From the NCBI GenBank assembly GCA_965208575.1, contig CBDBOV010000005.1:288001-352000 (forward strand): a stretch of DNA of 64,000 bases, written 5' to 3'. The DNA comes from Spirochaetia bacterium. Lineage in GTDB: Bacteria > Spirochaetota > Spirochaetia > SZUA-6 > Bin103. The stretch's first letter is position 1. Each line of letters opens with the position of its first letter. Positions 1 through 64,000 of the stretch are shown here, in pieces. The position numbers were made by a program, and so were the translations under genes. The notes under the pieces are model-generated. The model had not been told where the DNA came from. It ran no database searches and worked only from the letters and a program-made list of their open reading frames with translations.

Positions 1-43
1 TCCAGGACGCCGCCTGCGAAATGTCGGCGGCCGGCGGTCGGCG

Positions 44-1303
44 CTAGCGCCGCAACAGTCTGTCGAGCTCCCTGTTGGCTCTCTTCACCGCCTCGTCCCG
101 GTCGATGTTCTGATTCAAATACTCGTACAGCGAATTCTCGGTGCTGTCCAATATGTCGCTCATGCGGCCGGCCATCGGCCGGGGCCACAGCTTGTCGCGA
201 GCGTTCATGTCCTTGAGGATCGGCACCGCCGGCCATTTGGCCGGATCGTTGAACACCGGATCCTCCAGCGAATCGCTCCTGAGCGGCACGGCGCTGCCGC
301 GCATCTTCGCCGCGGCGCTGGCAGCCTCCTCCGAAAGCAGGTATCCCAACACCTTCTTGGCCGCGTCCTTGCGCTCCGAAGCGGTAGTGAGGACGTACAG
401 CCAGGCGCCCATGAGGGTGATGTCGCTGTCCGGATCGTCGGACCACTTCGGCGTCTCCGTGACGATCAGCTCGGAGCCGTACTTGCCCTGGCTTACCGCC
501 ACGCTGACGATCCAGTCCCAGGTTATCGTGCTGGCGAGCTTGCCATCGAGCAGTTTCTGGGCCAGCGCTCCGTAGTCATCGGCCAGAATCGCCCGCGGCG
601 CGACCTCGTAGGTATTGATCATGTCGTGCATCAGCTTGATCGCTTCCTGGGTGCCCGGGTTTTCCCAGTCGAAGTAGTCACCGCCGTGCACGTAGATGAT
701 GTACTGCAGGAAGTTGGTGATGTAGCCCTTGGTCCAACCGTCGCCAAATCCGAACACGTCATCCTTGGTGAGCGCCTGGATCACTTCCAGGTAGTCGTCG
801 CCGGTGGTGGGGAGGGCCAGGCCGGCTTCATCGAGCTGCCGCTTGTTCAGGTACATCGGAAACCAACTGAACCCATGCGGCACCCCGACGATGTTACCCT
901 CGTAGGTCGCCATCTCGTCCATGTAGGTCTTCGGATATGCGGCCAGATCGTCGGCGCTGAACAAGTCGTTGAGCGGCTCGAAGAACCCGCCCAGGATATT
1001 GCCGTAGGTGATATACTCGTCGATATCGAACAGGTCGATGCTGGTGTCGCCGGAGGACAACAGGGTGGCGACCTTGGTCTGATAGTCGGTGAACGACGGC
1101 GCCTGGATCATGTCGACGTCGACGCCGGTGGCCGCGGCGATGAGCCCCTCCAGCTCGCTCCAGTCCTCCTGGCCGGCCGGCAGACCCCACTTGTACATGG
1201 TCACGGTCACATCCTCTGCCTGGGCAGCCTCTCCCTCGGCGCCGGCGGCGGCGAACCCGGCCGCGGCAACCAGCACGGCGAGTGACAACAACAGCTTCTT
1301 CAT
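44..1303 (-). CDS. Carbohydrate ABC transporter solute-binding protein (family 1)
   Basis: ATG at 1303 (MKKLLLSLAVLVAAAGFAAAGAEGE) with AAGGAG upstream; signal peptide; SBP_bac_1-like motifs (YEGNIVGVP, MYLNK, GAWLYVL). Confidence 0.85.
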   Translation of the reverse strand: MKKLLLSLAVLVAAAGFAAAGAEGEAAQAEDVTVTMYKWGLPAGQEDWSELEGLIAAATGVDVDMIQAPSFTDYQTKVATLLSSGDTSIDLFDIDEYITYGNILGGFFEPLNDLFSADDLAAYPKTYMDEMATYEGNIVGVPHGFSWFPMYLNKRQLDEAGLALPTTGDDYLEVIQALTKDDVFGFGDGWTKGYITNFLQYIIYVHGGDYFDWENPGTQEAIKLMHDMINTYEVAPRAILADDYGALAQKLLDGKLASTITWDWIVSVAVSQGKYGSELIVTETPKWSDDPDSDITLMGAWLYVLTTASERKDAAKKVLGYLLSEEAASAAAKMRGSAVPLRSDSLEDPVFNDPAKWPAVPILKDMNARDKLWPRPMAGRMSDILDSTENSLYEYLNQNIDRDEAVKRANRELDRLLRR

Positions 1304-1450
1304 GGAACGCTCCTTGTAGCGGTTTGCCGGCTCCGGGTACGGGCCGGCGTTCGACAGCACACACCGAGACCCAAGCCGCTCTCAAGGAACCCGCAGCGAG
1401 CTCGGCTACGTCGTATCAAATGATGGTGCAGAAACAATATACGCCACTCG

Positions 1451-2767
1451 CTACCGGGTCCCGGCGCGCAGGCGGTCGATGGCCGCATGCAGCGTTTCGA
1501 GCGAGCGGCAGAAGGCGAAGCGCAGGTAGCGGTCGCCGTCGCGACCGGTGGCGTAGAAGTTGTCGCCCGGCACCGTGGCCACCCCCACCTGTTCGATGAG
1601 GAACATGGCGGCCTCGGTGGGCGACATCCCGGCCAGCGCCGGCACGCCGCGGTAGTCCGCGAACAGGTAGTAGGCGCCCTCCGGCGGGGTCACCACGAAC
1701 CCCACGTCGCGCAGGCCGCCGACCAGCAGGTCGCGCTTCTCGCGGTAGCCCGCCGCGATGCCGGCGAAGAACGACCGCGGCTGGCGCAGCAGCGACACCG
1801 CGCCCTTCTGCAACGGCGTCGGCGCCTGCACCACCAGGTTGTCGTGCACCGCGCGCAGCGCCGGCGTGCGCTCCGGCGGCGTGATCACCCAGCCGACGCG
1901 CCACCCGGTCGCGCGCCCGGTCTTGGAGATCGAGTTCACCACCAGCGTACGCTCCGCCATCCCTTCGCACAGCGCCAGGCAGCGGTGCCGATGGCCGTCG
2001 AACGTGATGTGCTCGTAGATCTCGTCGGTGATCGCGAACCGGTCGTGGGTCCGGCACAGCTCGGCGATGAACTCCAGGTCGTCCGCGGCCAGCACCTTGC
2101 CGGTCGGGTTCTGCGGCGTGTTCACGACCACCGCCTTGACCGCCGGCTCGGCCAGGGCGGCGCGCAGCTCGTCGCGGTCCAGCCGCCAGGTTGCGGCGCG
2201 GCGATCCTCGCGCAGGGTCACGAAGCGCGGCACCAGCCCGAAGATCGCCGCCTGCGACGGGTACAGCTCGTGGTACGGCTGCATCACCACCACGCCGTCG
2301 CCGGGGGCGAGCAGCGAGCGGAACGCGGCCGCCATGCCCTCGCTCGCCCCGAGCACCACCGTGATCTGCTCCTCCGGGTCGGGCCGCCAGCCGTAGCAGG
2401 CCTGCGTGTAGTCGGCGATCGCGTGGCGCAGCTCGGGGATCCCGAACGGATAGGAGTACTGGTTGAGCGCATCGCGGCAGCCGCGCCACCGCCCGAACAG
2501 CTCCTTCACCGGGCGGTCGAGCGCATCGGCGTCCAGGCCCGCGTTCCCTGTCGCATCCTTGGTAGCGTTCGCGTCAAGAAGCTCGCGCACGGACAGCGAC
2601 TCGAGCCGGCGCGCGCCCTCCTCGGTGCCGCCGAGCAGCGCCGCCACGCCGCTCCACACCATGTCCCAGGCCGGCGTCTCGTCGGTGAACCCCTGCGACA
2701 GGTTCACCGCGCCGTGCGCCGCCGCCAGCCGCGTCATGCGGCGGATCACCGTCTCCCTGACCTGCAT
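1451..2767 (-). CDS. PLP-dependent aminotransferase class I/II (YbdL/kynurenine aminotransferase-like)
   Basis: AVNLSQGF, NTPQNPTGKV, DEIYEHI, SISKTGRATGWRVGW (PLP lysine), LRFAFC; start 2767 (ATG) or 2779 (GTG). Confidence 0.9.
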   Translation of the reverse strand: MQVRETVIRRMTRLAAAHGAVNLSQGFTDETPAWDMVWSGVAALLGGTEEGARRLESLSVRELLDANATKDATGNAGLDADALDRPVKELFGRWRGCRDALNQYSYPFGIPELRHAIADYTQACYGWRPDPEEQITVVLGASEGMAAAFRSLLAPGDGVVVMQPYHELYPSQAAIFGLVPRFVTLREDRRAATWRLDRDELRAALAEPAVKAVVVNTPQNPTGKVLAADDLEFIAELCRTHDRFAITDEIYEHITFDGHRHRCLALCEGMAERTLVVNSISKTGRATGWRVGWVITPPERTPALRAVHDNLVVQAPTPLQKGAVSLLRQPRSFFAGIAAGYREKRDLLVGGLRDVGFVVTPPEGAYYLFADYRGVPALAGMSPTEAAMFLIEQVGVATVPGDNFYATGRDGDRYLRFAFCRSLETLHAAIDRLRAGTR

Positions 2768-2879
2768 CCCCTGCTCCACCCCGTCAATCTACCACGCCAC
2801 AATCGCTGACTCCGACCCGCGGACCGCCAAGTTGCACAAGCGCCAGACGCTGGGCTACGGTCGGAACCGGGACCTTGGG

Positions 2880-3662
2880 ATGAGTGCCGTTCCGAGCGCG
2901 GATGAGCGCTACTCGTTCGAGACCGACGGGTACCTGGTGGTCGAGTCGTTTCTCGATGCCGGGCACGTGGCCCGGTTGCGCGAGGCGTTGCAGAGGGCGA
3001 TCGCGCGGCGCCGGGAGCTGGAGCGGCGCGGCACGCCGCACTTCGCGCGGCCGGGCGAGGACCGTGCCGGCAGCACCCGGATCTTCTACCTGCTGGCGGA
3101 TGATCCGCTGTTCCTGGAATTGGCCGACTTCCCGCCGGTGATGCCCTACATCCGTGCTCTGCTCAACCAGGGCCAGCCCCACTTCCACGCCTCCGACGCG
3201 TTCTGGGAGCAGGGCGCGCACGCCGGCCCCGCACGCTGGCACATCGACGGCCCCGACCACGCCTTCCGCAACCTGCGGCCGCGAATACCGATGCTCGAAC
3301 TGAAGATCGGCTACTTCCTGTCCGACATGAGGCAGCCGGACCAGGGCAACCTGATGGTGGTGCCCGGCTCCCACAAGACCGACCTCGAGCCCACGGCGGA
3401 AGCGCTCTCCGGCTTCGACACCTTCCCCGGCGCGACGCAGGTGTGCTGTCCGGCGGGCTCCTGCGTCATCTTCCACAACGCGCTGTGGCATACGCGCGGC
3501 CCCGCGACCCGCGCCGACGGGCGCCGCATCATGCTGTACTACGCCTACGAGCACCCCTGGATGATCGGCAGCCCCGAGCACACCGCTTATCCGCGCACGT
3601 TCTACGCAGGGCTGTCCTCCTCCCGCCGCAAGCTGTTCCACGACTTCCTGTTCCGATCCTGA
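2880..3662 (+). CDS. Phytanoyl-CoA dioxygenase (PhyH) family Fe(II)/2-oxoglutarate dioxygenase
   Basis: FETDGYLVV, WHID (HxD), GNLMVVPGSH, GSCVIFHNALWH motifs; ATG at 2880 chosen over the longer track ORF. Confidence 0.85.
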   Translation: MSAVPSADERYSFETDGYLVVESFLDAGHVARLREALQRAIARRRELERRGTPHFARPGEDRAGSTRIFYLLADDPLFLELADFPPVMPYIRALLNQGQPHFHASDAFWEQGAHAGPARWHIDGPDHAFRNLRPRIPMLELKIGYFLSDMRQPDQGNLMVVPGSHKTDLEPTAEALSGFDTFPGATQVCCPAGSCVIFHNALWHTRGPATRADGRRIMLYYAYEHPWMIGSPEHTAYPRTFYAGLSSSRRKLFHDFLFRS

Positions 3663-3759
3663 TGGGGTCTCCGTGTCCGCCGACGGCGTTCGATTCAAAG
3701 GCTGTTGCGGCGATGCGGCAACGGCGGTACCCTCGTAAAGTGCAACTGGAGATTCTTAT

Positions 3760-3978
3760 ATGACGCTGACAGCAGTTTTTTTCAAGGTTCCGGAAGGATA
3801 CGTCGGATTCGTTGAGGAACTGCCTGGAGCGAATACGCAAGGGACGACGTTGCAAGAAGCGCGAGACAACATTCGAGAAGCCATCGAGATGACATTCGAG
3901 GCAAATAGAATTCTCGCTCAGGAGTCCCTCGAAGAAGCGGAGGAAGTGATTCGAGAGCCTGTATACATGCAGGCATGA
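3760..3978 (+). CDS. hicB: Type II TA antitoxin HicB (short form)
   Basis: YVGFVEELPGANTQGTTLQEARDNIREAI; GGAGA RBS; ATGA overlap with hicA. Confidence 0.9.
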   Translation: MTLTAVFFKVPEGYVGFVEELPGANTQGTTLQEARDNIREAIEMTFEANRILAQESLEEAEEVIREPVYMQA

Positions 3979-4160
3979 AGAGGCGTGACCTCATTCGCCA
4001 TCTCGAAGATAACGGTTGTCAATTCTTGAGAGAAGGAAGCAACCACACCATGTACGTCAACCGAGCGGCGCGGCGAGTTTCGGCAGTGCCGAGACATCGG
4101 GACCTGAACAGGTTCATCGCGCTCAAGATCTGTAGGGACCTGGAGATCCCGACGCCATGA
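3975..4160 (+). CDS. hicA: Type II TA toxin HicA
   Basis: 61 aa; MKRRDLIRHLEDNGCQFLREGSNHT...VPRH with the catalytic His motif. Confidence 0.9.
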   Translation: MKRRDLIRHLEDNGCQFLREGSNHTMYVNRAARRVSAVPRHRDLNRFIALKICRDLEIPTP

Positions 4161-5116
4161 GTTCCGACGCAAGAGCACCTGCCATGACCAATGATCGCGG
4201 CGATCTGCCGATACGTACCGATGGCGGGAGGCGGGTGCTGGCGTTCGACTTTCCTTCGTTCAGGGTCGGCATCGCCGAGTATCCGGACGGGCCGACGGGG
4301 ACGACGGTGCTGCACTTTCCGGATGGCGCCACGGCGGCGCTGGATGTCCGCGGCGGCTCGCCGGGCGTGATCGGCGACTACGGCTTCGTGCACGCCATTA
4401 CGCTCGCCGGCGGATCGCTGCTCGGCCTGGAAGCGGCCAGCGGGGTGGCCGCCGGGCTGCTGGCGCGCGGCGGCTACCGCGCCCGCTTCAGCGACATCCC
4501 GCTGGTGAGCGGCGGCATCGTGTTCGACTTCGGGCGGCGCGACAACAGCATCTACCCGGACAAGCGCCTGGGGCGTGCCGCTCTCGATGCCGCCGTACCC
4601 GGCAGGTTCCCGCTCGGCGCACGCGGCGCGGGCAGCTCCGTATCGGTGGGCAACGGAATCAGCTTCGACCGCGGCGAGCGGTCCGGCCAGGGCGCCGCCT
4701 TCCGAGAGGTCGGCGGCGTCAAGGTGTTCGCGTGCGTGGTGCTGAACGCCGTCGGCGCCGTGTTCGACCGCGGCGGCACGGCGGTGCGCGGCCACCTCGA
4801 CCCGCGCACCGGAACACGGGCGAGCCTGGTCGAGGAAATGGACCGCTACGCCGAGGCGAATCCGCGGCCGGGCAACACCACGCTCACCGTCGTGGTCACC
4901 AACCAGACGGTGGTCGGCCACGACCTGACCCAGCTCGCCCGCCAGGTGCACAGCTCGATGGCACGGGCGATCCAGCCGTTCCACACCCGCGACGACGGCG
5001 ACGCCCTGTGGGTGGCATCGACCCGCGAGGTGAATCCCTCGCCGTGGTCGGTGAGCGCGCTCGGCGTCCTGGCCTCGGAAGTGGTCTGGGACGCCGTGCT
5101 GTCCGCCCATCCGTAA
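4157..5116 (+). CDS. P1/S58 family peptidase (DmpA-like)
   Basis: TGTTVL, DVRGGSPG, LAGGSLLGL, GNTT autocleavage motif, PFHTRDDGD; start could be 4184. Confidence 0.85.
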   Translation: MSSDARAPAMTNDRGDLPIRTDGGRRVLAFDFPSFRVGIAEYPDGPTGTTVLHFPDGATAALDVRGGSPGVIGDYGFVHAITLAGGSLLGLEAASGVAAGLLARGGYRARFSDIPLVSGGIVFDFGRRDNSIYPDKRLGRAALDAAVPGRFPLGARGAGSSVSVGNGISFDRGERSGQGAAFREVGGVKVFACVVLNAVGAVFDRGGTAVRGHLDPRTGTRASLVEEMDRYAEANPRPGNTTLTVVVTNQTVVGHDLTQLARQVHSSMARAIQPFHTRDDGDALWVASTREVNPSPWSVSALGVLASEVVWDAVLSAHP

Positions 5117-5120
5117 GCCC

Positions 5121-5804
5121 TTGCCCGCGCCGGAGCGGCTGGTTGCCGCCTTCGCCGCCGAGCAACTGCGGGCGCGGCGCTGTGTGCTGGTCGCCCTTGA
5201 CGGCGGGGCCGGCTCCGGCAAGTCGACGTTCGCGCTCCGAGTGCGGCACGCCCTGGGCACGGAAATCGGCTGCGCGGTGGTGCACCTGGACCACTTCTTC
5301 CGCACTCGGCGGGAGCGCGGCAGCAGGCTGGCGCGGGTGGAGGACACCGACTGGCAGCGGCTGCGGGACGAGGTGATCCGCCCGCTGCGAGCGGGCCGGA
5401 CCGCGCGGTTCCTGTTGTACGACTGGGCCCTCGACCGACTGGACGGGTGGCAGACCGTGCAGCCCGCCGGCGTGGTGATCGTGGACGGGGTGAGCGCGCT
5501 GCGGCGCGAGTTGGCGGGCTGCTTCGACCTGGCGGTCTGGCTCTCCTGTCCGCGCGAGAAGCGGGTCGCGCGCCTCGCCGGGCGCGGTGACACGCCGCCG
5601 GAGGAGATCGAGTACTGGCTACCCTCCGAGGATGCCTACGTCGCCGCGCATGCTCCCCGGCAGCGCGCCCACCTGGTGGTCGACGCCAGCGCCGACACGG
5701 CGGCGGCGGGCGCCGCGCTGGTAAGCGAGCGCTGGTCACCGCCGGCCATCAGTACCGGGCGTCCAGCTTCAGCCGGATGCCGTGCTGCGGCCCGGAGTCG
5801 TTGA
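5121..5804 (+). CDS. Uridine kinase-like P-loop protein
   Basis: VALDGGAGSGKST Walker A, HLDHF, VIVDGV; the last ~18 codons overlap the adhesin gene in antisense (native stop apparently lost). Confidence 0.75.
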   Translation: MPAPERLVAAFAAEQLRARRCVLVALDGGAGSGKSTFALRVRHALGTEIGCAVVHLDHFFRTRRERGSRLARVEDTDWQRLRDEVIRPLRAGRTARFLLYDWALDRLDGWQTVQPAGVVIVDGVSALRRELAGCFDLAVWLSCPREKRVARLAGRGDTPPEEIEYWLPSEDAYVAAHAPRQRAHLVVDASADTAAAGAALVSERWSPPAISTGRPASAGCRAAARSR

Positions 5805-8800
5805 CCGGCTCGGTCCGGATCGCCTCGACGCCGAGGTCGAACGACGACGTCCCGCTCCGGGCGAGCCCGAGCTTCCAGCCGAGGCGGAACTCGCGCGCGG
5901 TGTCGGACAGCGCGACGCCGAACTCCGGCGTTGCGGTGAGGCGCTCGCCGAAGGCAGGGAAGCCGTAGCCGAACTTCAGTTCCAGCCGACGGCTGTCCAG
6001 GCCGTCGCCGGTGGCGGCCAGGCCGGCCAGGGTCGGCCGCCCGAGCAGCGCCCGGCTGCCGCCGGTGGCCGCGGCGCCCACGGTCTGGGTGACGCTCAGC
6101 GACGCTCCCCGGTCGGAGGCCGGGTCCGAGTCCCAGGCAAGCGACCCGGACAGGCCGAGGTCGCGGAAGCCGTCGAACTCGGCGGTCAGCAACCCGCGCG
6201 CCGCCACCTGCGCCGACAGCCCGAGCGCCGGGGCGGACCAGGCCAGCCCGCCGCCCACGTCCATCCCGTAGCCGGTCTCCGCGTCACCGCCGTCGTGCCG
6301 CACCCCGACCGCGACCGTGGGCTCCAGCGTGCCGCCGCCCGCCAGCGCGAGGCGGTAGCCGCCGTCGAGCCCCAGCCTGATCCGCGTGGCGTCCGCCTGC
6401 GCTTCCGCCAGCCCGGATGCCTCCGCGGAACCGGTGCGCACCCAGTAGGCGTCGGTCTCGATGGCCAGCGAGAAGCCGCTCCCGGCGGTCGGCTCCACCA
6501 GCCGCCCGCGCGCGCCCAGCGCCGCCAGCACCAGCGACAGGTCGGTCTCCAGCGCCGCCGCCCCCTCGGGCGTGAGCGTGAGCCCGCCCAGCCCCAGGCC
6601 GCCGGCCGCCCACGCGGTCAGCCGTTCGCTCAGGTCCACCCCCACGTAGGGGTGCACCGCGGTCAGCGTGCTCGCCACCGTCCCGGCGCCGGCGGCGGCC
6701 CGGTAGCTGCCGTCCCCGCGTGCGTGCGAGAGCATCACCCCGCCGAGCCACGCCCCGGAGTCCACCTCCGCACCGAGCAGCGCCGTGGTCACCTCGCCCT
6801 CCACGCTCAGGCTCCCCTCGCGCCCCTCGAACCGCGACCACCCGCCGCGGCCCCACAGCGCCGCCGACGGTCCGTCCTGCGCCGCCGCGGAGGTCACCGC
6901 GAACGCGCTGCCGGCCAGCAGCTCGCCGCCGCTCATCGTGCGCGGCTGCTCCGGCCTGCCTGCCAGCCAGCGCGCCAGCTCCTGGTCGGCAAGCCGCGCC
7001 GATTCGTCCGCGTCGAGGCCGCCGGCGGCGAGCTCCTGCCCGGCGATCCGCGCCTGTGCACCGCCGCCGCCCCGCGCCGCCAGCCGCGCCCCGACCGCAT
7101 CCACCACCTGCTCGGCCAGCGTGCGCCCGAAGCGCGCCAGCCACGCCCGCGGCATCGGGTCCGTGTTCTCGATCGTGCCGGTCGCCTCCAGGTCGCCCGC
7201 GCGCGCGCCCACGAGGTTCGACAGCCGCAAGCTGAACGTCTCGTGCCCCTCGTCGTGGCTGTCGTCGAGCACGGGCACGCTCACCGTCTTCGTCGTCTCG
7301 CCCGCGGCGAAGGTCAGCGTGCCGCTCGCCGCCGTGTAGTCCTCGCCCGCCGTCGCCGTGCCGTCGGATGTGGCGTAGTCCACCGTCACGGAGTGCTCCG
7401 CGCCCGTGAAGGCGCGGCTCAGCGACACCTCGAACTCCACCGCCTCGTCCGCACCCTCGCGCGCCCGTGCGTCCGCCACCGAGAGCGCCGGGCGCCAGTC
7501 CACCTTGTGGCCGGAAGCATGGCCCAGGCCGGTGTGGCCGAGCGCCGCGTCCGTCCCGCCCGCCGTGCGGATCGTCCCGCCGCTCAGGGTCAGCGTGTCC
7601 GCGAGCACCGCGATCCCCTGCCTCGACAGGTTCGGCTCCACCACCGTGTGCGCGAAAATGAGGCTGCTCGTGCCGCTGCCGCTCGCGTAGGCCGCCTGCT
7701 TCTCGCCCCACTCCGCCGGGTCCATGTCGATGGACAGCGTCGGCGTCCCGGTCACCGTCACCGCCTCGCTGAACGTCGCCCGGATCCGGATCGTCTCGCC
7801 CAGCAGATAGGTGTCGCCCGAGGCCGGGCTCGACACCACCGACACGCCGCTCACCGACGGCGGCCCCGACGAAGAAGCCGGCGGCGACATCCGCCAGTCC
7901 ACCTTGTGTGCCGGATCGTGGGCGAGCGCCACATGCCCGAGCAGCGCGTCCGCGCCCGTCCGCGTCGAGACGATCGCGCCGCCGTTCGCGTCCAGCGTGT
8001 CCGCCAGCACCGCGATCCCCTGCGTCGAGATGTTCGGCTCCACCACCTCGTGCACGAAAATGAGCGTCGGCGAGCCCGAGCCGCGCTCGTAGACCGCGCG
8101 CTTGGTGCCCCACTCCGCCGGGTCCATGTCGATCGCGATCTCCGGCGCGCCCGTCACCGTCACCGCCCCGGTGAAGCTTACCCGCACCCGGATCCGCTCG
8201 CCGAGCCCGTAGGTCGCGTCGCTCCCTGCGTCCGACATCACCGCCACCGCGGCCACCGAGGGCGGCGGGGTCGCCGCCGCGCCTTCGACCTCCGGATGCG
8301 CGAGCACCGCGGCGAGACCGCCGCCCGCGCTTGAGACAGACCCGCCGTCGAGCCGCAGGCTGTCCCCGGCCAGCCCAGGCGCGCCCTGCCAGACCTCGCC
8401 CTCGGCCAGCGTGTAGGCGAAGGTCAGCCGATCGCCGCCCGAGCCCCGCACATAGGCCGCGCGCCGCTCGACGTCCCCGAACGTCACCGCAACCGTCGGC
8501 ACGCCCTCGACCGCGACCGGCTCGGCGAACACGAGCGTCGCCTCCACCGACTCGCCCGCCTCGAAGCGCCCGTCGGCCTGTGTGGCGACCGACACCGCCG
8601 TCACCCCCGGCGCCGCGCCGAAGCCGAGCGACGCCGGCGCGCCGGCCGCCGCGGCCACGATGGTCCCGCCGTTGAGCTTCAGCCCCGACGCCGCCACCCG
8701 CACCGGCGCCTGCACGCGCCCGTCCGCCTCGGTCACCCGGTACGCGAACACCAGCCGCGCCGTGCCCGTGCCCGAGACGTACGCCGCCCGCCGGATCCCG

Positions 8801-11800
8801 CCGTTCGCGGCACGAGTGTCCGCGATCAGCGCGAGCGTCGGCGCGCCGCCCTCGGTGTCGACCCGCACCGGCGCGTCGAACGTCACCGCCGCCTCGACCG
8901 TCTCGCCCTCGGCCCAGGCGCCGTCGCTTCCCGCGTCCGAGACCACCTCGACCCCGGTCACCGCGACCGGGACCGGCGCGAGCCGCCAGTCCACCTTGTG
9001 CGCCGGGTCGTGGTCGATTCCCGGGTGCCCGAGCGCCGCGTCCGCCTGCGTCACCGCCGCCTTGATGGTCCCGCCATGCAGCGCCAGCGTGTCCGCGAGC
9101 ACCGCGATCCCTTGCGTCGAGATGTTGGGCTCGACCACCTCGTGGACGAACACCAGCGTGTCGGTGCCCGAGCCGCTCTCGTACGCCGCGCGCTTCTCGC
9201 CCCACTCCGCCGGGTCCATGTCTATGGTCAGCGCCGGCGTGCCGCCGGCCGTGTCCACGTCGACCGCCGTCCCGAAGGTCACCGCCACCCGGATCCGCTC
9301 GCCGAGCGCGTAGGTGTCGTCCTCGCCTGCGTCCGAGACCACCGCGACCCCCGTCACCGCGGGCGCCCCCCCGGTGACGTTCTCCAGGTCGATCTCGACG
9401 TAGCGCTCCTCGACCGTGCCGTCCTGCGTGTGGAGCCGCGACAGGCCCGGCGTCTTCATGGGGTTGCCGGCGAGGTCGCGCAGCGGCCCGTCGGAGCCGT
9501 CGGCGCGCCGGGAGTACTTCACGCGGTTTTGCTCCAGCAGGCCCGCCTTCGCCCGGGGCATGCCCTCGCCCATGCCGACCGTCACCACGGCGCCCGCGAC
9601 CGCCACGCCGCCCGTGGGCGTGAAGCCGACCGTGTCGGTCCCCGAGGTCTGCAAGGCCATGTTGAACCGGCCCCCCGTCGCCTCGGGGTCCAGCGCCTCG
9701 CTGAAGGTGAGCGTCATCGTCGCGCCGTCGATGGCGCCCCGCAGCAGTTGCGGCGGCGCCGCGTCCACCCGGTGACCTGCGTCGTGGGCGATTCCCGCGT
9801 GGCCGAGCGCGGCGTCAGTCTGTGTCGCCGCCGAGCGGATCGTCCCGCCGTCGAGCGCCAGCGTGTCCGCGAGCACCGCGATGCCCGCGGCCGACTCGTC
9901 CGGCGCCACCGCGGTCCAGGCGAAGGTCAGCGTCTCCGTCCCCGAGCCGCCCTCGTACGCCGCCCACCGCTCGCCCGCACCCCCCTCGCCGCCGAGGTCG
10001 AGCTTGAGCCGCGGCGTCCCGTTGGTGGTGTCCACCTCCACCGCCTCGCCGAAGGTCAGCGCCACCCGCACCGCCTCGCCCGCCGCGTAGGTGGCGTCGC
10101 TTCCCGCCTCCGAGACCACCGCCACCCCAATCACCGCCGGCCCCCCGCCCGCCACCGCCTGCCCGGTGAACGGCGCCACCTGGTGGCCCTCCACGTCCCA
10201 CAGCCCTGTGCCGCCCGAGTGCGGCGGGACGTAGCGCACCGTCAGCCGCTCACCCTCGGCCGGCGCCCGGCTCAAGCTCAGCACCACCTCCCGCCCGTCG
10301 GCCGAGAGCGCCGCGTCCTCCACCGCAAGCGCGGGCGCGCCCCCCGGCGTGCGCACCGACCGGGCGCTCGCACCGCCGCCCCCGTCCCCGGCGCCGCTCG
10401 CCCGGAAGTCCTCCGCGCGCGGCGGCGCCTCCCGGGTCAGCGCCCCCTCGAAGCGAAGCCGCATCTGCGACCGGCTCACCGACACCCCCGAGAACCGGTC
10501 CACGCACCACTGCGCGTGCGCGTTCCTCACCGCCTGCTCGCTGAACCCGTCCGCCTGCACACCCCACACGTTGCGCAAGGCGTTCGTCGTCGGCTTCGCG
10601 TAGCTCACCGTGCCGGTTCTGTTGCACGGAAAGACCGGCCACTTCAGGCCCAGCTCCACCTCGTTGCCGCGCACCGCCACGGACTCCACCGGGAGGTACC
10701 CCCAGCTCATGGAGAACGCCGAGCGGTCCGGCACGTGCGCCGGGTCGAGCGGCTGCGTCCAGGCGAGCGTCAGCGTCCGGTGCGCCACCGACGCCGGGTC
10801 CGCCGCCGCAAGCCCCGGCTTGCCCGGGCTCGTCGGCCCCAGGTTGGTCACCGACTCGCCCGACAGGTTCGCCGCGTCGTTGCCCGCCGTGTCCTGGACC
10901 GGGTTCGTCCCCGCCGTGTAGTCCACCGTCACCGCCGCCGAGGCCGCGACCGACGCGGACAGCGTGAGCGTGACCGCGCTCGCGCTCACCGCAACGCCGC
11001 TCACCGTCTGCGCGGCAGTCCCCGCTCTCACCGTGTAGGCGCCCCTCGCCGGCACCGAGCCGGTGTCCAGCGTCTCGTCGTAGTACAGCGTGAGCTTCGT
11101 CCCGCTCGCCACCGCCCGGGTCAGCGTCGGCCGCACCGCCCGCTCCCCGGCCGAGCGCGTCACCGTGCGCTGGAACGCCGCGACCTCGTTGCCGTGGGTA
11201 TCCTCGAGCGCGGCGCCCAGGCTGGGCGAGGGGCGGTAGCTCACCATGGCCTGGTGCCCCGCAAGCACCCCCGTGCCGAGCGTGAGCGTCACCGTCGCCC
11301 CGTTCACCGCGACCGTGTTGGGGGACTGGTCGGTGACCGGCGCCCCCTGGAAGCGGGCGCCCTGGATGAGGAACGTTTCGCGCAGACTCAGGAGCTGCCG
11401 CGCCGAGGGCGTCGCCAGGGGCTCGTCGAAGGTCAGCGTCACGATCGTCCCCGTCGCGTCGTCCACCGCCGCGCTCGGGTGCTGCGCCGGGCCGGTGTTG
11501 TTGGTCACCGTCTGAGCGGGAAAGCTCGCCACCTCGTTGCCGGCCTCGTCCCTCAGCCGGTTGCCGGTGCCCATGGTCGGCTTGGTGTAGCTCACCTTCA
11601 CGTCCGTGTCGGTGTCCAGCACCGCGTTCGCCAGGGTCAGGGTCACCACCGCCCCGCTGATGGTGGGCGACCCGCTCAGGCTCACGGTCTGCTCGCCGCT
11701 CCCCGACGGGGTCTTCTTCACCGTGAAGGCGCCGTTCGCCAGCGACTCGGCCGTGCCGAGGGTCTCGTTGAAGGTGAGCGTCAGCGTCGCCCCGTCCACC

Positions 11801-12678
11801 GCCGCCGCGGACAGGGTTGGCGAGGTGCCGTCCACCTTGTGGTTCGCGTCGTGGGCGAGCCCGGCATGGGTGAGCGTCGCGTTCTCCCCGGTGGTCGACA
11901 CGGACACGATGGTGCCGCCGTTCAGCTCCAGCGTGTTCGCCAGCACCGCCGCGCCCGCGCTCGAGGCGTCGCCCGCAGCCACCGTGTAGGCGAACTCCAG
12001 CGTCGTCGTGCCGCTGCCGCTCGCGTAGTCCGCCCACTTCTCGTCCCCGGCACCGGTGCTGAAGTCGAGCTTCACCCGCGGCACGCCGGTGACCGTCACC
12101 GCCTTGCTGAAGGTCAGCCGAACCCCGATGGTCGCGCCCCGTGCGTAGGTGTCGTCGGCGACCGGCTGCGACGACACCGCGACCCCCGTCACCGTCGGCA
12201 CCATCCCGGTGACGTTTTTCAGTGCAATGATTTTTGTGCTGGGCCTGTCCAACATCCGGTGGTCCAACCTCACCGCGTTGCCCGCGAGGTCCTTGAGCCC
12301 CTCGGCGCGGTCTGTGGGCGATATGTAAAAAAATTTGTTTGAGAACAACAGAGAGGTGCTTGGCGGCCAGCCCGGTTGCGCCTGTACAGTGCGTTCGCCC
12401 AGTCCGACCGTCACCACGTTGCCGCTGATCGTCACCTCGCCCTTGGCGGTAAAGGAGTTAGTCGATATCGAGCCGTGAACGCCGTAAATTTCCACCCGGA
12501 ACCATCCCCCCTTCGAGTTCGTATCCAGCGCCTCGCTGAAGTAGAGGGTCACCGTCCTGCCGTCGATCTCGCCCCGTACCAGCGTCGGCGGCGTGGTGTC
12601 CGGGGCCTGCGCGGCGGCGAACGGCGCCAGCGCGGTCGCGACGGCGGCGAGCAGCGCGAACGTACGGACGAACTTCAT
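5749..12678 (-). CDS. Giant modular surface adhesin/autotransporter-like protein 1 (2309 aa): SwmB repeats, Ig-like repeats, Calx-beta, C-terminal beta-barrel
   Basis: Signal peptide; SwmB-like units (VDGATLTLTFNETL...LRDEAGN); repeated VxGVAVVSDAGxDxTY modules; Calx-beta (VDYATSDGTATAGEDYTAASGTLTFAAGET); barrel ending LKLDARY. Confidence 0.85.
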   Translation of the reverse strand: MKFVRTFALLAAVATALAPFAAAQAPDTTPPTLVRGEIDGRTVTLYFSEALDTNSKGGWFRVEIYGVHGSISTNSFTAKGEVTISGNVVTVGLGERTVQAQPGWPPSTSLLFSNKFFYISPTDRAEGLKDLAGNAVRLDHRMLDRPSTKIIALKNVTGMVPTVTGVAVSSQPVADDTYARGATIGVRLTFSKAVTVTGVPRVKLDFSTGAGDEKWADYASGSGTTTLEFAYTVAAGDASSAGAAVLANTLELNGGTIVSVSTTGENATLTHAGLAHDANHKVDGTSPTLSAAAVDGATLTLTFNETLGTAESLANGAFTVKKTPSGSGEQTVSLSGSPTISGAVVTLTLANAVLDTDTDVKVSYTKPTMGTGNRLRDEAGNEVASFPAQTVTNNTGPAQHPSAAVDDATGTIVTLTFDEPLATPSARQLLSLRETFLIQGARFQGAPVTDQSPNTVAVNGATVTLTLGTGVLAGHQAMVSYRPSPSLGAALEDTHGNEVAAFQRTVTRSAGERAVRPTLTRAVASGTKLTLYYDETLDTGSVPARGAYTVRAGTAAQTVSGVAVSASAVTLTLSASVAASAAVTVDYTAGTNPVQDTAGNDAANLSGESVTNLGPTSPGKPGLAAADPASVAHRTLTLAWTQPLDPAHVPDRSAFSMSWGYLPVESVAVRGNEVELGLKWPVFPCNRTGTVSYAKPTTNALRNVWGVQADGFSEQAVRNAHAQWCVDRFSGVSVSRSQMRLRFEGALTREAPPRAEDFRASGAGDGGGGASARSVRTPGGAPALAVEDAALSADGREVVLSLSRAPAEGERLTVRYVPPHSGGTGLWDVEGHQVAPFTGQAVAGGGPAVIGVAVVSEAGSDATYAAGEAVRVALTFGEAVEVDTTNGTPRLKLDLGGEGGAGERWAAYEGGSGTETLTFAWTAVAPDESAAGIAVLADTLALDGGTIRSAATQTDAALGHAGIAHDAGHRVDAAPPQLLRGAIDGATMTLTFSEALDPEATGGRFNMALQTSGTDTVGFTPTGGVAVAGAVVTVGMGEGMPRAKAGLLEQNRVKYSRRADGSDGPLRDLAGNPMKTPGLSRLHTQDGTVEERYVEIDLENVTGGAPAVTGVAVVSDAGEDDTYALGERIRVAVTFGTAVDVDTAGGTPALTIDMDPAEWGEKRAAYESGSGTDTLVFVHEVVEPNISTQGIAVLADTLALHGGTIKAAVTQADAALGHPGIDHDPAHKVDWRLAPVPVAVTGVEVVSDAGSDGAWAEGETVEAAVTFDAPVRVDTEGGAPTLALIADTRAANGGIRRAAYVSGTGTARLVFAYRVTEADGRVQAPVRVAASGLKLNGGTIVAAAAGAPASLGFGAAPGVTAVSVATQADGRFEAGESVEATLVFAEPVAVEGVPTVAVTFGDVERRAAYVRGSGGDRLTFAYTLAEGEVWQGAPGLAGDSLRLDGGSVSSAGGGLAAVLAHPEVEGAAATPPPSVAAVAVMSDAGSDATYGLGERIRVRVSFTGAVTVTGAPEIAIDMDPAEWGTKRAVYERGSGSPTLIFVHEVVEPNISTQGIAVLADTLDANGGAIVSTRTGADALLGHVALAHDPAHKVDWRMSPPASSSGPPSVSGVSVVSSPASGDTYLLGETIRIRATFSEAVTVTGTPTLSIDMDPAEWGEKQAAYASGSGTSSLIFAHTVVEPNLSRQGIAVLADTLTLSGGTIRTAGGTDAALGHTGLGHASGHKVDWRPALSVADARAREGADEAVEFEVSLSRAFTGAEHSVTVDYATSDGTATAGEDYTAASGTLTFAAGETTKTVSVPVLDDSHDEGHETFSLRLSNLVGARAGDLEATGTIENTDPMPRAWLARFGRTLAEQVVDAVGARLAARGGGGAQARIAGQELAAGGLDADESARLADQELARWLAGRPEQPRTMSGGELLAGSAFAVTSAAAQDGPSAALWGRGGWSRFEGREGSLSVEGEVTTALLGAEVDSGAWLGGVMLSHARGDGSYRAAAGAGTVASTLTAVHPYVGVDLSERLTAWAAGGLGLGGLTLTPEGAAALETDLSLVLAALGARGRLVEPTAGSGFSLAIETDAYWVRTGSAEASGLAEAQADATRIRLGLDGGYRLALAGGGTLEPTVAVGVRHDGGDAETGYGMDVGGGLAWSAPALGLSAQVAARGLLTAEFDGFRDLGLSGSLAWDSDPASDRGASLSVTQTVGAAATGGSRALLGRPTLAGLAATGDGLDSRRLELKFGYGFPAFGERLTATPEFGVALSDTAREFRLGWKLGLARSGTSSFDLGVEAIRTEPVNDSGPQHGIRLKLDARY

Positions 12679-12750
12679 GGCGCTCTCCCTTGCCGGCCCT
12701 TTCCGGGCTTGCGTCGCGTCATCGCGGCCTGCAGTGCGCGACGCCGCGCA
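12679..12750. repeat. 72-bp inter-adhesin spacer, repeated at 17323-17394 and partly at 18086-18124
   Basis: CGTCGCGTCATCGCGGCCTGCAGTGCGCG shared by all three copies. Confidence 0.9.
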
Positions 12751-15700
12751 TCAGTACCGGGAGTCCAGCTTCAGCCGGATGCCGTGCTCAGGCCCGGAGT
12801 CGTTGACCGGCTCGGTCCGGATCGCCTCGACGCCGAGGTCGAACGATGACGTCCCGCTCCGGGCGAGCCCGAGCTTCCAGCCGAGGCGGAACTCGCGCGC
12901 GGTGTCCGAGAGCGCGACGCCCACCTCCGGCGTTGCGGTGAGGCGCTCGCCGAAGGCAGGGAAGCCGTAGCCGAACTTCAGTTCCAGCCGACGGCTGTCC
13001 AGGCCGTCGCCGGTGGCCGCCAGGCCGGCCAGGGTCGGCCGCCCGAGCAGCGCCCGGCTGCCGCCGGTGGCCGCGGCGCCCACCGTCTGGGTGACAGTCA
13101 ACGACGCTCCCCGGTCGGATGCCGGGTCCGAGTCCCAGGCGAGCGACCCGGACAGACCGAGGTCGCGGAAGCCGTCGAACTCCGCGGTCAGCAACCCGCG
13201 CGCCGCCACCTGCCCCGACAGCCCGAGCGCCGGGGCCGACCAGGCCAGCCCGCCACCCACGTCCATCCCGTAGCCGGTCTCCGCGTCACCGCCGTCGTGG
13301 CGCACCCCGACCGCGACCGTGGGCTCCAGCGCGCCGCCGCCCGCCAGCCCGATCCGGTAGCCGCCGTCGAGCCCCAGCCTGATCCGCGTGGCGTCCGCCT
13401 GTGCTTCCGCCAGCCCGGATGCCTCCGCGGAACCGGTGCGCACCCAGTAGGCGTCGGTCTCGATGGCCAGCGAGAAGCCGCTCCCGGCGGTCGGCTCCAC
13501 CAGCCGCCCGCGCGCGCCGAGCGCCGCCAGCACCAGCGACAGGTCGGTCTCCAGCGCCCTCGCCCCCTCGGGCGTGAGCGTGAGCCCGCCCAGCCCCAGC
13601 CCGCCGGCCGCCCACGCGGTCAGCCGCTCGCTCAGGTCCACCCCCACGTAGGGATGCACCGCGGTCAGCGTGCTCGCCACCGTCCCGGCGCCGGCGTCGG
13701 CCCGGTAGCTGCCGTCCCCGCGTGCGTGCGAGAGCATCACCCCACCGAGCCACGCTCGGGAGTCCACCTCCGCGCCGAGCAGTGCCGTGGTCACCTCGCC
13801 CTCGACGCTCAGGCTCCCCTCGCGCCCCTCGAACCGCGACCACCCGCCGCGGCCCCACAGCGCCGCCGCCGGCCGATCCTCCGCCGCCGCGGAGGTCACC
13901 GAAAACGCGCTGCCGGCCAGCAGCTCGCCGCCGCTCATCGTGCGCGGCTGCTCCGGCCTGCCCGCCAGCCAGCGCGCCAGCTCCTGGTCGGCAAGCCGCG
14001 CCGATTCGTCCGCGTCGAGGCCGCCGGCGCCGGCGAGCTCCTGCCCGGCAAGCCGCGCCTGTGCACCGCCGCCGCCCCGCGCCGCCAGCCGCTCCCCGAC
14101 CGCGTCCACCACCTGCTCGGCCAGCGTGCGCCCGAAGCGCGCCAGCCACGCCCGCGGCATCGGGTCCGTGTTCTCGATCGTGCCGGTCGCCTCCAGGTCG
14201 CCCGCGCGCGCGCCCACGACGTTCGACAGCCGCAAGCTGAACGTCTCGTGCCCCTCGTCGTGGCTGTCGTCGAGCACGGGCACGCTCACCGTCTTCGTCG
14301 TCTCGCCCGCGGCGAAGGTCAGCGTGCCGCTCGCCGCCGTGTAGTCCTCGCCCGCCGTCGCCGTGCCGTCGGATGTGGCGTAGTCCACCGTCACGGAGTG
14401 CCCCGCGCCTGTGAAGGCGCGGCTCAGCGACACCTCGAACTCCACCGCCTCGTCCGCACCCTCACGCGCCCGTGCGTCCGCCACCGAGAGCGCCGGGCGC
14501 CAGTCCACCTTGTGGCCGGAAGCATGGCCGAGGCCGGTGTGCCCGAGCGCCGCGTCCGTCCCGCCCGCCGTGCGGATCGTCCCGCCGCTCAGGGTCAGCG
14601 TGTCCGCGAGCACCGCGATCCCCTGCCTCGACAGGTTCGGCTCCACCACCGTGTGCGCGAAAATGAGGCTGCTCGTGCCGCTGCCGCTCGCGTAGGCCGC
14701 CTGCTTCTCGCCCCACTCCGCCGGGTCCATGTCGATGGACAGCGTCGGCGTGCCGGTCACCGTCACCGCCTCGCTGAACGTCGCCCGGATCCGGATCGTC
14801 TCGCCCAGCAGATAGGTGTCGCCCGAGGCCGGGCTCGACACCACCGCCACGCCGCTCACCGACGGCGGCCCCGGCGCCTTCACCGTCGCCGACACCGCGC
14901 TCGACAGCTTCCGCCCGTCCGGCGTGCACAACGCGCCCGTCGCCGTGCAGTCCGTCGTCGCCGGCAGCGACACCGTGACCTCCGCCCCCGAGGTCGGCTG
15001 CACCGTGACCGTCCAGCGCCGGTTGTCGCCCTTCACCACCCGCTTCGTGCGGGTCACCGTCGCGTTCGTCGCCTGAAGCGCCTCGGTGCGCAGCGTCGCC
15101 GAGGAAAGCTTCCGCACCAGCGCCTCGCTGAACACGAGACCGAAGCTGAACGCGCTGTCCCTGCCCCCGTGCGAGGCCGGCACATCGACGAACCGCGCCG
15201 TCAGCGGCGGCTGCCCCCCCGCCGTCCGCCAGTCCACCTTGTGGTTCGCGTCGTGGCCAAGGCCGTCATGCGAGAGGTTCGCGTCCGCGCCGTCCGCGCG
15301 GATCGTCCCGCCGGCGAGCTCCAGCGTGTCCTCCAGCACGGCGATGCCCTGCGTCGAGATGTTGGGCTCCACCACCGTGTGGACGAAGGTGAGGCTGTCC
15401 GTGCCGCCGCCGCTCGCGTAGGCCGCCCACTTCTCGCCCCACTCCGCCGGGTCCATGTCGATCTTGATGCGCGGCGTGCCCGTCACGTCCACCGGCCCGT
15501 CGAAGGTCACCCGGACCTGGATGGTGTCGCCGAGCCCGTAGGTCTGGTCCGCGCCCGCGCCCGAGGCCACCGACACGCCGGTCACCGCCGGCGGCGCCGG
15601 CGCCGTTACCGTCGCCGTCACCGCGTTCGACAGCCCCCGCCCGTCCGGCGTGCACAACGCGCCCGTCGCCGTGCAGTCGGTCGTCGCCGGCAGCGACACC

Positions 15701-17322
15701 GTGACCTCCGCCCCCGAGGTCGGCTGCACCGTGACCGTCCAGCGCCGGTTCTCGCCTTTCACCACCCGCTTCGTGCGGGTCACCGTCGCGTTCGTCGCCT
15801 CGAGCGCCTCGGTGCGCAGCGTCGCCGAGGAAAACTCCCGCACCAGCGCCTCGCTGAACTCGAGACCGAAGCTGAACGCGCTGTCCCTGCCCCCGTGCGA
15901 GGCCGGCACATCGACGAACCGCGCCGTCAGCGGCCGGCTGCCCCCCTGCCCCCCTGCCCCGGACGCGGTTGGGAGGCGCCCGCCGTCCACCTTGTGGTTC
16001 CGGTTGTGGGCGAGGCCCCCATGCGCAAGCGTCGCGTCCTCCCCGGCATCCGACGTGGACTCGATCGTGCCGCCGTTCAGTTCCAGCGTGTTCGCGAGCA
16101 CCGCCACGCCCGCGCTCGACGAGTCGTCCTGCGCCACCGCGTAGGCGAACTCCAGCCTCGTCGTGCCACTGCCGCCCGTGTACTCCGCCCACTGCTCGTC
16201 TCCGTCCGACGAGCTGAAGTCGAGCTTCACCCGCGGCGTGCCGGTGACCGTCACCGCCTCGCTAAAGGTCAGCCGCACCCCGATGGTCTCGCCCTGCGCG
16301 TAGGTGTCGTCGCCGACCGGCTCCGACGACACCTCGACATTCGTGGCCTTGGGCAGACAGAGAGGAGCCGCCGCCCGGCGATAAGCGCCGGCCGTCTGAA
16401 TGGCGGCCGCCTGAATGCCGGCCGCCTGAAAGCCAGCCGCTTGAACGCCGGCCGCTTGAACGCCGGACGCCTGAATGCCGGCCGCCTGAAAGCCGGCCGC
16501 CCGGCTGCCCGCCGCCTGAAAGCTGGCCGCCCCGAAAGGGCTGGCCCACGTCCCACAGTCAGGGACCACCGTCCGACCAGCAATGCCGTCCCACTGCATA
16601 GCTGCCACCTGGTTGCCGGAGGGGTCCTGGAGCGGGTTGCTGGTCGGCTTCGTGTAGCTCACCGTCACCTGCGCGCCGGACGCCGCCGCCGAGGCCAGGT
16701 TCAGCTTGAGCGTGTCCCCGGAAATCTCCACCGGATCGGTAGTCGCCAGTGTGGCCGGACTATTGCTCACCCTCACCGTAAACGCGCTCGCCGCCGGCTT
16801 GGAACTCGTGTCCAGTTGGGTGTAGAAGGTCATGGTCACCACCGTGCCGCTCACCTCCACAAGCCTGACCGCCGGCGTGGAGACGTTGCTCAACTTGATC
16901 GAGTTCCTTGGGTGTATGTCCCTCACCTCGTTGCCGGCAACGTCCCGGAGCTTGTTGACGGCCCCGCTGCTGAAGTACGCGTAAAACCAGGCACTGTAGC
17001 CCGGTGTCGCCCGTCTGACGCCACCGACCATCACCGTTTTGCCGCTGATCGTCACCGGTCCCTTTGACCAACAAGTGCTCCCGCAACCGCATCTGATCCC
17101 GGGAGGGCACGGGCACGGGAATTTCACCTGCGCCCAGAAGGCGCGCGCCGCCGGCACCGAGGTCGTGTCCAGCGTCTCGCTGAAGTAGAGGGTCATCGTC
17201 GTGCCGTCGATTTCACCCCGCACCAGCGTCGGCGGCGTGGTGTCCGGGGCCTGCGCGGCGGCGAACGGCGCCAGCGCGGTAGCGACGGCGGCCAGGAGCG
17301 CGAACGTACGGACGAGTTTCAT
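12751..17322 (-). CDS. Giant modular adhesin/autotransporter-like protein 2 (1523 aa)
   Basis: Same signal peptide and near-identical C-terminal ~700 aa as protein 1; two PLTARFVDVPASHGG modules; GGGAGAG RBS. Confidence 0.85.
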   Translation of the reverse strand: MKLVRTFALLAAVATALAPFAAAQAPDTTPPTLVRGEIDGTTMTLYFSETLDTTSVPAARAFWAQVKFPCPCPPGIRCGCGSTCWSKGPVTISGKTVMVGGVRRATPGYSAWFYAYFSSGAVNKLRDVAGNEVRDIHPRNSIKLSNVSTPAVRLVEVSGTVVTMTFYTQLDTSSKPAASAFTVRVSNSPATLATTDPVEISGDTLKLNLASAAASGAQVTVSYTKPTSNPLQDPSGNQVAAMQWDGIAGRTVVPDCGTWASPFGAASFQAAGSRAAGFQAAGIQASGVQAAGVQAAGFQAAGIQAAAIQTAGAYRRAAAPLCLPKATNVEVSSEPVGDDTYAQGETIGVRLTFSEAVTVTGTPRVKLDFSSSDGDEQWAEYTGGSGTTRLEFAYAVAQDDSSSAGVAVLANTLELNGGTIESTSDAGEDATLAHGGLAHNRNHKVDGGRLPTASGAGGQGGSRPLTARFVDVPASHGGRDSAFSFGLEFSEALVREFSSATLRTEALEATNATVTRTKRVVKGENRRWTVTVQPTSGAEVTVSLPATTDCTATGALCTPDGRGLSNAVTATVTAPAPPAVTGVSVASGAGADQTYGLGDTIQVRVTFDGPVDVTGTPRIKIDMDPAEWGEKWAAYASGGGTDSLTFVHTVVEPNISTQGIAVLEDTLELAGGTIRADGADANLSHDGLGHDANHKVDWRTAGGQPPLTARFVDVPASHGGRDSAFSFGLVFSEALVRKLSSATLRTEALQATNATVTRTKRVVKGDNRRWTVTVQPTSGAEVTVSLPATTDCTATGALCTPDGRKLSSAVSATVKAPGPPSVSGVAVVSSPASGDTYLLGETIRIRATFSEAVTVTGTPTLSIDMDPAEWGEKQAAYASGSGTSSLIFAHTVVEPNLSRQGIAVLADTLTLSGGTIRTAGGTDAALGHTGLGHASGHKVDWRPALSVADARAREGADEAVEFEVSLSRAFTGAGHSVTVDYATSDGTATAGEDYTAASGTLTFAAGETTKTVSVPVLDDSHDEGHETFSLRLSNVVGARAGDLEATGTIENTDPMPRAWLARFGRTLAEQVVDAVGERLAARGGGGAQARLAGQELAGAGGLDADESARLADQELARWLAGRPEQPRTMSGGELLAGSAFSVTSAAAEDRPAAALWGRGGWSRFEGREGSLSVEGEVTTALLGAEVDSRAWLGGVMLSHARGDGSYRADAGAGTVASTLTAVHPYVGVDLSERLTAWAAGGLGLGGLTLTPEGARALETDLSLVLAALGARGRLVEPTAGSGFSLAIETDAYWVRTGSAEASGLAEAQADATRIRLGLDGGYRIGLAGGGALEPTVAVGVRHDGGDAETGYGMDVGGGLAWSAPALGLSGQVAARGLLTAEFDGFRDLGLSGSLAWDSDPASDRGASLTVTQTVGAAATGGSRALLGRPTLAGLAATGDGLDSRRLELKFGYGFPAFGERLTATPEVGVALSDTAREFRLGWKLGLARSGTSSFDLGVEAIRTEPVNDSGPEHGIRLKLDSRY
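16381..16530 (-). repeat. In-frame 15-bp tandem repeat x10 (AAG[FIV]Q pentapeptide)
   Basis: Units such as CTGAATGCCGGCCGC; four units at the equivalent position of adhesin 3 (22538-22597). Confidence 0.9.
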
Positions 17323-17557
17323 GGCACTCTCCCTTGCCGGCCCTTGCCGGGCTTGCGTCGCGTCATCGCGGCCTGCAGTGCGCGCCGCCGCCCATCACCG
17401 GGCGTGCAGCTTCGTTCGCGATAGTCTCGGCCGCCGGCGAGACTCCGCACTGTCAGGTTTCCTCGCCCCGCCAGCCCCCTCCGGCGCCCACACGACATGC
17501 GAGCCTCGCCGAATGACAGGGACAGGGGCCGTCCACACTCCGACCGCATGCTGCCGG

Positions 17558-17575
17558 ATTATACCAGGTCTTGTA
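17558..17575 (-). promoter_or_regulatory. Extended -10 promoter (TGGTATAAT) for adhesins 2 and 1
   Basis: Consensus TGnTATAAT at 17558-17566 in an AT-rich patch; overlapping TATAC-N8-GTATA inverted repeat. Confidence 0.6.
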
Positions 17576-17696
17576 TAAAATGTGCGTACTAATACGGCCT
17601 TTTTCAATATTCATATCATCAACTTACCGGCGGCCGGAGAGGGCGGCGCGGAGACGGCCGCCGACCCCACGCCCGGACCGGCAACCGGCCGAGCAC

Positions 17697-17983
17697 GGGT
17701 GAGCGCGCTGCGGCGCGAGCTGGCGGGCTGCTTCGACCTGACGGTCTGGCTCTCCTGCCCGCGCGAGAAGCGGGTCGCGCGTCTCGCCGGGCGCGGTGAC
17801 ACGCCGCCGGAGGAGATCGAGTACTGGCTGCCCTCCGAGGATGCCTACGTCGCCGCGCATGCGCCCCGGCAGCGCGCCCACCTGGTGGTCGACGCCAGCG
17901 CCGACGCGGCGGCCGGCGCCGGGCTGGTGACCAAGCGCTGGTCGCCGCCGCCGGCAGCGGGCTACCGGATGCGGGAGTCGTAG
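17697..17983 (+). pseudogene. Duplicated 3' fragment of the uridine kinase-like gene
   Basis: VSALRRELAGCFDLTVWLSCPREKRVARLAGRGDTPPEEIEYWLPSEDAY nearly identical to the segment from 5488 to ~5745; Walker A absent. Confidence 0.9.
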
Positions 17984-18044
17984 TCGGCTACCGATGCCGC
18001 CACCAGCCGGCGGTACCTTCTCGATCGGCGGAATCCGCTTCACC

Positions 18045-18087
18045 CGGTGCGGTCATGGCCGCCGCTCCGGCATCCGTGACCGCACCG
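18045..18087. terminator. 14-bp stem-loop downstream of adhesin 3 (terminator or mRNA stabiliser)
   Basis: CGGTGCGGTCATGG ... CCGTGACCGCACCG inverted repeat; no U-tract. Confidence 0.45.
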
Positions 18088-18124
18088 TCGCGTCATCGCG
18101 GCCTGCAGTGCGCGACGCCGCGCA

Positions 18125-21100
18125 TCAGTACCGGGCGTCCAGCTTCAGCCGGATGCCGTGCTGCGGCCCGGAGTCGTTGACCGGCTCGGTCCGGATCGCC
18201 TCGACGCCGAGGTCGAACGACGACGTCGCGCTCCGGGCGAGCCCGAGCTTCCAGCCGAGGCGGAACTCGCGCGCGGTGTCGGACAGCGCCACGCCCAACT
18301 CCGGCGTCGCGGTGAGGCGCTCGCCGAAGGCGGGGAAGCCGTAGCCGAACTTCAGTTCCAGCCGACGGCTGTCCAGGCCGTCGCCGGTAGCAGCCAGGCC
18401 GGCCAGGGTCGGCCGCCCGAGCAGCGCCCGGCTGCCGCCGGTGGCCGCCGCGCCCACGGTCTGGGTGACAGTCAGCGACGCTCCCCGCTCGGAGGCCGGG
18501 TCCGGGTCCCAGGCGAGCGAGCCGGACAGGCCGAGGTCGCGGAAGCCGTCGAACTCCTCGGTCAGCAACCCGCGCGCCGCCACCTGCGCCGACAGCCCGA
18601 GCGCCGGGGCCGACCAGGCCAGCCCGCCGCCCACGTCCATCCCGTAGCCGGTCTCCGCGTCACCGCCGTCGTGGCGCACCCCGACCGCGACCGTCGGCTC
18701 CACCGTGCCGCCGCGCCCCAGCCCGATCCGGTAGCCGCCGTCGAGCCCCAGCCTGATCCGCGTGGCGTCCGCCTGCGCTTCCGCCAGCCCCGATGCCTCC
18801 GCGGAACCGGTGCGCACCCAGTAGGCGTCGGTCTCGATGGCCAGCGAGAAGCCGCTCCCGGCGGTCGGCTCCACCAGCCGCCCGCGCGCGCCCAGCGCCG
18901 CCAGCACCAGCGACAGGTCGGTCTCCAGCGCCGCCGCCCCCTCGGGCGTGAGCGTGAGCCCGCCCAGCCCCAGCCCGCCGGCCGCCCACGCGGTCAGCCG
19001 CTCGCTCAGGTCCACCCCCACGTAGGGATGCACCGCGGTCAGCGTGCTCGCCACCGTCCCGGCGCCGGCGGCGGCCCGGTAGCTGCCGTCCCCGCGTGCG
19101 TGCGAGAGCATCACCCCGCCGAGCCACGCCCCGGAGTCCACCTCCGCGCCGAGCAGCGCCGTGGTCACCTCGCCCTCCACGCTCAGGCTTCCCTCGCGCC
19201 CCTCGAACCGCGACCACCCGCCGCGGCCCCACAGCGCCGCCGCCGGCCGATCCTCCGCCGCCGCGGAGGTCACCGAAAACGCGCTGCCGGCCAGCAGCTC
19301 GCCGCCGCTCATCGTGCGCGGCTGCTCCGGCGTGCCCGCCAGCCAGCGCGCCAGCTCCTGGTCGGCAAGCCGCGCCGATTCGTCCGCGTCGAGGCCGCCG
19401 GCGGAAAGCTCCTGCCCGGCAAGCCGCGCCTGTGCACCGCCGCCGCCCCGCGCCGCCAGCCGCGCCCCGACCGCGTCCACGACCTGCTCGGCCAGCGTGC
19501 GCCCGAACCGCGCCAGCCACGCCCGCGGCATCGCGTCCGTGTTCTCGATCGTGCCGGTCGCCTCCAGGTCGCCCGCGCGCGCGCCCACGACGTTCGACAG
19601 CCGCAAGCTGAACGTCTCGTGCCCCTCGTCGTGGCTGTCGTCGAGCACGGGCACGCTCACCGTCTTCGTCGTCTCGCCCGCGGCGAAGGTCAGCGTGCCG
19701 CTCGCCGCCGTGTAGTCCTCGCCCGCCGTCGCCGTGCCGTCGGATGTGGCGTAGTCCACCGTCACGGAGTGCCCCGCGCCTGTGAAGGCGCGGCTCAGCG
19801 ACACCTCGAACTCCACCGCCTCGTCCGCACCCTCACGCGCCCGTGCGTCCGCCACCGAGAGCGCCGGGCGCCAGTCCACCTTGTGGCCGGAAGCATGGCC
19901 GAGGCCGGTGTGCCCGAGCGCCGCGTCCGTCCCGCCCGCCGTGCGGATCGTCCCGCCGCTCAGGGTCAGCGTGTCCGCGAGCACCGCGATCCCCTGCCTC
20001 GACAGGTTCGGCTCCACCACCGTGTGCGCGAAAATGAGGCTGCTCGTGCCGCTGCCGCTCGCGTAGGCCGCCTGCTTCTCGCCCCACTCCGCCGGGTCCA
20101 TGTCGATGGACAGCGTCGGCGTGCCGGTCACCGTCACCGCCTCGCTGAACGTCGCCCGGATCCGGATCGTCTCGCCCAGCAGATAGGTGTCGCCCGAGGC
20201 CGGGCTCGAGACCACCGACACGCCGCTCACCGACGGCGGCCCCGGCGCCTTCACCGTCGCCGACACCGCGCTCGACAGCTTCCGCCCGTCCGGCGTGCAC
20301 AACGCGCCCGTCGCCGTGCAGTCGGTCGTCGCCGGCAGCGACACCGTGACCTCCGCCCCCGAGGTCGGCTGCACCGTGACCGTCCAGCGCCGGTTGTCGC
20401 CCCTCACCACCCGCTTCGTGCGGGTCACCGTCGCGTTCGTCGCCTGAAGCGCCTCGGTGCGCAGCGTCGCCGAGGAAAACTTCCGTACCAGCGCCTCGCT
20501 GAACACGAGACCGAAGCTGAACGCGCTGTCCCTGCCCCCGTGCGAGGCCGGCACATCGACGAACCGCGCCGTCAGCGGCGGCTGCCCCCCCGCCGTCCGC
20601 CAGTCCACCTTGTGGTTCGCGTCGTGGCCAAGGCCGTCATGCGCGAGGTTCGCGTCCGCGCCGTCCGCGCCGATCGTCCCGCCGGCGAGCTCCAGCGTGT
20701 TCTCCAGCACGGCGATGCCCTGCGTCGAGATGTTCGGCTCCACCACCGTGTGGACGAAGGTCAGGCTGTCCGTGCCGCCGCCGCTCGCGTAGGCCGCCCA
20801 CTTCTCGCCCCACTCCGCCGGGTCCATGTCGATCTTCAGCCGCGGCGTGCCCGTCACGTCCACCGGCCCGTCGAAGGTCACCCGGACCTGGATGGTGTCG
20901 CCGAGCCCGTAGGTCTGGTCCGCGCCCGCGCCCGAGACCACCGACACCCCGGTCACCGCGACCGGAACCGGCGCGAGCCGCCAGTCCACCTTGTGCGCGG
21001 GGTCGTGGTCGCGGCCCGCATGAGAGAGCGCCGCATCCACCTGCGCCGCCGCCGCCCTGATGGTCCCGCCGTCGAGCGCCAGCGTGTCCGCGAGCACCGC

Positions 21101-23401
21101 GACGCCCTCGGTCGCCAGGTTCGGCTCGACCACCTGGTAGACGAATACCAGCGTGTCCGTGCCCGATCCGCTCCGGTAGAGCGCCCGCTTCTCGCCCGAC
21201 TCAGCCGGGTCCAGGTCGACGGTCAGCGCCGGCGTCCCGCCGGCGCTATCGACCTCCACCGCCGCGCTGAACGTCACCGCCACCCGGACCCGCTCGCCGA
21301 GCGCGTAGGTGGCGTCGCTTCCTGCGTCCGAGACCACCGCCACGCCCGTCACCCGGGGCACCCCGGTGACGTTCTCAAGGGCGATGCGCACGTACCGCCA
21401 CTCCACCCCGTCGCCGATAGGCAGCACCTCGGGCGCCTTCACCAAGTTTCCGGCGAGGTCCCGCAGCGCCCCGCCCGCGCCGTCCGCGCCGTCGGCGCGC
21501 CGGATGTAGAGTACCTGGTTGCGCGTCAGCCGGCCGACCTCCGCCCGCGGATTGCCCGCGCCCATACCGACCGTCACCACCGAGTCCTCGACCGACACTA
21601 CGCCGGTGGCGTCGAAGTTGGACCAGAGGATCTCCGTCGACAGGTCCACCATGAACCGGCCCCCCGTCGCGCCCGCGTCCAGCGCCTCGTTGAAGAAGAG
21701 CTTCATCGTCCCGCCGTCGACCTCGCCCCGCAGCAGCCGCGGCGGCGCCGCGTCCACCTTGTGCGCCGGGTCGTGCGCGAGGCCCGCGTGGCCGAGCACC
21801 GCCGCGGCATCGGTCGCAACCGACCTGATGGCGCCGCCGTCGAGCTCCAGCGTGTCCGCGAGCACCGCCACGCCCGCGGCCGATTCGTCCGGCGCCGCCG
21901 CGGTCCAGGCGAAGGTGAGCGCCGTCGTGCCGGAGCCGCTCTCGTACGCCGCCCAGCGCTCGCCCGTGCCGTCGTCGCCACCGAGGTCGAGCTTCAGCCG
22001 CGGCGCCCCGCCTTCGGTGTCCACCTCTACCGCCTCGCCGAAGGTCAGCGCCACCTGCACGGTGTCGCCCGCCGCGTAGGTGTCGTCACCGCCCGCATCC
22101 GAGACCACCGCCGCCGCGGACACGGTTGCGCGCCGCCCGCCGTACACCTTGTGGTTCCGGTTGTGGGCGAGGCCCTTATGCGCAAGTGCCGCGTCCTCCC
22201 CGGCATCCGACACGGACTCGATCGTGCCGCCGTTCAGCGCCAGCGTGTTCGCGAGCACCGCCACGCCCGCGCTCGACGAGTCGTCCTGCGCCACCGAGTA
22301 GGCGAACTCCAGCCTCTTCGTGCCGCTGCCGCCCGCGTACTCCGCCCACTGCTCGTCTCCGTCCGACGAGCTGAAGTCGAGCTTCACCCGCGGCGTGCCG
22401 GTCACCGTCACCGCCTCGCTGAAGGTCAGCCGCACCCCAATGGACTCGCCCCGCGCGTAGGTGTCGTCGCCGACCGGCTCCGACGACACCTCGACATTCG
22501 TGGCCTTGGGCAGACAGAGAGGAGCCGCCGCCCGGCTAAAAATGCCGGCCGCCCGATAGCCGGGCGCCTGAAAGCCGGCCGCCCGGGTGCCGGCCGCCAT
22601 CCCACATTGAGGACTCGCGTCCCGATCACCAACGCCTGTCACCTGATAGCTTGCCACCTGGTTGCCGGAGGGGTCCTGGAGCGGGTTGCTGGACGGCTTC
22701 GTGTAGCTCACCCTCACCGTCGCGCCGGCCGCCGCCGCCGAGGCCAGGTTCAGCTTGAGCGTGACGCCGGCAATTTCCACCGGATCGGTAGTCGCCAGTG
22801 CGGCCGGATTATCGCCCACCGTCACCGCAAACGCGCTCGCCGCCGGCTTGGAGCTCGTGTCCAGCTTGTTCTCGAAGGTCATGGTCAGCACAGTGTTGCT
22901 CACCGTCATAACCCAGACCGACGGCGCGGTGACGTTGTCCAAAGAGTAAGCAAATGGTCGTATGTACCTCACCTCGTTGCCGGCAACGTCCCGGAGTTTG
23001 TTGACGGCTCGGCTGCTTCTGTACTCATACAACCAGACACGCCGGCCCGATACCGCCCGTGACATGCCGCTGACCACCACCTTTTTGCCGCTGATCTCCA
23101 CCGCTCCGCTGGCAAAACAAGTGTGGGCGCAGACATCGCGGAAACCGGGCAGGCCCCAGCCGCTGGGGATGCCGTGGGGGTTGTGGCTGCACAACAGGTG
23201 CTCCTGATACGTCCAGAAGGCGCGGGCCTCCGGCACCGAGTCCTCGTCCAGCGCCTCGTTGAAATAGAGGGTCAGCGTTCTGCCGTCGATTTCACCCCGC
23301 ACCAGCGTCGGCGGCGTGGTGTCCGGGGCCTGCGCGGCGGCGAACGGCGCCAGCGCGGTCGCGACGGCAGCGAGCAGCACGAACGTACGGACGAACTTCA
23401 T
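18125..23401 (-). CDS. Giant modular adhesin/autotransporter-like protein 3 (1758 aa)
   Basis: Same signal peptide and barrel; mosaic of modules found in proteins 1 and 2. Confidence 0.85.
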   Translation of the reverse strand: MKFVRTFVLLAAVATALAPFAAAQAPDTTPPTLVRGEIDGRTLTLYFNEALDEDSVPEARAFWTYQEHLLCSHNPHGIPSGWGLPGFRDVCAHTCFASGAVEISGKKVVVSGMSRAVSGRRVWLYEYRSSRAVNKLRDVAGNEVRYIRPFAYSLDNVTAPSVWVMTVSNTVLTMTFENKLDTSSKPAASAFAVTVGDNPAALATTDPVEIAGVTLKLNLASAAAAGATVRVSYTKPSSNPLQDPSGNQVASYQVTGVGDRDASPQCGMAAGTRAAGFQAPGYRAAGIFSRAAAPLCLPKATNVEVSSEPVGDDTYARGESIGVRLTFSEAVTVTGTPRVKLDFSSSDGDEQWAEYAGGSGTKRLEFAYSVAQDDSSSAGVAVLANTLALNGGTIESVSDAGEDAALAHKGLAHNRNHKVYGGRRATVSAAAVVSDAGGDDTYAAGDTVQVALTFGEAVEVDTEGGAPRLKLDLGGDDGTGERWAAYESGSGTTALTFAWTAAAPDESAAGVAVLADTLELDGGAIRSVATDAAAVLGHAGLAHDPAHKVDAAPPRLLRGEVDGGTMKLFFNEALDAGATGGRFMVDLSTEILWSNFDATGVVSVEDSVVTVGMGAGNPRAEVGRLTRNQVLYIRRADGADGAGGALRDLAGNLVKAPEVLPIGDGVEWRYVRIALENVTGVPRVTGVAVVSDAGSDATYALGERVRVAVTFSAAVEVDSAGGTPALTVDLDPAESGEKRALYRSGSGTDTLVFVYQVVEPNLATEGVAVLADTLALDGGTIRAAAAQVDAALSHAGRDHDPAHKVDWRLAPVPVAVTGVSVVSGAGADQTYGLGDTIQVRVTFDGPVDVTGTPRLKIDMDPAEWGEKWAAYASGGGTDSLTFVHTVVEPNISTQGIAVLENTLELAGGTIGADGADANLAHDGLGHDANHKVDWRTAGGQPPLTARFVDVPASHGGRDSAFSFGLVFSEALVRKFSSATLRTEALQATNATVTRTKRVVRGDNRRWTVTVQPTSGAEVTVSLPATTDCTATGALCTPDGRKLSSAVSATVKAPGPPSVSGVSVVSSPASGDTYLLGETIRIRATFSEAVTVTGTPTLSIDMDPAEWGEKQAAYASGSGTSSLIFAHTVVEPNLSRQGIAVLADTLTLSGGTIRTAGGTDAALGHTGLGHASGHKVDWRPALSVADARAREGADEAVEFEVSLSRAFTGAGHSVTVDYATSDGTATAGEDYTAASGTLTFAAGETTKTVSVPVLDDSHDEGHETFSLRLSNVVGARAGDLEATGTIENTDAMPRAWLARFGRTLAEQVVDAVGARLAARGGGGAQARLAGQELSAGGLDADESARLADQELARWLAGTPEQPRTMSGGELLAGSAFSVTSAAAEDRPAAALWGRGGWSRFEGREGSLSVEGEVTTALLGAEVDSGAWLGGVMLSHARGDGSYRAAAGAGTVASTLTAVHPYVGVDLSERLTAWAAGGLGLGGLTLTPEGAAALETDLSLVLAALGARGRLVEPTAGSGFSLAIETDAYWVRTGSAEASGLAEAQADATRIRLGLDGGYRIGLGRGGTVEPTVAVGVRHDGGDAETGYGMDVGGGLAWSAPALGLSAQVAARGLLTEEFDGFRDLGLSGSLAWDPDPASERGASLTVTQTVGAAATGGSRALLGRPTLAGLAATGDGLDSRRLELKFGYGFPAFGERLTATPELGVALSDTAREFRLGWKLGLARSATSSFDLGVEAIRTEPVNDSGPQHGIRLKLDARY

Positions 23402-23604
23402 GGCAGCCCCTGACCTAACCCTAACTCATGGTTGGTTATCATGTCCAGATCATCTCATGATCTCTTGATGGACTCTCCATTACGTATACTGATCCCGTAC
23501 ACCGTGTCCATCCCGCCCAGTGGCACGGCTCGACCAGCATCCGCCGCGTGTCGCGGGTCAGAAGGGCGAGCGGGAACTGCTGGGCGAGGCGTAGCCGCCG
23601 GCGA

Positions 23605-24036
23605 TCAGAGCTGGAGCGGATTACGCCACTTCAGCGCCGGGAACCGGGCGAAGTCCGTGTCCGTGCTGTGCAGCTCGTACCCTCGGGCGATCGCCAGGGC
23701 GGCCAGATGAGCGTCCGTGGTGAGGTTGCCGGCAGTGCCGAGATTGCCCAGCAGATCGCGGAGCAGATCGAAGTGTCGAGACGACGGCGCCGCCACATGC
23801 ACCTGAGGCAGTGCGAGCCACGAGCCGAGCCGATCGAGAACATCCGTCACGGGCAGCGGATTCGCGAGAATCGACCGGTGAGTGGTGATACGGATGAATC
23901 CGAGCATGGCTACCCAGGCCAGTCCCACACCGACCGTGCCGGCCAGCAGGTCGTCCCACCAGCGCCGAGCCGCATCGTGCGCCGGCGAGTCGGCGTTGTG
24001 AGCATGGATGAGCAGGTTGACGTCAGGGAGGATCAA
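23605..24036 (-). CDS. vapC: VapC PIN-domain toxin
   Basis: MILPDVNLLIHAHN...GNLTTDAHLAALA...STDTDFARF. Confidence 0.92.
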   Translation of the reverse strand: MILPDVNLLIHAHNADSPAHDAARRWWDDLLAGTVGVGLAWVAMLGFIRITTHRSILANPLPVTDVLDRLGSWLALPQVHVAAPSSRHFDLLRDLLGNLGTAGNLTTDAHLAALAIARGYELHSTDTDFARFPALKWRNPLQL

Positions 24037-24305
24037 CCGAGTCCGGTCTCCCTGTTGTGGCGCGCGACGAACGCCTCCGCCTCCAATTCGTCAGCGAGTT
24101 GGTTGAGCTTGTCGAGGTCCACTCCAGGCCGAAAGCCAAAGTGATGAGGCTTGGTCTTCGGCGGAGTGCCGTGTCCGGCCGCCGGTTGTCCCAGCCCTTG
24201 CCGGATGGCCTGATTCACCACTTCCTTGAAGGACACTCCCAACTTCCCAGCCCTCTCCTTGAGCACCGCGGCAAGATCATCCTCCAAGGTCAGCGTCGTG
24301 CGCAT
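24033..24305 (-). CDS. vapB: VapB antitoxin (RHH/CopG-like)
   Basis: MRTTLTLEDDLA...SFKEVVNQAIRQGL; 4-nt overlap with vapC. Confidence 0.85.
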   Translation of the reverse strand: MRTTLTLEDDLAAVLKERAGKLGVSFKEVVNQAIRQGLGQPAAGHGTPPKTKPHHFGFRPGVDLDKLNQLADELEAEAFVARHNRETGLG

Positions 24306-24308
24306 GGA

Positions 24309-24339
24309 GACATCATGACACTCCGTTACATGATGTCAA
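24309..24339 (-). promoter_or_regulatory. vapBC promoter/operator
   Basis: Perfect inverted repeat GACATCATG-N11-CATGATGTC overlapping TTGACA (-35) and CATGAT (-10), 6 nt before the ATG. Confidence 0.7.
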
Positions 24340-24470
24340 GTCATCGCATTGACTCATCGAAAATCTAACCGTAGCGAAAGCATGCCTCATCTAAAAATCT
24401 AACCGAACGGGCTGGACCTTCCGGGTCCGGTTGGAGCCTCTCCGAGGGACGTGAGGAGGTTCCGGAGGAG

Positions 24471-25745
24471 ATGGGGTTGAAGATGAGTTCAAGGCGAGAG
24501 CTCACCGAGCAGCACGCGCAGCGGTATCGTCGGGCGGGCAAGAAGGAGAAGGGGCGCATACTCGACGAGTTCGTCGAGTCGACCGGGTACCAGCGCAAGT
24601 ACGCGATCCATCTGTTGACCTGGTGGGGACGGACCCGCATGGTGCGAGTCGACGGCACACTGGTGAAGCTGGTGGTCGGGCGTCCGCGGCCTGCCCAGCG
24701 CCGCGTGCGACCGCGGCGCTACGACCAGGAGGTGCTGGTCGCTCTGAAGCTGATCTGGTACGTGTTCGACTGCATGTGCGGCAAGCGCCTGGTGGTCGTG
24801 CTGCGCACCATGCTGCCGACGCTGGAGTCGTTCGGCGAGATCGAGCTGACCGCAGCGGTGCGCGGCAAGCTGCAGACCATCAGCGCCGCGACCATCGACC
24901 GGCTGCTGCAGCAGGAGCGCGCACGGCTGCGCCTGAAGGGTCGCACGCACACCAAGCCGGGCACCCTCCTGAAGGATCAGATCGCGATCCGAACCTTCGC
25001 TGACTGGGACGAGCAGGAGCCGGGCTTCTTCGAGATCGACTTGGTGGGCCATGAAGGCGGCAACGCGTCAGGCGACTTCTGCCACACGCTCACCATCACC
25101 GACGTTGACACCGGCTGGGTCGACCTGTACGGCGTGCAGAACAAGGCGCAGCGCTGGACCCACGAGGCGATCGACGCTGCCCGGCAGAGCCTGCCGATCG
25201 TGATGCGGGGGATCGACACCGACAACGGCAGCGAGTTCATCAATCATCATTTGCTGCGCTATTGCGAAGCGCACGGCATCACGTTCACTCGGGGTCGCCC
25301 GCATCGCAAGAACGACACCTGCTACGTCGAGCAGAAGAATGGCCACGTGGTGCGACGGGCGGTCGGCCACCTGCGTTACGACACCGACCGGGAACTGGCT
25401 GCCCTCAACGCGATATACCGCCCGCTGTGCCTGCTGGTGAACTTCTTCTATCCCTCGGTGAAGCTGGTGAAGAAAACCCGCACCGGCAGCAAGGTGCGCC
25501 GCATCTATGACGACCCGCAGACGCCGTATCACCGCATGCTGGCCTCCGAGTCGGTGAGCGAGAAGGTGAAGAACCGCCTCAAGCAGCAGTACGCGACGTT
25601 GAATCCGGTCGCCCTCAAGCGCGAGCTGACCAGGTTGACCGAGGATCTGCTGCAGCTGAACGTCAGCAAGACCGCCAAGGCCGCACCAAGCACGGTGCAA
25701 ACACCGAGCGAGGAGCGTGGTGGCAGCGGTCGCACGGCAAAATGA
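24471..25745 (+). CDS. Integrase-core (rve) DDE transposase
   Basis: RYRRAGKKEKGRILDEF, EIDLVGH, IDTDNGSEF, KNDTCYVEQKN. Confidence 0.9.
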   Translation: MGLKMSSRRELTEQHAQRYRRAGKKEKGRILDEFVESTGYQRKYAIHLLTWWGRTRMVRVDGTLVKLVVGRPRPAQRRVRPRRYDQEVLVALKLIWYVFDCMCGKRLVVVLRTMLPTLESFGEIELTAAVRGKLQTISAATIDRLLQQERARLRLKGRTHTKPGTLLKDQIAIRTFADWDEQEPGFFEIDLVGHEGGNASGDFCHTLTITDVDTGWVDLYGVQNKAQRWTHEAIDAARQSLPIVMRGIDTDNGSEFINHHLLRYCEAHGITFTRGRPHRKNDTCYVEQKNGHVVRRAVGHLRYDTDRELAALNAIYRPLCLLVNFFYPSVKLVKKTRTGSKVRRIYDDPQTPYHRMLASESVSEKVKNRLKQQYATLNPVALKRELTRLTEDLLQLNVSKTAKAAPSTVQTPSEERGGSGRTAK

Positions 25746-25805
25746 CCCTCTCAGGCGGGTCTGACGGTCGATAATCGGAGAATGGGCGGTCAGCGATGAG
25801 AAAAC

Positions 25806-25869
25806 GTCGCCTCAGCCGCGCTGTAAGGCCCCTCCACGACACGAGGTGGTGTCTGGATACCCCCGTGTC
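25806..25869 (+). repeat. 64-bp direct repeat, second copy at 27778-27841
   Basis: 60/64 identical; weaker similarity extends about 70 bp further left in both copies. Confidence 0.9.
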
Positions 25870-25887
25870 TATGCATAACCATGCAAT

Positions 25888-27561
25888 TCAGTGCAACTTT
25901 ATCCGCGACCGTAAGCCGGGTGGCGGAGTCCCGGTGCCGTCCCTGCAGTGCCTCGGCGAGGCGATTGCGGACCGCTGCCAGCCGGCTGCGTACCCGCCTG
26001 ATGCTCTTTTCCAGGGCCCGGCGCACCGGTTCACGACCCGTGCGTCGGGCTCCGGCGGCGCAAGGTCATGGCTCGGCAGCGCGTCAAGGTTGAACTGCTC
26101 GCGCAGGTACTTGAAGAAGTTCTCCTGCGACCAGCGCGAGAACATGGCGCCGGCGACCTGCGCCAACGGCATCTGCGGGTGCGTGGTGATCACCGCCACC
26201 TGACGACCGTTGGCCAGACGCCGCCGGATCTGGCGCACCACCAGCCCGTTGCGCAGCATGATCGGCTGCTCGGCCAGATCAACCGCAGTCGTGCTGGTGC
26301 CGGCGGGACCATGGATCGGTACCTCGAAGGTGTGGAAGTCTTCCGGCAGCCAGTCCGCGCCGTTGAAGTTCTTGTGCCAGGTGATGCAGGCGATGCCACG
26401 CCGGGCCAGGCGCTTGAACAGGTCCGGGCTCCAGCCCTCGCGGTCGAACACCAGGGTCAGCTGCGGGGTACCGGCCGGTGCTCCGGTCAGGTCGGGGGCC
26501 GCTTCGGTCACCACCCCCAGGTGCTGCAACTGCGGCACCACGTCGTGCTTGATCGCATTCACCGGCTTCGGGTCCAGCGCCTTGTGCAGGCACAGCAGCG
26601 GTGCGCCGCCGAGGGCGTTGATCCAGTAGCTCACCGACGCCGGCAGACACAGCTTCTGGCGTGCGACGAAGTGTTTCGGCAACCGCCCGTTGCGCCCGGT
26701 GTACACCTTCACGTGGCCATCCACGGCCAGCGTCGTCCAGTCGTCGTCGTGCTCGCTGGCCCAGGTACGCGCCAGTACCGATTGCCAATCGCGCACGGTG
26801 TGCTCGGCGCTGGCCAGCAGCCTGATCTTGCGGCGCAGCGTCTTGGTCTCCGGACAGCGGTCGAGGCCGAGGATGGCGCCCCACTCGCCGGGTGCCTGGT
26901 AGCGCAGGCTCTCGGGGTTGCGCACCCGGGCCAGGGTCATGCAGGCGACGAACAGGAGGATGGTGGTCAGGCCGTAGAATCCGGCCGGCAGGCGGAACAG
27001 GCGGTTGGCGGCGGTGAGCAGGCCCTCGCGCAGCAGCATCGCCAGTGCGGCCAGCACGCCGCCGCCAGCGACCGCGTGGGCGGGCTCGACGAACGCTGGT
27101 GTGGCCTCGGTCAGCAGGCCGGCTCTGGCGAGCGTGCGGCGTTCCACGTCGCGCGCCGCGCGGCCCATGGGCGCGTGCTTGTCGCGGGCGTCGCGGCTGG
27201 CGCGCTCAGTGGCGACCGCCGGGTCGCTGACCGCGGCGGCGGTGCTGACCGGGTGATCAGTGGTGGTGGCCGCCGGCGCAACCTCGGCGCTGGCGGCGGG
27301 CTCCCGGGTGGGATCTGTGATGACGCCGGCGCGGCGGTTCTCGTTGAAGGTGCTCACCGGGATGCCGAGTTCGCGAGCGCAGGCTGAGCCGCTCATCCCG
27401 GAAGCGAGCAGCTTGGCTGCCTGGTCCGCCATCTCGGCGTCGTCCACGGTGGCCTCCACGGCACCGCGCCGGCTGACTCCGGTCGGGCTACGCCCTCCGT
27501 CCGTCAGCGGGGTACAGCATCTCCTCCGCCCCGTTCGATCCCGACGGCTCCGGTGTCGCAA
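25888..27561 (-). pseudogene. Second transposase, truncated and frameshifted
   Basis: VDGHVKVYTG, LVFDREGWSP, MFSRWSQENFFKYLR DDE-like motifs; frame shifts near 26030 into ORF 25790-26026; C-terminus missing. Confidence 0.75.
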
Positions 27562-28439
27562 CCTCGTCGCCTACCCCGTCCCGGCGGTGGGGAATTGTCA
27601 TGACCCTGCCCCGGGCAACGCACCTCGGTGCAGTTGTCCGGGGCGCCTCGCTCCGTGCGCTCCGCAGCAACCTGCGCGCCGCTCGCGGCGTGGGCGGCAT
27701 CACCCGGCTCGGCAAATGACTTCTGAGCGTCTCTGACGCCCGTATATCCGTGAGCCAGACGGTCGGCGTCAAGAAATGTCGCCTCAGCCGCGCTGTAAGG
27801 CCTCTCCGCGACACGAGGTGGTGTCTGGACATCCCCGTGTCACCAGCACCGAAGTCGCCTCCAGACCCGTCCGCCCCCTCTTCGGTCAGCGACACGACAC
27901 GGCACCGACCACCTCCCTGCCGTTGACGCCTCCTCATCCGCGCCGACCAACCAGATACGCCCCCGGTCGCGTTGGTGTGCTTGAATCAACCCGGCCGGTC
28001 GCCCAGCAGCCTATCCACTTATCCACAATTTATGAGTCTCCCCCCCTCGCGCTCCCCCCTCGTTCTCCGCCTCCCTTTCGGTTAGATTCTTACGTGAGGC
28101 ACGCTCACCGTAAGGTTAGATTTTTACGTGAGGCAATAGGGTTCGCGTCCGACCACAACAAGAGGCCCGTTACCAGACCTGAGTCAGGTCGACGGCTGCG
28201 TCCGCCGGGTTCGCCATCGCTGGCCGGCGTGCCGGTCGCGGTGGTGGCCGATCCGCGGTCGCCCGACCGCTGGAACGTGTTCTCGCGGCGCACCGGCGCC
28301 GGCGTCGTGCAGTTCGCGGCCCACGAGCGCGGCATCCGCGATCCGCAATCGGGCACGGGTGTGGGACGCCACCACCGGCGTGGTCGTCGCCGGCCCGTCC
28401 GACGCGCAGCCGCTGCTGCGCATCCCCGCGCTGACGTCG

Positions 28440-28795
28440 TTCCCGCGCACCTGGGGTTGTTGCCGCCGCGCGTCGGCGCCGCCGGCGCCGGTTCCCCCGG
28501 AGCACCGCCGCTCCGCGGCGCCCCGCCCAGGCTGCCACCCGCTCCGTCACTGCCCGGCGGGCGGCCGTGGCTGCGGTCGCTGCGCTCGAACAGGCTCTGC
28601 AGTTGCGCCGCGTTGCTCAGGTTCAGCTTGCCGTCCTGCAGCAACTCGCGCGCCGTAGCGGGCCACTGTGAGCCCGGCAAATCGCGTCAAGGGGTGCGCG
28701 CAACTTCTTTGCGATTCTCTCCATGTCCCCGATCTGTCGGCACGGCGGGGTTGCCTTGTACTGGGCAAGTCCTGCCGCCTTCGGCGTTCGCACCC
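28440..28795 (-). pseudogene. Internally deleted copy of the HNH element at 33399-35225
   Basis: ARELLQDGKLNLSNAAQLQSLFERS...GEPAPA matches 34500-34715; 28670-28726 matches non-coding 35151-35209. Confidence 0.8.
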
Positions 28796-28847
28796 CAGCC
28801 GCGTGTGGACCGGTGCACGGCTCGCGTTATAGAGTAGGCTGCACGTC

Positions 28848-29444
28848 ATGGCTGTAGTTTCGGTACCGCGCCCATTGCAGGATCGCCTGGGAGAGGATGC
28901 CACGGCGTCGCTCGTGGAGATGCTGCGCCAGCTCGAGGAGGAGCAGGAAGAGCGGCGCGAAGTACAGAAAGAGCATCTGTTCCAGCTTCTGGAGGAACGG
29001 TTCCTCCGCCACGTGGCGGATTCCGAACATCGGACTCGCAAGGAACTGGGCCAGGAGATTGCCAACCTGCGCAAGGAGTTCGGCCAGGAGATCTCCGACG
29101 TGCGCAAGGAGCTCGGCCAGGAGATTGCCGACCTGCGCAAGGAGTTCGGCCAGGAGATTGCCGACCTGCGCAAGGAGTTCGGCCACGAGATTGCCGACCT
29201 GCGCAAGGAGTTCGGCCACGAGATTGCCGAAGTACGCAAGGAGATCTCCGGGGTGCGCAAGGAGATATGGGACGTGCGCAAGGAGATATGGGACGTGCGC
29301 AAGGAGATATGGGACGTGCGCAAGGAGATATCGGACGTGCGCAAGGAGATTACCACCCAAACGCGGTGGATACTCGTGGTGATGGGAGCCGCGGCGGTGC
29401 TGATCCCGATCATGCAGCGGGTCATGGCGACCCTTATGCCGTAG
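28848..29444 (+). CDS. LA_3696/CCDC90-like coiled-coil repeat protein with C-terminal membrane anchor
   Basis: VPRPLQDRLGEDATASLVEML head; RKEFGQEIADL and RKEIWDV repeats; TRWILVVMGAAAVLIPIM helix. Confidence 0.7.
   Translation: MAVVSVPRPLQDRLGEDATASLVEMLRQLEEEQEERREVQKEHLFQLLEERFLRHVADSEHRTRKELGQEIANLRKEFGQEISDVRKELGQEIADLRKEFGQEIADLRKEFGHEIADLRKEFGHEIAEVRKEISGVRKEIWDVRKEIWDVRKEIWDVRKEISDVRKEITTQTRWILVVMGAAAVLIPIMQRVMATLMP
29037..29351 (+). repeat. 6 x 33-bp followed by 5+ x 21-bp in-frame tandem repeats
   Basis: CGCAAGGAGTTCGGCCAGGAGATTGCCGACCTG units, then CGCAAGGAGATATGGGACGTG units. Confidence 0.95.
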
Positions 29445-29583
29445 CGCCCCGAAACCACCGGCTGCCGCGGCGATTCCGGCCCAACGGGCCTGCCGTGGAG
29501 CCTGCCGGAATTAGCCAGGCTCCTGGAGATCGTCGAGCGGAAGACTTGCCGTTGCCGCGGCACCTGCACTAGTATCCGCTTCC

Positions 29584-30750
29584 ATGCAACTCAAAGCGCC
29601 GGCGCGTGAGTTCCCGCCGCTGGAACGGGTGCGCAGAGACCTGCGCGTCAAGTGGTACCGCTGCCCGATCGAGCCGGCTCGGCTGCGCGAGCTGATGCGG
29701 CGCAGCGACCTGCGGGGCGCCTTTCAGACCCTCGGCCACCTGGGCCTGTGGGCCGCCTGCGGCGCAGCCACCGCCTGGTTCTTCACCCAGGGCATGTGGC
29801 TGCCGTTCGCGATCGCGCTGTGGTGCCAGGGCACGGTGGGCACCTTCCTCCGCGGTCTCGGCACCCACGAGCTCGGCCACGGCACCGTGTTCCGGACCAA
29901 GTGGCTCAACAAGTTCTTCCTGGTGCCGATGTCGATGCTGACCTGGTGGAGCTACCACGAGTACGCGATGAGCCACACCTACCACCACCGCTACACCCTG
30001 TACCCGGAGGGCGACCGCGAGGTCGTGCTGCCGATCGACCTGCCCCTGAAGCCGCTGCAGATCCTGCAGCGCCTCACTTTCAACGTGCAGGGCATGATCC
30101 AGATCGTCGGCGCCACCGTGCGCATGGCCATTCCCCGCTACCGCCGCGACCTGACCAGCATCCGCACCAGCGAGTGGACGGAAGCGCTGTTCAAGGTGGC
30201 CCCCGAGGTGGAGCGCAAGGCGGTGCGCTTCGCCCGGCTGACCATCCTGTTCCACGCATCGCTGCTGGTGCTGTCGGCGCTGACCGGCGCCTGGTGGATT
30301 TCGATCGTGTGCACCGGCTTCCTGTTCTGCGGCAACTGGCTGGCCGGCCTGGTGGGCACGCCGATGCACATCGGGCTGATGGACGGCGTGCCCGACTTTC
30401 GCATGTGCGTGCGCTCCAACCGGCTCGACCCGTTCACGTCGTTCCTGTACTGGCGCATGAACTGGCACACCGAGCACCACATGTTCGCCGGCGTGCCGTG
30501 CTACAACCTGAAGAAGCTGGCGCGCGAGATCGCTCCCGACATGCCGGAGCTGCGCACCCTGTGGCAGAGCTGGCGGGAGATGATCGACATCGAGAAGCGC
30601 CGCCGCACCGAGCCCGGCTACCAGTACCAGACCCCGCTGCCGCCAACCGCGCATCCCGCGGTGCTGGCCGAAGATCAGGTGGCCACCCGCAAGGGCGAGC
30701 GCGCCCGAATGGAGTCCTCGATCGGCGAACTTGCCCCAGTAGGCCAGTAG
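29584..30750 (+). CDS. Fatty acid desaturase family (MocD-like) di-iron membrane enzyme
   Basis: His boxes HELGH, HTYHH, HTEHH; transmembrane segments. Confidence 0.88.
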   Translation: MQLKAPAREFPPLERVRRDLRVKWYRCPIEPARLRELMRRSDLRGAFQTLGHLGLWAACGAATAWFFTQGMWLPFAIALWCQGTVGTFLRGLGTHELGHGTVFRTKWLNKFFLVPMSMLTWWSYHEYAMSHTYHHRYTLYPEGDREVVLPIDLPLKPLQILQRLTFNVQGMIQIVGATVRMAIPRYRRDLTSIRTSEWTEALFKVAPEVERKAVRFARLTILFHASLLVLSALTGAWWISIVCTGFLFCGNWLAGLVGTPMHIGLMDGVPDFRMCVRSNRLDPFTSFLYWRMNWHTEHHMFAGVPCYNLKKLAREIAPDMPELRTLWQSWREMIDIEKRRRTEPGYQYQTPLPPTAHPAVLAEDQVATRKGERARMESSIGELAPVGQ

Positions 30751-30856
30751 CCGGACCGATGCCTGCCGTACGTCGTGGCCTCGGCGGCATGAGGTCGCCG
30801 GCGCGCGGAAGCCGACCGGCGCGAGGGTGGAGGCGGCAACCGAGGCGGGAGGCGGA

Positions 30857-31864
30857 GTGAGCAACCTGGAGATCTACCTGCCGGCGCCGAACCGCGTGCA
30901 GTTGCGCCGGTACGAGGATGCGCCGCTCGGCAGCGGCGAAGTGCGCGGGCGAACCCTGGCCTCGATAGACAGTCCCGGCTCGATACTCGCGATACTCGGC
31001 GGGGCGATGCCGGAGTCGCTGCCTGCCCGCCCCGGGCACGCCGCCGTCTTCAAGGTCGACGAGGTGGGCAGCGAAGTGACTTCGGTGGCGCGCGACGACC
31101 GCCTGCTCTGCCAGGGCTCCAGCCGCTCCATGCAGCAGTTCGTCTCTCACCTGACCGCTCCGGTCCCGGCGGGTCTGGACCCGGTGACCGCGGTGCTGGC
31201 GCGGCTGATGGGGGTGTCCATGACCACGCTGATGACCACCGCGGCGCGGCCGGGCGACCTGGTCGCGGTCACCGGGCTCGGTCCGGTCGGCTACCTGGCG
31301 GCCCACCTGTTCCGGCTCGCCAACTACGAGGTGATCGCCGCCGACCCCGACGCGCGCCGCCGCCGGCTGGCCGCCGACTCCGGGATCACCCGGGTGTATG
31401 CGCAGTTGCCGGCCGACGATGCGGCCGTTGCCGGGTGCGTCGACCTGGTGGTGGAGTGCTCCGGCAACGAGGCCGCCGTGGCGGACGCCTGCCGGGTGGC
31501 CGCCACCGGCGCCGAGGTGGTGCTGGTGGGGACGCCGTGGATTCGCAACACCGAGATGTACGCGCAGGAGATCCTGAAGGAGGTGTTCTACCGCCTGCTG
31601 ACGCTGCGCAGCGGCTGGGAATACGAGATTCCGCTGCGCCGCATGCCGTTCGCGCATGGCGGCCACAACCGCGACTACAGCAACGCCCGCCACACCGTGT
31701 TCTCGGGCTATGAAAAAGCGCTCGCCTGGCTCGCCGCCGGCCGCATCCCGCTGGCCGGCATGGTGCGCACCGTCTCGCCACGCGACGCAGCCGCTGTCTA
31801 CCGCAGCCTGCAGCGCCGCGAGTACGAAGAGCTGTTCCTGATCTGGGACTGGACCGCGCTGTAG
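30857..31864 (+). CDS. Medium-chain dehydrogenase/reductase (zinc-binding ADH-like)
   Basis: VAVTGLGPVG Rossmann motif, DLVVECSG, VVLVG; GTG start after GGAGG. Confidence 0.8.
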   Translation: MSNLEIYLPAPNRVQLRRYEDAPLGSGEVRGRTLASIDSPGSILAILGGAMPESLPARPGHAAVFKVDEVGSEVTSVARDDRLLCQGSSRSMQQFVSHLTAPVPAGLDPVTAVLARLMGVSMTTLMTTAARPGDLVAVTGLGPVGYLAAHLFRLANYEVIAADPDARRRRLAADSGITRVYAQLPADDAAVAGCVDLVVECSGNEAAVADACRVAATGAEVVLVGTPWIRNTEMYAQEILKEVFYRLLTLRSGWEYEIPLRRMPFAHGGHNRDYSNARHTVFSGYEKALAWLAAGRIPLAGMVRTVSPRDAAAVYRSLQRREYEELFLIWDWTAL

Positions 31865-31922
31865 CTCCGCTTGTGGGGAGCGTCTACCTCAGCGTAACCT
31901 CTGCGACGGCTACTTGCCGACC

Positions 31923-32288
31923 TCAACGATGGGCGCCCGGTATCGCACGCACGCGGATGCGACGCTCGCTGATGACCGAGAAGTGTCCCTTCCACTGCAC
32001 TTGCGACGCAAGGCTGTCGGCCACGAATTGTGGCACGGTGTCTTTCGACATGCTGGCGAGACGGAACAGCACGATGCCATGCGACACCGGCATACGCGCT
32101 CGGAACGCCAGGTCTCCGAAATCCTTGTCGAAGGTCACCAGGAGACGCGATTCTTCCGAGGCGCGGCTCAGTACTTCGGTGTCTGCGATACCCGGTTCCC
32201 CTTCGGACACCCATGCGACGTCGTGTCCCGCGCTACGTAGTATCTTTACTGCGTCGCCTGGCACATTCTCGTCAGCGAGTATCCTCAT
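31923..32288 (-). CDS. DUF5615 PIN-like toxin
   Basis: MRILADENVP, GHDV, LLVTFDKDFG. Confidence 0.9.
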   Translation of the reverse strand: MRILADENVPGDAVKILRSAGHDVAWVSEGEPGIADTEVLSRASEESRLLVTFDKDFGDLAFRARMPVSHGIVLFRLASMSKDTVPQFVADSLASQVQWKGHFSVISERRIRVRAIPGAHR

Positions 32289-32299
32289 GCCCTGAAGGG

Positions 32300-32533
32300 C
32301 TATGCAGCTCCGATCGGAAACACCCTCTCCGAACGGAGTACATCACCGGCATACTGGAGACAGGCCCTGATGTCATCGGTGCTCAGGCGCGGATAGTTCG
32401 CAAGGATATCGGTTTCGCTCCATCCCTGAGCCAGCAGGTCGATGATGAACTCCACCGCCAGCCGGGTTCCTCGTACCACCGGCTTGCCCGTGAGCACGGC
32501 CTCGTCAGCGACGATTCGTTCTTGCCAATCCAT
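32300..32533 (-). CDS. DUF433 antitoxin
   Basis: GKPVVRGTRLAVEFIIDLLAQG...ILANYPRL..DDIRACLQYA; start MDWQERI after GGAGG. Confidence 0.9.
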   Translation of the reverse strand: MDWQERIVADEAVLTGKPVVRGTRLAVEFIIDLLAQGWSETDILANYPRLSTDDIRACLQYAGDVLRSERVFPIGAA

Positions 32534-32743
32534 GTTCCGGTCCTCCCGTTTCTCCTCCGGCCCCAGCATCAGATTCTCCTCGTTGGATAAAATAGCGCGA
32601 GTTCGATGGAACCACAATCGCTGACACCGTGGCGGGGTCCTGATGTCCGCCGGAGTTCGCGTCCGGTCGGGCTTTCTCAACCTATCCGCAACAAAGCGCG
32701 GCACCGACCGGTACGGCCACAACGACTTCCGCCGGCGATCAGC

Positions 32744-33061
32744 TCAAGCCACCGACCCGAGGCCGTTCTTCGCGACCAGTGTCAGGAGTTTCAGCGACGC
32801 GCCGCGAGGACGCTTCTCGCCGCGCTCCCACTGGCTCACCAGACCCGCGGTCACATTGAGATAGCGGGCGAACACCGCTTGGCTCGCGTTCTCCTGCAAT
32901 CGGATTGCGCGGATTCTCTCAGGCGTCATGTCCTCGACCGGCGTCAGGCACATCTCGTCGAACGCCTTCATGGTCCGCTTGCCCATCACACCCGCATCTG
33001 TCAGACCCAGCGCCGTCTCATGAGCCGCCGCGAGTGGCTCGCTCTTGTACTGCTCAGTCAT
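32744..33061 (-). CDS. HigA-like XRE antitoxin/regulator
   Basis: YKSEPLAAAHETA...SQAVFARYLNV...VSQWERGEKRPRGASLKLL. Confidence 0.85.
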   Translation of the reverse strand: MTEQYKSEPLAAAHETALGLTDAGVMGKRTMKAFDEMCLTPVEDMTPERIRAIRLQENASQAVFARYLNVTAGLVSQWERGEKRPRGASLKLLTLVAKNGLGSVA

Positions 33062-33190
33062 CGCACTCGACCTCCGAAATCGTCCCGTTCGCGAGTGCCG
33101 ATCGCATGCCGGCCTCGTCCATTCCAAGCATCTCCTCCGCGAGCAACCGGAACGCAACGCATAAACGGTTTGGTCTTGAACGTACGGAGC
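33054..33190 (-). pseudogene. HigB/RelE-like toxin relic with an internal deletion
   Basis: N-terminal RTFKTKPFMR joined out of frame to C-terminal AFRLLAEEML...NGTISEV; stop overlaps the antitoxin start. Confidence 0.65.
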
Positions 33191-33227
33191 CCGAAACTCC
33201 GTCTTGCGGGATCCCAATCGGAGACCA

Positions 33228-33248
33228 ATATAGCACTTAGTGCTACAT
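33228..33248 (-). promoter_or_regulatory. Operator palindrome of the higBA-like module
   Basis: TAGCACT-T-AGTGCTA inverted repeat overlapping a TGcTATATT -10 on the minus strand. Confidence 0.65.
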
Positions 33249-33398
33249 CGAATCAGTTCGCCGCTGAACGGCGGGCCGGGAAAGCTCGGCACGGGCTCCC
33301 CGATGTGGCCTGACTATTCACCCAGCATGCCGCGTGGCGTCACGGGTCTCCACGATGGCACGATCACGAACCGGCGCGACGGCTCGCGTCATGCGACT

Positions 33399-34985
33399 TC
33401 ACGGTGCGCCCGGGTTCTCATTCGGCACACTCGCCGGGTGGGCATGGCGCGGAGCGTGGCGCAACCTGTGGTGCGCACGGCACCGAATTCTGAGGTTCCA
33501 CAGCTCGGTAGCGCCGCCGAGCGCGAACGGCACCACGTGGTCGATCTCCAGCCGATAGCGTGAACCGCAGCGCCGGCCGCTGTGCGGGTCGACATAGCTG
33601 CAACAACCGTTGTCGCGGCGCCACACATCCCGCCTCACGGCCACCGAAATGTACCGTGACCGGGAGCCCGGCAACGCGCCGAAGCCGTTCAACGCGGCGA
33701 GGTGCCGCTCCAGGGCCGGCGACCGTTCCACCGCGCCTTGCGCGGCTGCGTACGCCAGCCGCTTCGCCGCCGAAGTGGTGTGCCCTCCGCTGCTCCACAC
33801 CGCCGCGGACGTCACGCTGCCGGGGTGGGTCCCGGTATGCCGCTTTGACGCCGAAGCGGGCCGCCCGCCGCCTGCGCTTGGCGCCGCCCGCGAAGTGCGA
33901 CCGGGTTCGACTTCCCCGTGCCGCTTCGCCGCCGAAGTGGTGTGGTCGCCGCTGTTCGGTGCCGTCGCCGGTGACGCGCTGCTGTGCTCGGGTTTCGAGG
34001 GGCGCTTCGGCACCGAAGGACCGGGCACACCATCCCGCACCGCCGCGGACGGTGCGTCACCCTGCTCGACTTCGCTCTGCCGTTCGACATCGCTCCCCTG
34101 CGCGCGCACCACGCTTTGCTGCACCGTTTCCGTATCGCGCCGCGCCGGCTTGTTCGCGGTTCGCGCGCCGTTGACCGAGCCGCGACCGCCGGTGGCCCGC
34201 GGCCGCGCCGGGTCGTAGCGGTCCAGACCGTCCCGCACCAGCCGCGCGATGAGCGCGCCTGGCGTCAGGTGCGGATTCGTGTGCGACAGCAACATCTGCA
34301 GCTTCTCCAGCCCATGCCGGCACTCCGCGTCGATCGTCGTCTTCAACTCCCAGCGCCCGCAGCCGAGCGCGCGCATGCGGTCGCTCGGCTGCGCCAGCTC
34401 CGGGTCCACCTCGGCCAGCATCTGCTGCACTTCGCGGGTGCTCTTGCCCGCCGCCTGCTTGACCAGTTCCTCCCGCGCCGCCGCGTCCAGCACCGGCCCG
34501 ACTACCGGTGCCGGGCCCGACTCGCCGGTGTGCACCGGTGGCGCCGGCGCCGGTTCCCCCGGTGCGCCGGCATTGCGCGGCGTCCGGCCCGGGCCGGCAC
34601 CGGTTCCGTCACTGCCCGGCGGACGGCCCCTGCTGCGTTCGCTGCGCTCGAACAGGTTCTGCAGTTGCGCCGCGTTGCTCAGGTTCAGGGAGCCGTCCTG
34701 CAGCAGCTCGCGCGCCCCGTTGGTTTGATCGCACAGCCGCATCGCCTTGATCCTCCGCCAGGCGGCGGCCGCGGTGTAGCCCAGTTCGTGTACCACGTAG
34801 TCAAACAAACTCCCGTAGCCGCGGGTCAGGTGGAGGCGGCGTGCCTCGATCTCGCGCAGGTGGTCGAGGACCAGGATCTGCAGCGCCTGCTCGTGGCGGG
34901 CGAGCTGCGCGGTCTGCGCCAACAGGAGGTGATCGGGCAGCGCGGCGACGGTGGACCAAGTGGCGGGAGAAGGTGATTCACTCAT
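33399..34985 (-). CDS. HNH endonuclease with a DUF222-like N-terminal region and a repeat linker
   Basis: HLREIEARRLHLTRGYGSLFDYVVHELGY N-terminus; RRDVWRRDNGCC...RCGSRYRLEIDHVVPFALGG...NLRIRCRAHH. Confidence 0.88.
   Translation of the reverse strand: MSESPSPATWSTVAALPDHLLLAQTAQLARHEQALQILVLDHLREIEARRLHLTRGYGSLFDYVVHELGYTAAAAWRRIKAMRLCDQTNGARELLQDGSLNLSNAAQLQNLFERSERSRGRPPGSDGTGAGPGRTPRNAGAPGEPAPAPPVHTGESGPAPVVGPVLDAAAREELVKQAAGKSTREVQQMLAEVDPELAQPSDRMRALGCGRWELKTTIDAECRHGLEKLQMLLSHTNPHLTPGALIARLVRDGLDRYDPARPRATGGRGSVNGARTANKPARRDTETVQQSVVRAQGSDVERQSEVEQGDAPSAAVRDGVPGPSVPKRPSKPEHSSASPATAPNSGDHTTSAAKRHGEVEPGRTSRAAPSAGGGRPASASKRHTGTHPGSVTSAAVWSSGGHTTSAAKRLAYAAAQGAVERSPALERHLAALNGFGALPGSRSRYISVAVRRDVWRRDNGCCSYVDPHSGRRCGSRYRLEIDHVVPFALGGATELWNLRIRCRAHHRLRHAPRHAHPASVPNENPGAP
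33758..34020. repeat. Array of four palindromic cores at exact 81-nt spacing
   Basis: GCTTCG-N4-CGAAG-type cores start at 33761, 33842, 33923 and 34004. Confidence 0.85.
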
Positions 34986-34992
34986 ACTCGTA

Positions 34993-35001
34993 AGTATACC
35001 A
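34993..35001 (-). promoter_or_regulatory. Extended -10 (TGGTATACT) 7 nt upstream of the HNH ATG; probable leaderless mRNA
   Basis: Motif spacing; no Shine-Dalgarno sequence. Confidence 0.55.
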
Positions 35002-35328
35002 TGGGATTGAAGATAGCCGATTCTTTCGAGTCCTTGATGGCGGTGAAACGGCACCCGGAAGGCCGCTCAGCGGGGCGCTGCCGGGTCCACGGAGCCCGAG
35101 TGGCATTCGGACAGTCGGAGGGGCCGCCACGGGCCGTGGCGAGCGCTCAGGAGCGCGGAAAATCGTGTCAAGTGGTGCGCGCAGCTTTTTTCGCGATTTC
35201 TCTCCGTGTTTGGCGTTCGCACCCATTCGGGTTGATCAGATGCGGATGAAGCGCCAAGATGCCAGTCAGCGCAGTCACGGGTTGCCGGTGACCTTCGCTC
35301 ACCCGGTGACCGTGCCCCCCACGAATCG

Positions 35329-35357
35329 TTGACGGCGCGCCGCGCCTATGCTAGCGT
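35329..35357 (+). promoter_or_regulatory. Sigma70-like promoter
   Basis: TTGACG-N17-TAGCGT with TGn extension. Confidence 0.45.
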
Positions 35358-35653
35358 GTCTCACTGGGGTTTGACGGATGCCGATGAAGCGTCATGATAA
35401 CAGTCAGCGCAGTAGCCGGTTGGCGGTAACGCAGCCGATGTCCCCCCCCTCCCCGGGACTACCGACTACCGACTACCTAACCGCGCGGCAGCCAGTCGCT
35501 CGGCGCCAGTGCTGACCGCGGCACCATCGATCCGCGCGGCACACAGCCGTGCGTGTGGCGGCGGACCGCGTCGGCCGCAACCTCCACCAGTCTACATCAA
35601 CCGGCGTTGCCGGCACTTCAGTAGAGAGGGGCACATCTGCGCCCGACCGAGGG

Positions 35654-35819
35654 GGTGCAAAATGATACTCAAAGAGCCGCACGCGCGCGGCGTGAGCCGG
35701 GGTGAACCCGGTGAGTCACACGCCGCGCGCTTCACAAATCTGACTCTGTCTGGCCGGCCGTCTGCGTTGCGGGCGCGAGAGTAGCCAGGGAGCGGCAATC
35801 CGCTCCGCAATACTCTCAA
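35654..35819 (+). promoter_or_regulatory. Conserved structured 5' leader of SBP cassette 1 (candidate cis-regulatory RNA)
   Basis: Homologous to 48885-49041 (minus); stems conserved, loops variable. Confidence 0.55.
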
Positions 35820-35842
35820 GAACACATTTTATGGAGAAAACC

Positions 35843-37669
35843 ATGAAATATATCGTAAGCATGAGAATGACCTTCGCGGTTGCGCTGGTCATGATGCTGA
35901 CCGCGACCGGCCTCTGGGCCACCGGCGCAGACGAGGAGGAGCCGGCAGTCGCTGCCGACAGAGAGACGGTGTTCGACCCCGCCACCGGCATAACGTGGAC
36001 CGCGCCAGAGTATGGCGGAACACTCACGTGGGGCGCTAACGGTCTGCCCAAGAATACTGACCTGTGGGCGCCTGGTGGCTGGACGCCGCACCTCATCAGT
36101 GGCGTCAATGAGAAGCTAGTGCACGGCAACTGGGCAATATCCAGGGACAAGGTGGCTGAACTAGCTTGGATCTATTCGGGCCCAGAGATGTACCGAGGGG
36201 CTCTGGCTGAAAGCTGGGAAATGCCCGATGACACAACGTGGATCTGGAACATCCGCCAGGGCGTTCACTACCACGATAAGGCGCCGATGAACGGTCGGGA
36301 GTTCGATGCTTATGACGTCGAATGGAACTATCACCGCTTTTGGGGTCTGGGTGATTTCACCGAAGACGGACCTACCCCCAACCTGGCGGTAAGAGCTTTC
36401 GGTATAGAGCTCGAATCGGCAACGGCCACCGACCAATGGACGGTTGAGCTTAAGCTGACGAAGCCTTACCCCAATACGGTGTACTTGATGTCCCACAACC
36501 TGACTTGGATGTTGGCCCGCGAGGTAGTCGAGCAATACGGCGACTATGGGGATTGGAGGAACGTGGTCGGCACGGGGCCCTATCAACTGACTGACCTTGT
36601 CGAGGACACCTCGGCAACCTGGGAAAAGAATCCCAACTACTGGGGCTACGACGAAAAATTCCCGGACAACCGCCTACCCTATATTGACACGTTGAAAAAC
36701 CTCGTTATACCAGACAAGGCAGCACGTCTGGCGGCAATGCGCACCGGTAAGATTGATATGCTTAGTATGACCGGCGACGCTCGGATATTCAGCGTCGACA
36801 ATATAGAGAGCCTGCAGAAGACCAACCCTGAAATTGAGGTGTGGCCCGTTTATGCCTTTTCCAGTGGCTCTCATATTTTTAACCAGTCTCTGCCACTCAT
36901 GCAGGACGTCAATGTGCGCAAGGCACTGCAGATGGCAGTGGACCGCGAGACGATTTCCGCTACCTTCCTTAAGGGTTGGGGAGATCCAGCACCTAATGGG
37001 ATAGTAAGTCAGAGGCAGGTAGGGTGGAACTGGCCGTATGAAGAATGGCCCGAAGAGGTCAAGGCAGGCTATCGGCATGACCCGGCAGAGGCAGAAGCGT
37101 TGCTTGATGAGGCCGGATATCCACGAGGCGCCGACGGCGTTCGATTCACGCTCAAGTTTGGCCATGCCGGTTGGTCGGATCCGGCCTATCCAGAAGTCGT
37201 CATAGCGTACTTTGACGCCATTGGCGTGAAGAGCGAGCTGGTTGTGGTTCCTGGCGCTGAGATGGGACATTACATGTCTACGGAAGCGCACGATCTCCAC
37301 CTGGTTAATTGGGTGGGATATCCGATTTTCCCCCCCTCGCCCGATGTATATAGGCTCACAAGTAACCCCTGGAGTCGTACACTCGGTCGTCACTGGAGCA
37401 AAGCGAAGGACCCGGAAATGGACGCCCTGATTGCCGAAATGCAAGCTACTACCACCGCGGAGGAGTGGCAGAGCTTACATGTACGGGTCGATGAGAAAAC
37501 GGTAAGGGAGCACTGGGGCTTGGTGAAACCCATCTCCCCTCAGTTTAGCGTGACCCAGCCGTGGGTCGAGGGTTATTTCGGTGAAGCAGGTCTGGGATAC
37601 GCTGAACGTAATACCTTCAAGGCCCGCCTCTGGATTGATAGTGCGCTGAAGGCAGCAAGCGGTCGTTAG
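35843..37669 (+). CDS. Peptide/nickel ABC solute-binding protein (family 5), cassette 1
   Basis: PEYGGTLT, LAESWE, GTGPY, KNPNYW, VRKALQMAVDR; GGAG RBS. Confidence 0.92.
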   Translation: MKYIVSMRMTFAVALVMMLTATGLWATGADEEEPAVAADRETVFDPATGITWTAPEYGGTLTWGANGLPKNTDLWAPGGWTPHLISGVNEKLVHGNWAISRDKVAELAWIYSGPEMYRGALAESWEMPDDTTWIWNIRQGVHYHDKAPMNGREFDAYDVEWNYHRFWGLGDFTEDGPTPNLAVRAFGIELESATATDQWTVELKLTKPYPNTVYLMSHNLTWMLAREVVEQYGDYGDWRNVVGTGPYQLTDLVEDTSATWEKNPNYWGYDEKFPDNRLPYIDTLKNLVIPDKAARLAAMRTGKIDMLSMTGDARIFSVDNIESLQKTNPEIEVWPVYAFSSGSHIFNQSLPLMQDVNVRKALQMAVDRETISATFLKGWGDPAPNGIVSQRQVGWNWPYEEWPEEVKAGYRHDPAEAEALLDEAGYPRGADGVRFTLKFGHAGWSDPAYPEVVIAYFDAIGVKSELVVVPGAEMGHYMSTEAHDLHLVNWVGYPIFPPSPDVYRLTSNPWSRTLGRHWSKAKDPEMDALIAEMQATTTAEEWQSLHVRVDEKTVREHWGLVKPISPQFSVTQPWVEGYFGEAGLGYAERNTFKARLWIDSALKAASGR

Positions 37670-37705
37670 GGGTTTCATCTCCCTGTGGCTGACCTCGGGG
37701 AAAAA

Positions 37706-37739
37706 GGGAACTGGGGGGCTCAAGCCCCCCAGTTTTCCC
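37706..37739 (+). terminator. Stem-loop between SBP and permease
   Basis: GGGAACTGGGGGGC-TCAA-GCCCCCCAGTTTTCCC; related hairpins at 43645-43678, ~46991-47036 and 54573-54607. Confidence 0.6.
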
Positions 37740-37752
37740 ATACTCGTGTGAC

Positions 37753-38754
37753 ATGAGAGCCTATATCATAAGGCGGTTATTGCTCATAATCCCCACCCTC
37801 TTCATTCTGAGCATCCTGATCTTTCTCTCGGTCCGCTTCATTCCCGGCGATGTAATAGACGCAATGGCGGGAACTATAGATTCGACGCAAATGGACCTGG
37901 ACCGTGAAGCTGTTGAGCGTATTCTGGGATTGGACGTGCCTGTCTACGTACAGTACGGACGCTGGATCGGAGTGTTGCCTAGCCCTGACTGGATTACCAA
38001 GGAGTCCCACTTCAACGGTATCCTCCAGGGCACCCTTGGCCAATCACTGATTGGCGGCCAACGCCCGATAGAGGAGCAGATACTAGCTAAATTGCCAGTA
38101 ACCATTGAGCTTGGCGTCCTGGCCATCGTAATCGGGCTGGTGATAGCCCTGCCCGTCGGCATCTACTCGGCGATTCGCCAGGATACGGCCACCGACTACG
38201 TGGGGCGCACCGCGGCCGTCATCGGCCTGGCAACGCCTAACTTCTGGCTGGCAATTATGGTAACGCTCTACCCGGCAATCTGGTGGGGCTGGTCGCCATC
38301 GGTAGAGTATATCCGTCTTGTCGAAGACCCGCTGCGGAACCTGGGGATGTTACTCATTCCCGCCGTGATTCTGGGCACGGCCATGTCGGCAGCCACCATG
38401 CGGCTGACACGCACCATGATGCTGGAGGTGCTCAGGCAGGACTATATCAGGACAGCCTGGTCCAAGGGTCTCAAGGAGAGGGTAGTTATTGTGAGACACG
38501 CCGTCAAGAATGCCCTTATCCCGGTGGTTACGTTGATAGGCCTGCAGTTGCCTCTGCTGGTAGGTGGCTCCGTTATCATGGAGAACATATTTAACCTGCC
38601 GGGAATAGGTCGTATGTTTCTGGATTCACTCGAAGCCAGAGACTACCCAGTGATCCAAGGAGTAAACCTTTTTTTCGCCACCGTAGTCATGCTTAGCATT
38701 CTACTCATCGACGTGATTTATCCTTATTTGGACCCCAGGGTCCGCTACAGCTAA
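37753..38754 (+). CDS. ABC permease, DppB/OppB-like
   Basis: YIIRRLL, EAA-region LRQDYIRTAWSKGL, LDPRVRY. Confidence 0.93.
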   Translation: MRAYIIRRLLLIIPTLFILSILIFLSVRFIPGDVIDAMAGTIDSTQMDLDREAVERILGLDVPVYVQYGRWIGVLPSPDWITKESHFNGILQGTLGQSLIGGQRPIEEQILAKLPVTIELGVLAIVIGLVIALPVGIYSAIRQDTATDYVGRTAAVIGLATPNFWLAIMVTLYPAIWWGWSPSVEYIRLVEDPLRNLGMLLIPAVILGTAMSAATMRLTRTMMLEVLRQDYIRTAWSKGLKERVVIVRHAVKNALIPVVTLIGLQLPLLVGGSVIMENIFNLPGIGRMFLDSLEARDYPVIQGVNLFFATVVMLSILLIDVIYPYLDPRVRYS

Positions 38755-38763
38755 AGGAAGCAT

Positions 38764-39660
38764 ATGAGCGACGCCACAGGAATACCATCAGCAGAAATTG
38801 GGCCAAAGAGACGTTCCCGGCAGGCTGCGTTCGTTATCAGGCTGGTCAAGGAGAAGCCGCTCGGTACTGCCAGCGGGATTGTCATATTGATATGGATTTT
38901 GATCGCTATCTTTGCCGATGCTCTGACCCCTTATCCACCTTTCGAAATGCACTTGGCAGACCGGCTGCAGGGCGCATCCGTCCAGTATCTCCTGGGGACC
39001 GACCACATAGGGCGAGACTTCTTGAGCCGCCTGATCCTAGGGGCGCGTACTTCGATACTGATCGGTCTGGCAGCGACCGCTCTGAGTACTGTGATCGGTA
39101 CCCTGATAGGCGGCACTTCAGGATTCCTTGGTGGTAAGTTTGACATTATAGTGCAGAGGGTTGTCGATGCCTGGACGGTCTTCCCGGGACTGCTCCTGTT
39201 GCTCACCATAATGTCGATAGTGGGGCGCGGTATACCACAGATAATACTGGTCCTGGGGATATCAGGAGGCATTGGCGGCAGCAGACTGATCCGAAGCGCC
39301 GTTATCGCCATCAAGGGGAGTGACAACTTTCTGGCAGCAGAGGCGGTTGGCAACACAAAATGGCGTTCATTCATCCGCCATGTCCTGCCCAATGTTATGC
39401 CTGTCGTCATCATCATGTTCTCGATAACCGTAGGAGGCGTAATCCTGAGTATTGCTTCTCTGAGCTTCCTCGGATATGGTCTGCCCCCCACGACTCCTGA
39501 CTGGGGAGGTCTGCTCAGCCGGGAAGGGCGTCAATACATGGAGCAGGCGCCCTGGCTGGCGGTCTGGCCCGGTCTTTGCCTGACGATTGCCGTTTACTGT
39601 CTAAACATGCTCGGGGACGCCATGCGGGACCTCCTCGACCCCAGGCTCAGGGGCGGCTAG
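38764..39660 (+). CDS. ABC permease, DppC/OppC-like
   Basis: LLGTDHIGRD, RHVLPN, LSFLGYG, RDLLDPRLRG. Confidence 0.93.
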   Translation: MSDATGIPSAEIGPKRRSRQAAFVIRLVKEKPLGTASGIVILIWILIAIFADALTPYPPFEMHLADRLQGASVQYLLGTDHIGRDFLSRLILGARTSILIGLAATALSTVIGTLIGGTSGFLGGKFDIIVQRVVDAWTVFPGLLLLLTIMSIVGRGIPQIILVLGISGGIGGSRLIRSAVIAIKGSDNFLAAEAVGNTKWRSFIRHVLPNVMPVVIIMFSITVGGVILSIASLSFLGYGLPPTTPDWGGLLSREGRQYMEQAPWLAVWPGLCLTIAVYCLNMLGDAMRDLLDPRLRGG

Positions 39661-39953
39661 TTCGCTGGCCACGTCTATATCCTGGTGAACAACGCGGGCA
39701 TAATCGCGCGCCTGGCTGGGAAAATCGGCCCGAGAGCAACGACAAAGATTGGGACATGATATAGAACGCGCAGGGTCCGTGCACCAAGGGCGCTCGCCCG
39801 CTGGACCAGACGAGCCCGGCTAGCCCCGCTCCCCCGACCGCGCCCGGCGGCCGCGCGCGAGGTGCTAAGCTGCGGTGGCGCTGCCGGCTTCGTCCTGGCG
39901 TTTCGCGGCTCGCCTGTGGTATCGTGGCGCAACGAGGATCCACACGCACCCAT

Positions 39954-40784
39954 ATGAGCAAGCACATGATAACCGTCGCGGTGACCGGCTCGGTGCCGAC
40001 GCGCGACCAGCATCCCGGCCTCCCCCACACCCCCGCGGAGATCGCCGACGCCACCTACGACTGCTACCGAGCCGGCGCCGCCATCGTCCATATCCATGTG
40101 CGCGATCCCGAGACCGGGGTCCCCACCTACCGCCTCGAGCTATTTCGCGAGTGCGTCGAGAGGATCCGCGACAAGTGCGACATCCTCATCAACCTGACGA
40201 CCAGCGGCAACAACATCCCCCGTAAGAACGTCATCGAGGAACGGCTGGAGCCGGTCGAGCTCGGCACCGAGCTGTGCTCCCTCGACATCGGGTCGTTCAA
40301 CCTCGGGTACCGCCCGGCGGTCTTTCAGAACCCATCCGACTGGAGTCTGGCCGCGGCGCAACGAATGCGGGAGCGAGGCGTAAAGCCGGAGATCGAGGTG
40401 TTCGACATGGGCCACGCCTGGCAGGCGCGTGCCATGATCGAGCAGGGGCTGTTCGACGATCCGCCCTATGTGCAGATCTGCATGGGAGTGAGGTGGGGCA
40501 TCGAGGGGACGCCGGAGAACCTGCTGCTGATGCGCAAGCAGCTGCCCGCCGACATCCCCTGGTCGGTGCTGGGTGTGGGGCGCGCGCAGCTGCCACTCAT
40601 CACCATGGCGGTGATCCTCGGCGGACACGTGCGCGTGGGTTTCGAAGACAACCTCTACCTGCGCAAGGGGGTGCTGCTCGAGAGCAACGCGCAGATGGTG
40701 GAGGCTGCCGCCAACATCATTCAGCAGCAGCAGCGTGAGGTGGCCACCACCACCGACGCTCGCCAGATCCTTGGCATCAACTGA
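39954..40784 (+). CDS. 3-keto-5-aminohexanoate cleavage enzyme family (BKACE, DUF849)
   Basis: ITVAVTG, AGAAIVHIHVRD, KPEIEVFD, GGHVRVGFEDN. Confidence 0.92.
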   Translation: MSKHMITVAVTGSVPTRDQHPGLPHTPAEIADATYDCYRAGAAIVHIHVRDPETGVPTYRLELFRECVERIRDKCDILINLTTSGNNIPRKNVIEERLEPVELGTELCSLDIGSFNLGYRPAVFQNPSDWSLAAAQRMRERGVKPEIEVFDMGHAWQARAMIEQGLFDDPPYVQICMGVRWGIEGTPENLLLMRKQLPADIPWSVLGVGRAQLPLITMAVILGGHVRVGFEDNLYLRKGVLLESNAQMVEAAANIIQQQQREVATTTDARQILGIN

Positions 40785-40997
40785 GCGGGCGCCATCGAGG
40801 TTCAGACGAGGCTCTTCCTACACCACCTCTAACCCTGACGTTCAGGTCTTCACCCCGTGACCCCTGTGACCCCCGTGACCCGACACCGCGCGACGATGGC
40901 ACGTGCGGCCGCCTGTGCTTCGAGCGCGTCGAGGGACTCCAGAGTAGAAGGTCGCCACCGCCGCCAAGGTCGCCACCGAGGAGGAGGCGGTGCGCAA

Positions 40998-41150
40998 CGG
41001 AGCTGGCCGGCCTTGACCGCGAGCGGGTGCGTGAGTGGCATAACGGCTATAGCTGGCTGGGCACGGAGAAGGTGTACAACGCGTACGACGTGCTGCTGCT
41101 GTTTCGCCGCCGTGAATTCGCCGCCCACTGGTTCGAGACCGCCACGCCGG
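40998..41150 (+). pseudogene. Fragment of an AAA-ATPase-like/PD-(D/E)XK nuclease gene
   Basis: ELAGLDRERVREWHNGYSWLGTEKVYNAYDVLLLF...HWFETATP resembles the WYNGY...VYNP...WFETGTP signature. Confidence 0.75.
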
Positions 41151-41256
41151 AGCGGTGGTGGGTCGCGCTCTTGACATGGATTGGGGACGGCCTCTACACT
41201 CGTCGCGAATGGGTACCGACACCATCCGCCCCAACCGCTGCCTAGCGCTGAGCCAG

Positions 41257-41296
41257 CCGACTACCCGACTACCCGACTACCCGACTACCCGACTAC
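41257..41296 (+). repeat. (CCGACTAC)5 microsatellite; related (GACTACC)3 at 35457-35477
   Basis: Read directly from the sequence. Confidence 0.95.
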
Positions 41297-41657
41297 CGCG
41301 CGCCGCTAGCCGCTCAGCCGACCGAGCCGCGGGCGACCGCCCGGTGCCGGTGCTGAGCGCGGCAGCATCGATCCGTGTGGCGCACAGCCGCCACGCATCC
41401 GTGCGTCCTAGCGGCCGACCCCGTCGGCCGCCACTTCCACCAGTCCAGACCAGCATGCGTAGCGCCGCTTGCCGGCCGCCACGCGTGGCGTGCGCAGGCA
41501 TGCCCTTTCGGCGCGGCGCACGGGCGTCAAGGAGGTACGGCCTAGAGGATTAACGTAGAGACCGGGCGGCCGCGGACGCGAAGGGTGTCGCCCTCGCTCG
41601 ACTGAGGGAGCAGGCGAGGGGCCGGCAGTGGCAACAGCGCTCTCGAAGGAGATCTCA

Positions 41658-43451
41658 ATGAGGTTTTTCAAAACAGGCCTCGCGATAGTGTGCGGTCTCA
41701 TGCTGACCGCGACCGGCCTCTGGGCCGCTGGCGCAGACGAGGAGGAGCCGGCAGTCTCTGCCGACAGAGAGACGGTGTTCGACCCCGCCACCGGCAAGAC
41801 GTGGACCGCGCCAGAGTATGGCGGGACAATCACGTGGGCACATAAGCGCTTTCCTAAGAGCGCTGACGTGTGGGAGGTTGGTGGCTGGGGGCCTCACTTC
41901 GTCAGTGGCGTTAATGAGAAGCTATCCTTCGCCGACTGGGGACTATCCAGGGAAGAGCACTTTGACCTATACATCATTGTGACCCCAGAGATGACGAGAG
42001 GGAATCTGGCTGAAAGCTGGTCGCAACCCGACGCCACAACGTTCATTTGGAACATCCGCCAGGGCGTTAACTGGGACAATAAGGCGCCGGTGAACGGTCG
42101 GGAGTTCGATGCTCATGACGTCGTATGGAACTATCACCGCTATTTTGGTCTGGGCGATTTCACCGAAGTCGGACCTAGCCCCCAGAGTCGTGGTATTGGT
42201 CAGGGTGTAGAGATCGAATCGGCAAGGGCCACCGACAAATGGACGGTTGAGATTAAACACAAGCCTGCCCCCGGTGTGCTGGGGAAGATGCTCCACAACG
42301 TGTTTTTTGTGTACGCGCCCGAGGTAGTCGAGAAAGACGGCGGCGCTGCGGATTGGCGGAACGTGGTCGGCACCGGGCCCTATCGACTGACTGAGCACGT
42401 CGAGGGCAGCTCGGCAACCTGGGAGAAGAATCCTAACTACTGGGCCTACGACGAAAAATTCCCGCAGAACCGCCTGCCCTATATTGACACGTTAAGGTCC
42501 CTGGTGATACCGGAGAGCTCAGCACGTCTGGCGGCAATGCGCACGGGAAAGATTGATATGCTGAGTAACACCGGCGACGCTTTTATAACGAGTATCGACG
42601 ATGTAGAGAGCCTCCAGAAGACCAACCCTGAAATCGAGGTGTGGCCCCGTTATAGCTGGATAACGGGCCCTTCCATTTTTAACCAGTCTCTGCCGCTCAT
42701 GCAGGACGTCAATGTGCGCAAGGCACTGCAGATGTCAGTGGACCGCGAGACAATTTCTGCTACCTTCTTTAAGGGTTGGGCAGATCCAGCACCTTATGGT
42801 TTGGTACATCAAGGTTCTAAAGGGTGGGCCTGGCCATATGAAGACTGGCCCGAAGAGGTCAGGGCAGGCTATAGGTATGACCCGGCAGGGGCAGAAGCGT
42901 TGCTTGATGCGGCTGGACATCCGCGCGGCTCCGACGGATATAGATTCACGGTCAAGCTAGGCCATTTCGACAGGTACGACCCGGCCTATGCAGAAATCGT
43001 CATCGGGTACTTCGACGCCATTGGCGTTAAAGGCGAGCTTGCTATTCTGACTGACGCTGAGGTGAGACCTCTCAACGCGGCGGACACGCACGAGTTTCAC
43101 TTAATGAATAATGCATATGGGACTTTGTCCCCCTCCTTATATGTACAGAGAATAACACGATTTGGTGATGATGACTACGCCAAAGCGAATGACCCGCGAA
43201 TGGATGCCCTGGTTGCCGCCATGCAAAATCCTACCACCCTGGAGGAGTGGCAGGGCTATTATCGACAGGCCGATGAGATCGCTATAAGGGAGCACTGGGG
43301 CCTAATTAAGTCCAACGCCCCTAAGTTTAGCTTGAGCCAGCCGTGGGTCGAGGGTTATTCCGGTGAATTTGGTATGGGATGGGGTGAACGTAATACCTTC
43401 ATGGCCCGCCTCTGGATTGATAGTGAGCTAAAGGAATCAATGGGTCATTAG
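41658..43451 (+). CDS. Family 5 ABC solute-binding protein, cassette 2
   Basis: Close paralogue of 35843-37669; AAGGAG RBS. Confidence 0.92.
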   Translation: MRFFKTGLAIVCGLMLTATGLWAAGADEEEPAVSADRETVFDPATGKTWTAPEYGGTITWAHKRFPKSADVWEVGGWGPHFVSGVNEKLSFADWGLSREEHFDLYIIVTPEMTRGNLAESWSQPDATTFIWNIRQGVNWDNKAPVNGREFDAHDVVWNYHRYFGLGDFTEVGPSPQSRGIGQGVEIESARATDKWTVEIKHKPAPGVLGKMLHNVFFVYAPEVVEKDGGAADWRNVVGTGPYRLTEHVEGSSATWEKNPNYWAYDEKFPQNRLPYIDTLRSLVIPESSARLAAMRTGKIDMLSNTGDAFITSIDDVESLQKTNPEIEVWPRYSWITGPSIFNQSLPLMQDVNVRKALQMSVDRETISATFFKGWADPAPYGLVHQGSKGWAWPYEDWPEEVRAGYRYDPAGAEALLDAAGHPRGSDGYRFTVKLGHFDRYDPAYAEIVIGYFDAIGVKGELAILTDAEVRPLNAADTHEFHLMNNAYGTLSPSLYVQRITRFGDDDYAKANDPRMDALVAAMQNPTTLEEWQGYYRQADEIAIREHWGLIKSNAPKFSLSQPWVEGYSGEFGMGWGERNTFMARLWIDSELKESMGH

Positions 43452-43712
43452 GGGCTTTGAGCAGCCGACAAGACCGCATCCCAGCCGGGGAAGGACCGAC
43501 CTGCAGGGACGTGTCGTGTAGGGCATAAAGCTGAAGTCGTCAGGAGGGATTTGGTCTGGCGCCTGAGCCAGTGAATCTCTGCCTATGGCTTGCGCGCGCC
43601 GCGATTCTACCCGGCCACCCGTTGTGGCTGAGCTTAGGGAAAAAGGGAGCTGGGGGGCCAAGCCCCCCAGTTTTCCCATACTCCTTGAATAATGAGAGGG
43701 GCGCTTTCTCGC

Positions 43713-43886
43713 TGTCATCCCGGACTTGATCCGGGATTCAGGAGTTCTTGGGTAGGTCCCTAGATTCAGGGTGAAGCCCGGAATGACAAATCAAACTGAT
43801 CACTACTCTTCGCATTAGAACCAGAAATGAAGCTGCCTTGTGTCTACATTCTTGCGAGTCCCGAAAAGTCGGGGCTCGCAATGACA
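43713..43886 (+). mobile_element. REP-like palindromic repeat with a GIY-YIG nuclease 5' relic
   Basis: TGTCATCCCGGACTTGATCCGGGA...CCCGGAATGACA; ORF from 43827 begins MKLPCVYILAS; ends CTCGCAATGACA. Confidence 0.6.
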
Positions 43887-43900
43887 AGGAGGAGTGTGCC

Positions 43901-44911
43901 ATGAGAGCCTATATAATCAGGCGGTTATTGCTGATAATCCCGACCCTGTTTCTATTGAGTATCCTAGTGTTTCTCTCGGTCCGCTTCATCCCCGGCGATG
44001 TAATAGACGTAATGGTGGCTGAGATGGACGGATGGCATGCCGCGGGTGCCGATATAGACCGCGAATCTCTTGAGCGTATGCTGGGATTAGACGTGCCTGT
44101 CTACGTACAGTACGGACGCTGGATAGGAGTGTTGCCTACCCCTGACTGGATTACCAAGGAGTCCCACTTCAACGGTATCCTCCAGGGCACCCTTGGCCAA
44201 TCACTGATTGGCGGCCAACGCCCGATAGAGGAGCAGATACTAGCTAAATTGCCAATAACCATTGAACTTGGCGTCCTGGCAATCGTAATCGGGTTGGTGA
44301 TAGCACTGCCCGTCGGCATCTACTCGGCGATTCGCCAGGATACGGCCACCGACTACGTGGGGCGCACCGCGGCGGTCATCGGCCTGGCAGCGCCTAACTT
44401 CTGGCTGGCAATTATGGTAACGCTCTACCCGGCAATCTGGTGGGGCTGGTCGCCATCGGTAGAGTATATCCCTCTTGTCGAAGACCCGCTGGGGAACCTG
44501 GGGATGTTCATCATTCCTGCTGTGATTCTGGGGACGGCCATGTCTGCCGCCACCATGAGGCTGACACGCACCATGATGCTGGAGGTGCTCAGGCAGGACT
44601 ATATCAGGACAGCCTGGTCCAAGGGTCTCAAGGAGAGGGTAGTTATTGTGAGACACGCCGTCAAGAATGCCCTTATCCCGGTGGTTACCCTGATAGGCCT
44701 GCAGCTGCCTCTGCTGGTAGGTGGCTCCGTTATCATGGAGAACATATTTAACCTGCCGGGGCTAGGTCGACTGTTTCTGGATTCACTCGAAGCCAGAGAC
44801 TACCCGGTGATCCAAGGAGTAAACCTGTTTTTCGCCACCGTAGTTATGCTTATCATTCTACTCATCGACGTGATTTATCCTCATTTAGACCCCAGGGTCC
44901 GCTACAGCTAA
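43901..44911 (+). CDS. ABC permease, DppB-like (cassette 2)
   Basis: Near-identical to 37753-38754 over most of its length; AGGAGG RBS. Confidence 0.93.
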   Translation: MRAYIIRRLLLIIPTLFLLSILVFLSVRFIPGDVIDVMVAEMDGWHAAGADIDRESLERMLGLDVPVYVQYGRWIGVLPTPDWITKESHFNGILQGTLGQSLIGGQRPIEEQILAKLPITIELGVLAIVIGLVIALPVGIYSAIRQDTATDYVGRTAAVIGLAAPNFWLAIMVTLYPAIWWGWSPSVEYIPLVEDPLGNLGMFIIPAVILGTAMSAATMRLTRTMMLEVLRQDYIRTAWSKGLKERVVIVRHAVKNALIPVVTLIGLQLPLLVGGSVIMENIFNLPGLGRLFLDSLEARDYPVIQGVNLFFATVVMLIILLIDVIYPHLDPRVRYS

Positions 44912-44919
44912 AGGGGCAT

Positions 44920-44971
44920 ATGAGCGACGCCACAGGAATACCATCAGCACAAACTGCGCCAAAGAGACGTT
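44920..44971 (+). pseudogene. 5' stub of a DppC-like permease
   Basis: MSDATGIPSAQTAPKRR matches the start of 38764 (MSDATGIPSAEIGPKRR), then homology stops. Confidence 0.8.
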
Positions 44972-45078
44972 GTCCAGCCAGTGCCCGATGATGCCCATCG
45001 CGGTCTCGCCCTCCTGATTGAACACGCCCAGGTCGCGGTAGATCTCGACCAGTCGCCGCACCTCCGCCCGGTGAAGCC
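44969..45078 (-). pseudogene. Second AAA-ATPase-like gene fragment (frameshifted)
   Basis: GFT/AEVRRLVEIYRDLGVFNQEGETAMGIIGHWLDN resembles GFTExEV...WYNGY. Confidence 0.55.
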
Positions 45079-45125
45079 GGCCGGCGCGGCGTCCGGCGTG
45101 GGAGCGTCAGGTTGCCTCGACCGAC

Positions 45126-45992
45126 TCAGGCGCCGCCGGCGCCGAAACCACCTCCGCCACCCCGCAGCCGCGGGTCGAGCAGGTCGCGCACGGCATCGCC
45201 AAACATGTTCAGGCTGTAGACCACGATGGTCAGGCACAGGCCCGGCCAGAGCGCCAGCCACGGTCCCTGCTGCATGTACTGGCGGCCTTCCCGGCTCAGC
45301 ATGGCACCCCAGCTCGGAACGTCGGGCGGCAGGCCGAAGCCGAGAAAGCTCAGCGATGCCTCGCTGATGATCACCCCGCCGACGTTGATGCTGAAGACGA
45401 TGATCACCACCGGCATGATGTTGGGTAGGACATGGTGGGTGAACGTCCGCCACTTCGAGGCGCCAATGACCCTGGTCGCCTGGAAATAGGTGTTCTCCTT
45501 GATGTCGATCACGGCGCTTCTGACCAGGCGCGAGCCGCCGATGCCACCCGATATCCCCAGGACCAGTATGAGCTGCGGCACCCCCTTCCCCACGATCGAC
45601 ATGATCGTCAACAACAGCAGCAGTCCCGGGATCGCCATCCAGCCGTCGACGAATCGCTGCACGACCAGATCGAGTTTGCCGCCGAAGAATCCTGACGTGC
45701 CGCCGATCAGCACGGCGACCACGACGTTCACTGCAGTCGCCGACAGACCGACGATCAACGACAGCCGCGCCCCGAAGATGATGCGGCTGAGCACGTCTCG
45801 TCCCAGGTGGTCGGTACCGAGCGGATACGCGGCTGATGAACCGGTCAGGCGGTCTGCCAAGTGTATTTCCAGATACTCATACGGGGCCAGAACGTCGGCA
45901 AAGGCCGCCACCAGAATGAATAGCAGGATCACGATGCCGCCGGCAGCACCGAGTGACTTCTCCCGCCACAGCCTGACGAAGAAAGCAGCCAT
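45126..45992 (-). CDS. ABC permease, DppC-like (cassette 3)
   Basis: LGTDHLGRD, HVLPN, EASLSFLGFG, RDLLDPRLRG. Confidence 0.92.
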   Translation of the reverse strand: MAAFFVRLWREKSLGAAGGIVILLFILVAAFADVLAPYEYLEIHLADRLTGSSAAYPLGTDHLGRDVLSRIIFGARLSLIVGLSATAVNVVVAVLIGGTSGFFGGKLDLVVQRFVDGWMAIPGLLLLLTIMSIVGKGVPQLILVLGISGGIGGSRLVRSAVIDIKENTYFQATRVIGASKWRTFTHHVLPNIMPVVIIVFSINVGGVIISEASLSFLGFGLPPDVPSWGAMLSREGRQYMQQGPWLALWPGLCLTIVVYSLNMFGDAVRDLLDPRLRGGGGGFGAGGA

Positions 45993-46003
45993 TCCCGCCC
46001 GTG

Positions 46004-46960
46004 CTATTGGTAACGGACCCGCGGATCCAGGTAGCCGTACACCAGATCGATCATGAGATTGAACCCCACGACCGCCGTGCCAAAGAACAGGTTTACTCCG
46101 GAGACCACCGGGTAGTCTCTGTCGGTAAGCGCGGTCAGCATGAGACGACCCAACCCCGGCAGGTTGAAGATGTTCTCCATGATAACGGAGCCCCCTACCA
46201 GGATCGGTAGCTGCAGGCCTACCAGGGTCACGATCGGAATGAGGGCATTCTTGACGGCGTGGCGCACGACGACCACCCTCTCCTTGAGGCCCTTGGCCCA
46301 GGCCGTCCGGATGTAGTCCTGCCGCAGCACCTCGAGCATCATGGTGCGCGTTATCCGCATGGTCGCCGCGGACAGGTAGGTACCCAGAATCAGGCTGGGA
46401 ATGATGAACACTCCCAGACTCCTCAGAGGATCTTCCGTGAACCGAATCACTTCTATCGCTGGCGACCAGCCCCACCAGATCGCCGGGAAGATCATGACCA
46501 TGGTTCCCAGCCAGAAGTTCGGCGTTGCCAGGCCGATGATGGCGACCGAGCGCCCCACGTAGTCGGCGGCGGTATCCTGCCGAATCGCCGAGTAGATGCC
46601 GATCGGCAAGGCTATCAACAGCCCGATGACGATCGACATGATGCCAAGCTCAATGGTCACCGGCAATCTGCCGAGTATCTTCTCCTCTACCGCCGCCCGG
46701 CCGCCAATCAGTGAGCGGCCAAGGCTGCCGTGCAGGAAGATGTCCCCTACCCAGCGTCCATACTGTACGTAGCCGGGCACGTCCAGCCCCAGCATACGCT
46801 CGAGAGCCTCACGGTCTACGTCGACCAGGAAATCTGCCCTGCCCAACATTGCGTCTATGGCATCGCCCGGGATGAAGCGGACGGAGAAGAAGACAATGAG
46901 GCTCATTACGAACAGGGTGGGGATGACGAGCAGTAACCGCCTGATGACATAGGCCCTCAT
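46004..46960 (-). CDS. ABC permease, DppB-like (cassette 3)
   Basis: MRAYVIRRLL, RQDYIRTAWAKGL, LDPRVRY. Confidence 0.93.
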   Translation of the reverse strand: MRAYVIRRLLLVIPTLFVMSLIVFFSVRFIPGDAIDAMLGRADFLVDVDREALERMLGLDVPGYVQYGRWVGDIFLHGSLGRSLIGGRAAVEEKILGRLPVTIELGIMSIVIGLLIALPIGIYSAIRQDTAADYVGRSVAIIGLATPNFWLGTMVMIFPAIWWGWSPAIEVIRFTEDPLRSLGVFIIPSLILGTYLSAATMRITRTMMLEVLRQDYIRTAWAKGLKERVVVVRHAVKNALIPIVTLVGLQLPILVGGSVIMENIFNLPGLGRLMLTALTDRDYPVVSGVNLFFGTAVVGFNLMIDLVYGYLDPRVRYQ

Positions 46961-47064
46961 AGCACAGATGTCCGGCCTTTATTCAATGCATGGAGAGCTG
47001 GGAAGCGGCGCTGTGAAGCGGGCCTCCCAGCTCTCCTGAGGTCGGCCACAAGGGGATGAAATCC

Positions 47065-48861
47065 CTAACGACCCATTTCTTCCTTTAGCTGACTGTCAAT
47101 CCAGAGGCGGGAGAACATGGTATAAGTCTCGCCCTTCGCCAGCTCTACCTCACCGTTATAGCCTATGACCCACGGCTGGTAGGCAACAAAAAATGGAAGT
47201 TTCGGACTCCATATCAGCCAGTGATTCGCCATCGCATACATGTCCGCCTCGCTCACCAGCCTCTGCTGCTCCTCAGTGGTCGTAGCTGCCAGTGCAGCGT
47301 CAACGAGAGCGTCCAACTTAGGCCACTGGGTGCCGCCGCGGTTCCACTGGTTGTCCGAGTGATACCAGCTTACCGTCATCTCAGGATCATAGATGGTGCC
47401 GGAAATGGCACTGACCATGCCTTCATAGGTACGCGAGAATAGCCTTTCGTGATACTCGCCGTAGTCGAGTACATCGATCTCGACATCGACGCCGATCTCG
47501 GCCCAGTAGGCAACAGCTATTTCTACGTAGCCCAAATCTGCCCAAGGTCCGTAGTTCAAGACGGTCTTGAATCTGGTGCCGTCGGCGCCGCGCGGATACC
47601 CAGCGTCATCGAGGAGCTTCTCGGCACCTTCCGAGTCGTACCGATAGCCTTCCTTGACCTCTTCCGGCCACTGGTCAAATGGGATGAAATACCCCTTCAC
47701 CCCTACCAGTCCCTGAGGTGTCGGATCTGCCTGACCCTTATGGTACGTGTTGGCAACGGTCTCGAGGTCCAGCGCCATCTGCATCGCCTTGCGCACTCGG
47801 ATGTCGTCAAAGGGCGGCACGCGCACGTTAGCGGCAAAGGCGTCATTCGACCGAAACGGAACCGGGTGCTGCACGATCTCCGGGTTGGTTTGCCGTAGGC
47901 TATCCGACTGGTCGATGCTATTCATTTCACCACCCCCAAGGGGTCTCGCATCGATCTTGCCAGTGATTAATGCCGCCTGAATTGTTGCGTGATCTGCAAA
48001 ATTCAGTACCCTTATCTCGTCCACGTAGGGCAAACGGTTCTCCGGGTACTTTTCGTCATAGCCCCAGTAGTCAGGATTCTTGGTCAAAGTGAACGAGCTG
48101 TCCTCGTCAAGTGCAGTCAGCTCGAACGGTCCGGTGCCAACCAGGTTCTTCCAGTCCTTGACGTCACCGTGTTCTCTGATTACCTCAGGCGGCATGATGA
48201 ACGTGAAGTACTCTTCGAGGATAAGCCGCAGCGCAGGGAGGTGTATCTCGTTCAGCTTCATCACCACCGTCGAATCGTCGGTGGCTGTTATCGACTCGAA
48301 TGGGATGGAGGTGAGTGGGCCAGCGGCATTGAAGGCGCTCGGTCCGGCCTCGGTGAACTCGCCCATGCCCAATATGCGGTGAAAGTTGAATTCGATGTCG
48401 TGTGCAGTGAGCTCGCGACCGTTCATCGGCGCCTTATCATGCCAGCGAACGCCCTTGCGGATGTGGAAGGTATGGGTGAGGCCGTCCGGGGAAATATCCC
48501 ATCTTTCAGCCAGCCTCCCGGTAAAGACAGAAAGAGGGATCGGGCCAGATCTAAAATCCCATTCGTCTCTGTCTATTCCCCAGTCGCCGATACCTAGCTT
48601 CTCTGCGACGAGCTGAACATGGAGTCCGCCCCAGCCAAAGTAGGGGTCAGTATCCGAACCGATTCCAAGTCGTTTACCGATGGTAAGTGTCCCGCCGTAC
48701 TCCGGCGCTACTACGACCTTGCCGGTGGTGGGGTCGGTCACATATTTCTTGTCGGCAGCGGCTGCCGGCTCCTCTTCTGCGCCGGCGGCCCACAGGCCGG
48801 TTGTGGTCAGAACCAGGACCAACACAACCGCGAAGGTCCTTGTGATTCTTGCGATATTCAT
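47065..48861 (-). CDS. Family 5 ABC solute-binding protein, cassette 3
   Basis: PEYGGTLT, LAERWD, VGTGPF, PFDDIRVRKAM. Confidence 0.92.
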   Translation of the reverse strand: MNIARITRTFAVVLVLVLTTTGLWAAGAEEEPAAAADKKYVTDPTTGKVVVAPEYGGTLTIGKRLGIGSDTDPYFGWGGLHVQLVAEKLGIGDWGIDRDEWDFRSGPIPLSVFTGRLAERWDISPDGLTHTFHIRKGVRWHDKAPMNGRELTAHDIEFNFHRILGMGEFTEAGPSAFNAAGPLTSIPFESITATDDSTVVMKLNEIHLPALRLILEEYFTFIMPPEVIREHGDVKDWKNLVGTGPFELTALDEDSSFTLTKNPDYWGYDEKYPENRLPYVDEIRVLNFADHATIQAALITGKIDARPLGGGEMNSIDQSDSLRQTNPEIVQHPVPFRSNDAFAANVRVPPFDDIRVRKAMQMALDLETVANTYHKGQADPTPQGLVGVKGYFIPFDQWPEEVKEGYRYDSEGAEKLLDDAGYPRGADGTRFKTVLNYGPWADLGYVEIAVAYWAEIGVDVEIDVLDYGEYHERLFSRTYEGMVSAISGTIYDPEMTVSWYHSDNQWNRGGTQWPKLDALVDAALAATTTEEQQRLVSEADMYAMANHWLIWSPKLPFFVAYQPWVIGYNGEVELAKGETYTMFSRLWIDSQLKEEMGR

Positions 48862-48884
48862 ACGTAACTCCGTACGTGGATTAT

Positions 48885-49041
48885 TTGAGAGTATTGCGTA
48901 GCGGGCTTGCCGCTTCCTGGCTACTCTCGCGCCCGCAACGCGGGCGGCCAGACAGAGTCGAATTCACCAAAGCGCGCGGCGTGTGACTCAACGGGGGTCA
49001 CGCCGCGCGCGCGTGCGGCTCTTTGAGTATCATTTTGCACC
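48885..49041 (-). promoter_or_regulatory. Second copy of the conserved structured SBP leader
   Basis: Homologous to 35654-35819. Confidence 0.55.
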
Positions 49042-49306
49042 TCCATTTTCTGTAGACCGCTCGGCGGACGTCGGGACCTGCGTCACAACGCCACGCGGGG
49101 TCGTGGTCGGCGAAGCACCGCGTCTGAATAGCCGGCAACGCCGGCGGAGGGTCTTGCCGGGAGTCAGTCGCGGGCGGGGTTCCGGCACGGCTGCGGTCGC
49201 CGCGAAGGGCGCGAAGGGCGCGGGCGGTCCGCATGCCGGTTCGGCGGTGGTGAAGGCGACGGCGTGCGCGGGGTCGCGTACGGGGCGATCAGCCGGAGCG
49301 GTTAGT

Positions 49307-51285
49307 CCCAAGTTTGGGGGCCCGTTCTTGTAAGTACTTTATATCACAAGAATTAGCGTGTTTGTGGGTGTAAATCGTGTCCATGTAAATCGTCCTTGTT
49401 TTCAGCGGTCTTTTTCTCTCATCTAATTGACAGTCAATCATTAAATGATTTACTCTTCCTTCCCGAAGGGTGCCCATGTACATCGACACCGTCCCCAACC
49501 GCAACTCTCCCCCAGCCGTCCTCCTCCGCGAATCCTTCCGCCAGCACGGCAAGGTCCGAAAACGCACCATCGCCAACCTCTCCAAGTGGCCCGATCACCT
49601 CGTCGATGGTTTGCGCGTCCTCCTCAACGGCGGTATCGCTCTCCGCTCTCCCAACGAACTGCTCTCCATCTTGCGCAGCTATCCCCACGGCCACGTCGCC
49701 GCCGTCCTCGGTTCCCTCCGCAAGCTCTCCCTCCATTCCCTCGTCGCTCGTCCCGCCTCCCGGGAGCGCGACCTGGTCGTCGCCATGATCGTCGCTCGCG
49801 TCGTCGACGCACGCTCCAAGCTCGCCACCGCTCGCGGCCTGAACCCCGAAAGCGCCGTCTCCTCCCTCGGCCACCTGCTGCAGTTGGGAGCCGTCGACGA
49901 GAATGAGCTGTACAACGCCATGGACTGGCTACTCGCTCGCCAGCACGGCATCGAAAAGCGCTTGGCCAAGCGCCATCTGCAGGACAACACGCTCATGTTG
50001 TACGACCTGACTTCCAGTTACTTCGAGGGACACACCTGCCCGTTGGCGCGCCGCGGTCACAGCCGCGACGGCAAGCGCGGCACCTTGCAGATCGTGTTCG
50101 GCCTGCTGTGTACCGCCGCCGGCTGCCCCATCGCCGTCGAGGTCTTCGAAGGCTCCACCGGCGATCCCAAGACGGTCGCCGCTCAGGTCGACAAGATTCG
50201 CAACCGTTTCGGCTTGCAGCGCGTCGTGCTGGTCGGCGACCGCGGCATGCTCACCGGCGCGCGCATCCGCGAGGACCTGCAGGGGATCGACGGTCTGCGC
50301 TGGATCACGACCCTGCGGGCGCCCACCATCCGCAAGCTGATCAAGGCCGGTGAAGTGGCGCAGACCATGTTCGACGAGCGTGACCTGGCGGAGATCAGCT
50401 CACCCGAGTTCCCGGGCGAGCGGCTGATCGTGTGCCGCAACCCGATCCTGGCCGAGCAACGGCAGCGCAAGAGGCAGGCGTTGCTGGCCTCCACGGAGGA
50501 GGAACTGACGCCGATCGTGACGGCCACGCAGCGCGCCAAGGAGCCGCTGCGCGGCGCCGGCGCGATCGGCCTGCGGGTGGGCAAGGTGATCAACCACTAC
50601 AAGGTGGGCAAGCATTTCACCACCACCATCACCGACGACTCGTTCTCGTTCGCGCGTGATCTGGACAAGATCGCGGCCGAGGAAGAACTGGACGGGCTCT
50701 ACATCGTGCGCTCCAACGTGGAGCCGGAGCTGTTCGACGCCGAGCAGACGGTGACGGCGTACAAGGACCTGGCCAAGGTGGAACGTGCGTTCCGCAGCAT
50801 GAAGACGGTGGATCTGAAGGTGCGACCGATCTATCACCGCAGCGCAGACCGGGTGCGGGCGCACGTGTTCCTGTGCATGCTGGCCTACTACGTGGAGTGG
50901 CACATGCGCAGGAAGCTGGCGCCGGTGCTGTTCGACGACCACGATCCCGCAGCTGGCGAGCAGTTGCGCGAGTCGGTGGTGCAACCGGCGCAACGGTCAC
51001 CGGCGGCACACCGGAAGGCGGCGAGCAAGCGCACCGACGACGGTCTGCCGGTGCACAGCTTTCGCGGCCTGATGAGCGAGTTGGGGACGCTGACGGCCAA
51101 CCGCGTGCGGATGGTGGACAGCGGCGCCACGTTCACCATGCACAGCGAACCGACCGCGCTGCAGCAGCGCTGTTTCGATCTCCTGGAGGTCAGCGCCCAA
51201 GTGTAGCCAGTAACGGACATCGGCTGTTGAGCGCAATTCTCAGATCAATAACGAATTAACAAAATCCCCGCTCTGGAACTTCGGG
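49307..51285 (+). mobile_element. IS1634 family insertion sequence
   Basis: Ends CCCAAGTT... and ...AACTTCGGG; TTAGT direct repeat at 49302-49306 and 51286-51290. Confidence 0.85.
49476..51206 (+). CDS. IS1634 family transposase
   Basis: MYIDTVPNRNSPPAVLLRES, LYDLTSSYFEG, VGDRGM, VERAFRSMK, RVRAHVFLCMLAYY. Confidence 0.93.
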   Translation: MYIDTVPNRNSPPAVLLRESFRQHGKVRKRTIANLSKWPDHLVDGLRVLLNGGIALRSPNELLSILRSYPHGHVAAVLGSLRKLSLHSLVARPASRERDLVVAMIVARVVDARSKLATARGLNPESAVSSLGHLLQLGAVDENELYNAMDWLLARQHGIEKRLAKRHLQDNTLMLYDLTSSYFEGHTCPLARRGHSRDGKRGTLQIVFGLLCTAAGCPIAVEVFEGSTGDPKTVAAQVDKIRNRFGLQRVVLVGDRGMLTGARIREDLQGIDGLRWITTLRAPTIRKLIKAGEVAQTMFDERDLAEISSPEFPGERLIVCRNPILAEQRQRKRQALLASTEEELTPIVTATQRAKEPLRGAGAIGLRVGKVINHYKVGKHFTTTITDDSFSFARDLDKIAAEEELDGLYIVRSNVEPELFDAEQTVTAYKDLAKVERAFRSMKTVDLKVRPIYHRSADRVRAHVFLCMLAYYVEWHMRRKLAPVLFDDHDPAAGEQLRESVVQPAQRSPAAHRKAASKRTDDGLPVHSFRGLMSELGTLTANRVRMVDSGATFTMHSEPTALQQRCFDLLEVSAQV

Positions 51286-51581
51286 TTAGTTGTTTCTCGG
51301 TTCGAAAAGCTGGGGGGGGGGTAGACAGACGTATCGCCGGCCGCTTCAAGGCTAACCAGTAGCTGCGCGGGTACGTATCGTCATGCATCGTGCGCATCGG
51401 TCGCGATCCCAAGGTGGTGACGTTAGCCGAATCGGCAACAGCCGTCAAGCGCGCGAGTCGCCATGGTCGCCATGCACCATTCCTATCGGTTCCTCCCCTC
51501 GGGCGCCACCCACCCGCTCGACTGATTGTGGACCGTCGCCGCAATGGGTTCCTTGTACCACCGGCCTGCCCGGCGCAGCAT

Positions 51582-51627
51582 TTGGCGCAAGATTGGCGCA
51601 AGCCGTGGCGCAAGATTGGCGCAAGCC
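51582..51627. repeat. Four TGGCGCAAG units at the 3' end of the Fic gene
   Basis: TTGGCGCAAGATTGGCGCAAGCCGTGGCGCAAGATTGGCGCAAGCC. Confidence 0.9.
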
Positions 51628-52673
51628 TACACACCGGCAACGGATGGGCGGTACTCCAGGCGGCTTGTGTGCCCAGAGCGCAGGAGCAGGCCCTTGTCGA
51701 CCAGCGCCTTGAGGTCACGCTGCAGCGTCCTGCGCGGAGTTCCCACACACAGCCCCTCGATCTCGACGATGGTGGTCCGGCCGCCCTCGAGCACGTGCCC
51801 CAGGATGAGTGCCTGGCGAGTCGTCAGGCCGTGCCGGCTGGTGAGCAGGTCGTGCCGGATGGCCAGTTCTCCTCGTCGCTTTACCTCCGAGAGCTGGGTA
51901 GCGAGCCCCTCGGTGAAGAATTCGATCCAACCGGTCATGTCCATGTTCGCTTGACGTACGCCCTGAAGCGCCCCGTAGAAAGCCAACCGGTCTCGGTCGT
52001 AGTACTCGCTGATGGTAAAGAGTCGCTTGAAGTCGTACCCGGCGCGGTAGAGGCACAGCGTCGACAAGAGCCGGGACGTGCGTCCGTTGCCATCGAGAAA
52101 CGGATGGATGTGCACTAACTGGAACTGAGCAATAGCACTAACGATGACGGGATGGATGTCCCGATGACCGTTCAACCATGCCACCAGGGCGCGCATGAGG
52201 TCCGGCACCTCGCCGGCCGGTGGAGGCGTGTAGATCGTTTCACCGGTGGCCGAATTCACTACGTAGTTCTGCAATCGCCGGTACTCCCCCGGCGCAGCCG
52301 CCCCGCCGCGAACGCCGTCTACCAGTTGCCGGTGGATCTCGCGTATGAGTCGCTCCGTGATCGGTGTTCCTTCATTGAAATAAGTGCTCACAAACTCGAA
52401 TGCACGGCGATAGTTCAACAACTCGCGTGCGTCGTCCGGATCGGCACCGGGAACTTCTTCTCCTCCCAGTACCCGTGCAGCTTCGTCGAGCGTGAGTCGA
52501 GTGCCCTCGATGTGTGTCGTGTGGTGCGCTTCGAGCAGGAAGGCTCGCGAGCGCATCGCGGCGACCCAATCCTCCGAGAGCGTGGCCGCTTCCAGGAATC
52601 CGCGAGCCCGCTCGACCTGCGTGAGAGCTGAGGCAACGGCGTTGGTTATGGAGAATCGCGGAGTGAATGTCAC
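51627..52673 (-). CDS. Fic family protein with C-terminal HTH
   Basis: [12 protein letters not shown] catalytic motif; TTHIEGT inhibitory-like motif; [17 protein letters not shown]. Confidence 0.92.
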
Positions 52674-52693
52674 GTCATCCTACTTCGACAGGG

Positions 52694-53605
52694 TCAGTCG
52701 AAGCGCCCGGCGCCGCCGCGCAGGCGGGGGTCGAGCAGGTCGCGCAGGGCGTCGCCGAAGATGTTGATCGCGAACACCACGAACGCCAGGCACAGTCCCG
52801 GCCACAGCGCCAGCGCCGGCGCGATCTCCATGTACTTGCGGCCCTCCGCGCTCAGCATGCCGCCCCAGGTCGGCTGCGGCGGCGGAATCCCGAACCCCAG
52901 GAAGCTCACCGTCGCCTCGCCGATGATCGCCGAGCCGAGCGTGACGGTGAACAGGATGATGTTGGGGGCGATGGTCTGCGGCAGCACGTGCTGCGCGAGG
53001 ATGCGTAGCGGCCGGGCGCCGGTGGCGCGCGCCGCCTCCACGTAGGCGTGTTCCCGGACGCTCAGCACCACGCTGCGGATGGTGCGCACGTTGGCGATGC
53101 CCCACGGCACGCCGATCACCACCGCGATCGACAGGATGCTCGGACCCAGCAGCAGCATCGCGGTCAGCACCAGGAACAGCCACGGGAAGCTCATCACCGC
53201 GTCCACGAAACGCTGCAGCACGAGGTCGAACGTGCCGCCCCAGTAGCCGGAGACCACGCCGAGCAGGGTGGCGGTGAGGACCGTGAACGCGCTCGCCAGC
53301 AGGCCGACGACCATCGAAATGCGGGCGCCGTGGATGATGCGGCTCAGCGAGTCGCGCCCGAACTGGTCGGTGCCGAGCCAGAACTCGGCGGACGGCCCCT
53401 CCAGGCGGCGCGGGACGTCCTGGTCGGCGTAGTCGTACGGGGCCAACTGGTCGGCGAACACCCCGACGAGGAAGAACACCAGCACCACGATCATGCCGGC
53501 GGCGCCGTGCGGTTTCTCCTTGAACAATCTCCGGAACAGGACGGCTATTCCCCGTCGCGCCGCGGCCGCCGTGACCGCCTGTTCGGGCTCGTAGGTTGAA
53601 GCCAT
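52694..53605 (-). CDS. ABC permease, DppC-like (cassette 4)
   Basis: WLGTDQFGRD, YVEAARATGA, RDLLDPRLRG. Confidence 0.92.
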   Translation of the reverse strand: MASTYEPEQAVTAAAARRGIAVLFRRLFKEKPHGAAGMIVVLVFFLVGVFADQLAPYDYADQDVPRRLEGPSAEFWLGTDQFGRDSLSRIIHGARISMVVGLLASAFTVLTATLLGVVSGYWGGTFDLVLQRFVDAVMSFPWLFLVLTAMLLLGPSILSIAVVIGVPWGIANVRTIRSVVLSVREHAYVEAARATGARPLRILAQHVLPQTIAPNIILFTVTLGSAIIGEATVSFLGFGIPPPQPTWGGMLSAEGRKYMEIAPALALWPGLCLAFVVFAINIFGDALRDLLDPRLRGGAGRFD

Positions 53606-54561
53606 TACTGGTAGCGGATGCGCGGGTCGAGCCACGCGTAGCTGATGTCGATGACGAGGTTCACGAACAGTACGAAGGTGGCGGCGATCAGGTTCAGGCC
53701 CGACACGATCGCGTAGTCGCGCTTCTCCATGGCCTGCACCATGATGCCGCCGACGCCCGGCAGGTTGAAGATCGACTCCACCACCACCGCGCCGCCCACC
53801 AGCACGGGAAGCTGCAGGCCGACCATGGTGAGCACCGGAATGAGCGCGTTCTTGAGCGCGTGGCGCACGATCACCAGCCGCTCGCGCAGCCCCTTCGCCC
53901 AGGCGGTCCTGATGTAGTCCTGGCGCAGCACCTCCAGCATCATGTTGCGGGTCAGCCGCATGGTGATTCCGGACAGCCACATGCCCAGGATGAACGCCGG
54001 GATCACCACCATGATGGTGTGCGCGACCGGATTGGCGTAGAACGGGATCCAACTCAGGCGCGGCGCCCATCCCCACCAGATCGGCGGATAGATCAGCACC
54101 ATGGTGCCGATCCAGAAGCTCGGCACGCAGATGAAGGCTATGGCGATGGCGCGCAGCACGTGGTCGGCGGCGCTTTCCGGCCGGATGCCGGAATAGATCG
54201 CCACCGGCAGCGCGATCAGCAGCGAAAACACCAGGGCCAGCGAGCCCACCTCCAGGGACACCGGCAGCCCGATCACGATCTGCTCCGTGACCGGCAGCTT
54301 GGACCAGAACGACGTGCCCAGGTCGCCGCGCAGCACGCCGGACATCCAGCGCGCGTACTGGACGTGGATCGGCAGATCCAGCCCGAGTTCGCGGCGCAGC
54401 ACGATGCGCGGATCCTCGTCGCCGGTCTTGTATGGGGTGAGCGTCACCATGATGTCCACCGCGTCGCCGGGAACGAAGCGCAGCCCGGCGAACACGATCA
54501 GGGTGATGATCAGCAGGGTGGGGATGATCAGCAGCAACCGCCGCAGGATGTACGCGTGCAT
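53605..54561 (-). CDS. ABC permease, DppB-like (cassette 4)
   Basis: MHAYILRRLL, RQDYIRTAWAKGL, LDPRIRY. Confidence 0.92.
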   Translation of the reverse strand: MHAYILRRLLLIIPTLLIITLIVFAGLRFVPGDAVDIMVTLTPYKTGDEDPRIVLRRELGLDLPIHVQYARWMSGVLRGDLGTSFWSKLPVTEQIVIGLPVSLEVGSLALVFSLLIALPVAIYSGIRPESAADHVLRAIAIAFICVPSFWIGTMVLIYPPIWWGWAPRLSWIPFYANPVAHTIMVVIPAFILGMWLSGITMRLTRNMMLEVLRQDYIRTAWAKGLRERLVIVRHALKNALIPVLTMVGLQLPVLVGGAVVVESIFNLPGVGGIMVQAMEKRDYAIVSGLNLIAATFVLFVNLVIDISYAWLDPRIRYQ

Positions 54562-54625
54562 GACTACCAGACACAAGAGGCCGGGCCGAATCGGCCCAGC
54601 CTCTTGTTATTCGCACAAACGGGTG

Positions 54626-56452
54626 TCAGTCGTTGCAGGCGCGTCCGGTGCTCGACAGCTTGGCGCCGCAGTCCACCCACCACCACTTGCTGATGTTGGC
54701 CTGCGAGATCAGGTCGCCGACGGCGCCGCCGAAGCCCTTCACCCACGGCTGCCAGTAGATGTGCTGTTCCACCGTGACGCCCGCGATGTGCCACGCTTCC
54801 TCCAGGGTATGCAGGTACAGCTCGGTCCACAACTCGCGGTAGGTCGCGGGGTCTGCCGCTGTCTTGGCGGCATCGATCAGCTCCATCTGCCGCTCCGCCG
54901 CCGCCCGGTTCTCCGGCGTGACGTTGTCACCGAGCGGGTTGCCGTACCACACCAGCGACGCGCGCGGGTCGTGGTGGAAGTTCATCGTGCCCATCAGGCC
55001 GATCTGCGGCGCTCCGGCGTCGATGAAGGTGAGCCCGGTGAAGCGCGGGTCGGGGTCGGGCCCGAGCGAGGCGGAGTAGTAGGCCGCCGACTCCATCAGG
55101 TCGAGCTCCGCGTTGATGCCCACTTCGCGCAGGTAGCCGGCGAACAGCTCCACGTCCTCCGACACCGAGTGCATCGCCAGGATGGTGGTGTCGAAGCCGT
55201 CCGGGTAGCCGGCCTCGGCCAGCAGTGCGCGCGCCTTGTCCGGGTGGTACTCGTACAGCTCCGCCAGGTCGTCGCGGCCCATCGCCTTCAGTTCGTCGGG
55301 GCCGATGTAGTTGTCGCCGTGCAGCGACTGCGCGGGGTAACCGCCGGGATAGGCGAGCCCGTAGTAGAACGAGTCCACCATCTCCTGGTGGTTGACCGCC
55401 AGCATCGCCGCGTGGCGCACGCGCTTGTCGGCCCACGGCGAATCGGCGATGTTGAGATTCACGTTGAAGCCGCGCAGCAGCGCCCCCTGCGGGACGTGTC
55501 CCAACTCGGGGTTGGTGCGCTCCAACGACGACACGTCCTCCGGCTGCAGGCCGTGAAACCCGAACACGTCGAGCTGGCCGCTGCGCAGCGCCGCAATGGT
55601 GATCGCCGGGTCGTCAGCGGTCGGAGTCATCGTCTTGGTGTCCAGGTAGGGCACGCTGTTTTCCGGAACGAATGGGTCGACGTCCCAATAGGTGGGGTTC
55701 TTCTTCAGCTTGGTGGTCACGCCGGGCACGTGGTCGGTCGGGATCCACGGACCGGTGCCGAGCGCATCCTGCCAGTCGCTGGGATTGACGCCCTCGGTGT
55801 TGTGCATCGCCGGATGCGACCAGCTTATGCGGCTCAGGGTGACGACGAACCAACTGGTGGCGTCCGGCTCCGGGAACTTGACGTCGATCACCCAGGGATC
55901 GTCCGCACGCACGCTCCACTGCCAATCCCGGTCGGCCGCGGCGGCGCCCACGACCGCCGCGTCGGCGTTCCAGCGGTCCACCAGGTCCTGAGCGGTCACC
56001 TCCTTGCCGTAGTATTCGGCCAGCGCCGGGTTGGGGCGTGCCACGTCCTCGGCCCGCCACCAGTGCACACCCTGGCGGACGCGGAACACGGCGCTCTCGA
56101 TATCCGGGAACTCCCACGATGCGAGCAACTGCGGCATCTGCTTCTTGATGTCGATGAACCAGAAGTTGGGGTAGGCTTCCTCGCCGGTGCCGCGCGGGCC
56201 CTTCAGATAGTCGACCACGTAGGCAAGGTCGTAGAACGAGCCGAATGCCACGCTGTCGCGGGCGCCGTCGATCGGATCGAGCGGCGAGGCGCCCTGGCGC
56301 TGCGCCATGTTCAGGTTGCCGCCGTACACCGGTACGGTGTCGATGTCCGACGCGGCGGCGGCCTCCGCTTCGCCCGTTGCCCACAGCGTGCCCGCTGCCA
56401 ACGGAATGACGAGCAGCGCAAGGAACGCCGCTCTGATCGAGCAGTGACTCAT
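54626..56452 (-). CDS. Family 5 ABC solute-binding protein, cassette 4 (divergent, host-like GC)
   Basis: PVYGGNL, LGTGPW, KNPTYW, DKRVRHAAMLA, LLAEAGYPDGF; AAGGAGG RBS. Confidence 0.88.
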   Translation of the reverse strand: MSHCSIRAAFLALLVIPLAAGTLWATGEAEAAAASDIDTVPVYGGNLNMAQRQGASPLDPIDGARDSVAFGSFYDLAYVVDYLKGPRGTGEEAYPNFWFIDIKKQMPQLLASWEFPDIESAVFRVRQGVHWWRAEDVARPNPALAEYYGKEVTAQDLVDRWNADAAVVGAAAADRDWQWSVRADDPWVIDVKFPEPDATSWFVVTLSRISWSHPAMHNTEGVNPSDWQDALGTGPWIPTDHVPGVTTKLKKNPTYWDVDPFVPENSVPYLDTKTMTPTADDPAITIAALRSGQLDVFGFHGLQPEDVSSLERTNPELGHVPQGALLRGFNVNLNIADSPWADKRVRHAAMLAVNHQEMVDSFYYGLAYPGGYPAQSLHGDNYIGPDELKAMGRDDLAELYEYHPDKARALLAEAGYPDGFDTTILAMHSVSEDVELFAGYLREVGINAELDLMESAAYYSASLGPDPDPRFTGLTFIDAGAPQIGLMGTMNFHHDPRASLVWYGNPLGDNVTPENRAAAERQMELIDAAKTAADPATYRELWTELYLHTLEEAWHIAGVTVEQHIYWQPWVKGFGGAVGDLISQANISKWWWVDCGAKLSSTGRACND

Positions 56453-56592
56453 GTTCACTACCTCCTTGAGTCGATGAATGGACCGCGCGAACTCGCGCGG
56501 CATGAGCCCATCTTACTGCTCCGGCGCCTCCTGTCAACGAACGAGCCCGCAATCGCCGCCTACACCAGAAGCCTGTCGAACCCGGCAGACTC

Positions 56593-57615
56593 CTAGTGCG
56601 GGGTGACGGCGACGCTGCGGATCTGGCCGAACTCCTTGTCCAGCTTGCGCCAGGAGTCGCCGTTGTCGTCGCTCGCGTATACCTGGCCGAGGAGGCTGAA
56701 GCCCACCACCACGCCGGGCAGGTCGCGGTGCATCGCCAGCCAGTACATCACCGAGTTGGGCTGCTCAGGCATCGACAGCGTCTCCCAGCTAGCGCCGCCG
56801 TCGCGGGTGCGGCGCACCGCGCCGGTGGTGCCGGGGATGCTGTTGCCGGTGCCCACGAACATCATGTCCGGATCGTTCGGGTTGATGATCATGCAGCGGC
56901 AGTAGGAGTGCCCGGACTGGTCGTCGAGCGGCGCGAACTGGTGCACGCGCCAACTGCCGCCGTCGTCGGTGCTGGTGGCGAATCCCATCGGGCTGGTGGT
57001 GTGGACGATGGCGCGGGCGCCGTTGCGGATGCCCATGCCGTGCACGTCGTTGTAGAACAGTTCCGGTCCCACCGCCGCGCGGCGCCCCCAGGTGTCGCCG
57101 CCGTCCTGGCTGCGGTGCACGCCGTCCACCTCCACGCCCGCCCACACGGTACGGTGGTCGCGCGGGTCCACCACGATGACGGTGGTGCGCGGCGGCCACA
57201 GCGGCGCATCGCGGTCGGTAAAGGTCAGCCTGTCCCACGTGGCGCCGCCGTCGCGGGTGCGGAACCCGTCCGGCCGCGTGCCGACGTAGATGGTTTCGGT
57301 ATCCTCCGGGTCGATCGCCAGCGACCAGATCTCCACTGGGGCGCGCGCGCTCTCGAACCCCTCGGCCGCCGACGGTACCGGCTGCCAGATCTGGCCGTTG
57401 TCGTCGCTGCGGTACAGACCCCAGACGTCGGTGCCGGCCAGCAGCCGGTGCGGATTGTCCGGGTAAACGGCGAGCGCGCGCACGTTGCCCTCCAGGCCGC
57501 CCACCGCGCTCGGCGGCGGCTCGCTGCTCGCCGCCCCCGCCCAACTGCCGCCGCCGTCGCGGCTGATGTGCAGCCCGAAGCCCACCGTGCCGATGAAGAT
57601 CGAATAGTCTCCCAC
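56593..57615 (-). CDS. BNR/Asp-box beta-propeller protein (YCF48/sialidase-like)
   Basis: Repeated SxDxGxTW boxes. Confidence 0.85.
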   Translation of the reverse strand: MGDYSIFIGTVGFGLHISRDGGGSWAGAASSEPPPSAVGGLEGNVRALAVYPDNPHRLLAGTDVWGLYRSDDNGQIWQPVPSAAEGFESARAPVEIWSLAIDPEDTETIYVGTRPDGFRTRDGGATWDRLTFTDRDAPLWPPRTTVIVVDPRDHRTVWAGVEVDGVHRSQDGGDTWGRRAAVGPELFYNDVHGMGIRNGARAIVHTTSPMGFATSTDDGGSWRVHQFAPLDDQSGHSYCRCMIINPNDPDMMFVGTGNSIPGTTGAVRRTRDGGASWETLSMPEQPNSVMYWLAMHRDLPGVVVGFSLLGQVYASDDNGDSWRKLDKEFGQIRSVAVTPH

Positions 57616-57757
57616 CTGTTCCTCCTGGCGCGCAGTATCGCACCGTGCGACCGCGCGTCACAAGCCGCCCGCCCGCGCACCGCTCGCTGCCGCCCGCCCG
57701 TCACAAGCTGCCCACCGCCCGTTCATGCTCGCCCGGCCCGGCTCGGGCCCGCTCGGC

Positions 57758-58687
57758 TCAGCCGGATGCAGAGACTTCCGTGATCAGGTGCTTGATCCGC
57801 TTCAGGCTGCGCGCGTCGTCGGTGAGCTGGTCGCCGGCGATCATGCCCTCCACCCCGAAGCAGCCGTCGTAGCCGGCGGCGAGCATGGCGGCGACCGCGA
57901 ACCGGTAGTTGATCTCGCCGTCCGGAATCGGGCGGCGCAGGTAGAAGGCGCGCTGCATGCCGGCCAGGGGCACCCGCACCAGGTTCTTCATGTGCCAGTA
58001 ATTGGCGTGCGGCGCCAGGGCCAGGATGGCGTCCTCGCAGCTCTCCTCCGGGGTCTCGTAGGTCCAGTAGACGTTGCCCAGGTCGGGGTTGGCGCCGACG
58101 TTAGGCCGGTCGATCAGCTCCAGCAGGTGAATCATCGACCAACTGTTGTCGCACAGCGTGTTCTGGTGCAGCTCGATGCTGATCGACACGCCCAGTCCGG
58201 CGGCGCGGTCCGCGGCCGCGGCGATCCCCTCCGCGTTGATGCGGTAGTCCGATTCGCTCGCGTCGCGGCTGGAGTTCTGCGACACCAGTTCGCCAACGCC
58301 GCTGACTGCCCCGGGCAACTCGGGCACCATCGGCGCGTTGATCAGCGTGTTGAGGACCCCGGCGCCGATGCGCGCCGCCAGGTCGACGCCGCGCTCCAGG
58401 CGGGCACGGTTGTGCGCGCCGACCCGCGGATTGTGCAGGCCGCCGCCGCCGCGGATGCCGAGGCACGGCAGGCCGGCGTCGCGCAGCTCCCGGCCCAGGT
58501 CGTCCACCTCGGCGTCGCCGCGGTCGGCCAGGTCTTCGAGGCCCAGTTCCAGCCCCTCGAAGCCGATCTCCCGGACCTTGCGCAGCCACCCGGCGCGCAC
58601 CTCCGGCGGCGGCAAATGGACCGGAAACGCCTTCTCCTGGTGGAACGGATAGAACGTGCGCCCGCGAAACGCATAGATCAGTTTCAT
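57758..58687 (-). CDS. Sugar phosphate isomerase/epimerase (xylose isomerase-like TIM barrel)
   Basis: GFEGLEL, ISIELH, NVGANPDLGN, HMKN, GYDG.FGVE. Confidence 0.85.
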   Translation of the reverse strand: MKLIYAFRGRTFYPFHQEKAFPVHLPPPEVRAGWLRKVREIGFEGLELGLEDLADRGDAEVDDLGRELRDAGLPCLGIRGGGGLHNPRVGAHNRARLERGVDLAARIGAGVLNTLINAPMVPELPGAVSGVGELVSQNSSRDASESDYRINAEGIAAAADRAAGLGVSISIELHQNTLCDNSWSMIHLLELIDRPNVGANPDLGNVYWTYETPEESCEDAILALAPHANYWHMKNLVRVPLAGMQRAFYLRRPIPDGEINYRFAVAAMLAAGYDGCFGVEGMIAGDQLTDDARSLKRIKHLITEVSASG

Positions 58688-59100
58688 GGCCCCATCATGG
58701 CAGATATGGCGGCTCGTGTGCGCAACCCCGGCTGCACTTGAGGTGCGACGCGGGTTCCGGCGCGGGCTGCTGGCGCCAACCACGGAACGGGTTGCCCGGT
58801 TCGGTTACCGGGAACGGGACGCGCGCGCCGCGGATACGCGCCAGCCGGGCGCGATCGCCATCTCCACCGGCACGCGGACCGCCTTGCCCATGCATGGCTC
58901 TCACTCCGGTTCCCTGCCGGCGGGCAGGTCGAGCGGCGAGCGCGCCATGCGGTGCCGGGCGTTCGCAGCGAGCAGCAGCGAGCAAGTCCCCGGTTGCCAA
59001 GTTCCGCCGTTTCGGAACAGGATGCGTGCACCTCCAGGCCCGACCGCGAAATGATTCAGCAGCCAACCAGGAAACAGACCGGCGCACCGCGAGGTACGCG

Positions 59101-59958
59101 ATGAAGGGTCGCCGTGTGCTGATCGCCGCGCTGGCCGCCGTCGTGGTGTCGGCGGTGGCGGCGGCGGTGTACGTGGCGGGCAACCCGGCGGATACCACCT
59201 ACGAGTTCGTGGTGCGCGACGCGGTGAGCGGGAACTGGGTGTGGGACGCCACCTTCCGGCTGCAGGGGCGGGTAATCCGGTCGCACTTCCAGAGCGACCG
59301 CGGCCCGCGGCCGCAGGTATTCACCCGGCTGCAGCCGGGTGAGGCGACGCTGAGGATTTCCGCCCCCTCCTACCAGGAGCAGACCATTCCGGTGACTCTG
59401 AAGCGCGGGGAGAACCGGCGCGCGGAGCCGGTGGAGCTGGTCGGCCGCGAGATCCCCGACCTGGCGAGCTGGATCATCTTCGAAGGATGGGAGGGCGGCG
59501 ACCTGGTCCAGGAGTTGCGCCCGGTCAGCTCGGCCGGTCCGGCGGTGATCAATCACCCGGTTCTGGACCTGTGGATCGGCGCGCGCGTCACGGTGCAGGT
59601 GAAAGACGGCGTGCCGGTGCGCGAGGAGACCGACACCGGCGCGGCCCGCGGCGAGGAGCTGTACCGCGGCAAGCTGCAGTGGACGTGGGACGCGGCTCCG
59701 GAGACCACCTTCCGCTACGGCGCCGCCATCCCCGGTGCCGAGATCAAGGCCAGTTCCGCCCCCTACTGGGTGATCGACTACCTGGTCGTGGTCCCCGACC
59801 CCGCGGCGGCCGATGCCGGCGACATCGACCGCCTCATGGAACAGGCGTGGCAGTTGCCGCCGGAGGAGATCGCCGCCCGGCTGGAGCAGCACCAGCAGGC
59901 GGGCACGCTGGCCGCCTACCAGTTCACCTCCTGGAACGTCGCGGGAGGGCGGCGATGA
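59101..59958 (+). CDS. Membrane-anchored protein with a carboxypeptidase-regulatory-like domain
   Basis: N-terminal transmembrane helix; VRDAVSG...LQPGEATLRISAPSY; ATGA overlap with the next gene. Confidence 0.6.
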   Translation: MKGRRVLIAALAAVVVSAVAAAVYVAGNPADTTYEFVVRDAVSGNWVWDATFRLQGRVIRSHFQSDRGPRPQVFTRLQPGEATLRISAPSYQEQTIPVTLKRGENRRAEPVELVGREIPDLASWIIFEGWEGGDLVQELRPVSSAGPAVINHPVLDLWIGARVTVQVKDGVPVREETDTGAARGEELYRGKLQWTWDAAPETTFRYGAAIPGAEIKASSAPYWVIDYLVVVPDPAAADAGDIDRLMEQAWQLPPEEIAARLEQHQQAGTLAAYQFTSWNVAGGRR

Positions 59959-60929
59959 TCCGCACCGAGCGTCTCGCCAAGCGCTACGGCTCGTTCACGG
60001 CGGTGGCGGGCATCGACCTGAACATCCCGGCCGGCGAGATCTACGGCTTCCTGGGGCCCAACGGCGCCGGCAAGACCTCCACCATCCTGATGCTGCTCGG
60101 CGTGGTGAAACCGACCGGCGGCGAGATCCGGCTGTTCGGCGAGCCCTACAGCGCGGCCCGGCTCGACCTCAGGCGGCGCATCGGCGTGGTGCCGGAGAAG
60201 CACCCGGCCGGCATGTGGAGCTGGATGACCGCCGGCGAGTACCTGCAGATGTTCGCCGAGTTGTTTCGCGTGCCGGCGGCCGGCCGCCGCATCGACCATC
60301 TCCTGGAGCGGGTCGGACTGGCGCAGGTGAAGCACAAGAAATTCGCCCAGTTCTCGCGCGGCATGCTGCAGAAGCTGTCGATCGTGCGCGCGCTGCTGCA
60401 CGACCCCGACATCCTGTTCCTGGACGAGCCGATCTCCGGGCTCGACCCATTCGGCGTCAAGCAGATCCGCGACCTGATCCTGGAGGAGCGCCGCGAGGGG
60501 CGCACCATATTCGTGTCGTCCCACCTGCTGTCGGAGATGGAGAAGGTGTGCGAGCGGGTGGCGATCATCTACCGCGGCCGGCTGCTGGCCGAGGACCGCA
60601 TGGAGCACCTGCTGTCGGCGCTGGCCAAGGACCGCGAGATCCACGTCGACCTGGAGCAGGTGCCGGCCGATCTGCCGGACCGGGTGGCGGCGCTCGACTT
60701 CGCGCGCGGGGCGCAGCGGCGCGGCAACACCCTGGTGGTCAAGGTCGCCAAGACCGGCGACAGCCGGCGCGCGCTCAGCCAGTACCTGATCGACCAGGGC
60801 CTGGTGCCGCTGGGCATCCGGGAGCAGAGCCTGAGCCTGGAGGAGGCGTTCGTGACCATCACCAGCGAGAACGTCGACCTGTTCGCCGGCATGGGCGGCG
60901 TGGCGCGGCCTCCCGAAGGCGAATCGTGA
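59955..60929 (+). CDS. ABC-2 type ATP-binding protein
   Basis: GPNGAGKT, FSRGM, ILFLDEP, SSH. Confidence 0.93.
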   Translation: MIRTERLAKRYGSFTAVAGIDLNIPAGEIYGFLGPNGAGKTSTILMLLGVVKPTGGEIRLFGEPYSAARLDLRRRIGVVPEKHPAGMWSWMTAGEYLQMFAELFRVPAAGRRIDHLLERVGLAQVKHKKFAQFSRGMLQKLSIVRALLHDPDILFLDEPISGLDPFGVKQIRDLILEERREGRTIFVSSHLLSEMEKVCERVAIIYRGRLLAEDRMEHLLSALAKDREIHVDLEQVPADLPDRVAALDFARGAQRRGNTLVVKVAKTGDSRRALSQYLIDQGLVPLGIREQSLSLEEAFVTITSENVDLFAGMGGVARPPEGES

Positions 60930-61795
60930 ACCAGCGCCCGCACGCCACCGCCGTGATCGCGCGGCGGCGCATCCTGGAGACCGTCATCTCGCCCGGCTAC
61001 TACGTCGCCCTGACCATCGGCCTGGTGCTGGCCCACCTGCTGGTCGCCGGCTTCGTGCGCACGGTCGATTCGAGCGGCGTCAACCTGACGCTGGTGCCCG
61101 CCTACGACCTGGTCGGCAGGGGCCTCGGCGGGGCGTTTGGAACCACCTTCACGGCCAAGCTGTTTGCCGAGGGGCCGTTCCTGTTCACGCTCTATGCCGC
61201 CTTCCTGCCGGTCCTGCTCTACCTGGCCGTGAGCTCGGTATTCCGCTTCGGCCTGGAGAAGAAGGTCGGCGCCCTGGAACTGCTCACCTACGGGCCGGCG
61301 GACGCCACCGCCTACTTCCTGGCGGCGCTGATCAAGGATCTGCTGATGACCGCCGTGTCGCTGGCGGTGCTGACCGGCTTCCTGCTGGCCGCCGCGGGAC
61401 TCAACAACCTGGTGCTCGGGGCCTCGTTCCTCCAACACCTGGCGATCCTGCTGTTCGTGGCCGGCGCATTCTACGGCTACGGCATCCTGGCCGCCTGCCT
61501 TACCGACAATTCCGCCTCCGCCGTCGCCCTGTTCCTGGGCGTGATCCTGGTGTTCGGGGCGGTGACGATCGGCTCGTTCGCCGTCATCGAGGGCTACGTG
61601 CGCAACCTGGCGAGCGTGTTCGCCTGGGCCGTCAAGTGGATCTCGCCGCTGTTCTACTGGGACCTGGCGCTGCGCTTCGCGGAGGTGGACAACTGGGGCA
61701 TGTACCTGGCCTGCGCCCTGCTGCTGGCGGTACTGGCGGCGGCGGTGCTGGTGGTCAGCCACCTGACCATGAAGGTGCGCGGGGTGCGTCCGTGA
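60926..61795 (+). CDS. ABC-2 type permease
   Basis: About six transmembrane helices, EKKVGALELLTYGP; GTGA overlap. Confidence 0.8.
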   Translation: MNQRPHATAVIARRRILETVISPGYYVALTIGLVLAHLLVAGFVRTVDSSGVNLTLVPAYDLVGRGLGGAFGTTFTAKLFAEGPFLFTLYAAFLPVLLYLAVSSVFRFGLEKKVGALELLTYGPADATAYFLAALIKDLLMTAVSLAVLTGFLLAAAGLNNLVLGASFLQHLAILLFVAGAFYGYGILAACLTDNSASAVALFLGVILVFGAVTIGSFAVIEGYVRNLASVFAWAVKWISPLFYWDLALRFAEVDNWGMYLACALLLAVLAAAVLVVSHLTMKVRGVRP

Positions 61796-63168
61796 CGCGC
61801 CGGCGGGAGGGAGCAAGCCGGATGCCGTGCCGCGCCGCGGCCGCCCTGGCGTTGCTGCTGGCGGCGACCGGGCTGGCTGCGCAGGCGCCGCTGCGCGAGG
61901 AACAGTTCGTGTACTCGGTGGTGGCGTTCAGCGGCCGCGACTACGCCGGCACCTTCGCGCGCCGCGGCGCGGGCACCATCTACCTGATGGCGGACGTGGA
62001 CAACTTCATCACCGTGCGCAACGCGCTGGTCTACTTCTGGCCGATCACCGGCGAGTGGAAGCTCGACCTGAAGGGGCTCGACGTGCCGTTCGAGGGCACG
62101 CTGGAGCTGAATGGGCGCGGGCGGCAGCCGGAGCGCATCGGCATGACCCCCTACACCTACTACAACGTGCGCGGCGAGTACGAGCTGAACTGGGAAGTGG
62201 CCGTCGAGGCGGAGGCGGAGGCGGTGGTGCAGCACTCGCGCGAGCTGATCGCGGCCTATTACGCCGCGGTGCAGACCCACCAGCAGGAGCGCGCCCTGTA
62301 CGAAGAACTGCTCAATGAGCTGGCGAGCGTCATCACCGCGCTGCGCCGGGAGGGCAAGGACGTGACCGAGCTGGTCGCCGAGTTGGAGAAGCTGGAGGCC
62401 CCCGCGCCGCCGGAGCCCCCCGACCACTACGTGGTGCCTCCTTCCACGGTTCAGCAGGCGTTCATTCTCAACCTGCCGGTAGGGGAGTACGACATTCGCT
62501 TCCTGACCGCCGGCGGGGAAGTGATGGAGGGATCGGAGCGGCGCATCGTGACGTTCGCGCGCCGCCGCGCCGAGGCGGTGGGCATGGAGGTGATCCCCGG
62601 CGACAAGTGGACGCGGCCGGTGGAGTCCACCAGCCCGTCGTCGGTGCTGTACGTGGACGGCTCCACCGACCTGTACCTGCGCCCGTTCTACCAGCAGGAG
62701 TACAACGACCTGTTCTACGAGAAGCTGCGCCGCAACGACGCCAGGGGCAATCCGGGGCTGATGAAGTGGGTGCGTATTCAGCAGGTGCCGGGCGCCGCGC
62801 TGTCGGTAAGCGCCGGCGCCGCGCCGTCACGGGCGGCGGAGCCGCGGACGGTGCCGGAGGAGCCGTTCTTCGTCGAGCAGATCCCCGGCGGGGCGCTCGG
62901 CTACCGCATCGTGCCGTACGATCCCGACGGCGCGCACCTGGGCCGCGAACCGTCGCTGCGCGCGTTCCACCTCCCGGTGTCGGCCTGGCAGCCGATCCTG
63001 CACCTGCGCGTCCTCGATCGCGCCGGCGAAGTGCTGCCCTCCAGCGGCCGCCAGGTACGCATCGTCGCCCCGTCCGCCAACGGCTGGCTCACCCTCCTGC
63101 TGGCCGCCATCCCGCTGCTGACCCTGGCAGTCGCCCTCGCCCTCCGCTCCCGCCGCGTGAGCCGGTAG
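61792..63168 (+). CDS. Exported protein with C-terminal membrane anchor, function unknown
   Basis: Signal peptide AAAALALLLAATGLAA, central coiled coil, WLTLLLAAIPLLTLAVALALRSRR tail; start 61792 or 61822. Confidence 0.7.
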   Translation: MTRRREGASRMPCRAAAALALLLAATGLAAQAPLREEQFVYSVVAFSGRDYAGTFARRGAGTIYLMADVDNFITVRNALVYFWPITGEWKLDLKGLDVPFEGTLELNGRGRQPERIGMTPYTYYNVRGEYELNWEVAVEAEAEAVVQHSRELIAAYYAAVQTHQQERALYEELLNELASVITALRREGKDVTELVAELEKLEAPAPPEPPDHYVVPPSTVQQAFILNLPVGEYDIRFLTAGGEVMEGSERRIVTFARRRAEAVGMEVIPGDKWTRPVESTSPSSVLYVDGSTDLYLRPFYQQEYNDLFYEKLRRNDARGNPGLMKWVRIQQVPGAALSVSAGAAPSRAAEPRTVPEEPFFVEQIPGGALGYRIVPYDPDGAHLGREPSLRAFHLPVSAWQPILHLRVLDRAGEVLPSSGRQVRIVAPSANGWLTLLLAAIPLLTLAVALALRSRRVSR

Positions 63169-63179
63169 CTCTCCTCACC

Positions 63180-64000
63180 GTGATCGAACCTCAGGACAAC
63201 AGCGCGATTCGCTGTGCTGATGCCGGTGACGGCACTGTCGAACTGGTATTCGATCCGCCGGGCGCCCGGCTGGTGGTGTTCAACGGCGCGCTACTGGCGG
63301 AGTTGGAGCGGGTGGTGAGCGCGCTGGAGGCCGACATTGCCGGCGGACGGGAGGTGCGGCTGGTGCTGGTGCGCAGCGCGACGCCGGACTGCTTCATTGC
63401 CGGCGCCGACATCGGTGAGCTGCTGGCGCTGCCGGACGCGGACGCTGCCACGCGCCTGAACGTGTCCGTGCATGCGCTGTTCGGCCGCATCGAGGCGCTG
63501 CCGGTGCCCACCGTGGCGGTGATCGACGGCGCCTGCCTCGGCGGCGGTACCGAGTGTGCGCTTGCCTGCGGCTACCGGATCGCGACCGACCACCCCAAGA
63601 CCCGTATCGGGTTGCCGGAGGCGACGCTGGGCATCATTCCGGGCTGGGGCGGCACCCAGCGGCTGCCGCGCCTGGTCGGGCCGCGGGCCGCCTTGCCGCT
63701 GTTGGTCAGCGGGCGGCCGCTGAGCGGACCCGAGGCCGCGGAGGCGGGGCTGGTGGACCGCTGCGTGGCGAGGGACGGCCTGGAGGCGGCCATTGCCGAG
63801 TTGCGCGCCGATCCGCCCGCACCCGCGGCGGCGCCCGACGTGATGCCGCCGGTCAGCGATGCGCTGGCCACCGAGGTGGCGGCGGCCATCCGCCGCGGCC
63901 GGCTGCACCCGGCCGCCCCGCTGGCGGCCCTGCGGGTGGTCCGCGCCGCCGCCGGCAAGCCGCTGGCCGACGGCCTGGCGCTGGAGCGGGGGGCGTTCGC
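63180..64000 (+). CDS. Enoyl-CoA hydratase domain of a FadJ/FadB-like protein (runs off the window)
   Basis: My translation from GTG 63180: FIAGADI, GACLGGGTECALAC, IGLPEATLGIIPGWGGTQRLPRLVG. Confidence 0.88.
   Translation, partial: MIEPQDNSAIRCADAGDGTVELVFDPPGARLVVFNGALLAELERVVSALEADIAGGREVRLVLVRSATPDCFIAGADIGELLALPDADAATRLNVSVHALFGRIEALPVPTVAVIDGACLGGGTECALACGYRIATDHPKTRIGLPEATLGIIPGWGGTQRLPRLVGPRAALPLLVSGRPLSGPEAAEAGLVDRCVARDGLEAAIAELRADPPAPAAAPDVMPPVSDALATEVAAAIRRGRLHPAAPLAALRVVRAAAGKPLADGLALERGAF

What the first reader, a model, noticed from the sequence alone, without database searches (positions are those of the whole stretch)
5749..23401. Three giant adhesins with a constant framework and hypervariable, Cys-rich tip loops
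Seen: all three share the signal peptide and first framework strands (QAPDTTPPTLVRGEIDG..TLYF.E.LD ... G.V.ISG..V.V ... L(K/R)D.AGN.VR ... L.NV). The loops between these are unrelated and differ in length: RVEIYGVHGSISTNSFTAK (12205-12525), AQVKFPCPCPPGIRCGCGSTCWSK (16880-17160), TYQEHLLCSHNPHGIPSGWGLPGFRDVCAHTCFAS (22925-23240). The loops are visibly AT-richer than the rest of the genes, while the last ~2.1 kb is nearly identical between copies. An internal domain of the same type varies the same way (9370-9765 vs 21360-21755). Known: SwmB and Calx-beta repeats on a beta-barrel are typical of large adhesins. Inference: a diversified receptor repertoire with loop-restricted variation, antibody-like by analogy only. 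No diversifying enzyme is visible in the window.
Basis: partly seen in the sequence, partly recalled or inferred. Interest (0 to 1): 0.8.

Follow-up and report, generated by a model that had tools for sequence, protein, structure and literature searches.

The report
Adhesin gene family with divergent tips
Three neighbouring genes encode very large, membrane-anchored bacterial surface proteins whose far ends differ while the rest is kept alike by copying between the genes, which is an ordinary way for adhesin families to evolve and not a programmed, antibody-like diversity system.

Summary
Three intact minus-strand genes (2309, 1523 and 1758 aa) share a signal peptide and about 55 first codons. 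Their next ~100 residues differ strongly, and their last ~2.1 kb is 94-100% identical.

They belong to a family of at least 10 genes in this 6.5 Mb genome. Each protein has a Sec signal, an N-terminal "long SWM" Ig-like domain, a stalk of SWM, unnamed and Calx-beta repeats, a helix, and an autotransporter-like outer-membrane barrel.

The "constant framework, hypervariable tip" picture comes mostly from concerted evolution:
- dS in the last 700 codons is 0.05-0.07 for every gene pair, but up to 1.2 in the tips.
- Against a sister species, where no gene conversion can act, the tip is only about 1.5 times faster than its neighbouring domains.

Within the tip, substitutions are not confined to loops (Fisher p = 0.31 and 0.59). 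Only the length changes and the extra cysteines are.

Nothing points to programmed diversification:
- The only reverse transcriptases are group II intron types.
- The loop DNA is single-copy, so there is no template or donor copy.
- The changes are not A-specific.
- The tip is identical in contigs from two samples.

Verdict: a new member of a known kind, namely a paralogous adhesin family with a fast-evolving distal domain. Interest is moderate to low.

The parts
5749..12678 (-). Gene P0001, 2309 aa: signal peptide, long-SWM tip, SWM and unnamed repeats, an internal long-SWM domain, Calx-beta, helix, barrel
   Evidence: SWM_repeat 155 bits, Calx-beta 74.6, Big_5 43.3
12751..17322 (-). Gene P0002, 1523 aa, same plan; its tip carries 5 Cys
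18125..23401 (-). Gene P0003, 1758 aa, same plan; its tip carries 3 Cys and the longest loop
12154..12609 (-). P0001 N-terminal long-SWM (tip) domain, aa 24-175
   Evidence: SWM_repeat 20.8 bits, below threshold; 267.7 bits to the tip HMM
16837..17253 (-). P0002 tip domain, aa 24-162. The Cys-rich stretch (aa 69-84) runs from the loop between predicted strands C and C' into strand C'.
   Evidence: AF2 pLDDT 80.1, beta-sandwich; best fold match S-layer SbsC Ig-like domain
22883..23332 (-). P0003 tip domain, aa 24-173
   Evidence: identical in contigs of runs X2, X4 and X5
9319..9831 (-). Internal long-SWM domain of P0001 (aa 950-1120)
21314..21829 (-). Internal long-SWM domain of P0003 (aa 525-696)
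5749..7871 (-). Homogenised 3' module of P0001 (last unnamed repeat, Calx-beta 7204-7449, helix, barrel 5752-7191). The same module lies at 12751-14876 in P0002 and 18125-20247 in P0003.
   Evidence: 94-100% identity; dS 0.05-0.07 for all pairs
12514..12678 (-). Shared 5' block (signal peptide and first ~55 codons) of P0001. The same block lies at 17158-17322 in P0002 and 23237-23401 in P0003.
   Evidence: multi-copy 14-mers; dS 0.05-0.26
16387..16531 (-). 15-nt tandem repeat, 9.7 copies, encoding an AAG(F/I/V)Q pentapeptide array between Cys256 and Cys322 of P0002. P0003 has 3.7 copies at 22544-22598.
   Evidence: Decapeptide, weak hit
24396..28142 (.). 3.75-kb multicopy insertion element (rve integrase and Transposase_29) beside the array. 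A copy also abuts the second cluster on contig C6.

Best explanation
**What it is.** The three genes are tandem members of a lineage-restricted family of at least 10 genes in this genome. They encode very large, Sec-exported fibrillar surface proteins anchored by an outer-membrane barrel of the autotransporter kind. The passenger is a string of domains:
- Ig-like SWM/Big_5-type domains;
- two repeat types with no Pfam family, about 110-120 aa each;
- one Calx-beta domain next to the anchor.

The N-terminal, membrane-distal domain is a ~140-aa "long SWM" beta-sandwich.

**How the pattern arises.** The family evolves by duplication, module shuffling and concerted evolution. The 3' ~2.1 kb, and to a lesser degree the first ~55 codons, are kept alike between copies by gene conversion. 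The distal domain escapes this homogenisation and keeps accumulating amino-acid replacements. Its C-C' loop changes length and gains cysteine pairs that probably staple it.

**Likely role.** This is most likely ordinary diversifying (or relaxed) selection on the ligand-contacting end of an adhesin repertoire in a host-associated bacterium. It is not programmed hypermutation.

**Shown versus inferred.** Shown: the architecture, the mosaic of divergence, and the absence of DGR or cassette machinery. Inferred: surface display, adhesion, disulfides, and selection as the cause.
For: **Architecture.**
- Pfam gives SWM_repeat, Calx-beta and Big_5 in all three proteins.
- The AF2 tip model is a beta-sandwich (pLDDT 80.1). 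Its best fold match is the S-layer SbsC Ig-like domain (E 3e-3, TMq 0.51).
- The C-terminal 480 aa fold as a helix plus a long-stranded barrel (pLDDT 71.2). EstA and BrkA autotransporters are among 82 fold matches at E <= 1e-3.
- 3 of 6 distant in-genome paralogues of the barrel scanned, each 30-32% identical to it, pass PF03797 (48.6, 45.9 and 37.2 bits against a cutoff of 26).
- 29 of 30 nearest named Atlas clusters carry PF03797.

**Family.**
- tblastn finds 9 barrels at 76-100% identity, plus one at 38% whose gene carries the same long-SWM domains.
- The family was found in only 3 of 41 related genomes searched, counting G000 itself.

**Concerted evolution.**
- In the last 700 codons, dS is 0.047-0.073 for all 10 pairs. 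In codons 1-55 it is 0.045-0.26. In the tips it reaches 1.2.
- P0001 aa 361-860 is virtually identical to its C6 counterpart: 3 non-synonymous and 1 synonymous difference in 500 codons.

**Fast tips between close paralogues.**
- P0002 against C6b: tip dN 0.147 against 0.012 in the rest (odds ratio 12.4, p = 2e-15).
- P0001 against C6a: tip dN 0.156 against 0.037 (odds ratio 4.5, p = 8e-10).

**No programmed system.**
- All 7 of 7 PF00078 matches look like group II intron reverse transcriptases or fragments of them. TIGR04416 confirmed the two ORFs scanned; one truncated match was judged by eye.
- Loop 14-mers are single-copy in the genome.
- The differences are multi-nucleotide codon changes, not A-specific ones.
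- The P0003 tip has 0 differences in contigs X2 (22397-23590), X4 (22835-23310) and X5 (22973-23194).
- The loop is identical in P0007 and P0008.
Against: - dN/dS above 1 within the tips is not significant (non-synonymous against synonymous, p = 0.28 for both tips together).
- dS is probably depressed by the extreme GC3 of 0.92-0.95, which inflates dN/dS. Against the sister species G006, the ratio is 1.0-2.9 across the tip and the two following domains tested, within the first 450 aa (only codons 1-55 stay below 1), and tip dN (0.19) is only about 1.5 times that of neighbouring domains (0.13). Positive selection specific to the tip is therefore not shown, and relaxed constraint fits equally well.
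- The barrel of these genes has no Pfam hit of its own. The model shows about 18 strands, not the 12 of classical autotransporters.
- No coordinates were available, so loop clustering and Cys-Cys distances are untested.
- Adhesion, surface exposure and expression are all inferred.
- The read data were contigs, which drop rare variants, and 462 difference rows were not shown.
Confidence: 0.7

Rival explanations
1. Relaxed constraint. The distal domain is simply tolerant of change and lies outside the conversion tracts. Its divergence is then neutral drift with no role in ligand specificity.
For: dN/dS in the tips is about 1 and not significantly above it. The passenger domains tested within the first 450 aa have a ratio of 1 or more against G006, only codons 1-55 falling below 1. 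Substitutions are spread over strands and loops alike. Replaced codons have lower GC3 (0.65-0.83 against 0.86-0.92), as expected from recent AT-biased mutation.
Against: Framework residues and motif islands stay conserved across 60 domains. Cysteines in the loops come in even numbers on top of one conserved Cys, which suggests maintained structure. All ORFs are intact.
Confidence: 0.2
2. Programmed diversification. A DGR-like, cassette-conversion or other targeted mutator acts on the tip loops.
For: Differences between close paralogues are clustered multi-nucleotide changes in otherwise identical DNA. GC3 dips locally.
Against: There is no DGR-type reverse transcriptase; all 7 of 7 RT matches look like group II intron types. 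There is no second copy of the loop DNA at k = 14. There is no A-specific pattern. The tip is identical in contigs of two samples and between P0007 and P0008. The genome is 95% complete, so absence is not absolute.
Confidence: 0.03
3. The proteins are not adhesins. They might be surface-layer or motility-type structural proteins, as SwmB and SbsC are, and the tips may matter for lattice contacts or for evading phage or predators.
For: The SWM_repeat family is named after a motility-associated giant protein (Pfam description). The best fold match is an S-layer protein.
Against: A C-terminal barrel anchor with a single distal domain and a repeat stalk is the layout of fibrillar adhesins (recalled knowledge). 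A family of at least 10 variable copies is unusual for a lattice protein.
Confidence: 0.07

Closest known systems
Paralogous families of classical (type Va) autotransporter adhesins, such as Chlamydia Pmp and Rickettsia Sca (recalled)
   Same: Sec signal, long passenger, helix plus C-terminal outer-membrane barrel, many paralogues per genome, conserved anchor and divergent passenger.
   Different: The passenger is built of Ig-like SWM, Calx-beta and unnamed repeats, not a beta-helix. The barrel has no direct PF03797 hit and is modelled with about 18 strands.
Fibrillar adhesins: a stalk of Ig-like repeats with a distal binding domain (concept seen in the search listing and abstract starts of PMC8877628 and PMC7616799; otherwise recalled)
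   Same: Repeat stalk, distal specialised domain, Ca-binding-type domains.
   Different: The anchor is an autotransporter-like barrel. The distal domain is itself an elaborated stalk-type (SWM) domain that also occurs internally.
SwmB / SWM_repeat (PF13753) and the Big_5 / SbsC Ig-like domains
   Same: Pfam hits lie above threshold in all three proteins. SbsC is the best structural match of the tip.
   Different: The tip domain alone is below threshold (20.8-22.6 bits against 27) and matches only the first 40-55 profile positions. It is about 50 residues longer and ends in a conserved L-x-N-V-T segment.
Diversity-generating retroelement targets (Mtd, TvpA) and cassette-based antigenic variation (Msp2, PilE, VlsE) (recalled)
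   Same: Surface proteins with a constant scaffold and a localised variable region.
   Different: There is no reverse transcriptase of that type, no template or donor copy, no A-specific changes and no variation between samples.

Membership tests
Type Va (classical) autotransporter | C-terminal autotransporter beta-domain (PF03797 / TIGR01414) | tested here: inconclusive
   The P0001 barrel has no Pfam hit even at E <= 10. P0003 scores 17.3 bits on TIGR01414 against a cutoff of 16, but no single stretch passes. Three paralogues 30-32% identical, out of 6 scanned, pass PF03797. 29 of 30 Atlas neighbours carry PF03797.
Type Va (classical) autotransporter | 12-stranded barrel with an alpha-helix leading into it | tested here: inconclusive
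   The AF2 model (pLDDT 71.2) has a helix at residues 12-38 but about 18 long strands. BrkA matches at TMt 0.59, and EstA ranks 4.
Type Va (classical) autotransporter | N-terminal Sec signal peptide | tested here: met
   Read directly from the sequence: a basic start, a hydrophobic core and an A-x-A-type site before residue ~25. No predictor was run.
SWM_repeat (PF13753) | Score above the gathering threshold | tested here: met
   155.1, 47.1 and 60.1 bits against 27 for the whole proteins. The tip domains alone score 20.8-22.6 bits, below threshold.
Calx-beta (PF03160) | Score above the gathering threshold | tested here: met
   74.6, 72.5 and 72.2 bits against 27.
Diversity-generating retroelement target | DGR-type reverse transcriptase in the genome | tested here: not met
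   7 of 7 PF00078 matches look like group II intron reverse transcriptases or fragments. TIGR04416 gave 328 and 160 bits for the two scanned; one truncated match was judged by eye. The genome is 95% complete.
Diversity-generating retroelement target | Template repeat matching the variable region, with A-specific mismatches | tested here: not met
   Loop 14-mers are single-copy. The differences involve all bases.
Cassette-based antigenic variation | Silent donor copies of the variable segment | tested here: not met
   No second copy of the loop DNA at k = 14. All tip-type hits lie inside long ORFs.

The most novel reading that the evidence does not exclude
The long-SWM domain may be a modular, antibody-like binding scaffold. 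Its C-C' loop varies in length and is repeatedly stapled by new cysteine pairs: P0002, P0003, and five unrelated copies in other organisms. The domain sits at the tip and along the stalk of giant surface proteins. It is found in MAGs of several phyla (Chloroflexota, Alphaproteobacteria, Acidobacteriota, Gammaproteobacteria), which could reflect exchange among co-resident symbionts for host or partner recognition.
Probability: 0.15. Interest if true: 0.6.

Novelty: new member of a known kind. Interest (0 to 1): 0.33.

Why it matters
The family is a candidate recognition repertoire of a host-associated bacterium: the stretch is near-identical in runs labelled with a host organism. It is also a clean example of how gene conversion in the conserved parts of a gene family can mimic a "hypervariable" region.

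Two further points have some value. Much of these proteins consists of repeat domains with no Pfam family. The barrel is a divergent, possibly larger relative of the autotransporter beta-domain. Both are useful for annotation, but neither changes current understanding.

Tried and rejected
**DGR or cassette mechanism.** Rejected.

**C6 cluster as a strain haplotig of the window locus.** Rejected. Its flanks are not collinear with the window: an insertion element lies on one side and unrelated sequence on the other.

**N-glycosylation of the conserved N-V-T sequon.** No GT41 or STT3 family gene was found in the 95%-complete genome, so this was left as a structural motif.

**Whether the variable loops share one face.** Not testable, because model coordinates are not given to the script box. 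Inferring it from strand order alone was judged too weak.

**Naming the repeat types.** Pfam named neither the ~120-aa nor the ~110-aa repeat.

**Read laying.** All four runs were contigs. Parts of the stretch had low cover. Many pieces at 80-90% likeness are paralogues or other organisms and were not interpreted. Run X1 (share 0.05) gave only short pieces at or below about 95% likeness, so it was not used as evidence of habitat.

**Literature.** Two searches were seen only as listings and abstract starts. No paper was read, and no paper on this family was found by those two searches. Supplements were not consulted.

Full report
**What is there**

The window is G000:C5:288001-352000 of a 6.5 Mb, 67% GC assembly in six contigs. 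Three intact ORFs lie head to tail on the minus strand:

| Protein | Window coordinates | Length |
|---|---|---|
| P0001 | 5749-12678 | 2309 aa |
| P0002 | 12751-17322 | 1523 aa |
| P0003 | 18125-23401 | 1758 aa |

Pfam finds SWM_repeat (155, 47 and 60 bits), Calx-beta (72-75 bits) and Big_5 in them. NCBIfam adds swm_rep_I and, for P0003, a marginal autotransporter-barrel hit.

**Check of the observation**

- All three begin with the same signal peptide and first strands.
- GC falls to 0.63-0.65 there, against 0.70-0.79 elsewhere.
- GC3 falls from 0.92-0.95 to 0.60-0.73. In a crude genome-wide gene set, mean GC3 is 0.85 and 16% of 30-codon windows lie below 0.75. So the tips are a local dip inside unusually GC3-rich genes, not a genome-wide outlier.
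- The last ~2.1 kb is 94-100% identical among the three genes and two more on contig C6.
- The internal domains at 9319-9831 and 21314-21829 are of the tip type.
- Only P0002 (5 Cys) and P0003 (3 Cys) have Cys-rich loops. P0001 has none in its tip.

**The family**

tblastn finds nine C-terminal modules at 76-100% identity. Four are on C5, three on C6 and two on C2. One more is at 38% identity, and its gene carries the same domains. One member is an 8940-aa ORF.

C6:3849-17517 holds two genes that are close copies of P0001 and P0002. These are "C6a" (3011 aa) and "C6b" (1521 aa), at about 95% DNA identity. The flanks of that locus differ from the window, so it is a second locus and not a haplotig. 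A 3.75-kb multicopy insertion element abuts both clusters.

The tip-type domain was found in 3 of 41 related genomes searched, counting G000: G000, G006 (same genus) and, weakly, G021.

**The tip domain**

- *Family membership.* Alone it is a sub-threshold SWM_repeat (20.8-22.6 bits against 27) that matches only the first 40-55 profile positions.
- *Occurrence.* An HMM of five copies finds 64 high-scoring (at least 90 bits) "long-SWM" domains of ~140 aa in 39 proteins, 60 of them distinct. Most are internal.
- *Cys-rich inserts elsewhere.* Five unrelated copies carry their own Cys-rich insert at the same loop.
- *Conserved and variable parts.* The entropy profile shows conserved islands: the D-T-T-P-P...F-S-E-x-L-D start, a G-x-V-x-I-S-G segment, an L-R-D-L-A-G-N motif and a final L-x-N-V-T. 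Variable stretches lie between them.
- *Fold.* AF2 on a 22-sequence alignment gives a beta-sandwich (pLDDT 80.1, pTM 0.73). The Cys-rich stretch runs from the loop between strands C and C' into strand C'. Foldseek gives no match at E <= 1e-3. The best match is the Ig-like part of S-layer protein SbsC (E 3e-3, TMq 0.51).
- *Phylogeny.* A tree of the 60 domains puts the P0002, P0003, C6b and G006-type tips together on a long branch (length 1.19). P0001 and C6a lie elsewhere. The internal domains fall in a well-supported clade of 22 whose subtypes recur across genes and organisms, some nearly unchanged.
- *Wider distribution.* Across 1.84 billion representative proteins, 796 match at E <= 1e-3, 274 at 1e-10 and 55 at 1e-30. 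Most are giant multi-repeat proteins. Among the 150 best listed, only P0004 matches full length at the N terminus.
- *Taxa.* Relatives occur in MAGs labelled Dehalococcoidia/Chloroflexi, Alphaproteobacteria, Vicinamibacterales and Pseudomonadales, among others (14 loci).

**The anchor**

- The last 480 aa have no Pfam hit and no relative among solved structures by sequence.
- AF2 on 16 in-genome paralogues gives a helix followed by about 18 long antiparallel strands (pLDDT 71.2).
- Foldseek returns large outer-membrane barrels. The autotransporters EstA (rank 4) and BrkA (TMt 0.59) are among 82 matches at E <= 1e-3.
- Three of six distant paralogues scanned pass PF03797.
- 29 of 30 nearest named Atlas clusters are PF03797 clusters, one of them also carrying Calx-beta.

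I therefore call the anchor autotransporter-like. Strict membership stays open.

**How the pattern arises**

Divergence along the genes is a mosaic:

| Region | dS between gene pairs |
|---|---|
| Last 700 codons | 0.047-0.073 for all ten pairs |
| Codons 1-55 | 0.045-0.26 |
| Tips | 0.07-1.2 |

P0001 aa 361-860 is virtually identical to C6a, with 3 non-synonymous and 1 synonymous difference in 500 codons. This is concerted evolution of the 3' module and, less strongly, of the 5' block. The tips are left out of it.

Between close paralogues the tips hold most of the amino-acid changes:

| Pair | Tip dN | dN elsewhere | Odds ratio | p | Tip dN/dS |
|---|---|---|---|---|---|
| P0002 / C6b | 0.147 | 0.012 | 12.4 | 2e-15 | 1.16 |
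| P0001 / C6a | 0.156 | 0.037 | 4.5 | 8e-10 | 1.94 |

. P0002 against P0003 gives a tip dN/dS of 1.27.

**Evidence against a special tip process**

- Non-synonymous against synonymous change within the tips is not significant (p = 0.28).
- GC3 near 0.95 probably depresses dS.
- Against the sister species G006, where conversion cannot act, dN is 0.19 in the tip and 0.13 in each of the next two domains tested. dN/dS is 1.0-2.9 in the tip and in both those domains; only codons 1-55 stay below 1.
- Within the tip, changed positions are not enriched outside predicted strands (p = 0.31 and 0.59).

So the tip is the fastest part of a generally fast passenger. The sharp contrast seen inside one genome is largely made by homogenisation of everything else. 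Replaced codons have lower GC3 than unchanged ones (0.65-0.83 against 0.86-0.92, p = 0.0015-0.046). This fits recent AT-biased mutation and explains the AT-richness.

**Programmed diversification**

- All seven PF00078 matches in the genome look like group II intron reverse transcriptases or fragments. TIGR04416 confirmed the two that were scanned.
- The loop DNA is single-copy at k = 14, while the shared 5' block is multi-copy.
- Differences between P0002 and C6b are clustered multi-nucleotide codon changes involving all bases.
- Contigs of runs X2 and X4 (one sample) and X5 (another sample of the same study) cover the P0003 tip with 0 differences, at 22397-23590, 22835-23310 and 22973-23194 respectively. 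Contigs drop rare variants, and 462 rows were hidden, so this is weak evidence.
- P0007 and P0008, from two assemblies of the G006-like lineage, share an identical short loop.

**Verdict**

This is a paralogous family of autotransporter-like fibrillar surface proteins, probably adhesins of a host-associated bacterium. Its ends are homogenised and its distal Ig-like domain evolves fast. It is a new member of a known kind.

The antibody analogy is only an analogy. No diversifying machinery was found, and none is needed to explain the pattern.

Noticed in passing
window 24396-28142: A 3.75-kb element encoding an rve integrase and a Transposase_29 protein. At least 6 copies at 99.9% or more were listed in the genome, with a ~51-bp conserved end just outside. 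One copy starts contig C6 directly beside the second gene cluster, so the two clusters may be linked by IS-mediated rearrangement or by an assembly ambiguity.
   Followed up: partly
window 16387-16531 and 22544-22598: A 15-nt tandem repeat (9.7 and 3.7 copies) encoding AAG(F/I/V)Q pentapeptides. It is bracketed by a Cys pair and has low GC3. Copy number differs between paralogues and in G006.
   Followed up: partly
window 15226-15594, 15979-16347 and 15601-15933 (many more copies exist): A ~120-aa repeat and a ~110-aa repeat (the latter with a C-x6-C pair) make up much of the stalk. Neither has a significant Pfam hit.
   Followed up: partly
G000:C2:377835-404657: An 8940-aa ORF of the same family, with the same C-terminal module at 86% identity.
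   Followed up: no
end of every long-SWM domain, e.g. window 12190-12204 and 16879-16893: A conserved L-x-N-(V/L/I)-(T/S) segment, formally an N-x-S/T sequon, closes nearly all 60 domains. No GT41 or STT3 glycosyltransferase was found in the genome.
   Followed up: partly
window 5752-7191: The barrel model has about 18 long strands rather than the 12 of classical autotransporters. Confidence is moderate (pLDDT 71.2).
   Followed up: partly
G000: C1:508029-509450 and four identical copies: Five identical group II intron reverse transcriptase/maturase genes and two truncated ones.
   Followed up: yes
window 5488-5744 and 17697-17950: A 257-bp segment downstream of P0001 recurs at 94% identity in the 802-bp spacer between P0002 and P0003. 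P0001, P0002, C6a and C6b also share ~75 nt upstream of the start codon, whereas the upstream region of P0003 is unrelated.
   Followed up: partly
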